Position numbers and translations under genes: made by a program
From: Octopus vulgaris
Taxonomy: Eukaryota
DNA: 64,000 nucleotides
Direction: 5' to 3'
NCBI GenBank assembly: GCA_951406725.2
Contig: OX597823.1
Coordinates: 71,610,001 to 71,674,000 of the forward strand
Shown here: positions 1 through 64,000 of the stretch, piece after piece
Layout: every line of letters starts with the position of its first letter
Position numbering within the stretch: position 1 is the stretch's first letter
Notes under the pieces: model-generated
The model's database searches: none
The model's input: the letters and a program-made list of their open reading frames with translations, nothing else
What the model was told of the DNA's origin: nothing

Positions 1-98
1 ATAGTTTGCTCATTGACTGCTCTGTAACACGCCCCTGAACCAGCCTAAATATGTGTCTTTGTGTCTGTGTGTGTCTGTGTGGATGTATTATAAATGTA

Positions 99-1745
99 CA
101 ATGGTGTCATTTAATTTAAGAACATTAATATACTAATGCTAAAATGAAATTTTTTATATATTCAAGTTATAAATTGTGAATAAAGATGTACATCAAAATA
201 AAGAAAATTTCATGAGCTTTAATATGGTATGCAACTTTACAGCATAACATCAACATATTAACTTTGAATTAGAAATAAACTTTATTTTACGTAATTTACG
301 TCACTACTTAATTTAAGAACGATTTGCAAAATTTCATTTTTTTTTTCCTTATTGACTAATATTTGGGTAATTTGAATGCTGTTACAATTTTTAAGTTACT
401 TAATAGTTGTGATGAGTAAGAGACAAAACTTAATACCAGAACCCAGACTGAGGATCACTCAGCTTAGTTGGCTGAAATGGTCATATAAAATCTATTTCAA
501 ACGTAGTTAGCTGCTCTAAAACAGTCGTCTACAATGCTGTTCATCTTTGTAAAGAAACTAATGATTATAAAGACCACTCTCAGCCTGAGAAACCAAGAAA
601 AGCAACCACAAGAATGGATATATACATTCATAGACTGTCCCCCAAAAAATGAAAAATGACTGTTGTTGTCATTTTAAAAGAAACTGGGCAAAACATGGAC
701 ATACCATTGGAGTGTCCACCATAAAAAAAAAAAACATCTCAAAGAATTTGAACTTCTAGGAAGAGTCTCTTGCAAAAAGCCATACATTTCTTTAAAAAAT
801 CGATGTACCCAAATGCAGTTTGCAAAAGAGCATTTGAATTGGAGCCCAGCAGATTGGTCGAATGTGTTGTGGTTGGATGAGTCAAAGTTGAACTTGTCCA
901 GTAGTGATGGCAGGAAGTATGTAAGAAGGCATATAGGCAAAGAATATCATCCAGAATGCATCCAGCCTATAATTAAGCACAGTAGTGGAAGTGTGATGGT
1001 GTGGGGTGGGGGGGCATGTTGAGAAAAGATGGAAAAGGTGATGGTCTTATAATAAGAATCAAGGGCATTATGGATAGTAAATCCTATCTAGAAATATTGG
1101 AGAAGACTATGCTTCCATACGCCTGAAAGCATTTGGGCCGATCTTGGACATTCCAGCATGACAACAACCTCAAACACACCTCGCATCTAGTCAGAGATTA
1201 CATTAGGTCTAAGAGAATTCAGTTGATGCAGTGGCTGGCACAGTCACCTGACCTAAATCCCATCGAAAATCTTTGGGAAAGGTTGGGTAAAGCTGTGCAA
1301 AGTAGTAAGCTAAAGAATAAGGATGGTTTTTTTGTAAATATTATTAGCTAAAATTGGGAAAAAAATTTCAGGAACAGCATTAAATGATCTGAACAATTCT
1401 ATGTTTTGCAGATACAAAACTCTATTAAGTAATTTTGGATATCCAACAAAAAATACTGATTGTGTGAGCTTATTGTTTTTTTTTTTTGTTGTTGATCTCA
1501 GAATAAACATTTTAAGGCAAAAATAGAAAATTTTACAAATCATTCTTAAATTAAATGGCGCTATAATTACAATAATTAAAATTTATTTTTAATTTAAAAT
1601 TAATATTTTGATGTTATGCTGTAAAGTTGTATACTGTATTAAAGCTTGTGAAATTTACTGTATTTTGATATAAAACTTTAAAAAATATAAAAAATGGCAT
1701 TTTGACATTAGTATACTAATGTTCTTAAATTAAATGGCGCCACTG
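99..1745 (+). mobile_element. Decayed Tc1-family DNA transposon (DD34E, long IR/DR-type TIRs)
   Basis: TA at 97-98 and 1746-1747; ~220 bp imperfect TIRs (caatggtgtcatttaatttaagaac / gttcttaaattaaatggcgccactg). Broken transposase with WLDESK, FQHDN, SPDLNPIENLW; 34 residues between D and E. Confidence 0.9.
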
Positions 1746-3232
1746 TATGTGTGTTTTGGGTGGAGGTGGGGGAATATTAGCTGTTTGTTTGTTTACTATT
1801 ATGTATATATATGTAACAAATAACCTCACACACACATACACACTCTACCTACCTACCTACATACCTACCTATTTATCTGTCTATTTCTCCATCTACCTAT
1901 CTCTGCCTCTCTGTTTCTTTCTCTATCAGTCTTACAACACATAAGCACATGTGTCTTGTGAATATGTCCATACATGTATGTGTGATTCTATATGTGTGGG
2001 TGGGTGTTGGAGGTGTCTATTTTCGTAAGTATATCTGTGTGCTTATTTGTGAACATATGTTGTATTCTGTTGGTTCATTTTTGTGAATGGAAGAAAAATA
2101 AAACTATCCTTTTGATAACAAATAAGGATTCCAGAACCCAGAAATGTACTGGAAAGGATTTTACTTAAAAGATGTAAATATTTGAGAGTATATGAGTCCA
2201 TGTACTTTCGTGTTGCAATCAACTATTTTCACAAGATTCAAAGTACACATAAACAGAAAAATAGATTCTAAATTTTCATATTATATGGATCAGCTTGATA
2301 ATAGTTATGAAGGACATTTTAATGAATATTGTTTCAAAAATTTTCCTTAGAGTCAGATTTGTAATAAACAATCAATCAAATTTTAGTCAGCTTTTGCTGA
2401 CAAAATGTGATGAAAGATAGTTAAAAATGAAGATTAGTTTTGAAAAAATATCAAAAATATCATGAAAAATAAATAGGTTAGAGTAATGTGTTACAAGAGC
2501 TGATCACCTCTAAAGCAATGCTCTAAGAAAATATTATGTATCGTATTTATATTGATCTATTGTTAAAACTGCATATGTATAAAGAAACATTTTGTTGAGT
2601 TTAATGACTACCTTATATTGAATAAGGCTTTATTGACATCATTATAGGGATTAGCAGTGTTCATTGTGTCAGCTAAAGCTAATATGATAATAAATTATTT
2701 CCTCGTTCTATGCATAGGTTTTGGAATTTAATTTACAGGATGCATCATCTTTAAGATTATAGAATTTAATTTTTTATCTTTCCTGTTTTTCTATATTGCA
2801 TGAGCTAAATAATTTAAAGAATTTCACAAGATATTAAAATATTCTGGTTAAAATTTTTTGATGTTTTATATATGGATTTCTAAGTGAAGGTCTCCCTTAA
2901 AAGTGATCAGTGAACCCTGCAGCCAGTTTTCACCTGATCCAACTGGAACAAATTAGTGTGGATCAGTGACAGACAACCAAATGTTAAATTATACTCTGTA
3001 TCTCATCACTGTTGCTGTTGCATGCCTACGGCATGATATGTAACTAACAACAAATAAGTAGATCAACCTAGCTCTACCAAAATGCTGCACTTGATCTAAC
3101 TCATTTGTTATGAGCAGCAGCAATCCTGGGAAGTGATTAGTTAGCCTGTGGTTGCATCCACAGAAAATGCAGCAAGCAGTAGAGCAATGTCTTATCTAGA
3201 TAACTGGTTTCACTGATTCTCTTTATTCTACG

Positions 3233-3530
3233 TCATCATCATCGTTTAACGTTCGCTTTCCATGCTAGAATGGGTTGGACGGTTCCACCAGGGTCTGGGA
3301 AACCAGGAGGCTGCACCAGGCCCAGTCTGATCTGGCAGTGTTTCTACAGCTGGATGTCCTTCCTAATGCCAACCACTCCGTGAGTGTAGTGGGTGCTTTT
3401 TACGTGTCACTGACACAGGTGCCAGGTGAGGCTGACAACGGCGGCCACGATTGGTTAGTCCTTTTTATGTGCCACCGGCATGGAGGCCTGTTGAGGCGCT
3501 GCTGGCAATGGCCATGTTTGGATGGTTCTC
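3233..3530 (-). mobile_element. RTE-type LINE 3' end (5'-truncated), (GAT)n tail
   Basis: catcatcatcgtttaacg..ccatgctag..gggttggacgg..ggatg(c)ccttcctaa(c)gccaacc; same sequence follows RTE ORF remnants at 16815-17327 and 28952-29810. Confidence 0.75.
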
Positions 3531-3870
3531 CAAAATAAAAATTATCCTATGGATCCTTGTAATTCAGAATTAAATTAATCTTTCTAAAATAAAGATCTTT
3601 TTTTTTTTTTGTGATCCAGCATCCCAACTGGTTAAATGCAGCACTGATGTCTCTATGACAGTTATCTCCTTTAAAATTTATTGCGAGAAGTTTTTTTATT
3701 TGAGGTTTTGCTCATTCTTGCAGAAAACAGTCAGTGTTGCTTTTATTTTGCAACTGCTACATGTAATGAAAAAAAACAATTAAAAGTGAACATACATGTG
3801 ATAATTGAAAAATTATTGATATTACTTGTCACTGTTGTTGTTATAACTGGGTTTTTTTTTAAATATACAG

Positions 3871-4035
3871 CTGCTTGAATGCAATTATGTTGCACAAGCC
3901 CTAACAATTATGGAAGGATATCTGCCTGGAGAGGAAGAATTGAAAGATATAGCTACCGAAAAACTTCAAAATATTGTTGTTTTCGCATTGATGTGGTCCC
4001 TAGGTTCTTTGCTGGAACTTGATGACAGATTAAAG
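3871..4035 (+). CDS. DNAH5: Dynein HC exon 1 of window (end of AAA2 region)
   Basis: tacag|CTG...AAG|gttgt; [55 protein letters not shown]; 165 nt, phase 0/0. Confidence 0.92.
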
Positions 4036-4329
4036 GTTGTATTTACCATTTATTTATAGTTAGCTTGGCAAACTGTACATACATACATGCATGCATACAT
4101 TCATATATGCTTAGATACATACATACATACATACATACATACATACATACATACATACGTACATACATACATACATATATACATACATGCATGCATGCAT
4201 ACATATATACATACATGCATGCATGCATACATATATACATACATGCATGCATACATATATACATACATGCACACACACATACATACATACATACATGCAC
4301 ACACACATACATACACATACATACATACA

Positions 4330-4363
<34 letters not shown>

Positions 4364-7300
4364 CATACATGCACACACATACATACATACATACATACAT
4401 ACACACATACATACATACATACATACATACATACATACATACATGCAGGCATGCATGCATGCATGCATACATACATATATACATACATGCACACACACAA
4501 ATACACACACACATACATACATACATACATACACATCCATCCATACATGCATACATGCATACATACATACATACATACATGCATACATATATACATACAT
4601 GCACACACACAAATACACACACACATACATACATACACGTACACATCCATCCATCTGTACATGCATACATACATATATACATACATGCACACACACAAAT
4701 ACACACACACATACATACATACATACATACACATCCATCCATACATGCATACATGCATACATACATACATACATACATACATGCATACATATATACATAC
4801 ATGCACACACACAAATACACACACACATACATACATACACGTACACATCCATCCATCTGTACATGCATGCATACATATATACATACATGCACACACACAA
4901 ATACACACACACATACACATACATACATACACATACATCCATCCATACATGCATGCATACATATATACATACGGTGCATCAGCATGGCCGCAGCTCTGAG
5001 CTGAAACTAGAGAAAAAAATACATGCACACACACAAATACACACACACATACACACATACACATCCATCCATCCATCCATACATACATACATACATACAT
5101 ACATATCTGATGTTATTAGTCAAATCTGTATGTATACCTGCAAGTCGGTGTAATTTTCTCCTGTATAATTCTCAACTTATGTAAGTGTGTGTGTGTGTTT
5201 ATAAATAAATATATAAATACATTACAGTTTTAGTGAATGCTTGTTATCATTACTTGTATTTATTAGGCAAGTAATTCTTAGTGCATATAGATGTTTGTAC
5301 TGTTGTGGTATTGAGGCATATGATATTAACATTTAAGAAAATTTGAAGACTGAAAGTCTACTAACATTATCTATAGTATGAGACATGTTATTATGCTTTA
5401 CATCAATTATTTGAGTGTATATACATGTGAATATATGCTCATTTTATGCATGAATAACTTGTGTGTGTGTTTAAATTAAGAGATATTTGTGCACATTCTT
5501 CAAATATAAATAATATATGTACATAGTACAAAATGGAAGTCTGTAGAGCACTGCCCGAGGACTGATAACAGATGAACTGTAGAAAGGAATTTCACTATGA
5601 CCTAGCTAGTAAAGGGACTTCCAGTTTTGTGGGCTTTTCTCAGAGGTCAACTGCTTTTGCCCACATGGTGTATAACAGAACGTAACAAAAAAAAAATTCT
5701 ACAGGCGCAGGAGTGGCTATGTGGTAAGTAGCTTGCTTAGCAAACCACATGGTTCCGGGTTCAGTCCCACTGCATGGCATCTTGGGCAAGTACCTTCTGC
5801 TATAGCCTCGGCCCGACCAGAGCCTTGTGAGTGCATTTGGTAGACAGAAACTGAAAGAAGCCCATCGTATATATGTATATATATATGTATGTGTGTGTGT
5901 GTTTATGTGTTTGTGTTTGTCCCCCCAACATTGCTTAACAACCGATGCTGGTGTGTTTACGTCCCTGTTACTTAGCTGTTTGGCAAAAGATACTGATAGA
6001 ATAAATACTAGGCTTACAAAGAATATGTCCTGGGGTCGGTGTGCTTGACTAAAGGCGGTGCTCCAGCATGGCCACAGTCAAATGACTGAAACTAGTAAAA
6101 GAGTAAAAGAGTAAAGAGGGAGATTAACACACTCTCATTCCCAGTTGATTTTTCTGTATATAGGCTTAACTAAGCTATCAGTCTGCTTGACTAAAGGCAG
6201 TGCTCCAGCACGGCCACAGTCGAATGACTGAAACAAGTAAAAGATAAAAGATAAAAGATAGAAGTCAGCTAGATAAAATTTAGAGATAGTTGGGTACTTG
6301 TTTTTTTTATCAATTAAGTTCATACAGATTTCATTAGTAACATCATTAAATTTGCCTTGAAATATCTCCATGACCTCTGTTGACTTTGCCTTTGCATGAG
6401 ACCAGTAAACTTTTGAACAGCATCATAAGACAAAGACAGAATTTATGCTAGTCGCTTTGTCACTTTGTAGCATGTCATGAAAGATTAATATAAAATATTA
6501 TAAGAGCAAAACAGGCCATGCGGTTCAGAAGCTCACTTTACGGTCCTGTCCTACAGCATGGTAGTTTGGGCTTCTTCTATAAAAGTCCCAAATACCTTGT
6601 GAGTGAATTTACTAGAAACAAATTGCACAGAAGCCTGGTGTGTGTGTGTGTGTGTGTGTGTGTGTCTTTTACTTGTTTCAGTCATTTGACTGCAGCCATG
6701 CTGGAGCACCGCCTTTTAGTCGAGCAAATCGACCCCAGGACTTATTCTTTGGAAGCCTAGTACTTATTCTATTGGTCTCTTTTGCCGAACCGCTAAGTTA
6801 CGGGGATGTAAACACACCAGCATCGGTTGTCAAGCGATGTCAGGGGGACAAACACAGACGCACAAACATATACACACACATACATATATACATACATTTA
6901 TACGATGGGCTTCTTTCAGTTTCCATCTACGAAATCCACTCACAAGGCCCGAGGCTATAGTAGGGGACACTTGCCCAAGGTGCCACACAGTGGGACTGAA
7001 CCCATCACCATGTAGTTGGTAAACAAGCTACTTACCACACAACCACTCCCGCGTCTATGTGTCTAACTAGTTGACAACTAGTGTTAGCTTTGTACTTCAA
7101 CAAACAGAGTGTCTGATGCCAGAGCAACAAAGCAATATCATTGTGATTTCATAATGCTAACAGGAAATTATCTTTTATTTATTGTTATACTTGGGGATGG
7201 CCATATTTTGCCAATTAAACACACACACACACACTATACATTTGGTCTTCACTTCAGCTTTATTATAATTATTTTAGTTTCTTTGTCAAAGGTCTTTCAT

Positions 7301-10300
7301 CATCTTCAGTGAATCTATATCCTGCAAGTCTCTTCCTGTTCTGCTCATTCTATTTAAATAATAATGATAGTAATAATAAAGTTGAAGTGAAGATCAAATA
7401 TATATATATATATAAATTATGAATTAGAGATAAAACCACTATTATGCAACTCAAACAGTGATAGATATAAACCAATACATAAATAACAAATTTTATATAT
7501 ATATAAATTTTTTTTATTGTTTTTTAAATATATAACTTATAACTAGATCTCAAAAAGTATAAAAGGAATGATAAATATATAAGTAAAAACACTACGTACG
7601 TTTCATGGCTACAATTAAATTCAAATTAGAATTAAGTTTAAATTCAATTGAAATAAATTCAAATTAAGATTATAGTCAATCTTCAGGTTAATGATAATAG
7701 TTTGGAAAAATATGACCCTCTCCAATATATAACAATATCTGTTTCAACACACAATTTCACATCAAGTGTCTTTAAAAAAAATACATAATCATAATTTTTA
7801 TTTATTTCTTCAAAATTTCTGTTTAAATCTTTTAGCTTGAGATATTTTGGAAAGAAAGCTTTTCGATACCATTGCCACCCGTCACAGAATCACAAACAAT
7901 ATTTGAATATGTTGTGTCTGATAAAGGAATGTGGGAACATTGGTCTGAGAGGGTAAGTAAGTCAGGCTTGCAAGAACAATATTTCATCTTATTCAACATA
8001 AGACATATTTTCAGAAGCATATGAAGCATGCATGATAGAACTATATGTTAAAGTTTATCCAAAGAGGAACTTGAGCTCAGACCCTAATGACAATATCAAT
8101 GAGGTGAAAAGCTTCATAAGATAAACATAACAGTCAGTTGAATATAACTAACTCTGGTACTGGTATTTATTTAATGATCTTAGAACAGAAGTGGAATGAC
8201 ATACTCTGGCAAAATCTAAGCACAGCAAAATGAGTGCTCCACTTGTGATGACTAAACATCTATTCTGGAATAGGTACCACTTTTTCACATGATTAAAAAT
8301 AATACATAATGAAGTGGTGGAATTAACCAAGATACTAGAGTTATGTTGAATTTATTGCAGCATTTAATTTCATCTTCCTACATCTTATTCAATCAAATTC
8401 AATCTTTTTTGAATAACAGTTATGTAATACAGTTCTATATTTAAGAGATAAGGAATTATGTGCATTATTTACATTATTTACATTATTTACATTCAATGGA
8501 TATTTGTCCTCATCTTGTTTGTTGTTAACAAGTTTCGGCTGATATACTCTCCAGCCTTCTTCGTGTGTCTTGGGGAAATTTTGAATCTCAGTTCTCATTC
8601 CTAAGGTATTTTCGATGTTATTATTATTATTATTATTGTTATTGTTCAACTCACTGCTTGGAATCAAGCTCGGAATCTTGGAGTTAGTAGCCCATGCTCT
8701 TAACCACTACGCCACATATAATGGTCTGTTAAGCAACAACTGCCCCAAAAGTATACTATCCACTCCAATTATGAAGAAGAGTGAGGATGGGACCAATAAA
8801 CTCTCCACAGTCTGTCTACGTTGTGTCAAAGGCCTCTCCGAAAAGATACAAATGATATGCGGCCCATATGACACCAGGACAGTATTCAAGAGTAATACAA
8901 CACTTTCCAAATATCTCCTTCGAGTAAAACCACCAATAGAGGAGGATATGACCAAAGACTGCGTGTACTCCATCCCATGCAGCTGTGGTAGGTTATACAA
9001 AGGTAAAACATGCCGCACCCTCAAAATAAGAGTAGACCAACATTGCAAAGCTGTGACATGAGGAGATATTGATAAGTTGGGTATAGCTGATCATGTATGG
9101 AAAAATAGAGACCACCTCCCCCTGTGGGGTGAAGTTCAAATAATAGACAGAGAACACTACGGGAAAATAAGAACACTAAAAGAAGCAGCACATATGCTAG
9201 GACACAACAACCTCCTAAGCAGACCGAGTGCAGTTATGAAGGAAGGATAGAAAAAATATTAGATTTATAAGCCCTAAAATTCACTTAATAATTGCCCACG
9301 AGCATATGGCATAGTGGTTAAGAGCACAGGCTACTAACCCCAAGATTCTGAATTTGATTCCAAGCAGTGACCTGAACAACAACAACAACAACATTGAAAA
9401 TACCTTTGGAATGAAAACCCAGGTTTGAAATTTCCCCAAGACACCTGAAGAAAGCTGGAGGGTATATCAGCCGAAATGTGTTAACAACAAACAAATATCC
9501 GTTGAATGTAATATGAGGACAAATATCCATTGAATGTAAATAATGTAAATAAGGAACAGTTATGTAGTCATTATGTAGATCAACATAAATTCAGACTTTT
9601 GATGTCCCTCTTTGTAGGTTTTAGTGGAATATACTGTAGGAATTCTTAAATTCTTTATAACCAACCATGGCTTCATCAATGGAAACTTTCCTGTATAGAT
9701 TATATAAGTAAGAAAAACTACACTAGATAAAGTTTTGTTCCTGTCTAAAAATAGTTCTTTGAGTTTTATCAATAAAACAAACTTACGTTTAAATTTTTTT
9801 ATCCAAGTTCGATAATTAGTACAAGTCTCTGGTTCAGCATGGATCCTAATATATTGTTGAACATATTTCCATTAAAATGTCAAAGGGTTTCCTCTCATCT
9901 TCATTTATGACTCATCATTCATGAACATGATATTCCATTTATCTTCTGCTTATTTGTTTTTTCAGCTTATAATTCTCCATTCTCCATAAATATATAGTGT
10001 AAAGTATATTTGAAAATACTATTTCTGTGTTCTGTCTGGGATTTGATTAAATCAGGAATCCTAATCAGTAGGCTACATGACTAGGACAATTGACAAAAAG
10101 GGAAATGGTCAAAAGATATAGGGCTTCAGTATTGAATATAGAAATAAGCCATGCTAGACCAAACAGTGTTGCCTAGCAATTAGGCATAGCACCAAACAGC
10201 CACCCAACTAGGGTCACTGGTGATGCCATGGGAAGCAGCATGGTGGATGTGTAATCTCAATAAAAAAGTCCTCCACTGACTAATGGCAACATTTACATAA

Positions 10301-13300
10301 TGCTGGACAGAGGTCAATGACCACAGTCATCAAGTTTCTGTTATATTACTGTTAGCATTTGTAGACTCAGTGACCATGGATGCTATTACCCAATAAAAAT
10401 GTAATCCAAGTCACTTCAACCGGATGATATCTGTATAATTTCTGGCCCTGGCACCAGTCCTGAAAACTGGATGGATATATTTTTATTACAAACTTCACTA
10501 AATGGTGTCATTTTCTTTCTAAAATGTTTCTCTTCAGTTTCATTTTTATTAATACTCTCAACATCAGAAATCCTTTCTACTATAGGCTCAAGGCCTGAAA
10601 TTTTGCGGGAGGGAGCCAGTCGATTTGATGAATCCCAGTATGCAACTGGTACTTAATTTATCGACCCCAAAAGGATGAAAGATAAAGTTGACCTCAACGG
10701 AATTTGAACTCAGAACATACCGAAATACTGCTAAGCATTTCGTCCAGTGTGCTAACGATTCTGCCAGCTCACCATGTGTTATTGTAACAGTAGAAGCAAA
10801 CTTTCCTGTATGATAGTTACAAGGTGGTATCAAAAGGTTCCTGAATTAGTTCTGTAGCATAGCACTGACTTTCATGAGGCAGTGTGCCGAGTGACATAGT
10901 TATGTTTACTTTGCAAGTTGTGAAATTTGTGTTATTATGATCGTGTGTATGCTGAAGTCTATGATTTTATGTCATGGACAAAATGTTGGGACAAAGAGCC
11001 AACATGAAATTTTGTGTTAAACTTAGGAAGTCTCTGCAGAGACATTGAGCATGCTTCAACAAGCTTATGGCGATGAGGCAATGGGCTGTACACAATGTTT
11101 TAAGTGGCACAGGTGCTTCAAAAGTAGAAGAACATCTCTGGAAGATGATGAGTGGTCTGGAAGACCTACCATGAGCATCATCTATGGAAATGTGGTATTG
11201 TGTATTGAGAATTTGCTCCCCAGGGCCAGACTGTCAATTAAGGGTTCTACTGTGACGTTTTGAAGCATTTGAGGGAAGACATTTGACAAAAGTGATTGGG
11301 TCTGTGGAGCATGAAGAATTTGGTTCTTTATGGTGACAACGCATCATCACTGAGCTCTCCTCGCTTGTGAGTTTCTCGCCAAAAACAACATGGTATCACT
11401 TCTACACTTGTCCTATTGGCCAGATTTAGCCCCTGTGCACTTCCATCTCTTCTCCAAGATGAAAATTACAGCTTAAAGGTCGCCATTTTAACACTGTTGT
11501 CAAGATTCAGATTCTAAAAGTGGCAGAAATGCTGGAATAGTATACTGTTGTTCAAGGTGACTATTTCAAAGGAGATGATGTTAAAACTTAGGTAAATAAG
11601 TTATTTTTTATTAAATATAACTAGTTCGGGAACCTTTTGATACTACCTCGTAGGAACACTAGACAATCTCAATGAAATATTATAAATGCTTGAACAATTA
11701 CAGCAGATAAAATTTGTTGTACTATTCTGAACTGGGTTTTGTTGATGTTTGTGAAGGCGCATGGCTCAGTGGTTAGAGCGTCGAGCTTACGATCGTGAGG
11801 TTGTGAGCTCGAATCCCGGACCGGGCTGCATGTTGTGTTCTCGAGCAAGGCACTTTATTTCACGTTGCTCCAGTTCACTCTGCTGTAGAAATGAGTTGCG
11901 ACGTCACTGGTGCCAAGCTGTATCGACCTTTGTCTTTCCCTTGGTTAACACTGGTGGCGTGGAGAGGGGAGGCTGGTATGCATGGGCGACTGCTGGCCTT
12001 CCATAAACAACCTTGCCCGGACTTGTGTCTAGGAGGGTAACTTTCTAGGTGCAATCCCATGGTCATTCATGACCGAAGGGGGTCTTTACCCTTTTTTTTT
12101 GTTGATGTTTGATAATTTAATAATTTCTATTCTCCACTGTCAAGTCTACATGTTATGTTGGGTTGTTTTGTTTTTGATAGATAACTCAATACGTATACCC
12201 TAAGGATTCTACTCCAGACTACACAACAATCTTAATTCCAAACATTGACAATGTACGCACTGATTTCCTTATCCATTTGGTTGCAAAGCAATGTAAAGCA
12301 GTTTTATTGATTGGAGAACAGGTAAGAATGAATCAATTATACTTTTATCTGTATTTACCACACTGACTCCTTTATCATACTGATACATACACTTTAATGC
12401 ACTGATTTGTATCACATATTGTACCTTTACATTGTTGTAATTTTACATAAAATTATGAGCTACGGGTGTAAGGGATTAGCTCTGAGATTTGAAAGTGATA
12501 TAAGATGAATTCATCCTGGCTTGTATGCTAGTTTTATTGTCATTATTATTTAATACAAAAGAGATCATTATTATCATTTAGTTGAAGTTCTACTGTGATG
12601 TTTTGAATCATTTGAGAGAGGACATTTGACGAAAGAGACTGGGTTTGTGGAGCATGAAGAATTTGGTTCTTCCTGATGAAAATGCATCATCACTGAGCTC
12701 TCCAGATAGTATTTGAGAACAGATTTATGGTTTTAATATAATGCTTGTATGATAACAGGAAAAAACTGTATCTTTAGGAAAATAACAAAAACATAAAGCT
12801 GAATTATCAATTTAGTAATTTCATCCAATAAAACCACCATAAGCATCAATAACTGACTCTGTGCAGGGTCGAAATCATTTACAAGCTCAGATTAAGTGGT
12901 CCTTGTTTGTATTGGACACAACTTGAACTATGGCAGCTTTCGAAGAATCTTTGATGCTATGGGCGTGCCCATTGACATTTTTCTCAATGATGCCCTATAA
13001 ATAGTAGTCCAGTTGATTGAGATCTATAGAATTAGGAGGCTAAGTGTAGGGGGGTGATGTAATCATGCAAATTGTTGGCCATCCATTCTTGTGTCATTTG
13101 AGCCTTGTGTGATGGTGCAGAATCTTAAGACCTTCCATTGCATACGCTGTTGACCCAAGGTTTAACAACTTTATCCAGAACCTCAATATATGCAGCAGCA
13201 TTCATCCTAAGGCCTTGTGGAAAAAAAGTGAGGAGGCATCACATATCCTTCATTGCTTAACAACACCCAAAACCATGAAACTTGCAGGAAATTTTGTTTG

Positions 13301-15802
13301 CATTACTCTTGGAACCTCAGAAGGGTCTGCACATAGCCATCTGTCATTTCTTCTGTTAGCTTTCTGGTCCTGTTCAAAGTTTTTCTCATCTGAGAAAAAC
13401 CAAATCTCACCATCTTCTAGTGGATATTTAAGTTTGTTCAGAAGTCGTTTGGATCTGATTAAACAGTTTTCTTTTTTTTTTTCTGGCATGAATTGACCTC
13501 TCCTCATCGTGTAAGATTTGTTTCTGATGTCTTCGTGCACAACATTTCTGATTGTTTTTTTCTGACACACAAAATTTTTTTGCAATTGACCTCATTGATT
13601 TTTCTGGATTATCTTCAATGTTTTGCTAAACTTCCTAAATAAATTCAAGTGTCCTGATAGCATCAGAGTGTTGGGAATGTTTTTCATGCTTTGATACCAG
13701 TAATACATCTCCATCCTCTTTCTCTAACTCATACCGAATCTTGTGAACAAAAGATCTTACAAAATTTCTAAATCACCATGCTCAGCTTTCAAAGCCACAA
13801 TCACAGCATGCCTTTTCATTTCATCATCATCATCATCATCGTTTAACGTCCGCTTTCCATGCTAGCATGGGTTGGACGATTTTGACTGAGGGCTGGCGAA
13901 CCAGATGGCTGCACCAGACTCCCATCTTGATCTAGCAGAGTTTCTACAGCTGGATGCCCTTCCTAACGTCAACCACTCCGAGAGTGTAGTGGGTGCTTTT
14001 ACATGCCACCGACATGGGGGCCAGTCAGGCAGTACCGGCAATGACCTTGCTCAAATGTTTTTACAAGTGCCAGTAAGGCGACGCTGGTAACAATCATTAG
14101 TAAAAATAGAACCTGTCCTTGTCATTTTCTGAAACTGAAGTTCAATAAAAATTATTAAAATAAAATGACTAAAAATGCATGTGTCCTCAAATATTGTCCA
14201 CACTCTGTATATTATATGTTATGTGTCGTTATATATATCCTTTATTTGTGCATAACACTCTAGTGTTTGAATCTGTTGAATTTATTCCAAATTGTAAGAT
14301 TTATACTTTCTAAATCATTCAGCTCAGTTGAAGTTGTTCTGTTTATGTTTTGCATTTGTCTCATAAAGTTTAACGAAACAGTTTGAAGTTTTATCCAACG
14401 GTGTTTCTACTCTCTTGACATTGTTAGTTGTTCTGTTTATCTTTTATATTTGAAAGTTGATTCTGCATTTCTTTATTTTATCTCCATGTAATAAAATGCA
14501 ATGCTGTTTTAGTTTTTCTCATCTGGCATTTTTGCATAACATTAAGGTAAAAAAAAGCACTTGTAGCTCATATGATCGTAATGATGCACAGCAGTCAATG
14601 TATTGTTTGCAACCATCTCTGCAGAGAGATCATGTGTGATCCATTTTCGAAACTTTGTCACTTTACCAATTCTTTTCAGTTTGTGAAGAATAGCTGTATG
14701 GCTCACATTGAAGCCGGTGCTTAGTTTCTAAACTGTAACAGCTGGGTTTGCTTCAGTGGTAACTTTCAATATATCAGGATTTAATACCCTTGGATGCCTC
14801 TCTTGATTCATCCAACAGGTGGTAGTCTTCATTCCTGACTCATGGAAACCATCTTCTGCATGTTCTGTCAGTCACTATGCCATCACCGTAAGTCTTTTGG
14901 AGTGATTTTGCTGCTACACCTGCACTGTTGCCTTATTGTAATTCCTAAAGAATAAAGTGATGAATATGTTCTTTGATCGGAGTCAACATGGGTCCAATAC
15001 AACAACTTCACTTATGATACAATTGACGAAATGTGAAAGAAAATGAAAGAAAATTATATACAAACGATTTTGCCATATTTTAAAACAGAACTGAGAAGTT
15101 AAACACTTTTAGATTTAAGTAGATATTTACTTAAAAGGAAACAAAACAGAATTTCTTTACTACCTGATATATATACATATATATTTATATATGATGAATA
15201 AAAAATATATGCATATATATTTTTCTATATATATATATATAACATAAGAGGGATCAGCCATCTGAATGTGGCTAGGGTCAGGGCGGGGTGGTGGGGGTGT
15301 TACTGATGCATTTAGCCCCAGGCGAACATCGACGTCACCAGAAGAGCTGACACCATCTCGGTGTCCTTGCCAGCCAGCAAAGGGAGATCAACCTCCCCGA
15401 AGATACGGATACTACACACGGACCGGTTTCGAGGTTACTGCCTCTTGTCAACGTATGGTAAGCACCGCTCTTCGTTGAGGGACTTCCTCTGCAGGCTGGA
15501 TATATATAGATTTTCACAGTAACCACAGTCACTGGCGTAGAAAATCTGTTCGAAAACAATAATAAATCTCTGGGCGAGATATAAACAGTAACTGCTCTAT
15601 AACATAAGAGGGATCAGCCATCCTTATAATATAGGCATGCACGTATATATATTATTATTATAGAAACACAGAAAAAAATGGAGATAAGATTAATAAAAAT
15701 TTATTAATACATTGACCAGACATACAATTGTTTAATAAATTATTCATGCATTAATAGATATATTAATAAATTTTTATTAATCTTATCTCCATCTTCTCTC
15801 TT

Positions 15803-15838
<36 letters not shown>

Positions 15839-15991
15839 CGTGTGTGTGTGTGTGTGTCATTATTCAGCTTTATTTCAAGATTTCTTACCAATAGAGAAAG
15901 AGCTGGTTTCTAACTGAGATCCAAGGCTCCTTCATTGGAATTTCAACAACATCAACAGTGTATTTTTTGTATGTATGTATGTATGTATGTA

Positions 15992-16035
<44 letters not shown>

Positions 16036-19000
16036 TGTGTGTGCGTGCAGATTTGTATGTTTTGTTTTATGTATGTATTTTCATGCATAGCTGCATGTCT
16101 TGACATGCTCATATATATAATTAAATGATAAACTTCTAGATAGTTCCAGTGATGGCTTGGATTTGTAATCTTCAAATCAGCTTTCTCCCTTCTGGTTTCG
16201 AGAAGCCTATGTTCTTGATATTGGTATTTAGGGAGTGTGTTACATATCTCAGCATCCCAATAATTACAGGTATAAACCTGAACTTATGATCTGGATAGTT
16301 TGGATAGAGTAATGGTATGTATGCATGTATGTATGTATGTATGTATATATGTATGTATGTATGCATGTATGTACGTATGTATGTATGCATGTATGTATGT
16401 ATGATTGGGTGTGTAAGAAATAGAGGGGGAGGGAGGGAGGTTACTATGAGAGTTTGTAGAATATTGTGAAGTATAGCATTTGTATATAAGCTGGGGGATG
16501 CATTTATGTGTGTTCAAGACTTTTCTTGTTCAAGTTTGTAGTGGTTGTATCGTGATGATGCCAAAAAACACATAATTTAGATAAAATTCCACAGAATTTA
16601 TTCTCATTCTCATATTGTATATGCAGATACAAATGGATTTGTTACCTTGAAACATATTGAAATAGTAGTAATAGAGGTGATCTCACAACTCAAAAACTGT
16701 TCCATTAATTTTTATTCCTACATTTTATTTAAATGTTTTAAGTGATAGAATTGCTGTATTTTCATCAAATGATAGTTAGTTGAAAACCAGTATTAGTATT
16801 TAATATTCTCCATGAAGATTGTGCTGATTTGGTCTTGTGATGTGGAGGGATGCCAACAGCTTCAGAAAGAAGTACTGATCTCTCAAAGTGGATGGAATTC
16901 ATGGAAGAGAGAGACCTAGGAAGACATGGGATGAAGTGCTGAAGGAGAACCTCAGTCTGCTGAACATTTCAGACAAGATGATAAAGGACTGAGATACCTG
17001 GCACCTTGATGTACTCAAGAAAATCTGTTCTCCACAGCAAAGGTGTTACGGTCACATCCCTTGGTGAAAGGATTGGCCTGCAAGAGTCTTGTGCTGGTGC
17101 CACATAAAAAGCACTTACGCCAGCACCATGTAAAAGCACATGTGCTGGTGCCACTTTGTAAGTATCCTGCACACACTGTAAAGTGGTTGGCGTTAGGAAG
17201 GGCATTCAGCCATGAAAACCAAACCGAATCAGACTGGAACCTGGTGAAGCTCTCTTGTTTGCCGGCTCTGGTCAAACTGTCCAACCCATGCCAACATGGA
17301 AAACAGATGTTAAAGGATGATGATTATAATAAATGTTCACACCAATAGTATCAGGACACTTTTCATTAACCTTCATAGTCCAATGGAGTGTGCTGATCTT
17401 TGCTTTCTGCAACATCAGGCAATTGTGAGACAAATATCTACCTCAGTAAACTGCTTTTCTATCACTGGTAGAATTGTACTCCTATAAAACACACATCACT
17501 TTCACAATGCTGCTGCTTATATGGTAAGTTGTTCATAAAATCTGCTATTTTAGAGTTAACTATCTTGGTTACAGACTTAACACACTGCTGGGGAGGGGGC
17601 ATAAACCACCAACTTCTCAGTTTGTTGGCTCCTTCTCTAATCACTGGACAATTTTTTCTCCTTCTCACCTGTAGTATTACAGGTTCTTAACTGATCTGTA
17701 TGATGACAGACTTCCTTGACCCTTTCATGAATTCATTCAAAAACATGAGGCTAAAAGCAAAACTACACATTATTCATTCTAATTCTGTTATCTCATCACT
17801 TCTCTCTAATTATCCATCTGAGAGGCAACCACCAGTTGATAAATTCTGATATCACATTTTGTGTATTTACGAGCAATTCTTAATTTTACATCCTCTCAGT
17901 TAACCCTACTGATAGTCAGTGTCATTTATCTGTTTAACACTCATTTAATTTATGAAAGTATACAACTTCTTGGTTAATTAATCATTTCATTGATTCAGTT
18001 GCTGTTTCCCAAGGCTGTATATTCAGAGTGAACTTATAAGTCACTGCAATATTTCTACTTATAAATATAGTATCTTAATTTTCATTGCTTTTTATTATTA
18101 TTATTATCATCCTTATTGTGTCACTGGTGTTTCTGTCTTGAATTATTTTTGATATATTCCTCCCAGTAATATTCATTAACTTTCTCCAAACCTTTATTTT
18201 AACTGCAACGAGACCATGTATATCGAGTCCCTTTTTCAGGTGAAAATATAAATGCTACTATTAAATGCAACTTTCCCTTTTGTTCGGCACATTGTGTTGT
18301 CATTAAAATTACTGTACACCTGATACTGTTCCTAAAATTACACATTGACAAGAAAATATTTTTCTAAATGATCAGTTTCTCAGAAATAACCTGGAAAATT
18401 ATTACTTGTTTTGAATTTTGATATCTCTAAAATAGTTTCATTTGTTCTCAGGGAACTGCGAAGACTGTCATGGTGCAAGCCTATTGCAGTAAATACAATC
18501 CAGAAGAACACCTTTTCAAGAGTTTTAGCTTTTCCAGTGCTTCAACTCCATTAATGTTTCAAGTAAGCTGGAATTTTTTTGTTTTTATTATTAAAAAAAA
18601 CAAAAAACAGAAGTTGGGGTGGTTTATTGCCTATTTAAATGCCTGTTGAAACTACAACACAGCTTCAGATGTAATTTTATTATATAATAACTAACTCAGT
18701 TGGAGAGCTCTTCTTTCCTTGGCAGCTCATAAATGTCACTCATTAGATACAAACTGTAGAATTTAGAGTATTCAATTAGCACCTTACCACATCATTCTTG
18801 CACATGGTTTTGTTAGATATTAGCATGTTATTTGATATAAAAAATTCTCAACAAAATATAATAGCAGTTAGCATATTCACATTTGAATTTGCTGAAATAT
18901 ACTAAGAATGAATATGTATTTCATTGTTTTGATTCTCACTGTTCTTTGTGTACATGATGATTTGTTATCAGTTTGGCATGCATCAATAAATAATTTGTTG

Positions 19001-22000
19001 ATTTCTATAAACAAATGCACTCGCTCTTGTTTAGATTCAGTGATCAGAAGGTAATTTTGACTAAAGAGATGCAACAAGGTTGAAACACCGCAGTGTCTCA
19101 CAGTCACCTTATGTCAATGAATCCAGAAGGTGTTCTCTGAAGAGAAAATACTACAGCAGTTAGCATAATTACGATTGATTCTGCGAGATATATTAAGAAT
19201 AAATATGTCATTGTGTGTGTTTATCTATCTGTCTGTCAGTCTGTCCATCCATCCATCCATCCGTCCGTCCATCCGTCCGTCCGTCCGTCCACCCACCTTT
19301 TTGTACTGAAGGCAGTGTCATTAAATACTGAGTTGACATTATTTCTTGCCAAGAATGTAGTTAATTACTGTGATTCTAAATGGCCAAATGAAATGGTATA
19401 CAGTATTGTTGTACTCCTTTTCTTCTGAGTTGAAGTTCTGCTAAGTTCAACTTTGCATTTCATCCTTCTAGCATTGACAAAATAAGGAACTGCCAAGCTC
19501 TGATGTTGTTCTTTCAAAATACCTGGTCTTAAAATTATTGTTTACTTGATGTGATGAATTTCCAGGAATAGTAAAAAGTTTGATTAAATGGCAAACATCA
19601 TTTAGTTCGCTCCTTCTAGTTCTGACTTCAAATCATGCCAACGTTGACTTTACTGTTCATGCTGCGAAAGACATTTATTTAATTAACTATCAAGTAATAC
19701 AATAAATTTCATTCTATTTATTCTTTTCTTACCAGGGAACAATTCTCTTTACTCTATTTAAAATATTTCAGCAGCTGATTTTACTGATATTTATTCTGGT
19801 TGATTATTAAAACCTTGAACAAAGTATTTACTGAGATTAAGTTTAAAGTAGCAATTATTTTGAATTAGACCAGAATCTAGTCTTTGATAGAGATGAAATA
19901 GTGCTGTAGTTTGTATTGTAATAATCAGCTTTTGTGTTAGTTTTTTTTTTGTTTGTTTTTGGGGTTTTTCTTTCTTTTTTTTTTCAAAATTAATAAGCTG
20001 TGAAGTTGAGGCTGATATTGTTTAACAGTTCTTTTGCATGATATTGAGCTGGTAGTTTGTTTGAGGAGGTTATGCATTGTCCCCAGAATTGGTGACTTAA
20101 TAAAACAAAATGAAGGATGTCCAGTTCTATCATAAGCTGGTGTTAAGAATACTAATGTTTCAGGTGATGTCCTTCAAAAGAACAGATCTGTCTGCAAGAA
20201 CTGAGCTAAATATAAGAATAGAGCAGTAGCGAGATTAATTTCATAATAGCATGTTTTAGATTTAAATAATCGAAAGAAGGCTCCATGCATAAGTCTCTAA
20301 TGATTGTTTGTGTGACCAATCATGATGCTGAAATACTTTGTCAAGTCAGGCATTTGGATTTACATGGGATACTGAGCTCATATCCAATCGTATTGCACAA
20401 TAGAGCACCAAAAGTGGCAGATTAAAAATGCTCGTTTGAGCCCCTTTTTGTTAATGAATAACATGAGGTTTTACATTTTAATTCAGAGGGGAGATTTTGT
20501 TTTCAAGAAGCTAAGTTACACTAATTTTGTTCCTGCTGAAGCACATGTAACCAAGTTTGACTGAGTTGAAAAGCGAACTATGTATGATGTCCTACAGATG
20601 GCAGTTTTTGTGGTGTATTAATCTGGTTCACTGTATAGTTTTATTTAACAGAAGAATAAAGTGTTGCTGTTAATTGAAAGCTCGTTTCAGGTATTATTTC
20701 CACTGTTTTATATGCAACTCATGAGAAGCAAAGATTTGTAATAAGAGGGCCAGAGACACATCCTTCCAGCTTAAGAGCTAACTATAAAAACAGGATTAAT
20801 TAGATGATGTAAATTCAATCAATTTTCACCTAGAATTGTTATGGATTATACAACAAGCATAAAATGGGTAAATTTCTTTAATTTTAGCAAGATGTTTAGC
20901 ATAATCTCTGACAGAATGAGACAAAAGCAGAAGATATTGGTCATGTAATGGTTGAGTACAACTATGGAACTTTGATAGAATTTAGAGTAAAAAATATTTT
21001 ATTTTGTGTCAGTTCATATATTGTGTCATCTAATAATGCACAATAGTAAAACTTGAGAAATATTATGTGGTATTAAATGCGAGGTTCTTGGAAGGTCTCA
21101 CCAACGATTGCTAAGATGAACTAAAGAACATTAAAAATTCCTTTTTCAGCGTACTATGGAAAGTTATGTGGAAAAAAGAATGGGTACAACATATGGCCCC
21201 CCAGCTGGAAAAAGACTCACTATATTTATTGATGACATCAATATGCCAATTATCAATGAGTGGGGTGATCAGGTAATATAAAATTTTAATGTTTTATAAT
21301 AACTCTTGCCCTGTGTTCAGAGTGTACTTCTGACTATTTTACATGTCACTTTTTTTTTCTTTATTTATAAACATATTGTTCGGTCATTTAAACACTATAA
21401 ATTTCAACCAATCTGTTTTTATCAAACAAAATAAATCATTTAATTCTTCTTTTCCCTATTCTGCAATTGTTGTGATTGATTTATGTATTTGAACAAAATA
21501 ATTTGAAATTTTTTTAATGAATTAAAAAAACATTCATCACGAAACTGTAGCATTAAATAAATTTTTTAATAAGCGTTTCAAATCATTAACTTTACATAGC
21601 TCAACACATAATCAACTCATCTCAAGCAATATTCAATTGAAATTAATGTGTTGATGTATATCAGGCAACATTGTTAGATTTTAGTATGGTAACAGAGTGA
21701 TGCCCTTAGTAGGATAGGTAGGGAAGAAGATGGGAGAAAATAAAATACGATAAAATAAAATAGGAAAAATACAATTAAAGGAGGAAAATGAAATACAATA
21801 AAATAAAGTAAAACAATATGAAATATAACAAAAGTAGTAGATTAAAAGTTTAATTTTTTGCATTAGATTTATGGATATAGAAATATTTTAAAAGTTCACA
21901 AATATAAAGTCTTTAATGGTTTGTGGACATAAAAGTTTTAATAGTTTAAGGATGTATAAAAGGTTTATGGATATACAAGTAGGTATAAAAGTAGATAGGA

Positions 22001-23398
22001 GGATAAATAGACAGAGAGGCCAATTGGTAGGTGGATATATAACTAGATAGATGGATTGACAGGTATATATATATATATATATATATAGAAAGACAGACAT
22101 ACAGACAGACAGATTGTTCAGTAGGTAGAGAGAAAGATAGACTGTTCATCCTGTATATGGCATGTAACCTGGGGTGAATCTTGTTGATGAATGTTATAGC
22201 TTATTTAGTGAGCGCTTTTGAATTGATTCTTCATCAGACTTTTTAACCTTTACTTTTGAGTCTTTTTTGATGTTGGTTAGTTTTACATTCTTTCATGATT
22301 AAAGATCCTGGAAGCAGTAGATGTGTTTCCATGGTTCCAGCTCATTTCAGTGGTTCAGGTTAGATGCTTACTTCTTAATAAAGTGTGCCTCTATAATCCT
22401 GAGGCTAATTGCATCCTTCCCCACTTGCTATTGTGCAGGTGGAGTAATCCCCATCACAGTGTTGGTGGTATTGGAACATAGTATTGGACAATATGGCCGT
22501 GTAGAGATGTTCCTTCACACTAAGGTGAAGATGTGTTTTCTGGCCAATGGTATGCCAGGCGAGCTGGCAGAAACGTTAGCATGCTGGGCGAAATGCTTAG
22601 CGGTATTTCGTCTGCCACAACATTCTGAGTTCAAATTCCGCCAAGGTCGACTTTGCCTTTCATCCTTTCGGGGTCGATTAAATAAGTACCAGTTACACAC
22701 TGGGGTCGATATAATCGACTTAATCCGTTTATCTGTCCGTGTTTGTCCCCTCTATGTTTATCCCCTTGTGGGTAGTAAAGAAATAGATATGCATGCCACA
22801 GCAGAAAATAAGGATTAAAAACGTTTGATGAAGCATCACCAATTCAAAAGTGCTCAGTAAATAAGATATAACACCTACCAACAAAGCTCACACCAGGTCA
22901 CACACCATGCATAGGGTAAACTATCTATCATTCTATCTACTACTGAACTATCTATCTGTCATCTTTTGCTCAATCTATCTGTCTACCTAGCTATCTCCCT
23001 ATCTAACTGACTGTTTATCTACTCCCTATATACTTGTGTATCCATAAACCTGTTATACATCCTTAAAGTTATAAACTTTTATATCCACAAATCTTTAAGG
23101 CTTTTATATTTTTCTTTTATTCTTTTATTTTTTCTTTGTTTTAGTCACTTGACTGTGGCCATGCTGAAGCACTGCCTTGAAGGGTTTTAGTCGATCAAAT
23201 CAATCCCAGGACTTATTTCTTGAGCCTAGTACTGATTCTATCAGTCTCTTTCGCCAAATCACTAAGTTACAGGGATATAAACACAACAACATTGGTTGTC
23301 AAGCAGTGATAGGGGAGGTCAAACACAGACACAAAGACACACACACAGATATATACATACACATATATACATACATACATATATACATACACACACAT

Positions 23399-23448
<50 letters not shown>

Positions 23449-23605
23449 CAAAAAGGGTAAAATATAATTAATTTAATAAAATTAATAAATTTCACCTAGT
23501 TGTTTTATTGGTATGGAAAAGACCATATTTGGTAAGGATTATATTAATTTTTGGTATGTGGTTTTGAGCAACTTGTTGCAATTAACCCTTTATTATAATT
23601 AATAT

Positions 23606-23647
<42 letters not shown>

Positions 23648-23811
23648 GTTTAACGTCTGTTCTCCATGCTAGCATGGGTTGGACGGTTCAACTGGGGATC
23701 TGGGAAGCCAGATGGCTGCACCAGGCTCCGGTCTTATCTGGCAAAGTTTCTACAGCTGGATGCCCTTCCTAACGCCAACCACTCTGAGAGTGTAGTAAAT
23801 ATATATATATT

Positions 23812-23844
<33 letters not shown>

Positions 23845-26288
23845 AAGTTAATCCAAACAAGAAAACAAAAAAACACAACAACGCGAAGATGTGGAACAAA
23901 TATAGTATTATTGGACGCTCAGGAAAGAAGGAAAGAAGGAGGGTTTAACGTTTCGAGCGGAGCACTTCGTCGGAAACATAGGAGAAGGAAAGATCCAGAG
24001 AAGGGAAGACAGAGGAAAAAAAAATCGTCAATGGTACACATGAGGTCACATTTTGAAAATATATATGTAGGCTTCTTTCACTTTCGTCTGCCGAATTCAC
24101 TCACAAGGCTTTGGTCAGCCCTAGGCTATAGTAGAAGGCACTTGCCCAAGGTGTCATGCAGTGGGACTGAACCCAGAGCCATGTGGTAGGGAAGCAAGCT
24201 TCTTACCTCACAGCTGCAGCTGTGCCTATTTGTGAACTTTTAAAAAATGTTTCTATCCATGTACCTATTACAGAAAATTAAACCTCCTTCTACTCCACTA
24301 CTTTTTATTATATCTTATATTGTTTTACTTTATTTTATTTTGTCTTATTTTTTTTCTCTCATCTTCCTCCCTATCTGTCCTACTAACAATATTACACTGT
24401 TATCATACTAGAATAATGTGAAATTATGACATTGTTACAATTTTCATAATGACTACTCTCAGAGTGGTTGGCGTTAGGAAGGGCATCCAGCTGCAGAAAC
24501 TCTGCCAGATCAAGATTGGAGCCTGGTGCAGCCATCTGGTTCGCCAGCTCTCAGTCTAAATCGTCCAACCCATGCTAGCATGGAAAGCGGACGTTAAACG
24601 ACGATGATGATGATGAATCTTCATATAACTAACTTTGTTTCAAAAAGTTATAGTATTAATAACAGCTACTAATACTAGACAAATAGAAAATTATCTCCTC
24701 ACATCTCCAAAATAGGGAGTATCCACCATGTGCATAAATGCATTTAATCCTTAAAGTAGTTCTCTACTTAAGCTGCTAGGACAGCAGCAACATCTACAAC
24801 AAATCACACTCAGCTGTCTTGATAAAGGGAATGGGATATCTGCATCCAGGATAATGTATTCCTGGATATAATCTCTATATATATAAAGCTGAAGTTGTCT
24901 GTGTATGGCAGGTTTGGTAGCCTTTAACTAACACTATCTCCTCTGAGACCCTGCGGTGCAAGTTGACCAAAATTGAGAGTATGATAGAAGACGGCTTGCT
25001 CTTCCTTCCGTAGAAGAAAAATTCAAATCGGACAATGTTAACACCAAAAATTATTTACATCAAAAAGGTGCTTTTTTTCTATGAAAATCCCTACTTTTTA
25101 CGATTTTTTGACTGCTGTGTCACCTTTTTTTGGTGTATTTCAACCAAAAAAACCTTCACTTAAAGAGAATAACAAGCTACATAATGCAAAATTTTTACTT
25201 TTCAAAGATTCCAATTCTAAAGGGTCGAAACAAACCTGAGCAATGCTGGGCAATACTGCTAGTATAACCTTAAACACAAGTTAGCAATCATTGAGGCTAA
25301 CCATTAATCATGCTGAGATCACTTCAGTATCATAGTTTACAAACACATTGCAACTATGCGTAAGTCTAACTAATTATAAATACGTTTTTAATGTGTTTTT
25401 TTTCTTTGATTTAATGCAAGTTTATCCACCAAATTTATTTTGAAATTTTAATTGATCAGTTGAAATCAGTTTTTGGTCAGATATCAACATTTTTACCCTA
25501 CACTCGCTGGTAAATCTAAGCAGGATTTACAAAGAATCTCTGGAGACCATGCTCTTTTGGTCAAATGACTTCAACTGAAGTAGGAATAGCTTCCTTTGGA
25601 AGATTTGTTATATAGGCTTTGTACATGTGCTTGTAGATAAGTATTTTCTATAGAAATTCCTATTTAGACTAAATATAAGCTTACTCAATTCAATTGTAGT
25701 TAGACTTCCATGTGAGAAATGACTCTTTGATTTTAAAATTGGGCTGAGAATTGTTAGATAAGTTAAACATGGCAGTGGCTTTAAGTTAATGCTCTGTATT
25801 AAGCACATGCTCTTGACTTTCATTCTACTAAATCTTCCAATATGGTTTGTCTGTGTAAAAGACACATAATTTTTCCTGCTTTTAATGTATTTGATTGTTA
25901 ATGCAATCTACATTAACTTTCATAGTGGCTTGCATTAAAAAGGATACCACTATGCTAGCATGGGGAAAATGGATATAAGCAATTTGTTATGATTTAGATA
26001 TCTTTATTATTGCTTGCTTGCAAATCCATTTTATTAGAATATTCATTCTAATGTCTGTTTGCATTGCAATAGAGTATGGAGTATAACCGAAATAGGAATA
26101 GCTCAAATGGTGTGATGTATTGATATACATTCAAGTAAGACTATATACAATTTTATTATGTGTAAGCAAGGCACACGTCATGGGTGAATATTCAATGAAG
26201 ACAGAAGGAATTAAAATAAAATGTCAACAAAAGAGCTTATCACCCCAAGACAATATGTTAAAATATTTTGACAACAAAATGATTTACT

Positions 26289-26327
<39 letters not shown>

Positions 26328-26514
26328 TCAAATCAATTAAGATTCAAGTAAATTCCAATGAATTTACTTTATCTGCTGCAATTTTTGCAACTTGTAATAA
26401 AGCCTGTCTTTGTATGAAACAATTGTACTAAAAACTAATCCATTCTTGTTGCTTCTTTCTCGTATATATATATATGATAGGATGGACACTGAGAATGGAA
26501 ATGGATGTGTGTGC

Positions 26515-26555
<41 letters not shown>

Positions 26556-29500
26556 ATTATAATTAGGGTTCAGCTAACTGCTTCACCACATACCGAAATT
26601 AGAAAAAGGAGTTAGAAATTCCTTTCCTGCTACTATAAGAATCTCCATGATGGTAAACATACTTTTTTATGAAGGTAAAGAGAAAAACAATGAATCAACA
26701 TGACCAGGATTAATTATATACGCGTTTTGAGATTAAAGTAATTTGAATTTTACTTACTTCTCTCTTCAGTATAATATTTCCCATTTTTTAATAAAATTTG
26801 AAAGTATTATACTGAAGAGAGAAGTAAGTAAAATTCAAATTGCTTTAATCTCAAAACGCATATATAATTAATCCTGGTCATGTTGATTCATTGTTTTTCT
26901 CTTTACCTTCGTAAAAAAAGTATGTTTACTGTCATGGAGATTCTTATAGTAGCAGGAAACGAATTTAAAACCCATTTTTCTGCGCTGGCAAACTTTACAC
27001 ATATCTGTTGTACCACCAATTACAATCTAATTTAAATCTTGTCTATGAGATCCAACATCCAGAGAATCTGATTTTATTTATACTAATATATCAATTAAGT
27101 ACAAACAGTTAAGGGAACTATTTTGCTCTCTTTGCTAACAATAATAATCATGAGAAAATCCTCAGGGTTAACTTGACATACCATACTTTATATGTTGAAG
27201 GATACCAGCTAATTTAGGACCTTATATTTTATGCCATGCACAAGGGAAGTATTTTGCTGTCCTTGATAATAATAATCATGGAAAATCCTCAGATTGACTT
27301 GACATACCACACTATATATGTTGAAGGGTACCAGCTAATTTAGGACCTTATATTTTGTTCTGAAAAAGATTTTTAAAAATATAATGTATAAACTTACTTT
27401 TGATGAAGCAGTGCTTATAGCACTCTCTTGTTATGAAACAAGGAGATTTTAATAGCTGCCTGATGTTCATTCTGTTAATATTCACTTTGAAATCTTTTAG
27501 ATTAGTTTTTGTTGGAATGACAATAAATATTAATGAAAATCATGGAAATAAGGATAGATCCAGAAGCAACAACCAGGTAATGTGTTTGGGGTGGCACACT
27601 GGAAAGACAAGGACAAATGCATTAAATGAGTTTAGGCACAAACAGATAACAGTTTGCAAATTCAACAGAACAAATAATAATACTGTAATAGCGTAAACAA
27701 AGGAAGTCCATGCACAAGTGGTTATTGAGTATTATTGAATGACAATCTGCATGCAGAAGATATTTTATTTCTTTATGGTATAAGAAAGATGGGGAAGCAC
27801 AAAAACATAAGCAATTAGTCTTTTTCAAATAAAATCTGTCACTCAGTTTAATTCTTGGTAGTAGTTATTTCATATGGTCTATAAATGGCTTTGAGAGAAC
27901 TTTGAGTATCACAACTTTTACTCCCTAGTCATGGGAGTATCACTGATCTCAAAAGGTTGCTCAAGCAATTAACCCAATTAATTTTATTGAATAATTCAGA
28001 ATTTATTTTTTAGGATCAGAATGTAAGTGTTCCAAATGTAATCTTAGCTGAGTTGTGTCTATCATTAGCAGTTATATTGGTCTGGGTTATTTTCTGGCTC
28101 TGAAAACAAACCCAGTATTCTTGATGCATGCATAACTATGTAACGAAAATATAATTAATGTAATTATAATATTTCTAATATAGAAGTTGGAATCTGTTTT
28201 TGGTATTTATAGGTCACAAATGAAATTACTCGGCAAATGATAGAAATGAATGGATTCTATAACCTTGAAAAACCTGGAGAATTTACAACAATTACTGATA
28301 TCCAGTTGTTGGCTGCAATGATTCATCCTGGAGGAGGCCGAAATGATATTCCTCAGAGACTCAAACGTCAGTTCTCTATCTTTAACTGTACTCTGCCTTC
28401 AAACAATTCTGTTGATCAAATTTTTCAAACTATTGGTTGTGGACATTTTTGCAAGGTACAGACATTTTACAACACTTTTAAATGCTTTGTATTTGTTGCC
28501 AAACTTTTTTCCTCTGACTATCTTTAAATTTAGTAAATAGAAAAGTTCTCCTCTTAAGTATTAACACTCACCACTACTTTTCTAACAGCAAAATATATTT
28601 AACCCTTTTGTTACTGTATTTATTTTGAGATGCTCTGTGTTTCTTTCAATTACTTTTAGATATAACAAAGAATTTAGTAAAATAGCTTAGTTATCATTTA
28701 GCTAGTGTTAGGAACATAAATTGTGACTAAGGTTTGGTGGAAGATTTTAATTCAAAACTCATGAAAACAAGACATTTGTACTCAGAGCCAGAGCCAGTTT
28801 CAGCCAGGTTGGTAACAAAAGGGTTAATGGGTTGCTTTCTGTTTTTTTTTCCTTTTACTTTCTGACGTTTTATTCATTTTTGCTGAGATACAATTTACTA
28901 GTTTCCATGGATTCCAGTTTTTTTTGTTTTATTTTAAATACATATTAATATATCATCATTTTGTGTCCGTTTTCCATGCTGGCATGGGTTAGACAATTTG
29001 ATAGGAACTAGAAAGCTGGAGAGCTGTACCAGGCTTCAGTCTGATTTGACATGATCTCTACAGCTGGATACCCTTCCTAACACTAACCAATCCAAGAGTA
29101 TAGTGGGTGCCTGTTACACATCACCAGCACTGGCTATGACTATGATTTCACTTGGCTTGACATGTCTTTTCAAGTACAGCAAATTGCCAAAGGTCTCAAG
29201 CGCTTGTCATTACCTCCAAAGATCATGCTTCACCACCTCATGCCATGTCTTCCTGGTCTACCTCTTCCACAAATTCCCACTACAGTTAGAGATCAGCACT
29301 TCTTTACACAGCTGTCCTCATCATGCATATGCATCACAACACCATGCCAGCCAGTTTTCTCTCTTGCCCACTAAATCTGATGCCCCTTATGCCCAATATA
29401 TCTCTCAAGATGCTTACACTCTCTTGTAGATGTACACTGATATTGCTCATCCGGTGAAGCATACTAGCTTCATTCTTTCAAGCTTTCACATGTCCTCTGC

Positions 29501-31106
29501 AGTCACATCCATTGTTTCACTACCATATAGCATGGAATCTGCCTTTCACTCTGGGGAAGAGGCCCTCTATTATCAACAAAAGTAGAAGTTCTCTGAATTT
29601 TGCCCAGCCTATTCTTATCCTAGCAGCTATGCTCTTGGAGCTCCCACCTCCACTACTGACATGGTCATACAGATAATGTAAGCTAACGACTATTTCTAAG
29701 TGTCTCTCCTGGCATTTGACGAAGTCTATTTTCTCTTCATTTATAGTGTTCATTTTACTCATATATCTGCCAGACACAAAGACTACTTTCTCTGTTAACC
29801 TTCCTCTGATATTGCTAACTATTCTCCTTAGCTAAAAGGAATGTTATGCTCAGTTTTAGAAGTGTAATTTATAATAGTTAACAGGTGCTGGATCACAAAC
29901 TTATATGAAGTGAAAACGAAAATAATTCCTACCTTTCTTTGGTTCAATAGTAACAAAAATTATTTGAATTAACTAAATTGAAAATCATCACTTCACATGA
30001 ACTCATGTTAGGACGGTAATAGTGGTGGAGATAATGATATTTTTTATTAAACTGGAAAATTTATTATATTTCCCCACTGAATTGGGAATGAATCTACATT
30101 TTTCATTTGTTAATAAGTTTTCATTACAACGATACACTAAAATTATTATTTGCATTCCATTTACCTGTTGTATTTAACAAAGCTTGAATTACTTCAAGGA
30201 CTAGGGTGCATGCTACTTGTTAAGGCACTAGAATGCTGACTAACTGGTTAGCAATTCAAATTTGCACTCTGCTCTTTATCAAAATGCATTACTCTGTTTC
30301 ATTCATCAGCTGACAGTAGCTACCTTTTTCAGTTCAAAACTGAGTTGATTCAAGTACAAGTATACACCAATCTGCAAAACCACAGAACCCCAGAATGTTC
30401 TCAAGTATTGAACCTGGAAAAGTACAGAACAAGCAGTCATTAAGCCTGGAAAAGTACATAACAGGAAAAGAAAAAAAAACTTAAAATATTGCTTCTGAAG
30501 TTAGAATATTACAACTAAAATAGTAATAAATGCCCTTTTATATTTTATTTTTGCATAAAGTTGAATTAAAATATTCTAGATGCTGTTTATTTTCAATTTT
30601 AGTGAAAAGATTAATTGCCTGCAAGCTTACACATTAAAAATTTGATACTACAAATTTATATATTTAAAACAATCACTTGATAGCAATTCAAGCAAGATTC
30701 ACAATTATAATTCCTAATTTTTCTTTTAAAAAAGGTTAGAATCATTTTAACGTTTTGTACTCAGTTTGTTCATTAGCATTAATTGTCTTAAAATATTTTT
30801 CTTACTTTAAATAGTTTGTCATCTGACGATGCAAACTTTAAAGAAATTAATTCTTTTGTTGCCTTAAAACATTGTTTTTTTACTATTTTCATTTCTTTTA
30901 ATTTATATATACTCTACATGAATTTAATTTTATAACGCAAAATCTCTAATTAAAAATTTTTGGATAATGAGTTTTGTTAAGAAAAGAAAATTAAAAAAAA
31001 TAATGTAATGCTAAAAATAAGTAAGAAATGTTATAGTTTAATACAAAAATTTTTTTTAATCAAAAATATTAACTTAAATTTTTTTTATTTGATGTGAATA
31101 GCAATA

Positions 31107-31151
<45 letters not shown>

Positions 31152-31786
31152 ATAAATCTCAGAGCGAGTTATAAACAGTAGCGGTAACACATCGTGACGC
31201 ATATTTGCCATTTGAATATGGCTAACACCTAAGGGTGGATGCTACTGTAGTTTGTAGCCCCAGGAAGATATCTCCTCCAGCTGGCTATAGACACACTATC
31301 TGTGCCCTCTCAATATCTGTGAAGGGAAGTCATGCTCCCCGTCTTCAACTCATGATACACACGGACTCGAGTTTCAAGGTGTTTACCTGTCATCCACGCT
31401 TAGGGGTTAGCCATATTCAAATGGCAAATATGCGTCACGATGTGTTACCGCTACTGTTTATAACTCGCTCTGAGATTTATCATTGTTTGATTTCACTTTT
31501 TCAATATCAGTGTCAATCAACACTGGAAAAAGTATATGTATTTGTGAAGGGAGCTGACTTCTCGTCGACAACCATGATTGTCACACGCTGGTGATAGGTA
31601 AACACCTTGAAACTCGAGTCCGTGTGTATCATGAGTTGAAGACGGGGAGGATGACTTCCCTTCACAGATACTGAGAGGGCACAGATAGTGTTTCTATAGC
31701 CAGCTGGAGGAGATATCTTCCTGGGGCTACAAACTACAGTAGCATCCACCCTTAGGGGTTAACCATATTCAAATGGCAAATATGCG

Positions 31787-31831
<45 letters not shown>

Positions 31832-34800
31832 AAAACAGTGTACACACTATCTGATGAACAATTTCAGATATTTATTTATCAAATTCTAACTTCAGCAGCA
31901 ATATTTTATGTTTTTTGCCCTTCTTGTCCTGTACTTTGTCATGTTCAATGCTTAAGAATATTCTAGGATTCTGTGCTTGCATTTTCCATTCTAGTCCACT
32001 TTCTTTCCAGGCAGTGCCTCTGTTGTTATAATAAACAATACTTGTAGAATTGAAAAAAAATGTTACTATTGCAAATATTTTTTAGATACAGATTTTGTTC
32101 AAACTTGGAAATGTTGTTTGCTCACAAAAATAACAAAGAATTAATTAGCAGCATATCTGTTACAAATAAACATGTTATTAAACAATTTTTATTATGCAAT
32201 AATGTTATATTCTGATTAAATAATTAATAATTAGTTATTTTAATGAGGGAATTTTAAAATTTCTATAGGTTTTTAATACATACATATTTTAACAGATAAA
32301 CAGAATAATAATAATCAATATGACATTGCAAAGTATCATAACATTTTGTACGTTTAATATTTATAGACGAAATTTTCTCCAAAATATTTGTCTCAATGAA
32401 CTCTTTCATTTGAGTTCAAATAATTTGTTTTCTTAAAAAGACAAAAATATTTTGATTTCAGTTAAGGCCACACAGCTCTTTTCGTAACTGATATTTTCTG
32501 ACATGGTTTTCAACCACCTCACCAACAACAACACTGAACACCTTTTTGATCTCCATGTGTCTAACACACGTGGACATGCCTACAAAGTCTTGAATACAGA
32601 ATAGCTGTGAATACATACCCTTAGAAAATGGGGAAAACAACTGGCTAGCAAGCTGTTACAGAGTATTGAACCCTGTACCACTCAAATTCCTGTTGAGTAT
32701 ATACACTTTAGATGAGTTAAGTGACCTGACATAACATCAGATTATTATTATTATATTATCATTATAAATATCTTAAAATGATAAAAATATTTGTTAAAAA
32801 TATTTCCTTACTTAAATCCCCCTTTTTTATAGCAAATATTTTTTGATGAGGCTTTTATCATAAGATTCATCTCATAGAACCTTTTCATTTGGACAAAACG
32901 ATTGTATAGTGTCTTTTACAATAGCTGAGATACTTAGATTCAAAATTTTTTCGTTATTTAAAGCCACACAACTTTTTCATAACAAATACTTTTTAATGAG
33001 GTTTCTCCAAAACTGTCTTCCCAATGTGCACATTCTTTCAGACCCAATTAATCTTATACATTTCTGCTAAAATAACAGATATTTTTTATTTAAAGTCAAT
33101 TTTTTGCCTTTCTTTAACATTTTTGACCACACATATTTTGGCCTAACTTTTTTTTTTAATGACCCAAATTTCAGTTATTTTATCTCAAATGTAGCTTTGG
33201 ACTGAACCATCATTGCTAAAGCAAATGCATTCAATTTGGTTGAGAACTGGATTATTGATGAAGCCTAGAACTGTTTTCAATTACTAAAAGCTAACCATAA
33301 GAGTGATACACTACTGTTTTGATAGAAGGCAAGTTTATATTCCTAAAGCAGGATATTCTTTTATATTGTTTTAAATGTTAACAGTCTATATTAATGGATA
33401 GCAGTAAAAATGTAAAATATGTATGAGTAGAAGTGAGTTAGTATTGTATCCTGAATATATAAATATATGTCTCTAGTACAAGAGGGCTTATGTTTCATTA
33501 TGACTAAAGGTAAAATGTATAGACATGTATGCAACAAGTAAATTAACAAACTTGTTTTTTTTTTTGTTTATTTTTTGTAGGAAAGACACTTCCCTGAAAG
33601 TGTTATTGAAATGATTCCTATACTCATACCTGCAACCAGAAAGTTATGGCAAGATATAAAAGTGAAAATGTTACCAACTCCAGCCAAATTTCATTATGTT
33701 TTTAATTTGAGAGATCTCAGTAGAATATGGCAGGTTTGTATGAAATAGTTCAGAATTTATATCCTGTATATATGGAGGTAAAACAGTAGAGTAGATATGG
33801 TGGTAATCTACCAGCTCTGGGTTAATGAATTCAAAATCACTGAAAATATTTTTATTGATTCTGATTAGATGAACTTAATCTACATTTGACCTTATCTGGC
33901 CAATAGTTTTTTTTTTTTTTGCTATGTATATGGGTTTATCTGTTTTGGTTATCAAACTGAACATCACGGAAAGGAAATATTGGTTTCAAAATTTGACACA
34001 AGGCCAGTAATTTCACAGGAGGAGATAAGTTAATTGCATCGACCCCAGTGCTCAGGGAAAAGCAAAGTCAACCACAGCAGAATTTGAACTCAGAACATAA
34101 AGACAGACAAAATGCTGCTAAGCATTTTGCCTGGCATGTTAACAATTCTGCCAGCTTGCCACCTTTGGAGAGGAAATATTGAGAAGATATACTCAATAAG
34201 GATGCACTAGTCTGGCTTTACATTGCTCCACATTATAAAGGATGAATTGTAACAGTGTATTTCAAAGCCTTGACATCAATTTTTGAAGAAAGTGAAGTTT
34301 ACTGATGTAGCCAAAAACATTGACCCTTTTGTTACTGAATTTATTTTGAGATGTTCAGTGTTTCTTTTGATTACTTCAAATATAATAGAGAATTTCGTAA
34401 AATAACTTAGCTATCATTCAGCTAGTGTTAGGAACATAAATTGTGACTAAGGTTTGGTGGAAGATTTTAATTCAAAACTTTTGAAAACAAGACATTTGTA
34501 CTCAGAGCCAGAGCTGGTTTCAGCTGGGTTGGTAATGAAAGGGTTAAAAAGATTAGAGCTCATGATATTTCAGTTAACTTTTTATTATCTTGGTATCTGT
34601 TTAGCTATTTTATTTCTTTATGGTTTGCTTGTATGTATGTACAGAATGATAGGCTGGAGAATAAAGGGTCATTTCTTAATGGTTGTTGCTTAGACCTGGT
34701 TATTCCTTATGCAGCAGACGTATTAGGAAAGGCATTCCAGATATTTCTAATCTAACCTATTAATTTTGTATCATCATGCCAAGAAACCATGCTCCACTAA

Positions 34801-35328
34801 AAAGAAAAGAGTAAATGGAAGTGACATTAGCTCTGGAAGCAACTCAGAATAAAAACATAGCTACAGGGAAGGGATGACTTTTTAGTTTATCAAAGACAAT
34901 CACTTAACAGACTCAAATAATCCATTATATGTCGTAATATGGCTGATGATAGGAATAGCACCAGCCGTAAAATATATACCAAAGACATGACATACGTAAC
35001 AAAGACGGCCAGTTTTCTCATTTGCTAAGAGTGTGCCAGATGATGGACTACGGTGAATGGGGAGATAATTTGAGATTCATCCAACCCTTTCCAACAAAGG
35101 AAAATAATCATAAAATAATGATGATATTTACTCTTTTACTTGTTTCAGTCATTTGACTGTGGCCATGCTGGAGCACCGCCTTTAGTCGAGCAAATCAACC
35201 CCAGGACTTATTCTTTGTAAGCCTAGTACTTATTCTATTGGTCTTTTTGCCGAACCACTAAGTTACGGGGACGGAAACACACCACCATCTGTTGTCAAGC
35301 AATGTTAAGGGGACAAACACAGACACAA

Positions 35329-35373
<45 letters not shown>

Positions 35374-38300
35374 CATATATACAACAGGCTTCTTTCAGTT
35401 TCCGTCTACCAAATCTACTCACAAGGCTTTGGTTGGCCCGAGGCTATTGTAAAAGACACTTGCCCAAGGTGCCATGCAGTGGGACTGAACCCAGAACCAT
35501 GTGGTTGGTAAGTAAGCTACTTATCACACAGTCACTCCCGCGCTGTATATTGTTGACAACAATGAGAATGGCGCATCTAAAGCTACATTATTCAATGTGT
35601 GTGTATGTGTGTGTGTGTGCGCGCGTGTGTTTAAGATGGGGCTTTGACAGAAACCTGTCTGCTATTTCTAGCAGATAGAATGTCTGCCCTGGTGATTGTA
35701 ATCCTCAACAGATGAATGAATTTATAGTAGCAGTCTGATTATATGTTTATATGTTTTGCATCTGAGAACTGATTGGTAGGTTGGCTGAAATAATGACTTA
35801 CTTATTATAACAGATGTTGTATCTCTTCTTTACTTGGTTATATTTTCTGTCTGAATATTTCAGGGTATGTTGAAAAGTGAAGCAGAGGTTATCAACTCAG
35901 CAGAAAGTATTGTTTGTCTTTGGAAACATGAATGCACTAGAGTGTTGGTTGACCGCTTCATCAATGTAGACGATAAGAATTGGTTTGAGAAAGTATCTAA
36001 GGAGGTAATACCCATATCATTGATAAGTGATTTGTATACTTTTATTTTATATTGCAATTGGCAAGCAGCAACACCATCGATTACAAGTTTCTTGTGAGTT
36101 GTCACTGATTCTATAAATGTCCTACAATGAGAGTACCAGGGGAATCTCTGTATAACTTTGTGGAAAACAAATATCAAAAGAAGTAATGCAATTTTTTGGA
36201 GTAGGAGTGATTCTGTGATTTATGTCTTTTGCTAGTATATATTAGTGAAAAATATATACCAACACATACGCACCTGCATCATCATAATTAACCATCATCA
36301 TTGTTTTTAAATTCATTTTTCCATGGTGGTATGAGTTAGATGCATACACATACACACACACATGCATGCATAGCTTTTGTCTACAAGTTTCACTCTCAAA
36401 ACATTGGGCAGTGCAGAGCTATGTTAACAACACTTGTCCTAGGTATCACAAAGTAGGATCAAATCCCAAGCCATGTAGTTTCAAAACAAATTCTTTAACC
36501 ATAGAGCTATGCCTGCTATAGAGTTTCTTTATTTTAAAAATACAACAATTAGCTGTTAATTATTGTTTATTCATTTGAATAATTTTGAATAATTCATTTT
36601 AGCTTATTTTAATTTATCTAACTGGCTGAAAGTAGGTGCCAGTCCACACTTTCATTCACAGACTTTGTCCACATTGGCAAATGCAAAAAGTAACTATCCA
36701 AGTGGATATCATATTGTGGTATGAGATCTGAAGAATTGACTTTCTGTCCACTGTTGGTGTTTCGTTCTGTAATTTGACACTGCACACCTAATTCTTTGTT
36801 TCCTTAATGTTGCCATTATTTAATGTAGAGAGCATTAAGAAGCCAACTTGGAATAGGTATGCAGTAAAGAAAAAATTAAACTATCAGTAAATGACTAATG
36901 CATTTTCTAACATGTTTTGGTTGCTATTCTGACTCCATCAGCAAAGCATCGACTTCGCTGTACTTGCCAAATTAGTAATGAAAGGATCATTTAGAAAACA
37001 TACTTGATTGTACGCACATACTGAAGGAGGGAAATCAAAGAAAGTGCTAAGTAGTCTCAGTTTCACGAAGTTGGTATAAGACTGGACTTGCTGGAAAACT
37101 GAAAATAATATTTATTCATTGATTCATATTGATTTTTCTCAATTTTGGCTAGAGCTAGTCACTATGTATAATACAGCTAAGTTTTCTTAACAATTCTGTT
37201 CTGTCTTTATCTTTCTCTCTCTCTCTCACTCTTTCTTTATATGTGTGGGTATTTTGTCCTATCTCCTCTTCAACCAAAACAACTTACAACTACCCCCACT
37301 GCCTTAGCTATCAACCTATCCACCCCGCCTTCTCTCTCTCTCTATCCACTTCCCTCTGTTTTCTCTCATACACACTTCTACATACCTCAGTACTTCCCCT
37401 CCACTGCCAACTCACCATCATTATTTGATTCTGTCCCTCCAACCCCAACCATTTAGCACTAACTGCTGCCTTGACTATCAACTTACCTCCCCCATTCTGT
37501 CCACCTACCTTCTCTCATGCCTTTCTATATACCTTAGCAATCACCCTTCCATGCCAACCTAACTACTTTCTTTGAATTCCCCCTTAGCCACACTATAAGC
37601 ATTTAATAATTGCCCTCCCCTTTCTCACTGTCTCAACTTCCCATAGTTCTATAGCCATTATCCCTAAACTGTGACACCTTTTCATAAACCAGCTATAACT
37701 GTCTACCCTTCAATTACTCCCTATCCCATCCCTGTCACTCATCTCTCAACTCCCCACCTCTACTCCTACCTCTCTCAATACCCTGATTGTTAACCCTCTC
37801 CTCCACCCCATCTTTGTGAACTAACTTTCTTATCCCACTTCACCCTTCCCTGCCTCAACACCCCCACTGAGTCGCCTACTTCCTCCCTCCAGTACTGCCT
37901 GCTCTCCACATTTAAACAGTTCACTTTTAAAAGTCTCTGCATCATGATCTGAAATGTAAGATATTCCCTACCCTGATGATGGAGACTCAATTCATCCAAT
38001 ATTTATTTGCTTCCATTACAGGCTGCATTTTTTGGTAAACTACATCTATCACCATTATAATGGATCCCCAAACCCCAGAAACAGCTGTCAAACCTGTAAC
38101 ACCTTACTTCATCCTCTTTAATTTTCTCTGTTGTTCCAATACATAAATATCTATGTATTTATACTTAAATATTCATCTTCCGAAAATCTTCAGTCTTTGC
38201 TTTCTTTCTATTTGCATGTATATGTATATATACAAACCCAAACTGTTTTATTTAATTTGTTTATCCACATAATTGCCTCCGTATCTGCTCATCACCTGCA

Positions 38301-38412
38301 TTCCTCTTATAGCCACTCTGAATTGGTCCTTTATGAAAACACAAGAGTTTAAGTTCAAATCATTTGAGGGCTACTAAGTGTTTTTTCTATCAAGAATCTT
38401 TGTATCCCATCT

Positions 38413-38452
<40 letters not shown>

Positions 38453-41400
38453 CAATAATAAATCCTCTATGGGTCAGCCACATTTTGCTGGCAAATATTG
38501 ACTTCCGTGCCAGTGGCACGTAAAAAGCACCAACCAATCATGGCTGCTGGCACCCGTGCCAGTGGCACGTAAAAAGCACCCACTACACTCACGGAGTGGT
38601 TGGCATTAGGAAGGGCATCCAGCTGTAGAAAAACTGCCAGATTAGACTGGAACCTGGTGCAGTCTCCTGGCTTTCCAGGCCCCAGTCGAACCGTCCAACC
38701 CATGCTAGCACGGAAAATGGACGTTAAATGATGATATTGATGATGATGATGATATGTGTATATATATATATATATAATCGGGAAGTATATTTGCCACCAA
38801 AATGTGTGGCCGCATTTGTATCATTGGTGATTTTCTTTCTCCGTCTTCCCTTCTTTGGACTCTTTCTATATTTCTGATGAAGAGCTCTGCTCAAAACGTG
38901 AAATCCTCTTTTCTTTCCTTTCCTGAGCTTCCAATAGCACTGTACTTATTCCACATCCGTGTGCTGTTGTTTTTTCTTGCTTGTTCATGTTTGGATTAAC
39001 TATATATATATTTATATTACATATATATAAGCTAATCTATTTATTTAAAAACCAATGGTCCATATCCTTGGGGAAATTATTTCATTCTTAATAACCCAAA
39101 CTGCATATAAATATTGGATCATCCCATAAATGATGCATGAACTAAAAGTTGGAGGGGGATGGGGTAAAGTACTTGCATCAACTTGCTATACAAAGCAGGT
39201 AGTAATTTTACCTTGTGCTTATTCTTTGTGCAAGTTTTGAAGTTCGATTTTAACAGTTATTTTTTCAAAGCTATAATGGAAGTGACAAAGGAGCATATTC
39301 TGCATATTTTGCTTTATGAGTTCAATAAAGCAACAACGAAACGGAAAGTGTGAGGAATATTAATGCAGTATATGGGGATTGAACAATAAGAGTAAGCCAG
39401 TATCAATGGTGGTTCCAGAAATTCAGAGCTGGACACACAGCCTAAAAGACAAGCCTCATCCTGAAGACCTGTAGAGCTCAACAGGGATGTCCTGCAAACC
39501 TTGGTAGAAAAGCTTGGATTTAGTCATTTAACCAGTCATCAACACGTGAACTAGAAGGAAAACAACCATCTTTGGTTTCAAGATGAAAGATGTTCTTCCA
39601 TCAGGATAATGCTCGGCCACATACAGCAAGGATGACATTCCAAAAGCTGGTGCAGTTTGAATGGGGAACGATGCCCAACCCACCATCTTCACCAGACATT
39701 GCTCCATCTGATTATCATTTATTTCACAGTCTTCAAAATCATTTGGATGGAAATTCTGTAGATGAGGTCAGCACAGTAGTGGAGGAGTATTTTTCACCAT
39801 GGACCAGTGTATTTTTGAAGGGGGACCTTGCAAGTCTACCAGATAGATGGAAGTGCATTGTAGAAAAGGGAGGAGAGTATATTTTAGATTAAAAAATAAC
39901 TTTGTCTTAATTTTGAAAAATAAAAAAAGTATTAAAAAAAACGCATTATTCATGGGATGACCCAGTGCAATCAGAATTAGTTACAGTTCACCATTGTAAG
40001 CATTGTATATATGCAGACAGGGCTGAATACAGTATTTTGGTTACTGACAGTGCTCTGCTTGAAGTATTCCATCAAAAATACCATTAAAATTATTCAAATG
40101 TATCTTTTTGTTTTTTTAGACTAATCAGATAAAAAGTACGTTTTTCAAGATACTAGTTTTATCTTGGTAATATGCAGTCATTCTCTAATTTGTTAGTTGC
40201 AATAACCCTTTGGACACCAATCCCGACCAGGCTGCCCCTACTTTTATGATGTAAACTTCCTGTTTAAGGTGATCTAAATTAAAACCTTCCTTCAAGATCT
40301 TATATAAATTTATGTTCCAGACATCAGCTTAATAATCCTGTCTACTATAGGCACAGGGCCTGAAATTTTGGGGTGCAGGGGACTCGCTGATTACATCGAT
40401 CCAGTGTTTCACTTGTTCTTAATTTATCGACCCCTAAAGGGTGAAAGGCAAAGTTGACCTTGGCGGAATTTGAACTCAGAACGTAAAGATAGATGAAATA
40501 GATATCAGCTTAATAATGCCACAGTTATTTTACATTTTACTAAACTCTTCATTATTTCCAAAATTATTGAACCAATAGCAGCATATTTCAACAGAAATAT
40601 AATAATAAAAGGATTTCTTTGTTCTGTGAATATTAACATTTTTGTTGACACGTAAAAAGCACCCACTACACTCTTGGAGTGGTTGGCGTTAGGAAGGGCA
40701 TCCAGCCGTAGAAACATTGCCAGATCAGACTGGGCCTGGTGCAGCCTTCTGGCTTCCCAGATCCCAGTTGAACCGTCCAACCCATGCTAGCATGGAAAGC
40801 GGACGGTAAACAATGATGATGATGATGTATTGTCTGTTTAGGTAAAATCAAATAAAAACATCTTTGTGATTATTTCATTAGGTGGCAAAAGAGTATTTTG
40901 GTCCCGGATTGGCTGCAACGATGAAAGCGGAGCCTTATTTTGTAAATTTTCTCCGTGATCCGCCAGAAGCCACAGGTATGTAATAAGTTACATTTTATTG
41001 GCAATTTATTTTATTCAGCGTTTTGTTTTCTGTGTGTTTGATTGATGGTCAGTGCAATCTAGGAAGAGGATGTCTCTAAACTTGTTACTGTTATTGAAGA
41101 CTGAATTAAAATCAAATAGAAAATCTGTGTTGTTAAAGGCTGACCACACACATAAGTATTTATGCGAAAACTTTTCCTCAAATTATTTTTATTCAAATGT
41201 CCATCTTGTATCTTTAAACACCATCCTCATCTCTGAGATCCCTTATCTAAGCTAAAAATAAATGAGTCTATATATTAACTACTTAGGCATCTATTTGAAG
41301 AAATATATGTTAGCAACAGAGGCTGTATCAATACTAGGAGGTAATATTTACCCCACTTAAAAATGGATGTTCTGTTGAAACAAACTTTACTGTGGTAGAT

Positions 41401-44400
41401 ATCATGGGAGATATAAACAAAAGTGACATTTTGCACTGAAAGCCAATATGAGAGTTTCTCTCATAGTACCTTTTGCAGTATAGTTTATTCTAACAGAACA
41501 TACATGGTTAAGTGGAGATTAATATCTATTTTAAGGTCACCATCTAAAGGATCTAGAAAGTGCAGAACTACCTCAAATTTCATTGGATGTTATATCTTTT
41601 TAATTTGCCATAGTTAGTGCCCCAGAATTGAGGTGAGGTATGTAAGGTATTGTAATTAAAGCAGTATTGTAGGATTTACTATATTGGATTATATGACCAT
41701 GTGGAGGCACGTGGCTTAGTGGTTAGGGTGTCAGCACCATCATTGTAAGATTGTGGTTTCGATTCCTGGACCTGGCGACTCATTGTGTTCTTGAGCAAAA
41801 CACTCCATTTCACATTGCTCCAGTCCACTCAGCTGGCAAAGATGAGTAATGCTGCAATGGACTGGCGTCCCGTCCAGCTGGGGAACACATATGCCATGAA
41901 AACGGGAAACTGGGCCCGTGAGCCTGGCTAGGCTTTAAAAGGGTGCATTTATTTATTTTATTATTATATGACCATAGATGAAGATGTACATATCCACTAT
42001 AAGTATCCTTGTGTTTCTGGGTAGAAATGTTTCCTTATTCTATTGGGTTGTCCAGAAAGTTCATGCCAATTTTAAAGGAAAGAAAAAAGTCAATAAATAC
42101 TGGCCATTACATTTTTAATCAACCAAATATGAACCATTTTGTTGCAAAATGCATCTCCATCTTTCCTTTAACTTGAAAATACCCTATTCCCAGAATTGAG
42201 GTGGTTTCATGGCAAAGAATTCATCAAGTTATCTTTTTACATCATCCAAGGAATTGAAATATTTACCATTAAGACTATTCTTCAGAGACCTGAATTAGTG
42301 GAAATCCAAAGGATCAATATCTGGAGAATATGGAAGGCATGGTAACACATCCCAGCTGAGCTGCAGCAATTTTTGTCTGGTTCCCAAAGCATCAAGTGCC
42401 AAAAACGAACTTTCTTATCTTCCATTTTAAAGGGTTACAGAATTAACACAGGTTATAGGAACATAAATCTTCTTCCTCGAAAAGATAGCTTAAACTGTCC
42501 TCTAAATGGAGGTGTAGTCAAATCCTATTTTATAGACTCAACCATGTTCTAAAATAAACCGAATGGTAAGCTACTATAAATCGGTACGAACTTTCCAGAC
42601 AACCCAAAACATTGACTTAGTTTAATCAACTGACAGAAAAAGATACCATACTATGTCTGTCATGTTTATACAAGTTCCATACAGTTCTACAGGTGTCCAG
42701 TTGCTGGTTATTATCATGACTGCTGTAGAAATCAGTTTAGCTGTGACAAAAAGATAAAATGTATCACAGTGGGTTGTTTAGGACAAAGTAAAACACAAGT
42801 AGGTAACACATAAGTTCAACTTGATTAATCAAGATAAGGAGGGGTCTTATTGTGTATGAACCTAATTCGTTTTAGCAATTGGAAGCATGATATAAAACAG
42901 AAGAGGCTGATGATGGTATGTGACTGTTATCTTGACTCTGTTGAAGATCCTGAGCTAGTAAAGTATGATTTTGAAAAAAGTCCAGCCAATAATAATAGTC
43001 TTGTGTTTCATCCACAACACTTTGGTTGATAAAAGTGCAGTGAAATTGATGGATATGTATCAACACAACTGCCATGAAATATCTGTCATGGTATTTCCTG
43101 TTTGAAACAACATTTGTTAATGAATTTGTCCGGCCAAAGATCAACTCTGATTGATCATATTGTGCTCATCCTATCTTTTGTCCTTTCTATGTTTGTGTGA
43201 TATGATCGGGATTTAGTTGCTATTTCCAGCAAGTTGAACACCCACAGAAAGGCTCCCTCCCTGAGTTATGATAGGACATTTTCATATTTCATGGAACAAG
43301 TAATAGCATATTTTTATTTTCCATATGATACAATTATTATATTTCTTTTTCTCATGCAGGGGATGAAGCAGAGGATGCAGAGATAGAGATCCCAAAAGTA
43401 TATGAAGAGATTTACTCTTTTCCAGAACTGAATCATCGATTGATAAGTTTTATGACTCTATATAATGAAGCTATCAGAGGAGCTCATATGGATCTTGTCT
43501 TTTTTAAGGTGATTTGTTATATTCCAATATATTTTGTTCTATTTATTTGATAATTGTTGCTCCCGTGTTGCCACTGAGCATTTTTGATTAGCTCTGCTGT
43601 CTCTGAAATATGATGCACATGTATTTGTAAAAAAAAGGTTCAATATAAGCTCTTGCCCTGCTGATATGACATTAAAACGGAATGTCTATTGATAGCTTAT
43701 GCAGTAGACCACATTGGTTGGTGAAGGCTGTAAAAGCTATAACCTATAAAAGCATCCCAGTCAGTATATTGTTGAGAGTGGAACTTTGAACTCTTTTACT
43801 GGTTTCAGTTATGTGACTGTAGCCATGCCGGAGCATCGCCTTTAGTCAAGCAAATCGACCCCAAGACTTATTCTTTGTAAGCCTAGTACTTATTCTATCA
43901 TCTCTTTTGCTGCGGGGACGTAAACGCACCAGCATCGGTTGTCAAGCGATGTGGGGGGGGGGGGGCAAATACAGACACACAAACATATACGCACACATAC
44001 ATATATATATGTATATATATACATATATACGATGGGCTTCTTTCAGTTTCCATCTACCAAATCCACTCACAAGGCTTTTGTCGAACCGAGGTTATAGTAG
44101 AAGACACTTGCCCAAGGTGTCATGCAGTGGGACTGAACCTGGAACCATGTGGTTCGTAAGCAAGCTACTTACCACACAGCCACACCTACGCCTATATAGT
44201 ATTACTGGAAACTAAGAATGGTCTGCTTGCTTTTACTTTTACAGGGTTGTTTTAAAGAAAGATTCAACTAAATTTTGTGAACTTTCTGAATTTGCTGAAT
44301 CAAAATAATATTTTAATATAATGGATCTGTATCAAACTGATTTCAACTGTTTCTTACAGGTTTCTACCGCATCATCAGGTACAATGTCCTTTGTGATTAA

Positions 44401-47400
44401 ATTTTGTGTTTGTATGCTGCACCTGTTTTGCTTTATTGTGGGATTTGTTGTTTTAGTGTTACTCTATGTTTATTTTGCAAAACATATGTTTACCCTATTG
44501 AAGCAGATTGGCCAGCAAGTAGCCCTATGCTGGTGAAGTGTAAAAGCACCCATGTTGGCACCACATAAAAAGCTGGTACTACAACAAAGCTCCCATGTCA
44601 GTGCCACATGAAAGCAAAAGCACCCATCATACTTTGTAAAGTGGTTGGCGTTAGGAAGGGCATCCAGCCATAGTAACCAAGCCAAATCAGATTAGAACCT
44701 GGTGCAGCTCTGCTGTTTGCCAACTCTGGTCAAACCGTCCAGCCCATGCTAGCATGGAAAACGGACATTAAGGGATAACGACGCTGATGCCAACAGTACA
44801 TGGCTTAGTGGTTAAGGTGTTGCACTCATGACTGAAAGGTCATGGTTTCAATTCCCTGACTGGGTGGTGTGTTGTGTTCTTGAGCAAAACACTTGATTTC
44901 ATGTTGCTCTGTGATCACCTCGACATCTGGCGTGTGGTATACAGAGCACCAGTTCACACAACAACAATTTAATGGAGAGATTGAGCTAATGTGAGACATG
45001 AACATATTTGATCACTATAAACTAACCATTTGTTCAGGTTGTTCGGCAAAAGCTAAGTGTTCATACACCGTCTTTGATGGGAAAGTCCATCATTTTTATT
45101 ATTACTATAATGGCATAACTACAGATTTCTGCCCCACCGACTTTGGATGATCATAACTTTCAGAAAACTGGATATTTTTTTATGAAATTTTTTATGAATA
45201 TTTGTTATATCATGTAGATTCTGAATATACAAAATTTCTTGGGGGCCGATTTTCGGGAAAATTCACTGGAGTCCACTTCAATTAATCTTAACTTTAAAGA
45301 AAACGGATAATGTTTTAATGAAATCCTTATGTAGATTCTATGGACATAGGAATTTGGGGAGAAAACAATCGGGAGTTATTTCTGAGAACCATTCCCCACT
45401 TGGGGATGTTTTAGAACAAGTCATCCCTATTTGTTTCATTTTCTCTGCTTTGAGCATTTGTGCATCCGTAGATTTCTACTGAAGCAACAAACAGGTAATG
45501 AAGGCAAATGAGGCCCTCACCAGAAAACTTGTAGAAAATTTCATTAAAAAATATCCATTTTTCTTATTTCTTTATTGCCCACAAGGGGCTTAACATAGAG
45601 GGGACAAACAAGTACAGACAAAGAGATTAAGTCGATTACATTGACCCCAGTGTGTAACTGGTACTTAATTTATCGACACTGAAAGAATGAAAGGTAAAGT
45701 CGACCTCAGTGGAATTTGAACTCAGAACATAACGGCAGACAAAATATCACTAAGCATTTCGCCCGGCGTACTAACATTTCTGCCAGCTCGCCACCTTAAA
45801 AATATCCCTTTTTCTGAAAGGTATGATCATCCAAAGTCGGAGGTGCAGAAATCTGTAGTTATGCCACTATTTCTGTGTGAATTGTATTATTGTACTTGGT
45901 GTTATCACGATTACTTTTTATGTCTGAGTGCTGGGTGTATCTTGTGTAAAGTATGTGTTGTGCTGTGTGGCTTATTAGTAGTATGTATGGTCTATTACAG
46001 TGGATGTCCATTATGAAAGAATATATGTTGTTTTAGTTTATTGGGCAGTGATTGTATTGACAGTGTGTTCTGTGCCTCATGTTATATCAACAGGCGATGA
46101 TTGCGCAGAATATAATGTGTATTGTACAGAGAATATACAGCTGATGTCAGTCAGTTGAATTGAAAGTGTCTTGCATAAGATGTGTGCTGTACCAAACAGG
46201 GCTAAGTTTTGGAGTGCATGCAGAGATGTTAATTTGTTTAACCTTGAAGGTGTTCTAGCCATTCCATTATCATTACTGTTGTGTATAGTTGCATTTTCCT
46301 GATAGTGCTAACTGAACCTGAATTATTCCTGGATTTGTTGTTATTCCGTTAGGCTAATTTTATGAAACCTTTTATCTGCTTGAAAACAGATCTCTCTCTT
46401 ATTCTCTCCCCATATCGCTCTCCCCCGTTCCTCTTCCCCTCACCCCCCCACACTTGCTCTTCTTCCTACTTGTCATCACACATTGCATTACTCAGCACTT
46501 AGCTCTGTCAAAAGTTGCTATTCCAGCTAAATCTTTTATCTGCTCAACCTATACACTTGCACACGCACATGCACTTACACACACATGCACTTACACACAC
46601 ACATGCACTTGACACAGATGCACACTCATGCACATGTCCAGGCATACACGCACATACACACACCCACATTCTAATACACATACTTATACTCAACCAAAAA
46701 AGAACTCAAATGATACTCATATGAAGAAGACCCCATTGCACAACACTCACACTAAACATGAGTGGCACTCAACTAGAGACCACACAGTTACTCCAAATGC
46801 TGGGCCTTGTTCACATCACGGATTTATCTTGGCAAAAGTACATATTCAACATAATTGGTATAGTACTGCATCCCAAAGACTAGCCCTTTTCTTTAGTGCC
46901 AGAAAATATTTCATCCTCTAACAGCTGCTGACACTCTGCAAAGCTCAAATGAGATCCCCAATGGAGTACTGCTCCTGCCTTTGAAGTGATGCTGCTGCTA
47001 CAAAACTGAGCACATTCAGAGTAGGGTCACTTAGCTGATTGGCACTCCATCACTGATGGAAAAACTCTAGCCTCTTGCCTACAAGTATGTTGTCACTTCT
47101 CTCAGAATTTTCTATCATTACCATAATGGCCTCTGCTCCTCAAAACTGCATGATCTCATACATCTGTCACTCAAGCACCCTTCCCACTTGTCTCTCTCCT
47201 TCTTAACAACCTTGGTGCATCCAACAACTCTTTTTCCCACACTAACTGATACTTTTGTAGTCATTACTTGATTCTTTTGTAGTCCTGCAAAAATAGTTTT
47301 CTAGTTGCCTAAGTTCCCTACATCCCTGTATTCATAGTAAATATTGGAATGTCCAGAAAGTTTGTGCTGATTTTTAAAGGAAAGTAAAAGGTCAATAAAT

Positions 47401-50400
47401 ACTTGCCATTACATTTTTAATCAACCAAATATGAACCATTTTGTTGCACAATGCGTCTACATCTTTCCTTTGACTTCAAAATACCCTCTTCCCAGAATTG
47501 AGGTTGTTTCATGGCAAAGAATTCATCAAGGTATCTTTTTACATCATCCAAGGAATTGAAATATTTACCATTAAGACTATTCTGCAGAGACTTGAATAAG
47601 TGGAAATCCGAAGGAGCAATATCTGGAGAATATGGAGGGTGGGGTAATACATCCCAGCCGAGCTGCAGCAATTTTTGTCTGGTTCCCAAAGAAATGTGTG
47701 GTCTTGCATTGTCATGTTGGAAAACAACACCCTTCCTGTTGGCCAATTCTGGATGTTTCTCTTGAATTGCTGCTTTTAACTTGTCCAGTTGTGTGCAGTA
47801 TTTCTCAGAATTAATTGTCTGGTTACTTGGGAGAAGCTCATAGTACAGAATTCCTTTCCAGTCCCACCAGACTCAAAGCAAGACTTTTTTTGGGTGAAAA
47901 TCAGAGATGGAAATGCAATCCAAAAAGTTCTTCTCACTCAACTCATGTGGTACCCAAATATCATAGTGATTTGTATACCCAAGCTTTACCAGGTGCTCAT
48001 GAATGACAGATTTTGATAGGTTGAGGCTTTCTGCCAATTCTCGGGTTGTGCAATGTGGGTTATTCTCAATTAATGACTTGATTTGGTCATCATCTGTAGT
48101 GGATGGTCTGCTTGATCGCTCTTTATCAATAAGGCTACAATCTCCAGCTCAGAACCTTGTGAAGCACTTCTGTACAGTTCTGTCGGATCAAGAAACATCA
48201 CTGTAAACTGCGCATATTTCTTTGGTTGCTTGAGAGGCATTTTTCCCTTTATGGAAAAAGTAAAGCATCAAGTGCTGAAAATGAACTTTCTTATCTTCCA
48301 TTTTAAAGGGTTACAGAATTAACACAGGTTATAGGAACATAAACCTTCTTCCACAAAAAGATAGCTTAAACTGTGCTCTAAATGGAGGTGTAGTAAAATC
48401 CTATTTTATGGACTCAACCATGTTCTAAAATAAGTTGAGAGGTAAGCTACTATAAATCGGCACAAACTTTCCGGACAACCCAATATTATAATCTTTTATT
48501 TCATTTCATGTGATGTGTTCTAAATGTAGATCTGATTTTTCAAGTCTTGTTAATTACTTTCATATCGAATTGCAAGTATTATACCTACAATTTACTACTA
48601 GAACTGGAATAGGTAAAGTATTGATACTTCTTCCTTGGAGGAAAGAGGTCACTAACACAAAAGAAAAAAAACAACAAAATCAACAGCAAAAGAAAAACAC
48701 TTAAGATGGACATTAAGTTTATAGAAGTGGTTATAAACTGAAAAAAAACATATCCAGTAGAGGGAAAGGCTTTGAGGATTTATTCCTAAAAGCTCCTGAA
48801 GTCAGATAGCTTAGCAAATAGACTCTCAAACACAGACAGTTGAAAGAGAAGTACTATTTTGATGCTGGGCTTTTCAGAAGAAAGAGCAAGCTGGCAGAAT
48901 TGTTAGCATGCCAAGCAAAATACTTAGAAAGGTTCTTTGACATTTCTCCCTCTACTGACAAGGAGACAGGATCAACCAATCTTTTCAAAGAACAAGATGA
49001 ATGACTGTTCCACTTTTTCCTCCCATCAAAGTGACTACACTTTAAACGTATTGTACAAATGTTTGTAGCCTGGGCTCAACTTGGAAGGTAGATTATTTGC
49101 TCAACAACTTCTGGTCACTAAACACAAATAATGGTGTGCATTAGCGAGACCAAGAAGCACATACATTCTTGCCTATTTTCAATGGATATGAAATGTACTT
49201 ATCCTGTGGTCTGTTAGACTTTGGTATTGTTCTGGAAAAGTTAAGTTTGTGAGATTTGGGTAAACTTCTTCAACTTAGAAATAAGGGCAGGGTTTCAAGA
49301 AAACTATGCTTCAACAGGAATAGGATGCCCCAATTTTTTCAAATGTCTTAAAGCCTTTCTGGGAAAATCCCAGTCTCTAGTGCTAGTGGGAGATTGGAAA
49401 GGCATTTTTTGATGTATTAAAACACACTAAGACTAATGTTTGCTACAACCATTCTTTGGTCGTCCAGTGTTTTTCCCTGGCTCTGTTGTCCTATATGCAT
49501 AAAAAGCATGGAAATTTGGTGTATGGACTTTGTTGCCCCAGGAGAAAACTGACCATCTTAAAGTCCACACATTTCACCCACTGATGATTGTGGTACTTCT
49601 TTTTCTCTAGCACTGCTTTCATGACTTCATATTTTTCTGCTAGTTTTGTAGAATAAGCATTTAGAACAAAAGCCAATATATTTCCATTATGAAGTAGAAG
49701 ACATTTCAAACTCCTTTTTGAGCTAGCAATTAAAAGGCACCAATCACATGCATTATATTCCACTCATCATTTTCTGTGAAGAACTGAAAAAATTCAGCAT
49801 CCCTAGGGTGATAATAGGGGACTTTGGTTCCATCTTTCTTTTAATCAAGATGCAAGAACTTTTGCAGATTCCTTTGATAAGTGGAAGTCCCTTACCAAGT
49901 AACTGAATTAATTTTGATCCAATAGCTGTGGATCTGATGAGCTAGTGCCCAAGTAATTCAGATCATCTGTAGCTTCCTCTGCTTTGGTTGATTTTCCCTG
50001 GTCATCATCTTCATGAAGTTTTGTGCTAAATTTCTCGTAAATAATGTATTTTCCTGAAAAATGAGGAAAATTGTGAAAATTGTTGGGTTTGGTGCCTTGA
50101 AATGTAGACTTGATAAAAAATGGATTCCATTTTTGGATTCAGCATATGAAAAACCGTTCAAAGCAGATAAATATGTCCTGACAACAAAATACTTGTATTG
50201 TGTTATTTTAAATTGCTTTTAAGGTGGCAAGTTGGCAGAATTGTTAGCAACATCATATGAAATGCTTAGCAGCATTTCCTCTGAATCATCACATCCTGAA
50301 TTCGAATTCTTCTCAGTTTGACATAGCTTTTCAGCCATATGGGGGTTAATAAAATGAGTACCAGTTGAATACTGGGGTTGTTATAATCAACTCGTCCCTC

Positions 50401-53400
50401 CACTTTAAATTGCTAGTATTGCACCATTTGAAACCATTATTTCAAATTGCCAAATCAATGAATCAATATCTCATGAAAACTATATACTCTTCAAGTTATT
50501 CTGAGGTTGTCTGATTAAGCATCACTGGAGGATTTTAACCAAAACATCTTCTTACTACTGAAGACCAGCTTCATTTAATTGAAACCTCAGGCTTTATCTC
50601 CTTTCTATCTTATCAGATGAATTTGCATTAAAATTACCAATTTGTTTTTCATTACAGTTTTAATTCCAACTGATGAAAAAATATTTTTGCTTTAGAACAT
50701 TAAATATGTTAGCCCACACTTTACTATATGTTTTACATGCAAGCAGCTTCTTTGGGAAATTCTCCTCTACATTAACATATATTGCAGTAGCCAATTAAAT
50801 CTATAATATAAATTGGACATGGGCGATTGTTGTATTCTTTCTTGTCTTGAGGTTCACAGCCAAACGGCTGGGTAGATTCACATGAAAAATGGCACGCATG
50901 TGGAGATGGATGCATAGATTGGAATGCGGTTTGTATTTTTTCCCTAGCCCCCATACTTACCGAGAAAATCAATGAAATCTTTTTCTAATGGAATTCCCCA
51001 CTTTCTTCTGCCATTAAAACAACCAGTTGCTTAGAAGCTGTTTTCTGACGGGGTGGGGTCAGGAAATTTTCATACAGCTGGAGGCTCCAATCGAAACAGG
51101 GGACCCGAAATGATAAGGTTGAGAAACGCTGTTATAGATTATGCCTAATCGAAAATAAACACAGCCACATTATCCAAACAGACCAGGTGAAGCCGGGCTT
51201 AGCTGCTAGTCATCTATAAAGAATACATCCTTCATAGTTAATGGCTATTGTAGATGATAATACATGTTTTGTCTAACAATTATGTACTTTTCAATCTTTT
51301 ACTTTATTTCATTATGCTACCATGTTATACTATATAAGTCAATACTGTGACCGGTAGTGTTAGCAGTACTATTAAATTGCTTTTTATGGTTGGTTATCAC
51401 TACAGATTTTATATAGAAATCATAGCCAGCATTGATTTGTTATGACATTTCATATCCAAAAACATTGAATGTAAACAATGCCATTGAAGATGGGAAACAT
51501 AGATAAATGAGTGTATATGCATCTTTCAAGAGTTCTTGCTCATTCTTCACCACATCCAACCCATTAACCATCCATGAACTTGTATATAGTGGTGTTACTA
51601 ATTGGATGGATATACCAATTTTACATACTATACACATTTTTGGCAGCTGGTATGTACATATTAGTTACTTGTAGGGACACTGTATTTTGTTCTGCAACCA
51701 TAATATACTACAAAGAATATTCTTTTCTACGCTAGGCACAAGGCCTGAAATTTTGGTAAATTAGATCGACCCCAGTATGTAACTGGTACTTAATTTATTG
51801 CCCCCCCCCCAAAGGATGACCGCAGTGGAATTTGAACTCAGAACATAAAGACAGACAAAATGTCGCTCAAAATTTCACCCCATGTGCAAACATTTCTACC
51901 AGCTTGCCACCTTACTACAAAGAATATTAAATGTTTTATAAGTCAAATACTATGTTCTACTGTGTTAGCAGTGTTATTAAATCACTTTTTAAGGTTGTCT
52001 CTACAGATTTTTCTATCAAAATTATAGCCAGCACTGATTTGTTACAACATTTTGTATCTGGATATATTTAATGTAAGCAATTTGATTGAAGATATGAAAA
52101 TAAGTAATGGACGAATATACGATATGGAGTGGAAGAAGGAACAAGAACTCCTGAAATATGCTTATACACCTATTACCTATTTTTCCATTTCCAATTGCAT
52201 AGTTTACATTAGATGTATTCGGCTGTGAAACCTCATAATAAATCAGTGCTGGCTATAATTTCCTAATCATAAAAGGTGTTTTAATTTGACTCTTTTGATA
52301 ACAACCTGCTCAGAACTGCTTCTGATTTTTACTATACAAACATTTTGATTTAAAAGAAAAATCTAAATCAAAATATCCCATCAAAACTTCATACGTGTAG
52401 GAGTGGGTGTGTGGTAAATAGCTTGCTTACGAACCACATTGTTCCAGGTTCAGTCCCACTGCATGGCACCTTGGGCAAGTGTCTTTTACTATAGCTTCGG
52501 GCCAACCAAAGCCTTGTGAGTGGATTTGGTAGAAGGAAACTGAAAGAAGCCTGTCATATATATGTGTATATATATATATATATGTATGTGTGTACATGTT
52601 TGTGTGTTTGTGTTTGTCCCCCTAACATTGTTTGACAACCGATGCTGGTATGTTTACATCCCAGTAACTTAGCGGTTCGGCAAAAGAGACCAATAGAATA
52701 AGTACTAGGCTTACAAAGAATAAGTCCTGGGGTCGATTTGCTCAACTAAAAAGGTGGTGCTCCAGCATGGCCACAGTCAAATGACTGAAACAAGTAAAAG
52801 AGAGTTAAAAGAGTTATACGAGTTTGTTTCAAACATCGTTTCAGTTAGTCTAGTAAATTTTTCATCATTTAATTCAAAATTAATTGAAACAAGGAGTGTG
52901 TATTTGTATTTCAACCGAAATATGATCCTAAAAGAGTAAAATCTTTTTCATCTCTTACAACAGGATGCTATGATTCACCTTATTAAAATTTCCCGGATTA
53001 TTTGCACGACTAAAGGACATGCTCTTCTTGTTGGTGTTGGTGGCTCAGGAAAACAGAGTCTTACACGACTGGCTTCATTCATTGCTGGGTATACCACTTT
53101 CCAAATCACTTTGACCAGGTAAGAGTTTGATACTTGCTCTACCAATTACTACTTGCATTATAATTTAACATATCAGCACACCACCCATAATATTTACAGA
53201 GGAACAGTAGCTGTCATATTCTGGCTGAGTCTGACAACCACCGAAATCAACAGGCATACAAATAAAGTTGGCAGAGTAGAGTTCCTTTTCTCAAGATTGT
53301 TTCATTACACCCTATACATATTGGGGTGTAAACTATGCTCTCCAGCATGATGGCTTGGTACATACGGGGCAATAAATTTGTGAACTCATCAAGTTATACT

Positions 53401-56400
53401 CAAATTACTTCCTCTCAATCACAGCCGAACTGAGACTACATCACAACAACTATTTATAGCTTCAAGAACGGTTTGCTGTCATACAATGCCACCTCCTTTC
53501 ACTAAATATTTTCTTTCTTCCATTTATATGTTTTTTTATACTAGTATATCTATCCATTGGAGGCGCAATGGCCCAGTGGTTAGGGCAGTGGACTCCCGGT
53601 CATAGGATTGCAGTTTTGATTCCCAGACCGGGTGTTGTGAGTGTTTATTGAGCAAAAACAGCTAAAGCTCCATGAGGCTCCAGCAGGGAATGGTGGTGAA
53701 CCCTGCTGTACTCTTTCACCACAATTTTCTCTCACTCTTACTTCCTATTTCTGTTGTACCTGTTATTCAAAGGGCCAGCCTTGTCACTCTGTGTTACGTT
53801 GAATATCCCTGAGAACTACGTTAAAGGTACATGTGTCTGTGGAATGCTCGGCCACTTGCACGTTAATTTCATGAGCAGGCTGTTCTGTTGATTGGATCAA
53901 CTGGAACCCTCGTTGTCGTAAGCAACAGAGTGCCAACAGCAACATATCTATCCATATACCGTTTATACCTTTCTTATTCCATCTATACCTTTTCACATTT
54001 GACCACAGAACTTCCTTTTTGAGTAAAATGGATAAATGGACGTATTACAATGGTTCCTGAAAACTCTTTTACTTCAGAAAAATTCGTTTTCCATCAAACT
54101 ATGCCTGGTATATTTTTAAAAATATCTAATTAAAAAAATAACTTATACAAATCCTTAAATTAACTGCCTTCTCAAAATCTTCCCAAAGTTGGTGAATTGG
54201 TTTAAGTGATGTCTTGGTAGATTTATCAGACTGAGAGGTATTTAATTCAGTGTAATATACTCGACAATCAAATCCTGTGATGGTAACTATGTTTTTGATC
54301 TTCTTTAAGTTGATAGAAATGTACCAATCTAGAAGAGTTCATTGATAGAACTGTAAGAACATTGGACTGAATGCCTTTGTTCCTGCTCTTTGTGTTCCAA
54401 GTCGAAATTCCATTGTGGCCTACATGGATGGCAGACTCTATCCATCTCCTGACTGACCCTCCAATACCTGACACCTTTGGTGACCTTAGCTGAGTCCACT
54501 TTCTTGCAAGCATTCAGGTCTGCTCACTGCTTTGAGGAAATCTTCCTCCTTTGCCCCCACTCACCTTGGAAGCCCTGTGAAAGGTTACAGGTGCTCCCTT
54601 TCCCCTTGATTGAAAGATAAAAAAAGGAAACTAAACTAATTCTGTTATTTATCATTTTATTTGATAGATCATATACTACATCGAACCTAATGGATGACCT
54701 CAAGTATCTTTATCGTACTGCTGGACAGCATGGGAAAGGTATTACCTTTCTGTTTACTGACAATGAAATCAAAGAAGAAGGTTTTCTTGGCTTTTTGAAT
54801 AATATCCTTGCAACAGGAGAAGTAAGTTTATTGCCAGATCTTGCTTCCTTAGGAATAAAACCAAAAAATAAATAAATAAATAAATAAAAGATTAACCATT
54901 TAGCATTCAGAGTTCTCTGTCAAGTGCAATGCTTATTGCATTGTTTTGAAGTGATCTTGTAGCTTTGAGATTTTTATGAAGTGATTGTTTATTTTCAGAA
55001 TGACATTGTAGGATAGGTGTGAGCAGTCAGATGTGGACAGTTTGAACATAAAACGGGTAGAATATTTGGGCTAGATAGGTCCAGTTTAAATGTTAATGGG
55101 TTAATGTTAAAAATCTATCAATAACTTACACTTTGAATCTCACAGCCAACTAATTCCCTCATCTAGTTTGGTAGTAATATTGAAGATATCTGATATTTAA
55201 TGGTGTTTTTTTTTATTTGTGAAATTCCATACAAAAGAAGAAAAAAGTTTTGAATATCCTATTGTCTACAATATGTTAAAAAATTTGAGAATGTTAGGAG
55301 GGTACACCGGTAGCAGTTAAATACTGAGTTTAGGTTAATTTCTTTTAAAAATTTAAAGCAGTGAGGAGCTGATCATCATTGATCTCAATAGTTAATAATT
55401 GTAGTGATGTGTTGTTTATTGTTGTCAACAGTAATAAGGACAATGATGAAGAGAGCATTTTTAGTGAGGATTGCTTCATTGAGAATAATATTGGCTTTCT
55501 TTATTTCCACTGAATTATTTTTCTTCATGTTTCAGGTTGCCAACCTGTTTGCCAGAGATGAAATTGATGAAATTATTCAGGAATTATTTGCTCCAATGAA
55601 GAAGGACTTTCCAAGACGTCCGCCAACAAATGAGAATTGTTATGATTATTATCTCAGCCGTGTCAAGAAGAATTTGCATGTGGTTTTGTGTTTCTCCCCA
55701 GTAGGTGTCATTCATGATCTTCTCCAATGCCCATTGGTTTACTTGATTTTTTACATAATAACACAGTTGTACATTTATGTCCTATTTCCTAGTTACCAAG
55801 TACATTCTAATTCAACTCACAGTTTTTACTGTTTTTTTAAAACTGTTTTTGCAATAGTCTATGCTTCTTTAAATGTTCAAACTCTATGATCCATCTTCTG
55901 TAGATCATCTCACTGGAATCATTTGAAATCCTTTGCTCATTCTGTATTTGACAGAACTTATTTTCCTCTAAAACTCCTGTGAGTGGGTTCCTACCACAAC
56001 CAGACTATAGAATGTTTTTTTGCTCCAAAAGAATACTTATTTAGGGTAATACATGGTGTATACCTCCTTAAGGAATATGGTAACTTCACTAAGAAATTCA
56101 GATGTTAATCCCTCTGTAACATGGAGTAAAGGTCTGGGACACTTGAGGGGTGCAGGTCTCATCCTGTTACATTAAATTATTTGTCGAAGGAAAATCAAAA
56201 CTTTGAATATCTTCAACAGCATAAATAATATTTACTTTTCTAGATTCGCAATAATATATATACCACCAGACTGGCCCTCATGCCGGTGGCACGTAAAAGC
56301 ACCCACTACACTCTCGGAATGGTTGGAATTAGGAAAGGCATCCAGCTGTAGAAATACTGCCAGATCAGACTGAAGCCTGGTGCAGCCACCTGGTTTGCCA

Positions 56401-58295
56401 GCCCTCAGTCAAAATCGTCCAACCCATGCTAGCATGGAAAGTGGACGTTAAACGATGATGATGATGATGATGATATTTCTTTCAGGGTGAACCAGTAGCC
56501 ATGGGAGCTAGTCATTGTAGTTAAATGGTGTGAACCAAATGCTGTCTCGAACAAGCATAGTGTAGCTTCGCCACGTGTTGGCAGCTTGGGAGTGATGTGA
56601 TAACGTGTCCGTTCAATTTGGTGTCCACTTTGAGAGAGATCAATACAGCAGGAAATCTTGCTGTTGCTAGTTCTCTGCGCATGCGCATGAGGGAACTTCT
56701 AGTGGCCTCCAGGAAGAGATCCAACTCTGCACATGCGCGCTGAAGACTTCCAAAATGGCATCACTACACCTCTTACTTTAAATACATACAAAACTACAAA
56801 GATACGATTAACTTCTATAAAACTTCGTATCTATTTCCATCAATAAAACAATTAAGTGCTCTCGTGAGTCAGATCTATGAATGATGTAAAATTAGTCAAT
56901 TATTGAATTTGTTATTTGACTATCTTCAGAGTAACACTTAACACTAAAACAAAAATATTATAACGATTGCAACATGGAAGATGTTTGTAAGCCATTTAAG
57001 AACACACAAAAAACCGTTAGATTCACTTCAACATTTAAATATTAATTTGTCAAAATATATTCACCGCTTTGAAACCATGACCTGTTCACTAAAAAACTGA
57101 GTTAAGGTGACGAGCTGGCAGAATCATTAGCCCGCCGGGCGAAATGCTTAGCGGTAATTCGTTTGCCGTTACATTCTGAGTTAAAGAAATAGGTATTTTG
57201 TCTGCTGTTATGTTCTGAGTTCAAATTCTGCCGAGGTCGACTTTGCTGTTCATCCTTTCATTGTCGATAAATTTAGTACCAGTTACGCACTGGGGTTGAT
57301 GTAATCAACTTAATCCGTTTGCATGTCTTTGTTTGTCCCCTCTATGTTTAGCCCCTTGTGGGTAATAAAGAAATAACAAGAAAACTGAGTTACACTAATA
57401 AACAGCTGACAACTGAAATAAATTATAATTCTTATGCATCTGACATCTAGGGGTTTATTTATTTAGAATATTTAATTATTTAGCGTCATATTTGGGGAAG
57501 ACTTCTGAAATATCATTTTTGCTTCAGCTAAAATGCAATTTATTTCTAAACTGTTACTATACGTACATGATTTAGAAGGGCTCTTTCTGGAATTCTGTTA
57601 TCAAATATACAGATACTTGCTTCTGCCACTTAAGAAGTTCCCAATGGAAAACTAATTGCATGTTAAATTACACAATGATCACACTATGGTCAGTGAAAGA
57701 TAGTCTGGTCAAAGATTGTCTTTTATATTTAGGTTTACAAATAAAAGCAATAAAAGCAACTGTGATATAAATGTTGTAATAACATCAAAGCTTAAACATG
57801 ATATTTATAAAATCATGTCTTGTTGTTTCTTAGAGAACACCATTCGTTAGCATTGTTTTGTTTCTTGCTTCAGGTTGGAGAGAAATTCCGAAGCCGAGCA
57901 TTGCAGTTCCCTGGTTTGATTTCTGGATGTACTATGGACTGGTTTCAAGGTTGGCCAAGAGATGCTTTGGTGGCTGTGTCAAATCATTTCCTTGCATCTT
58001 TTGAAATAATTTGTTCAGATCCTGTGAAAGAAGCTGTGATAGAGACTATGGGTTCTTATCAGGTTAGTTGTAGAGTTTTTGTGAAAAGTCAACATTTCTT
58101 GTTAACTCTTTTTTTTTTATTTGTTTCAGTCATTTGACTGTGGCCATGCTGGAGCACCACCTTTAGTCGAGCAAATCAACCCCAGGGCTTATTCTTTGTA
58201 AGCCTAGTACTTATTCTATCGGTCCCTTTTGCTGAACCGCTAAGTTACGGGGACATAAACACACCAGCATCAGTTGTCAAGCGATGTTGGGGGAA

Positions 58296-58370
<75 letters not shown>

Positions 58371-59390
58371 GACAGGCTTCTTTCAGTTTCTGTCTACCAA
58401 ATCCACTCACAAGGCTTTGGTCAGCCCGAGGCTATAGTAGAAGACACTTGCCCAAGTTACCACACAGTGGGACTGAACCCGGAACCATATGGTCGGTAAG
58501 CAAGCTACTTACAACACAGCCACTCCTGTTCACAATTCTACTATAAGACTCCTCCATTTTAATTTTGATAGTTTCAGTAATTCAAGAAAATTGTATGAAG
58601 TCATGGTAAGGCTTCACTTTCATCATGGAAAATGGTGAGTTAGTAATTCTACTTTGATATCTTGTTTTCTACTTAGATGTTTTGTTTTCAGAGTGACACT
58701 GAATATATACACTCATCAGGTAGCTGATCTTGTTGAAACCTAAGCTAATTAGCTAATAGTATAGAGACTGGTTCATGTTACAAGGGAAGGATTGTAACTG
58801 AATAGAAAAACACAGAAACAGAAAATTAAAAATGGATGCGAAGTAAAGTATTGTAATATTCCCTGACTTTTTGTCGGCCAGATATCTCTCTTGCCTTACA
58901 GTCATTAACAGCTGTTTTAAAACAAATTCATGTTTATACAAATCAGTGAATGTTGGCATAATGAAGTTTATTCTTTATTTCATTCAGGATATTGTGTCTG
59001 GATTATCTGTTGACTATTTCAACAGCTACCGCCGACAGACACACGTGACACCAAAATCTTACTTGTCCTTCATCAAAGGCTATAAACAAATATATACTGA
59101 GAAGAAAAAAGAAATTGGATTTCTGGCTGATCGGATGAATACAGGTACAGCAATGATCTACTTTTGAACCATTGTTGAGGAAGTTAAACATTTTGGAATA
59201 GCTCGTTAATTTACTTGCTTAGTAATCAAGGCAATCAGTGGTCTAGAGGTTAGTTTGTTGGATTCACGATCATAGTGTCATGGATTTAATTACTGAACTG
59301 GGAATCAAATCTATGACCTTCAGTAAGGCACTTTGTTTCATATTGCTCCAGTCTACTCAGCTGTTATGAGTATCAACCAAATGCTGGTGT

Positions 59391-59426
<36 letters not shown>

Positions 59427-62400
59427 GTCTCTCACCAACCTTCACATCCTCCATGTTCCATTAAGTCAAGAGTGAGAGTGTCAAGAAGGTGGCTGTCAGT
59501 TTATGGCTTCATAGGCTTTTAAAACAATTAGTGAAAGCATGATACATGCTACCTGGCCAAACACGCTTGCAAGTAATAACTACATGTGCAAGCAAGGCAG
59601 AGCAGTGTCTTAGGAACCAAGTTATTGTTATTGCATTGGGATTTCTTTTCTTATATTTCTTAGTGACTAACTTTTAGGGGTAATGCTACAAGATAAATGG
59701 TTCTGGCAACGAATGACAGTCAGCAGGCCTAAAGAATACCTGTAAAGTCAGTAACGAGCTATAATTGAGGAAATGTACATCATCAAGATTGTTATCCTCA
59801 TCAGCAATATTTAACATCCATTTTCAATGATGGGATAGGTTACATGGCTTGACAGGAAATGGTAAGGCCATGGTCTGTTTAAGCTTGGTTTCTATAGCTG
59901 GATGCCCTTCCTTGTGCCAATTACTCCACAGAGTGTATTGGGTGCTTTGTACATGGTACCGTCACCAGTGCTTTTTACAGGGTACCAGTACTCACACCAA
60001 TGCTTTTTATGTGGTACCTCGGTTTTAGTGAGAGGTATAAAGAGGATGTATGTTGTGAATGGTGGAAAAGAGTGGAGGGTATCCATGTCAAATGCGAGCA
60101 AGGAATGATGATATAAACTGAAGGATGGGTGTCCATTGGGCGTGGCCCAGAGGAGAGGAAGGAGTGACTAGCAGTTACAGGAATGTTGTGGTGGGCAGGT
60201 CTATTCAGTTACAGTAATGTATCACATATCTCAGTCCTCTGTCATCTCTGTGCATACCAAATATTAACAGGGTATGTAAAATGTTGCATCAAAAAACACG
60301 AACCCACTGAGGTTATCCAAGCAGTAAGCATAACCAGTTCCCTGAAGCAGTGTTTAAAATCTAAAAAACAAACCAGACAGATAACTCCAATGATATTGTC
60401 ATCATCGTCATCATTGTCGTCGTCATCATCATCATCATCACCACCACCACCACCACCACCATTTTTACATTTGCTTTTCATGCCACCATGGGTTGGACAT
60501 TTTGACAAGATTTTTAAAGCCAGAGGACCACATTTCACTCCAGTGTCTCAGATTTGGCTGGGTTTCTCTGGATGGATACCCTTCCTTACACCAACTGCTT
60601 TGCAGAGTGTACTGGGTGTTTTTATTGTGGCACCAGCACTGTAGAGGGTGTCTTGTAACTCATTAGATTAAAGGATTCCACCCCTCAGCTCTAAAGGAGA
60701 ACAGGAGAGAAGGTGATTGCTTTATGTGAGGTGTTGAGAGGTTAAAGTATTGATGGTAAAGGTAAGGTAAAGGTTACCTTCTTGAGTCATTCCAGCACAT
60801 AAGGGCTGGTTTCCTGGTTTCCATGGCATACAGATTCCCGTCCTGGATGAGATGCCAGTCTGTTGTAGGATTACTCACTTTTCGCCAGCTGAGTGGAATG
60901 GAGAAATGTGAAATGAAGTGTTTTGCTCTAGAATACAACGCGTTACCTGGTCAAGGGATTGAAACCACAGTCTTATGATTATGAGTCCAACAACCTAACC
61001 ACTAAGCCATGTGCCTCCACCTAAAAAAACTTAGAAGGTTGGGCCTTCAGCCAGACCTTTTGTGATACCCTTAAAGCCAGGAACTTTACAGAACCTCCTT
61101 GTGTATACACACACACACACACATCTACATACAGATTCATGACAAATATACACCCCTTTACATAGGTAGAAGCATATATGAATGTGTGTGTGTGTGTATG
61201 TGTGTAAGTATGTTTCAAGCGTATACTTATATTCCTAAGTATATGTAAGTTTCTACATCGTGTCTTTATTTCTTAGAATTACTGTTGCTTTTGATGCTAA
61301 TTATCTTTAATTTGAAATCCAATACCTATTCAATATTATTTACACCATCATAAATTAATTAAACTCTATTTAATAGTGACAATTCATGATATACATCTTT
61401 CCTTAAATACTGCGACGTAGACTCTGAGGCTATCCGCTGGTCTCCTTATAGCTCTCCCTCCTTCTTACAATCATAAATACTTTGTGTGACAAATTACAGC
61501 AATAATTTAATTACTTCTTTCCTGAAGATGTGTTACTGGGGTTACTTAACATGCTGTGTACTGTGCAATCACCATCTCTAAAACATTAATGTACCGTAAG
61601 CAAAGGATGAATACATTAATCTGTTTTTGTTTTCCCTTGTTATTTAATTATCGTGTGTGTGTGTGTCTGTGTGTGTATAATTACTCAGTTTTATTGCAAG
61701 ATATTTTGCCAATAGTGGAAAAGCTGGTTTCTAACCTAGATCCAAGGCTCCTTTTGTTTGAATTTCAACAACATCAACGCAGTATTTTTACATACATGCA
61801 TACATGTGTGTATGTATATGTGCATGTATGTATGTATGTATGTATTTGTTTCTTTATTACCCACAAGGGGCTAAACATAGAGGGGACAAACAAGGACAGG
61901 CAAATGAATTAAGTTGATTACATCGACCCCCAGTGTGTAGCTGGTACTTAATTTATCGACCCTGAAAGGATGAAAGGCAAAGTCGACCTCGGCAGAATTT
62001 GAACTCAGAACGTAATGGCAGATGAAATACGGCTACACATTTTGCCCAGCGTGCTAACGATTCTGCCAGCTCACTGCCCTAGTATGTATGTATGTATGTA
62101 TGTATGTATGTATGTATGTATGTATGTATGTATGTATGTATGTATGTATGTATGTATGTATGTATGTATGTATGTATGTATGTATGTATGTATGTATGTA
62201 TGTATGTATGTATGTATGTATGTATGTATGTATGTATGTATGTATGTATGCATGCATGCATATTTTGAGTCAGTGCATATGAAGATTTGCATGTTTTGTT
62301 TTATGTTTTTGTGTATGTATATATTTTTTATTGTTTACTTGTTTTGGCCATTGGACTGTGGTCAGTCTGGGGCACTGCCTTGAAAGGTTCTAGCCAAGCA

Positions 62401-63309
62401 GAATGGCCTTGCTCATATTTTCAAAGACAGTTACTTATTTCTGTCAGTTTGTTTTACCAAACCGAAAAGTTACAGAGATGGGCTTCCATGGTTTCTGTCC
62501 ATCAAATTCACTCACGAGGCAATTGGTCAGCCTGGGGCTAGAGTACAAGTTACTTGCCTGAGATGCTGCACACAGTGGGACTGAACCTGAAGTCACATGG
62601 TTGCAAAGAAAGCTTCTTAACCACACAGCCATGTCTGTACCGATTTATTATTATTGTTTTATTGCATTATTTTTGTTTATCTTTTTCTGTTAACCAGTCT
62701 TGAATTCTGTTGTGTCTGGGGAGAGTCATTTTCTTTTTGTGCCTTATAATGTTACACACTCACCGGTAAAATTTCCACTTTTTTTTCCTTACTAGTCAAG
62801 GCTATTGAAAAGGTTGCAAGATGCAACGAAAATTTTTAGGAAAATAAAAGTAAGAAAAAAAAGTGGAAATTTTACTGATGAGTGTGTTATATTATAAGGC
62901 ACAAAAAGAAAATGACTCTCCCCAGACACAACAGAATATGCTTCAACACACGAACTCATATAAAGAATCTTGCAAACCAAATCCAAAAACGAAACAGTCT
63001 TGAATTGATTGGAAAAAAATTTATAATGTCACTTCACCAAATTGTTTTGTTCTTTTCCCTTCTTTTTAATGTGTTCTGAACTCTTTGTTGATATTGTGTG
63101 CAGGTCTAAGTAAATTGGTGGAAGCTTCAGAAGCAGTCAACGAACTCTCATTGGAACTTGTTGAGAAAGAAAAAGAACTTGAAATTGCTTCCCAAGAAGC
63201 GGACGTAGTCTTAAAGGAAGTTACCATAAAAGCCCAAGCAGCCGAAAAGGTTAAACGTCAAGTACAAGCAGTGAAGGACAAAGCCCAGGCTATTGTGGAT
63301 CTTATATCA
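3871..63309 (+). CDS. DNAH5: Axonemal dynein heavy chain, DNAH5/DNAH8 family (outer-arm gamma type); partial, 16 exons, 821 codons
   Basis: 16 exons with AG/GT boundaries and compatible phases join into one open frame (2463 nt). Motifs: AAA3 Walker A GEQGTAKT, Walker [44 protein letters not shown]4 Walker [18 protein letters not shown], stalk coiled coil. DNAH5 vs DNAH8 orthology cannot be resolved by eye. Confidence 0.95.
4075..5105. repeat. Compound (CATA)n/(CA)n/(CATG) microsatellite with higher-order periodicity
   Basis: Direct reading; explains the six ~270-360 aa low-complexity ORFs at 4043-5153. Confidence 0.95.
5703..6117 (+). mobile_element. tRNA-derived SINE, family B (internal TA/TG microsatellite), full length
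   Basis: Head aggcgcaggagtggctatgtggtaag (A box) and gggttcagtccc (B box); CORE-like cttgggcaagt; tail cagcatggccacagtcaaatgactgaaac-(aaaagagt)n; tail-only copy at 6181-6262. Confidence 0.8.
6663..7056 (-). mobile_element. SINE family B, full length
   Basis: Reverse complement of 5703-6117; decayed partial + copy at ~6510-6660. Confidence 0.8.
7397..7710 (-). mobile_element. AT-rich PLE/retrozyme-like remnant with hammerhead-like motif (7588-7692)
   Basis: Minus strand: CTGAAGA-t-tgactataat-(long AT loop)-attgtagcca-t-GAAA-CGTACG-TA; next to (TA)n. Confidence 0.5.
7836..7952 (+). CDS. DNAH5: Dynein HC exon 2
   Basis: tttag|CTT...AGG|gtaagt; [39 protein letters not shown]; 117 nt. Confidence 0.9.
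8430..9560 (+). mobile_element. 5'-truncated Penelope-like element: inverted pLTR, GIY-YIG endonuclease remnant, pLTR
   Basis: ORF 8615-9061 contains [28 protein letters not shown] and continues past a stop as [21 protein letters not shown]. 8430-8718 is an inverted copy of 9300-9560. Confidence 0.85.
10572..10772 (-). mobile_element. tRNA-derived SINE family C
   Basis: rc of gagctggcagaatcgttagc..aaatgcttagc..ttctgagttcaaattcc..ggggtcgataaattaagtaccag; tail variant ..aaatttcaggccttg. Confidence 0.75.
10820..11650 (+). mobile_element. Internally deleted mariner element
   Basis: TA flanks (10818-19, 11651-52); TIR caaggtggtatcaaaaggttcctgaattagtt / aactagttcgggaaccttttgatactacctcg; remnants [27 protein letters not shown]. 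An isolated ~120 bp piece of the same family lies at 12586-12703. Confidence 0.85.
11752..12096 (+). mobile_element. tRNA-derived SINE family D, full length with 15 bp TSD
   Basis: A box tggctcagtgg, B box gctcgaatcc; TSD ttttgttgatgtttg at 11737-11751 and 12097-12111. Confidence 0.85.
12181..12321 (+). CDS. DNAH5: Dynein HC exon 3 (start of AAA3)
   Basis: gatag|ATA...CAG|gtaag; [47 protein letters not shown]; 141 nt. Confidence 0.95.
12860..14207 (-). mobile_element. Decayed maT-type (DD37D) Tc1/mariner transposon
   Basis: [31 protein letters not shown], with 37 residues between the last two D after removing one frameshift base. One end cagagtgtggacaatatttgaggaca plus TA at 14208-09; left end approximate. 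RTE 3' end inserted at 13821-14092. Confidence 0.8.
13821..14092 (-). mobile_element. RTE LINE 3' end nested in the maT element
   Basis: (cat)n-cgtttaacgtccgctttccatgctagcatgggttggacg... Confidence 0.8.
14570..15000 (-). mobile_element. Mariner transposase N-terminal remnant
   Basis: Minus-strand translation [58 protein letters not shown] (degenerate WVPHEL); boundaries approximate. Confidence 0.65.
15238..15622 (-). mobile_element. Retrozyme-like non-coding unit (360 bp period, terminal direct repeat) in (TA)n
   Basis: tataacataagagggatcagccatc at 15238-15262 and 15598-15622; hammerhead-like fold at 15415-15457; homologous blocks with 31149-31790. Confidence 0.7.
15415..15457 (-). ncRNA. 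Type I minimal hammerhead ribozyme motif (degenerate core)
   Basis: catacg-TTGACAA(for CUGANGA)-gagg-cagtaa-cctc-GAAA-ccgG-TC-cgtgtg; stems I and II pair; stem III palindrome ACCGGT. Confidence 0.6.
16815..17327 (+). mobile_element. RTE LINE 3' portion (ORF C-terminus plus 3' UTR)
   Basis: [18 protein letters not shown] remnant, then gtggttggcgttaggaagggcat..gtccaacccatgcc..(gat)n. Confidence 0.7.
18452..18562 (+). CDS. DNAH5: Dynein HC exon 4 (rest of AAA3 P-loop)
   Basis: ctcag|GGA...CAA|gtaagc; [37 protein letters not shown]; 111 nt. Confidence 0.95.
21150..21272 (+). CDS. DNAH5: Dynein HC exon 5 (AAA3 Walker B)
   Basis: ttcag|CGT...CAG|gtaat; [41 protein letters not shown]; 123 nt. Confidence 0.96.
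22557..22787 (+). mobile_element. SINE family C
   Basis: aggcgagctggcagaaacgttagc..gagttcaaattcc..gtcccctctatgttt..gtgggtagtaaagaaata. Confidence 0.8.
23110..24228 (-). mobile_element. SINE family B split by insertions into its internal microsatellite
   Basis: 3' half 23110-23440 and 5' half 24066-24228; in between are an RTE 3' end (23608-23797) and a hammerhead-bearing element (23843-24060). Confidence 0.75.
23843..24060 (-). mobile_element. Short PLE pLTR/retrozyme-like element with minimal hammerhead (23943-23977)
   Basis: Minus strand gttt-CCGACGA-agtgc-tcc-gctc-GAAA-cgTT-aaac; in (TA)n; second copy at 38778-39000. Confidence 0.65.
24455..24616 (+). mobile_element. RTE LINE 3' end
   Basis: gagtggttggcgttaggaagggcatccagc..ggacgttaaacgacgatgatgatg. 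Confidence 0.8.
24872..25262 (+). mobile_element. Non-autonomous Helitron-like element
   Basis: A|TC start (tctctatatatataaag), subterminal hairpin cctgagcaatgctggg, CTAG|T end, no TSD. Confidence 0.75.
26600..26981. repeat. ~180 bp-arm inverted repeat (foldback) of a PLE-like end with a hammerhead motif in each arm
   Basis: 26600-26780 is the near-perfect inverse of 26800-26981; adjacent to (TA)n at 26516-26551. Confidence 0.85.
27110..27357. repeat. Tandem duplication of ~130 bp
   Basis: aagggaa.tattttgct...aaaatcctcag..gacttgacatacc..taccagctaatttaggaccttatatttt occurs twice (about 27110 and 27242). Confidence 0.85.
28213..28455 (+). CDS. DNAH5: Dynein HC exon 6
   Basis: tatag|GTC...AAG|gtacag; [81 protein letters not shown]; 243 nt. 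Confidence 0.96.
28603..28823. mobile_element. piggyBac-like MITE
   Basis: TTAA flanks; TIR cccttttgttac / gtaacaaaaggg; second copy at 34324-34543. Confidence 0.8.
28952..29810 (-). mobile_element. RTE LINE remnant (RT C-terminus, 3' UTR, tail)
   Basis: [36 protein letters not shown], then GRGRPGR remnant, continuing into the same 3' UTR as the short (GAT)n-tailed repeats. Confidence 0.8.
31149..31790 (+). mobile_element. Retrozyme-like element: inverted partial unit plus a 352 bp terminally redundant unit, in (TA)n
   Basis: 31149-31394 is an inverted copy; catccac.cttagggg..tgcgtcac repeats at 31391 and 31743 (period 352); (TA)n on both sides; no credible ORF. Confidence 0.75.
31582..31626 (+). 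ncRNA. Type I minimal hammerhead ribozyme motif (one core substitution)
   Basis: cacacg-CTGGTGA-t-aggt-aaac-acct-t-GAAA-ctcgaG-TC-cgtgtg; perfect 6 bp stem I; stem III palindrome ACTCGAGT; predicted cleavage after 31620. Confidence 0.7.
33581..33733 (+). CDS. DNAH5: Dynein HC exon 7
   Basis: tgtag|GAA...CAG|gtttgt; [51 protein letters not shown]; 153 nt. Confidence 0.96.
33983..34165 (-). mobile_element. SINE family C (internally deleted)
   Basis: aggaaatattg repeated on both sides (probable TSD); tail variant ..ggccttgtgtcaaattttgaaacc. Confidence 0.7.
34324..34543. mobile_element. piggyBac-like MITE (same family as 28603-28823)
   Basis: TTGA/TTAA flanks; same TIR and body. Confidence 0.8.
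35128..35543 (-). mobile_element. SINE family B, full length
   Basis: Matches 6663-7056. Confidence 0.8.
35864..36004 (+). CDS. DNAH5: Dynein HC exon 8
   Basis: ttcag|GGT...GAG|gtaata; [47 protein letters not shown]; 141 nt. Confidence 0.94.
37190..38250 (+). mobile_element. Old pyrimidine-rich PLE 3' UTR/pLTR-like remnant with hammerhead-like motif
   Basis: C/T-rich low-complexity tract, then CTGATGA (37973-79) and cccca-GAAA-CAGCTG-TC (38078-89). Confidence 0.4.
38505..38752 (+). mobile_element. RTE LINE 3' end
   Basis: Internal repeat gtgccagtggcacgtaaaaagcacc x2, conserved 3' UTR, (gat)n tail. Confidence 0.8.
38778..39000 (+). mobile_element. Second copy of the 23843-24060 hammerhead-bearing element, in (TA)n
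   Basis: attt-CTGATGA(38874-80)-agagc-tct-gctc-AAAA-cgTG-aaat; (TA)n on both sides. Confidence 0.65.
39114..39965 (+). mobile_element. Internally deleted mariner (DD34D)
   Basis: TIR ttggatcatcccataaatgatgc / gcattattcatgggatgacccag; [22 protein letters not shown]. Confidence 0.85.
40338..40505 (-). mobile_element. SINE family C (5'-truncated)
   Basis: aaggcaaagttgacct.ggcggaatttgaactcagaacg; follows a piggyBac-like MITE fragment starting ~40205. Confidence 0.7.
40648..40827 (+). mobile_element. RTE LINE 3' end, ~55 bp upstream of exon 9
   Basis: Conserved 3' UTR and (gat)n tail. Confidence 0.8.
40882..40975 (+). CDS. DNAH5: Dynein HC exon 9
   Basis: attag|GTG...ACA G|gtatgt; [31 protein letters not shown](G); 94 nt, ends phase 1. 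Confidence 0.92.
41701..41962 (+). mobile_element. tRNA-derived SINE family E, full length with 13 bp TSD
   Basis: A box tggcttagtgg, B box gtttcgattcc; TSD attatatgaccat at 41688-41700 and 41963-41975; related copy on the minus strand at 60755-61020. Confidence 0.85.
42043..42607 (-). mobile_element. Deletion derivative of the mariner at 47344-48483
   Basis: Same TIR ttgggttgtcc(a/g)gaaagtt and same ends; most of the ORF is missing. Confidence 0.85.
43360..43508 (+). CDS. DNAH5: Dynein HC exon 10
   Basis: tgcag|GG GAT...AAG|gtgatt; (G)[49 protein letters not shown]; 149 nt. Confidence 0.94.
43790..44194 (-). mobile_element. SINE family B
   Basis: Matches 6663-7056. Confidence 0.8.
44520..44790 (+). 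mobile_element. RTE LINE 3' end
   Basis: aaaagcacc repeats plus conserved 3' UTR; followed by a decayed tRNA-headed SINE at ~44797-45090. Confidence 0.7.
45107..45870. mobile_element. MITE with ~70+ bp TIRs, SINE C inserted at 45563-45797
   Basis: atggcataactacagatttctgc.cc.ccgactttggatgatcata.ctttcagaaaa and its inverse at 45805-45870; superfamily not assigned. Confidence 0.75.
46070..46270 (-). mobile_element. Probable R4/Dong-like non-LTR retrotransposon C-terminal remnant
   Basis: [18 protein letters not shown] resembles the LQKxxLLGTAxILRxxL C-terminus of restriction-like-endonuclease LINEs (from recall). Confidence 0.45.
47344..48483 (-). mobile_element. Mariner (DD34D), near full length, pseudogenised
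   Basis: TA flanks and 28-30 bp TIRs; [10 protein letters not shown]; [22 protein letters not shown] with 34 residues between the Ds; segment with the first catalytic D is deleted. Confidence 0.9.
49000..50200 (-). mobile_element. Decayed Chapaev3-like (CMC) DNA transposon
   Basis: [21 protein letters not shown] and [48 protein letters not shown]; boundaries approximate. Confidence 0.7.
50221..50440 (+). mobile_element. SINE family C (decayed)
   Basis: aaggtggcaagttggcagaattgttagc..aaatgcttagc..gtaccagttg. Confidence 0.6.
50800..51209 (+). mobile_element. Non-autonomous Helitron-like element
   Basis: A|TCTATAATATAAA start; hairpin ccaggtgaagccggg, then CTAG|T. Confidence 0.6.
51722..51912 (-). 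mobile_element. SINE family C with 16 bp TSD
   Basis: tactacaaagaatatt at 51706-51721 and 51913-51928. Confidence 0.8.
52395..52812 (+). mobile_element. SINE family B, inside a decayed piggyBac-like MITE (~52290-52937)
   Basis: Matches 5703-6117. Confidence 0.8.
52964..53118 (+). CDS. DNAH5: Dynein HC exon 11 (AAA4 P-loop)
   Basis: aacag|GAT...ACC AG|gtaaga; [51 protein letters not shown](R); 155 nt. Confidence 0.96.
53558..53943 (+). mobile_element. tRNA-derived SINE family F, full length with 12 bp TSD
   Basis: A box tggcccagtgg, degenerate B box gttttgattcc, (caa)-type tail; TSD atatctatccat at 53546-53557 and 53944-53955. Confidence 0.8.
54668..54821 (+). CDS. DNAH5: Dynein HC exon 12
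   Basis: gatag|A TCA...GAA|gtaagt; (R)[51 protein letters not shown]; 154 nt. Confidence 0.96.
54896..55100. mobile_element. piggyBac-like MITE (second family)
   Basis: TTAA flanks; TIR ccatttagcatt / aatgttaatggg. Confidence 0.7.
55536..55700 (+). CDS. DNAH5: Dynein HC exon 13
   Basis: ttcag|GTT...CCA|gtaggt; [55 protein letters not shown]; 165 nt. Confidence 0.96.
56275..56473 (+). mobile_element. RTE LINE 3' end
   Basis: Conserved 3' UTR and (gat)n tail. Confidence 0.8.
57105..57380 (+). mobile_element. SINE family C with 12 bp TSD and internal duplication
   Basis: aaaactgagtta at 57093-57104 and 57381-57392. Confidence 0.8.
57874..58062 (+). CDS. DNAH5: Dynein HC exon 14
   Basis: ttcag|GTT...CAG|gttagt; [63 protein letters not shown]; 189 nt. 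Confidence 0.96.
58105..58530 (-). mobile_element. SINE family B, ~45 bp downstream of the exon 14 donor
   Basis: Matches 6663-7056. Confidence 0.8.
58988..59144 (+). CDS. DNAH5: Dynein HC exon 15
   Basis: ttcag|GAT...ACA G|gtacag; [52 protein letters not shown](G); 157 nt. Confidence 0.95.
60399..60640 (-). mobile_element. Decayed RTE LINE 3' end with (cat)/(cac) tail
   Basis: catgggttggac..ggatacccttcctt; another decayed copy at ~59795-60020. Confidence 0.6.
60755..61020 (-). mobile_element. tRNA-derived SINE, family E related
   Basis: rc gtggaggcacatggcttagtggttagg..agcaaaacacttcatttcac..cactcagctggc. Confidence 0.7.
61848..62073 (-). mobile_element. SINE family C, full length
   Basis: Reverse complement of 22557-22787. 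Confidence 0.8.
62082..62260. repeat. Near-perfect (TATG)n microsatellite
   Basis: About 42 uninterrupted units, then (CATG)n. Confidence 0.95.
62705..62937. repeat. Inverted repeat, ~88 bp arms with ~56 bp spacer
   Basis: ttctgttgtgtctggggagagtcattttctttttgtgccttataat..aaaatttccacttttttt and its inverse at 62849-62937. Confidence 0.85.
63104..63309 (+). CDS. DNAH5: Dynein HC exon 16 (stalk coiled coil CC1)
   Basis: tgcag|GT CTA...TCA|gtaaga; (G)[68 protein letters not shown]; 206 nt. Confidence 0.95.
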
Positions 63310-63630
63310 GTAAGATTACTTGATAACTTAATCATAGACCCTTCCATGTGATCACCTGATTTACTTAATGTGACTAACGAAAGTTTTCAAAATTGATTAC
63401 GATCTTTGAAAGGGCTGTTTGTACAATTGATCTTAGAATTTTCATCTAAGCTTTGACTCTCATAATTCCTTAATCACCAATATTATTCCTATATCACTGT
63501 CTAAAAGTTATTCACAAACTAGTCTACTATATCTCATTCTTAGTGTTTTGCAGCCTGCTTAAGAGAATTTATTATTATCATTATTATTATTATTATTATT
63601 ATCATTATTATTATTATTATTATTATTATT

Positions 63631-63845
63631 AAGGTGGTGAGCTGATGGAATTATCAACATGCTGGACGAAATGCTTAGTGGTATTTCGTTATGTTCTGAG
63701 TTCAAATTCTACTGAGGTCGACTTTGCCTTTCATCCTTGGGGGGGGGGGTCAATAAATTAAGTACCAGTGAAATACTGGGGGTTGATGTAATCAACTAGT
63801 CCCCTCCCCCAAAATTTCAGGCCTTGTGCTTATTGCAGGAAGGAC
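63631..63845 (+). mobile_element. SINE family C next to an (ATT)n tract
   Basis: aaggtggtgagctga..aaatgcttag..gagttcaaattc..aaaatttcaggccttgtg. Confidence 0.75.
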
Positions 63846-63864
63846 CACCACCGCCGCCGCCGCC

Positions 63865-63895
<31 letters not shown>

Positions 63896-64000
63896 TCTTA
63901 TGCTATACTGCTCATCAGGTCAATTGTGGACACTTTCAGTAGCATATAAGTTTTTTCTTCAAGACAAGATTACTAAGCCCTTTCAAAAGAAAGAAATACT

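Follow-up and report, generated by a model that had tools for sequence, protein, structure and literature searches.

Hammerhead ribozymes with an extra nucleotide and a palindromic helix III are known from the pLTRs of metazoan Penelope-like elements (PLEs) (Cervera and de la Pena 2014, PMC4209133), and a hammerhead variant with a U3-A8 core was described earlier (PMC4209133, PMC3088659). PLE insertions are characterized by an inverted copy, a 30-40-bp tail and TA targeting (Craig et al. 2021, PMC8557442). The other system that resembles the sequences analyzed here is that of the animal non-LTR retrozymes, which, according to the available sections of Cervera and de la Pena 2020 (PMC7229834), comprise 170-400 nt, with mussel units of 350-390 nt, and are also known as dispersed monomers (same sections; available part of the Li, Clavereau and Pollet 2026 preprint 10.64898/2026.07.22.740005). 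Invertebrate retrozymes that efficiently cleave as monomers are reported, in the corresponding parts of PMC7229834 and PMC7761336, to have a helix III of two base pairs closed by a tetraloop. Octopus is not among the hosts named in the main text of PMC4209133, the word "cephalopod" is absent from the main text of PMC7229834, and our literature search found no paper describing cephalopod retrozymes.

We analyzed a 64,000-nucleotide stretch of Octopus vulgaris DNA (the window) in which an axonemal dynein heavy chain gene (DNAH5/8-like), represented by 16 exon-sized matches, extends over positions 3865..63309 (+). The introns of this gene contain 12 copies of hammerhead motifs spread over eight insertions, denoted A to G and I. 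In a preliminary description, about nine intronic hammerhead loci were proposed, with cores, stem II arms and palindromes that are indeed present at the positions named; none of the 15 positions checked falls within a dynein exon match, and eight insertions stand, leaving out a locus at 37973 that has no helix I and is unsupported. Three copies, at 8527-8569 (-), at 22822-22858 (+) and, truncated, in 31191-31392 (-), come in addition to that inventory. A defect-free type I core is found in a single copy, 15415-15457, as the U3-A8 variant and antisense to the dynein gene; the other 11 are truncated or carry from one to three or more defects. G12 is read as A in five of the 12 copies, each time after C (C11.1), and the observed/expected CpG ratio of the window is 0.32. 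No hammerhead family recurs on the same strand within the window, where a profile search detected no further copies of any family. The copies in the dynein pre-mRNA are likely inert. The eight insertions were likely all left by PLEs and by short non-coding units probably dependent on PLE enzymes, and the explanation that we consider to account best for the locus as a whole, and hold with fair confidence, combines pLTR hammerheads of PLEs with a retrozyme-like lineage represented by C and G, the differences between palindromes being a by-product.

The first kind of locus consists of minimal-type hammerheads in the 3' ends (pLTRs) of PLEs. These resemble the minimal hammerheads of PMC4209133 in the type I layout, G10.1-C11.1, the palindromic 15.2-16.2 region and the short helix I, in the extra nucleotide between 9 and 10.1 (B, D, E and I), in the presence of many families per genome, mostly as single truncated copies, and in opposite-strand pairs 100-700 bp apart; they differ in the long helix II regions of A and F (75 and 34 nt) and in that nearly all copies here are damaged. 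Insertion B comprises an inverted pLTR copy (8474..8717, -) with a decayed motif at 8527-8569, a broken C-terminal GIY-YIG-type endonuclease region of a PLE (8720..9229, +), and a 3' pLTR (9304..9552, +; 78% to the inverted copy) whose motif, at 9440-9482, has an extra A after A9. The endonuclease remnant matches P0002, an Octopus sinensis record, at 73% and the RT-bearing P0003 at 61%. Position 9445 had been regarded as a decayed palindromic locus, a reading that fails since one nucleotide only separates GAAA from helix I, there and in the inverted partner, so that neither copy has a palindrome; there is space for U16.1-N17 in neither. Insertion D contains a minimal-type motif in a pLTR (22207..22240, -; extra A after A9, G12 as A, strand AGCGCT), a frameshifted C-terminal part of a GIY-YIG-type endonuclease (22365..22539, -) that abuts a SINE-like repeat (22558-22785), and an inverted pLTR copy (22805..23111, +; 68% to 21900-22256) with a decayed motif at 22822-22858. 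The endonuclease fragment was recognized by tblastn with P0126 (E 3e-11 within the window, 50-63% identity), which in turn resembles the endonuclease region of P0003 (E 1e-4); matches to P0124, P0125, P0127 and P0128 were set aside as multi-stretch matches, a direct comparison of the fragment with P0003 gave no alignment, and Pfam returned a GIY-YIG match for neither the B remnant nor P0126. A Naiad origin of B and D was rejected, the endonuclease being at the 3' end, whereas in Naiads, which are without canonical hammerheads, it is N-terminal (PMC8557442).

The remaining insertions of this presumed kind (A, E, F and I) yielded no ORF remnant within the window; a position 3' of an RT/GIY-YIG ORF is indicated by remnants for B and D, and no RT sequence is left in the window. 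Insertion F is an inverted pair (26560..26981, 92%) with motifs at 26713-26775 (-; helix III strand ACGCGT) and 26806-26868 (+; palindrome broken), both with G12 read as A. The motif of insertion A (7588..7692, -), a single copy in the window, has an intact core, a 75-nt helix II region and the helix III strand ACGTACGT, and three defects that include a U.U at the base of helix II and a weak helix I. Insertion E (element about 23847-24056, terminating in (TA)n) carries a minimal-type motif at 23943..23977 (-) with an extra A after A9 and U4 as C; the palindrome AACGTT assigned to it is there, but the helix III strand proper (A15.1-U16.1) is ACGT, the outer letters being A14 and N17. Insertion I (about 38780-39000, flanked by (TA)n tracts) holds a second copy of family E (38870..38904, +; 76%) with G12 as A and G at N17. 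D, E, I and the inverted copy of B combine an extra A between 9 and 10.1 with G10.1-C11.1; the extra base is missing from F, which does have G10.1-C11.1, and insertion A is damaged at these positions. The 15.1-16.1 strand is palindromic in A, D, E, F and I, absent as such from both B copies and broken in the inverted D and F copies. Inverted pairs, as previously proposed, are borne out at B, D, F and G; G has a tail, and G and C have partial tandems, with no inverted or partial-tandem pLTR or tail found for A and E. Thus, the assignment of the motifs to PLE-associated minimal hammerheads holds for B and D by their endonuclease remnants, and a PLE link of two more insertions is supported by architecture (inverted pairs, one with a 40-nt tail); for A (7588), E (23943) and I (38874) such a link is presumed, and C and G are of canonical shape and reside in retrozyme-like units.

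Insertion C is an ORF-less unit of 360 nt (15241-15600, -) with a 22-nt terminal redundancy (15601-15622), and insertion G one of 352 nt (31439-31790, +) preceded by a 48-nt redundancy (from 31391); both end in (TA)n. The type I hammerhead of C (15415..15457, -) is canonical, with a 6-bp helix I, a U3-A8 core, a 4-bp helix II with G10.1-C11.1 and a 6-nt loop, and the strand ACCGGT. That of G (31582..31626, +) is canonical in shape, with a 6-bp helix I, a 6-nt loop II and the strand ACTCGAGT; in the window copy A6 is read as G and the base of helix II is U.U. G is accompanied by an inverted, 5'-truncated arm (31150..31392, -; 97%) that starts inside the hammerhead and ends in a tail of ~40 nt and (TA)n. 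Aligned end to end, C and G agree in 221 of 340 columns (65%; score 249 against a shuffled maximum of 132), and their repeat periods of 360 and 352 have no counterpart in any of the six other elements tested. A rod is the predicted fold of both units (z -5.85 and -3.53), although the rod arms share just 19 of 51 and 27 of 54 columns, and RNAalifold on the two sequences misses the distal rod, with 5 of 44 shared pairs changing on both sides. No similarity to PLE proteins was found in either unit. Each is a non-coding unit within the 150-450 nt that define retrozymes, contains one type I hammerhead with canonical helix sizes (I 6 bp, II 4 bp), and is highly self-paired. The size of 350-360 nt, the lack of an ORF, the canonical hammerhead, the strong self-pairing, the more-than-unit-length copies and the co-occurrence with PLEs are shared with non-LTR retrozymes as presented in the available parts of PMC7229834 and the 2026 preprint; unlike those, C and G are here monomers with a short redundancy at (TA)n, and G combines a PLE-style inverted arm and tail within one insertion. 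The 5' truncation, partial tandem, inverted copy, 30-40-bp tail and (TA)n targets are those of PLE architecture (Naiad, Neptune; PMC8557442). On the basis of these features, C and G are likely retrozymes, a retrozyme-like lineage in which a long rod carries the canonical hammerhead at its tip.

Of the seven families, a consensus was read for G; A, B, C, D, E/I and F are represented by one or two window copies. The G family is matched by 3920 and 1379 contigs in two public DNA runs from two organisms, with summed contig depth taken as copy number to an order of magnitude only. The expectation that the family consensus keeps the core is confirmed for this family: A6 is present in 124561 of 124759 depth (99.8%; 66 contigs) and, in the other three runs, throughout. 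Loop II and the base of helix II vary, the latter being A-U rather than G-C in 67% of depth in run X2, and no variants in the palindrome region (31609-31624) appear among the 40 of 44 variant rows listed. The very large ribozyme load suggested earlier is accordingly upheld as high copy number of one family, but with 11 of the 12 copies here damaged, the notion of a load of working ribozymes goes too far. Head-to-tail joints occur as DNA in six rows of run X2; partial tandems would yield the identical joint. Two runs guessed to be RNA contain 379 and 28 G contigs (two joint rows in X22); contigs are uninformative on RNA ends, strand and circles, and none of the runs listed as containing the sequence is on record as RNA. 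The G-C helix II variant, at 366 of 772 depth in X22 versus 2% in X2, was rejected as evidence of expression, as it comes from a single contig and as X2 has the 3' partner base of this variant at 48%.

An alternative view is that C and G arose from ORF-bearing PLEs as rare by-products of internal deletion, in which a pLTR became joined to the 5' end of the element. The insertion pattern is that of a PLE, and the depth profile of G could be taken in the same sense: in run X2 the middle of the unit (96-214 thousand) is below the 5' block (176-407 thousand) and the 3' block (up to 2.5 million), in run X12 depth is zero at 31523-31570, and none of the contigs listed spans the complete unit. Nevertheless, the two units are colinear over their full length and share the rod despite being 35% apart, all 30 bins are covered in X2, the share of contigs continuing into unlike sequence is 0 (X2) and 0.01 (X12), joints going back 298-299 nt are seen in both organisms, and the hammerhead is canonical, not minimal, in shape. 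We therefore regard a by-product origin as unlikely and retain the interpretation of C and G as a retrozyme-like lineage.

The differences among the palindromes raise the further possibility, favored in the preliminary description, of a dimerization code, whereby selection keeps the palindromes of the families different such that hammerheads dimerize in trans with their own kind only. Six different helix III strands in six lineages, and the unlike strands of the sister units (ACCGGT in C, ACTCGAGT in G), are compatible with this scenario, as is the lack of any G-family palindrome variant among the rows listed. For five strands of 6-8 nt, homoduplexes are predicted at -7.5 to -10.7 kcal/mol, compared with -0.1 to -5.4 for cross pairs, which in register form 2-4 of 6 or 5 of 8 pairs; thus, the palindromes would be predicted to disfavor heterodimers. 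Orthogonality, however, is expected without selection because any two different palindromes mismatch, and the predicted self-pairing of ACGT (-1.7) is no stronger than its pairing with the strands of A (-2.4) and F (-2.3). With the 8-nt strands ACTCGAGT and ACGTACGT, a single molecule can form helix III by itself, as 2 bp capped by a tetraloop. The published dimers are, in the available text of PMC4209133 and PMC7229834, cis dimers of tandem copies that need no discrimination, and catalytic hammerhead mutants had no effect on insertion by a Poseidon element in vitro, according to the accessible part of PMC11167929. Furthermore, ACTCGAGT recurs in 8 of 120 metagenome loci forming complete type I motifs; these belong to three sequence types and have no BLAST similarity to C or G, which points to a small recurrent repertoire of palindromes and says little about one genome. 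The pattern of family E had no matches in metagenome and viral contigs.

A comparable situation exists in newt and axolotl, where the available sections of PMC7229834 also describe two related families with different helix III in one genome: C resembles HHR_Amex1 (one pair and a palindromic tetraloop), and G resembles HHR_Amex2 and invertebrate motifs (two pairs and a tetraloop), C being distinct from these dimer-dependent hammerheads in its U3-A8. Those sections report no hetero-dimer cleavage, and a narrow literature search, outside of which lies the likeliest source, Lunse et al. 2017, found no test of homo- versus hetero-dimer cleavage. Judging from predicted pairing, a dimerization code is physically plausible; cis-dimerization in tandem transcripts accounts for the palindromes without a selected one. 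We consider a selected code improbable, and the family-specific dimer preference likely a by-product. Equally doubtful, in our estimate, is the composite scenario in which C and G are active, TA-targeting, circular, PLE-mobilized octopus retrozymes present in thousands, the palindrome (and the C3-G8 core in C) switched at their split, and palindromes constitute a selected, genome-wide orthogonal code of self and non-self.

The frequency of the motifs was compared with that in dinucleotide-shuffled sequence, the check suggested at the outset, and is above background within the window. A first descriptor (helix I, helix II and a palindromic 2-, 4- or 6-nt spacer; 100 local dinucleotide shuffles) gave, at two defects or fewer, eight matches, six of them named loci, versus 2.8 +/- 1.9 in shuffles, one of which reached eight. 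A stricter descriptor, in which G10.1-C11.1 was scored and U3-A8 accepted, both features being taken from PMC4209133 and adopted only once the loci had been seen, gave three matches at one defect or fewer (shuffled mean 0.06) and eight at two or fewer (mean 2.03), values reached by none of 130 shuffles; at three defects the matches are mostly background (45 versus a mean of 29, and 40 versus 23, respectively). A (TA)5+ tract lies within 250 nt downstream in seven of the eight insertions (8 of 12 copies), compared with 7.7% of background positions, in agreement with the proposed (TA)n association. Rfam hammerhead models had no match in the window (120 matches to E 5) or in the C and G units scanned alone (6 and 1 matches), where the matches obtained were low-complexity microRNA-type only; seven of nine short motifs folded alone had z above -1.8, and the CUGANGA sites at 34943, 39461, 44378, 58719, 59804 and 62875 form no hammerhead upon inspection by eye. 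The claimed locus H (37973..38089, +) has exact core halves 98 nt apart and CTACC against AAACC in place of a helix I, exceeds three defects under either descriptor, is no more stably folded than shuffled sequence (z -0.84) and occurs only once in the window; an exact core followed by GAAA-palindrome-UH, stems disregarded, occurs in 73% of 200 shuffles (7.5% with a 6-nt spacer), and as judged from its sequence, this hammerhead is unsupported. That the motifs in general are chance matches in AT-rich repeats, as fits locus 37973, the background at three defects and the Rfam result, is highly improbable given the matches with at most one defect and the location of motifs in paired repeat copies adjoining endonuclease remnants, and is refuted for G, whose family restores the core.

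Under the favored interpretation of PLE hammerheads and a retrozyme-like lineage, we infer the following cycle for C and G. Head-to-tail copies would be transcribed by read-through and the transcript cleaved once per unit; the unit-length RNA, possibly circularized, would serve a PLE reverse transcriptase as template for a copy slightly longer than one unit, which a PLE endonuclease would insert at (TA)n, sometimes together with a 5'-truncated arm in inverted orientation and a tail of 40 nt. Helix III would remain self-complementary because it must pair with itself, as a monomer hairpin, or with the next identical unit of the transcript, as a cis dimer; any palindrome would suffice, and therefore families would drift to different ones, with poor pairing between families as a by-product. 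Once inserted, cores would decay, likely fastest at the C11.1-G12 CpG.

The hammerhead observation is mostly real and mostly already known; the general picture is published, and most of the finding is ordinary. Insertion G, in which a retrozyme-like unit and the PLE signature of inverted truncated arm, 40-nt tail and TA target coincide on one insertion, bears on the proposal that PLEs mobilize animal retrozymes, and C and G, as sister units with unlike palindromes, are a natural pair for comparing homo- and hetero-dimer cleavage.

The insertions are intronic. Their host gene runs on the + strand, encodes an axonemal dynein heavy chain (Pfam AAA_7/AAA_8; relatives DNAH5/8-like) and is represented by 16 exon-sized matches from 3865 to 63309; all 15 positions checked fall outside these matches. 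The window has 35% G+C. The first search descriptor, in which defects were counted, combined the core with a 3-bp helix I, a 4-bp helix II and a palindromic spacer of 2, 4 or 6 nt, and gave 0, 1, 8 and 45 matches at ≤0, 1, 2 and 3 defects. Over 100 local dinucleotide shuffles of the window the means were 0.01, 0.18, 2.8 and 29.1; the eight matches at ≤2 defects, six of which are loci named in the preliminary description, were equalled in 1/100 shuffles, and the locus at 7588 scores 3. The second descriptor, set after the loci had been seen, scored G10.1-C11.1 and accepted U3-A8; its counts of 1, 3, 8 and 40, against shuffle means of 0, 0.06, 2.03 and 23.0, were not reached in any of 130 shuffles, and with G or C required in the palindrome five matches remained at ≤2 defects against 0.49 (0/134 shuffles). 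The named motifs are present where they had been placed, and hammerhead motifs are enriched within the window over dinucleotide-shuffled sequence (0/130 shuffles reach three at ≤1 defect with the second descriptor). Rfam returned no hammerhead match in the window or in the C and G units on their own; most of its spurious microRNA matches come from a degenerate (TACA)n microsatellite of ~900 nt (4076-4972).

The inventory comprises eight insertions of seven families with 12 motif copies: A (7588), B (8474-9552, an inverted pLTR pair), C (15241, a retrozyme-like unit), D (21900-23111, an inverted pair), E (23943), F (26560-26981, an inverted pair), G (31150-31790, a retrozyme-like unit plus inverted arm) and I (38874), which belongs to the same family as E (76% alike). 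The reported association with (TA)n tracts is borne out, (TA)5+ lying ≤250 nt downstream in 7/8 insertions against a background of 7.7%.

The first kind of insertion represents ends of Penelope-like elements (PLEs). In B, pLTRs 78% alike flank a broken endonuclease region that is 61% identical to protein P0003, which also carries RVT_1; the best named relative of the remnant is in Octopus sinensis (73%). The inverted pair of D (68%) encloses a match to P0126 across a frameshift (E 3e-11 within the window); P0126 is one of five matches of the D fragment (E 6e-5) and aligns with the endonuclease region of P0003 (E 1e-4). Judging from these alignments and from sequence motifs, both remnants are presumably GIY-YIG endonuclease; Pfam gave no such name to them or to P0126. 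The proposed PLE link thus holds for B and D; no ORF remnant was found in A, E, F (an inverted pair, 92%) and I, so that for these we only infer a PLE origin. D, E, I and the inverted B copy share an extra A after A9 together with G10.1-C11.1, as listed for PLE minimal hammerheads in PMC4209133. To the eye, the B pLTR starts (9304-9400 and 8620-8717) resemble a tRNA at the 5' end and continue into an (AAC/AAT)n tract, both lying upstream of the hammerhead motif.

The second kind is formed by C and G. The last 22 nt of C are repeated 360 nt upstream and the last 48 nt of G 352 nt upstream, a periodicity absent from the six other elements tested. The two align end to end, with 221/340 identical columns and a score of 249 against at most 132 after shuffling, and their hammerheads have a 6-bp helix I, a 4-bp helix II and a 6-nt loop. 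In both predicted folds the hammerhead sits at the end of a rod (z values of -5.85, 0/100 shuffles, and -3.53, 1/100 shuffles), the arms of which share only 19/51 and 27/54 columns. Under the sequence alignment 44 pairs are shared, five of them changing on both sides, which from two sequences is thin evidence; RNAalifold gave 12/68 such pairs and missed the distal rod. In size, shape and absence of an ORF the units resemble non-LTR retrozymes as described in PMC7229834, PMC7761336 and preprint 10.64898/2026.07.22.740005, and they likely belong to a retrozyme lineage. G additionally carries an inverted arm (97%), which begins within the hammerhead and finishes with a ~40-nt tail, matching the PLE insertion pattern outlined in PMC8557442. 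That the units are gutted by-products of PLEs is improbable, as C and G are colinear and coverage of unit G is continuous. The O. vulgaris repeat annotation reports PLE expansion, and the terms 'ribozyme', 'hammerhead' and 'retrozyme' are absent from its main text (PMC13282606). A 662-nt direct repeat on one metagenome contig (L010/L011), with a complete type I hammerhead and helix III ACTCGAGT, is retrozyme-like and unrelated to C and G.

Four of 24 listed sequencing runs, two of them treated as RNA by guess only, were compared with the G unit at 80% likeness and yielded 3920, 1379, 379 and 28 matching contigs; none of those listed spans the whole unit. The G at core position 6 is private to the window copy; A accounts for 124561/124759 depth in DNA run X2 and for all depth elsewhere. 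Other copies close the base of helix II with A-U (67% in X2) or G-C, and loop II varies at 44-46%; the best 40 of 44 rows listed include no variant in the GAAA, in the palindrome, in UC or in the four bases that begin helix I. Head-to-tail joints appear in six rows in X2 and two in run X22, and each of the two DNA runs also has joints that jump back by 298-299 nt. Core positions reach a depth of 1-6 x 10^5, against 24-60 for 7/8 single contigs listed; since overlapping contigs inflate depth, which gives no copy number, we read this as copies on the order of thousands, as an order of magnitude only. In each of the four runs contig depth over the 3' block of G (31691-31762) is far above that of the middle, with a peak of 2.5 million in X2; this suggests that many related families exist and that the units of some are ~298 nt long.

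Eleven of the 12 motif copies are damaged or truncated, and to judge from their sequence the window copies are likely inactive as ribozymes. G12 reads A in 5/12 copies, always after C, which would fit methyl-CpG decay (CpG o/e 0.32 in the window). The copy in C reads U3-A8, a covariant that occurs naturally and has been reported as active in vitro (PMC4209133, PMC3088659), and is therefore counted as defect-free. Five families each have one copy in the sense of the dynein gene (B, inverted D, inverted F, G and I), all damaged, and the intact C is antisense to dynein; 12 copies are too few to judge selection on orientation.

The claimed locus 37973-38089 (+) is unsupported as a hammerhead: it lacks helix I, its halves are 98 nt apart, it passes neither descriptor, and it is single-copy in the window with a fold z of -0.84. 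Similar stemless matches occur in 7.5% of 200 shuffles with a 6-nt spacer and in 73% with any spacer. Immediately upstream, a long stretch rich in C and T and strongly skewed (37200-37950) may represent what is left of a PLE 3' region after decay. A near-perfect 234-nt hairpin (62704-62937; 82% self-complementary) has CTGATGA in one arm, with no hammerhead right half seen, and is MITE-like or an inverted PLE stump. Self-complementary AT-rich elements occupy 15644-15830 (78%), between C and a (TA)n tract, and 52019-52261 (66%). Close inverted pairs of interspersed repeats in dynein introns, at 5703-6102/6665-7056 (84%), 23631-23791/24455-24616 (89%) and 97-351/1513-1747 (76%), might pair with each other as double-stranded RNA once transcribed in the pre-mRNA. 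Tc1/mariner-type transposase remnants lie at 678-1022, 13250-13591, 39587-39892, 42070-42369 and 47417-47872, of which Pfam matched only 678-1019 and 47417-47869; the stretches 42070-42369 and 47372-47671 are 93% alike.

The self-complementary helix III strands (15.1-16.1) are ACGTACGT (A), ACCGGT (C), AGCGCT (D), ACGT (E), ACGCGT (F) and ACTCGAGT (G). Palindromic stem III had already been noted for several ribozymes in a supplementary legend of PMC3088659. Selection of these palindromes as a family-specific dimerisation code is improbable. In its favour, predicted homoduplexes of the five longer strands (-7.5 to -10.7 kcal/mol) are stronger than cross pairs (-0.1 to -5.4), ACGT showing no preference for itself; but any set of different palindromes would, as here, mostly disfavour heterodimers without selection. 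According to the sources consulted, the dimers described so far arise in cis, from copies in tandem (PMC4209133, PMC7229834), invertebrate motifs with a 2-bp helix III cleave as monomers (PMC7229834, PMC7761336), and hammerhead mutants left in vitro insertion of a Poseidon element unaffected (PMC11167929), so that selection for heterodimer avoidance is unneeded. Our literature search, which did not reach Lunse et al. 2017, found no heterodimer cleavage tests. ACTCGAGT recurs in 8/120 metagenome loci forming complete motifs, of three sequence types unrelated to C and G. Of the code, then, the predicted disfavouring of most cross pairs stands, and selection is not needed to account for it.

With one intact motif in 64 kb, the window comes close to the density in coral, whose genome is ~0.45 Gb. 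More than 6000 motifs are given for coral and 126,247 for axolotl (PMC7229834), and 235 Hammerhead_1 matches appear in a paper on the giant squid. Scaled from this single window to a genome of 2.8 Gb, a size derived from PMC13282606, the eight insertions would correspond to ~3 x 10^5 loci in all, so the very large load that had been suggested would be one of mostly dead loci. The finding as a whole is quite probably real and known in kind, comprising hammerheads of PLE pLTRs and, in cephalopods, for which our literature search found no description of retrozymes, what is likely a retrozyme lineage.

What the first reader, a model, noticed from the sequence alone, without database searches (positions are those of the whole stretch)
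31149..31790. Retrozyme-like 352 bp circularly redundant element with a near-intact type I hammerhead
Seen: a non-coding unit whose first ~48 bp repeat at its end (31391 and 31743, period 352), preceded by an inverted partial copy and embedded in (TA)n. It holds a well-formed type I hammerhead at 31582-31626: stem I cacacg/cgtgtg, CTGGTGA, stem II aggt/acct, GAAA, palindromic stem III ACTCGAGT, GUC cleavage triplet. Established: non-LTR retrozymes are small type I hammerhead repeats that give circular RNAs, and PLE-type minimal hammerheads can cleave as dimers through a palindromic stem III. Inference: a cephalopod retrozyme family copied from a circular or multimeric RNA and mobilised by a PLE. 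The inversion junction shares the microhomology catc with the hammerhead core, suggesting template switching at the ribozyme. I cannot tell whether this family is already described.
Basis: partly seen in the sequence, partly recalled or inferred. Interest (0 to 1): 0.8.

Follow-up and report, generated by a model that had tools for sequence, protein, structure and literature searches.

The report
Hammerhead mini-retroelement bearing Penelope fingerprints
This is one copy of an abundant 352-base non-coding animal repeat with a hammerhead-ribozyme motif, inserted with the end pattern typical of Penelope-like retrotransposons, so it is likely a retrozyme spread by a Penelope-type enzyme, though its self-cleavage and circular RNA are untested.

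Summary
Observation confirmed. 31391-31790 is 1.14 turns of a 352-bp non-coding unit. A 97%-identical inverted copy (31150-31392) runs 44 bp past the forward end, and the whole sits in (TA)n in a dynein heavy-chain intron. The odd core CTGGTGA is private to this copy: all laid depth in runs X1, X11 and X13, and 84690 of 84750 in X3, has A there. Of 14 family variants at confident pairs, 12 keep or compensate the fold (null 39%, 0 of 5000). A second, 60%-identical family member (15238-15622, minus strand, period 360) has the same layout. The hammerhead is the canonical retrozyme type (like axolotl HHR_Amex2), not the PLE minimal type, and Rfam does not detect it. The one-sided tail, inverted truncated copy and (TA)n target are Penelope-like-element (PLE) signatures, and both copies read through the cleavage site. 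Best reading: a non-autonomous PLE passenger (non-LTR retrozyme), likely copied from an uncleaved multimer or a circle. Tandem arrays, cleavage, circular RNA, the partner PLE and the cephalopod assignment were not shown. New member of a known kind; not found in the library searched.

The parts
31111..31148 (.). (TA)n target tract, left side
31150..31392 (-). Inverted 5'-truncated copy: circular unit positions 202-352 plus 1-92, starting inside the hammerhead core
   Evidence: 6 differences in 243 bp
31150..31193 (-). 44-bp tail present only at this end of the insertion (unit positions 49-92)
   Evidence: loose ends into (TA)n behind 31441 and behind 31479-31487
31391..31394 (.). 4-bp microhomology at the inversion junction
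   Evidence: needs A at 31591, as in the family
31391..31790 (+). Forward copy, 400 bp = one 352-bp unit plus 48-bp terminal redundancy
31447..31491 (+). Tail-region segment, the part most conserved between elements A and B (0.77-0.80 in 30-column windows); candidate enzyme-binding or RT-start region (inferred)
31539..31668 (+). Long predicted rod (extended stem I) with the hammerhead at its tip; compensatory pair 31573/31633
31582..31626 (+). Type I hammerhead motif; predicted cleavage after 31620; core position 31591 is G here and A in the family
31743..31790 (+). Second copy of unit positions 1-48 (terminal redundancy)
31791..31828 (.). (TA)n target tract, right side
15238..15622 (-). Element B: diverged relative, period 360, about 25-bp terminal redundancy, ends in (TA)n at 15226-15241
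   Evidence: 224 of 371 columns identical; nhmmer E 8e-22
15415..15457 (-). Hammerhead motif of element B: decayed core, 4-bp stem II with G-C closing pair, 6-nt loop, palindromic stem III

Best explanation
The insertion is one copy of a multi-copy, 352-base, non-coding family with a conserved type I hammerhead motif, and it was likely reverse-transcribed and inserted in trans by a Penelope-like element (PLE) enzyme, which would make it a non-LTR retrozyme. Shown: unit length, closed circular sequence order, family-wide intact core, structure-preserving variation, one-sided 44-bp tail, inverted truncated copy, (TA)n target. Inferred mechanism: a source locus of more than one unit is transcribed. 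A PLE RT/GIY-YIG protein, probably of a microsatellite-targeting clade (Neptune, Nematis or Naiad), binds near the conserved tail segment and nicks (TA)n. It starts cDNA at two internal sites, unit positions about 48 and 92. One cDNA ran 400 nt, the other about 243 nt, and they were joined head to head over a 4-bp overlap. Both cDNAs cross the cleavage site, so the template was an uncleaved multimer or a re-ligated circle, not a cleaved linear monomer. The ribozyme probably cuts multimers into monomers that a host ligase closes, aided by dimer pairing of the palindromic stem III; this is by analogy and untested. This copy's ribozyme is probably crippled by its private core change.
For: Family: 4016 and 3519 contigs laid in X1 and X3, 95 and 33 in X11 and X13; 20 of 24 listed runs hold the stretch, in 9 studies. 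Core A at 31591: 38763 of 38763, 84690 of 84750, 136.4 of 136.4, 61 of 61 depth. Structure: 12 of 14 variants at confident pairs keep or compensate, null mean 39%, 0 of 5000 (uses the 40 rows shown of 73). Three both-side pairs (31511/31522, 31573/31633, 31596/31607) appear to be phased, judged from matching depths in single contigs. A and B share 31 aligned predicted pairs vs null 3.4 (0 of 300) and 4 both-side changes vs 0.24 (1 of 300). The short ORF-less spacer recurs in other copies: X13 record 20 spans 31451-31727 with 38 differences, X11 record 9 spans 31481-31638, and element B has it too. Longest Met ORF in the forward copy is 57 aa; the two frames over it that were scanned have no Pfam hit. 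Two 3' ends running into (TA)n: 19 contigs behind 31441 in X1, and one contig each behind 31479, 31484 and 31487 in X11. Both arms share G at 31633 and 31667, where the family mostly has A, which fits one template. PLE signatures in print: tail of 30-40 bp on one end, inverted 5'-truncated copy, (TA)n bias (10.1101/2021.04.23.441226). The tail lies between two RT start sites and unprocessed RNA is the main template (PMC11167929). Matching ribozyme anatomy: HHR_Amex2 (PMC7229834).
Against: No genomic dimer or array was seen: the only go-back joint in table 5 is one X3 contig (31744 to 31446, side 33), and no genome is held. No autonomous PLE sharing sequence with the unit was found; the window's PLE-like fragment at 8440-9560 shares nothing with it. 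Rfam hammerhead models miss both A and B. Of A's predicted pairs that vary in B, only 18 of 47 still pair, not above the null (76 of 300). Seven listed variants break weaker predicted pairs and two break confident ones. The tail segment has no clearly shared strong fold (-2.9 kcal/mol in A, -8.6 in B). In the one PLE tested in vitro, ribozyme cleavage was dispensable for insertion, and 8 of 9 Xenopus retrozyme dimers did not cleave.
Confidence: 0.75

Rival explanations
1. It is a non-autonomous PLE derivative (pLTR-only mini-element) copied from linear, uncleaved partial-tandem transcripts. The hammerhead is conserved for folding or slow processing, and no abundant circular RNA exists, so it moves like a retrozyme but lacks the retrozyme's circle.
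For: Terminal redundancy and tail are standard for PLE partial tandems without invoking circles. PLE insertion in vitro used unprocessed RNA. Non-autonomous Chlamys PLEs with pLTRs and head-to-tail copies are described. Monomer stem III is unstable, +2.9 kcal/mol.
Against: The intact core is near-fixed across the family and the ribozyme is of the canonical, loop-loop type seen in circle-forming retrozymes. The whole unit folds stably as a circle (z = -5.3), with compensatory changes outside the ribozyme.
Confidence: 0.15
2. It is the truncated end (pLTR) of a long autonomous PLE, and the apparent 352-bp circle comes from a one-off deletion or template jump.
For: PLE copies are mostly 5'-truncated. 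Two runs (X11, X13) show the same 255-nt loose end behind 31782, which could be a longer related element or a shared locus; it was not followed.
Against: The short spacer between tail and hammerhead recurs in a copy with 38 differences in 278 nt (X13 record 20), in X11 record 9 and in the 60%-identical element B. No ORF. The ribozyme is not the minimal PLE type.
Confidence: 0.06
3. It is a hammerhead SINE or satellite moved by a LINE, or spread by DNA-level tandem expansion; the inversion would be LINE-type twin priming (mechanism recalled, not from a call).
For: Hammerhead SINEs and satellites exist in Schistosoma and newts. Inversions with microhomology also occur with LINEs (recalled).
Against: No tRNA gene, no Pol III A or B box under recalled patterns, no poly(A) or simple 3' tail of its own. 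The one-sided tail is stated not to occur in non-LTR TPRT.
Confidence: 0.04

Closest known systems
Metazoan non-LTR retrozymes (Cervera and de la Pena 2020, PMC7229834): Mytilus 350-390 bp; axolotl Rtz353 with HHR_Amex2
   Same: Unit size 352-360 bp, GC 43-49%, non-coding, stable self-paired fold with the ribozyme left accessible, canonical type I hammerhead. Helix III of 2 bp plus tetraloop and a U.U at the base of helix II in this copy match HHR_Amex2; element B's 1 bp plus palindromic tetraloop resembles HHR_Amex1.
   Different: Seen here as a dispersed 1.14-unit insertion with an inverted copy and tail, not as a tandem array. Cleavage and circles are untested. Sequence homology to those families could not be tested.
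Penelope-like elements (structure: Craig et al. 2021, 10.1101/2021.04.23.441226; mechanism: Frangieh et al. 2024, PMC11167929)
   Same: Partial tandem, adjacent inverted 5'-truncated copy, tail on one end only, (TA)n target, hammerhead upstream of the two apparent RT start sites.
   Different: No RT or GIY-YIG ORF. The tail is 44 bp against 30-40 bp. The hammerhead is canonical, not minimal. Naiads lack hammerheads altogether.
Xenopus retrozymes homologous to PLE pLTRs (Li, Clavereau, Pollet 2026, 10.64898/2026.07.22.740005)
   Same: Same proposed relation: a non-autonomous PLE derivative, with many monomer copies, some in introns.
   Different: Their evidence is co-occurrence and sequence homology; the main text has no hit for 'tail' or 'target site', no relevant hit for 'inverted', and no mollusc. 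Here the evidence is insertion anatomy, and no partner PLE is identified.
Minimal PLE hammerheads (Cervera and de la Pena 2014, PMC4209133)
   Same: Type I topology and a palindromic helix III that allows dimer folding.
   Different: Schistosoma min-HHRs have a 7-8 bp helix II, a 4-5 bp helix I and an extra base before stem II; this motif has a 6 bp helix I, a 4-position helix II and a real helix III.

Membership tests
Non-LTR retrozyme | Type I hammerhead with conserved core | tested here: met
   intact core in the family; this copy differs at 31591
Non-LTR retrozyme | Non-coding unit of 150-450 bp with GC under 50% | tested here: met
   352 bp at GC 0.43 and 360 bp at GC 0.49; longest Met ORF 57 aa in A
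Non-LTR retrozyme | Genomic tandem copies with at least two hammerheads | tested here: inconclusive
   This locus has 1.14 units; one go-back joint in one X3 contig; no genome held
Non-LTR retrozyme | Stable self-paired fold of the unit | tested here: met
   Circular z = -5.3 for A and -3.7 for B on the ribozyme strand; variants conserve pairs
Non-LTR retrozyme | Self-cleavage as monomer or dimer | not testable with these tools
   Needs in vitro transcription; palindrome duplex -10.7 kcal/mol is only a prediction
Non-LTR retrozyme | Expression as linear and circular monomer RNA | not testable with these tools
   All laid runs are contigs, which show no RNA ends, strand or level
PLE-mobilised non-autonomous element | [quoted passage not shown] | tested here: met
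   44 bp on the inverted arm only; two 3' end classes in other copies
PLE-mobilised non-autonomous element | Partial tandem plus adjacent inverted 5'-truncated copy | tested here: met
PLE-mobilised non-autonomous element | Microsatellite or AT-rich target | tested here: met
   A is flanked by (TA)n on both sides and B on one; (TA)6 or longer tracts cover 422 of 64000 bases; loose ends into (TA)n
PLE-mobilised non-autonomous element | Sequence shared with an autonomous PLE of the same genome | not testable with these tools
   No genome held; the window's PLE-like fragment is unrelated
Autonomous PLE | RT plus GIY-YIG ORF | tested here: not met
PLE minimal hammerhead | Long helix II, short helix I, absent or vestigial helix III | tested here: not met
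   Helix I 6 bp, helix II 4 positions, helix III 2 bp plus tetraloop
Rfam hammerhead families | Match to the covariance model | tested here: not met
tRNA-derived SINE | tRNA-like head with A and B boxes | tested here: not met
   (box patterns recalled)

The most novel reading that the evidence does not exclude
An undescribed, old and diversified clade of circular-RNA retrozymes in an octopus-like genome. Its insertions keep the full mechanical signature of Penelope retrotransposition, and its most conserved segment, the tail region, is the cis signal that recruits the PLE enzyme. That would give direct anatomical proof that canonical-hammerhead RNA circles are PLE passengers, and a 350-nt minimal substrate for reconstituting PLE targeting of (TA)n.
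Probability: 0.3. Interest if true: 0.7.

Novelty: new member of a known kind. Interest (0 to 1): 0.45.

Why it matters
Which enzyme moves animal retrozymes is only partly settled. The 2020 review says their repeats show no conserved motif that points to the partner (PMC7761336), and the 2026 preprint argues for PLEs from homology and co-occurrence. This insertion carries the PLE tail, inversion and (TA)n target on a canonical-hammerhead unit, and two 60%-identical families conserve the tail region best. That makes the PLE-passenger idea testable with a short RNA and points to where RT should start. It also adds a family that Rfam misses. It is not a new kind of system, and nothing suggests a host function for this copy.

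Tried and rejected
No genome is held, so no copy count, array search or partner search. Rfam found no hammerhead in four scans. My hammerhead descriptor found B at two core mismatches, among 8 hits of which the rest look like chance, and missed A. Pattern scans gave 0 loci in metagenome contigs, viral contigs and prokaryote genomes. Sequencing-run search: no RNA holder listed. X11 and X13 are only guessed to be RNA and are contigs, so they were used for sequence variants, not as expression evidence; summed depths are not copy numbers. Earlier findings: nothing by sequence, place or words. The host taxon was not resolved: the dynein exon gave axonemal dynein 5/8-like hits from many animals, with no named cephalopod among the 120 of 140 listed. 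The bacterial promoter scan is not informative. A kink-turn in the rod of A was considered by eye and dropped because B does not show it. Literature: nine searches gave no description of this family, and an 18-base motif search gave 0 papers. The giant squid paper counts 235 Hammerhead_1 loci without describing a family. The O. vulgaris repeat paper has no hit for hammerhead or ribozyme. Repbase and Dfam entries could not be searched, and unread supplements may name the family.

Full report
Observation. The forward copy 31391-31790 is one 352-bp unit plus a 48-bp repeat of its start (46 of 48 identical). Directly upstream, 31150-31392 is an inverted copy covering circular positions 202-352 and 1-92, with 6 differences in 243 bp. 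It therefore extends 44 bp beyond the point where the forward copy stops. Both ends abut (TA)n; such tracts cover 422 of 64000 bases. Pfam hits on 140 of 385 plus-strand frames place the insertion in an intron of a plus-strand dynein heavy-chain gene, between an AAA_7 exon near 28220-28400 and an AAA_lid_1 exon near 33626-33736. Named relatives of one exon are axonemal dynein 5/8-like. The host is an animal; 'cephalopod' is a recalled resemblance of the repeat content, not a tool result.

The ribozyme. 31582-31626 has a 6-bp stem I, continued past a small internal loop into a long rod, then the core, stem II, GAAA, a perfect 8-nt palindrome and GUC. In the folded unit stems I and II are well populated (0.67-0.98) and monomer stem III is not (0.0); the palindrome gives a predicted 8-bp dimer duplex of -10.7 kcal/mol. 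Rfam does not detect the motif, and the 61-nt piece alone folds no better than shuffles. The core reads G at 31591 where hammerheads have A. The inverted arm has A, and so does essentially all depth in four public runs: 38763 of 38763, 84690 of 84750, 136.4 of 136.4 and 61 of 61. The base of stem II varies; A at 31595 is the majority in X1 and X3 and can pair with T31608. The layout (helix I 6 bp, helix II 4 positions, helix III 2 bp plus palindromic tetraloop) is the canonical animal type of PMC4209133 and matches axolotl HHR_Amex2 in PMC7229834, not the minimal PLE type.

It is a family. Twenty of 24 listed runs hold the stretch, from 9 studies and 4 coded organisms. I laid four runs from organisms A and B: 4016, 3519, 95 and 33 contigs, spread over identity classes from above 99% to below 90%. 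Depth there is not a copy number. Of the 40 variant rows shown (33 more hidden), 14 fall on confident pairs and 12 of these keep or compensate the pair, against 39% for the same substitutions placed at random (0 of 5000). Two break confident pairs and seven break weaker ones. Three pairs change on both sides: 31511/31522, 31573/31633 and 31596/31607 (stem II). Contigs from other copies bridge the stretch from tail to hammerhead without an ORF (X13 record 20, X11 record 9).

A second family lies in the same window. 15238-15622 on the minus strand has period 360, about 25 bp of terminal redundancy, a (TA)n end and a hammerhead at the same place, with a decayed core, a G-C-closed stem II and a palindromic stem III. 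It aligns to A over 224 of 371 columns (score 178.5, shuffled maximum 37; nhmmer E 8e-22). The two folds share 31 aligned pairs (null 3.4, 0 of 300) and 4 both-side changes (1 of 300), although only 18 of 47 variable pairs of A still pair in B, which is not above the null. Identity peaks at unit positions 57-101, the tail region, at 0.77-0.80, slightly above the hammerhead at 0.70-0.73. So the short, closed unit is an old design, not a one-off deletion.

Mechanism. PLE insertions are described as partial tandems with an adjacent inverted 5'-truncated copy, a 30-40 bp tail on one end only, and a bias for (TA)n in Naiads and for microsatellites in Neptune. In the Anolis PLE the tail lies between two internal RT start sites, and unprocessed RNA is the main template. 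All of these marks are present here, and other copies end in (TA)n either behind 31441 (19 contigs, X1) or behind 31479-31487 (3 contigs, X11). I infer two cDNAs primed from the nicked (TA)n, starting at positions about 48 and 92, joined over the 4-bp overlap 31391-31394. Both arms carry G at 31633 and 31667, where most of the family has A, which fits one template, though conversion between arms is possible. Both cDNAs cross position 31620, so the template was an uncleaved multimer or a circle; DNA cannot tell these apart. Cleavage of multimers and closure by a host ligase are taken by analogy from PMC7229834 and are untested here. Against a necessary role for cleavage: it was dispensable in the Anolis PLE assay, and 8 of 9 Xenopus dimers did not cleave. 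One X11 contig shows another copy truncated at the same core position as the inverted arm, a weak hint of an RT stop there.

Membership and novelty. It works like a non-LTR retrozyme moved by a PLE. It meets the sequence and structure criteria; the tandem-array criterion is inconclusive (one go-back joint in one contig), and cleavage and circles are untestable here. It is not an autonomous PLE, not a minimal PLE hammerhead and not a tRNA SINE. Nine literature searches found no description of the family, but Repbase and Dfam were out of reach, and hammerhead loci are already counted in giant squid. The PLE origin of animal retrozymes is already proposed. The added value is anatomical evidence for that link and a candidate cis signal. 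Verdict: new member of a known kind, interest 0.45.

What I saw of each paper. 10.64898/2026.07.22.740005: parts 1-3 of 5 and a term search; supplements closed. PMC7229834: parts 2-4 of 6 and passages; supplement unreadable, and it may list further mollusc retrozymes. PMC4209133: parts 1-2 of 4 and a term search of 2 supplementary files (one more not searched). PMC11167929: parts 1-2 of 4 and a term search. PMC13282606: part 1 of 3 and a term search; supplement listed, not read. 10.1101/2021.04.23.441226, PMC7761336, PMC6765202, PMC6962438 and PMC10886601: passages only. PMC5785218: not held, seen only as a citation. The effect of an A-to-G change at core position 6 and LINE twin priming are recalled, not from a call.

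Noticed in passing
   Followed up: yes
window 31150-31790: In the host-gene sense the whole insertion is predicted to fold into a near-perfect hairpin of about 200 bp (-434 kcal/mol), a possible A-to-I editing substrate in the dynein pre-mRNA. The forward hammerhead is in host sense and carries a private core change.
   Followed up: partly
window 8440-9560: Penelope-like fragment: a frame at 8585-9058 that resembles a GIY-YIG region by eye (no Pfam hit), flanked by inverted repeats of about 250 bp at 78% identity. No similarity to elements A or B.
   Followed up: partly
window 3847-59164 (+): At least 12 frames with Pfam dynein heavy-chain hits in gene order (AAA lid, AAA_7, AAA_lid_1, AAA_8): a DNAH5/8-like gene spans the window.
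   Followed up: partly
window 5700, 6665, 35130, 43790, 52400, 58115: A SINE-like family of about 410 bp with at least six copies at 80-89% identity, plus other families of 200-350 bp.
   Followed up: no
window 678-1348, 11027-11260, 47417-47872: Tc1/mariner transposase fragments.
   Followed up: no
window 26601-26981 and 62704-62937: Self-complementary (palindromic) stretches of 383 and 241 bp.
   Followed up: no
window 30378-30519 and 31871-31978: Two inverted-repeat pairs (59 and 46 bp, 81-87%) flank the insertion at a distance, suggesting an older fold-back element around the (TA)n target.
   Followed up: no
runs X11 and X13, behind window 31782: The same long loose end occurs in two organisms: either a shared locus or a longer related element such as the autonomous partner.
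   Followed up: no
runs X1 and X3, window 31495-31599: A 332-base contig of the same length, span and number of differences (13) occurs in organisms A and B, suggesting an insertion older than their split.
   Followed up: no
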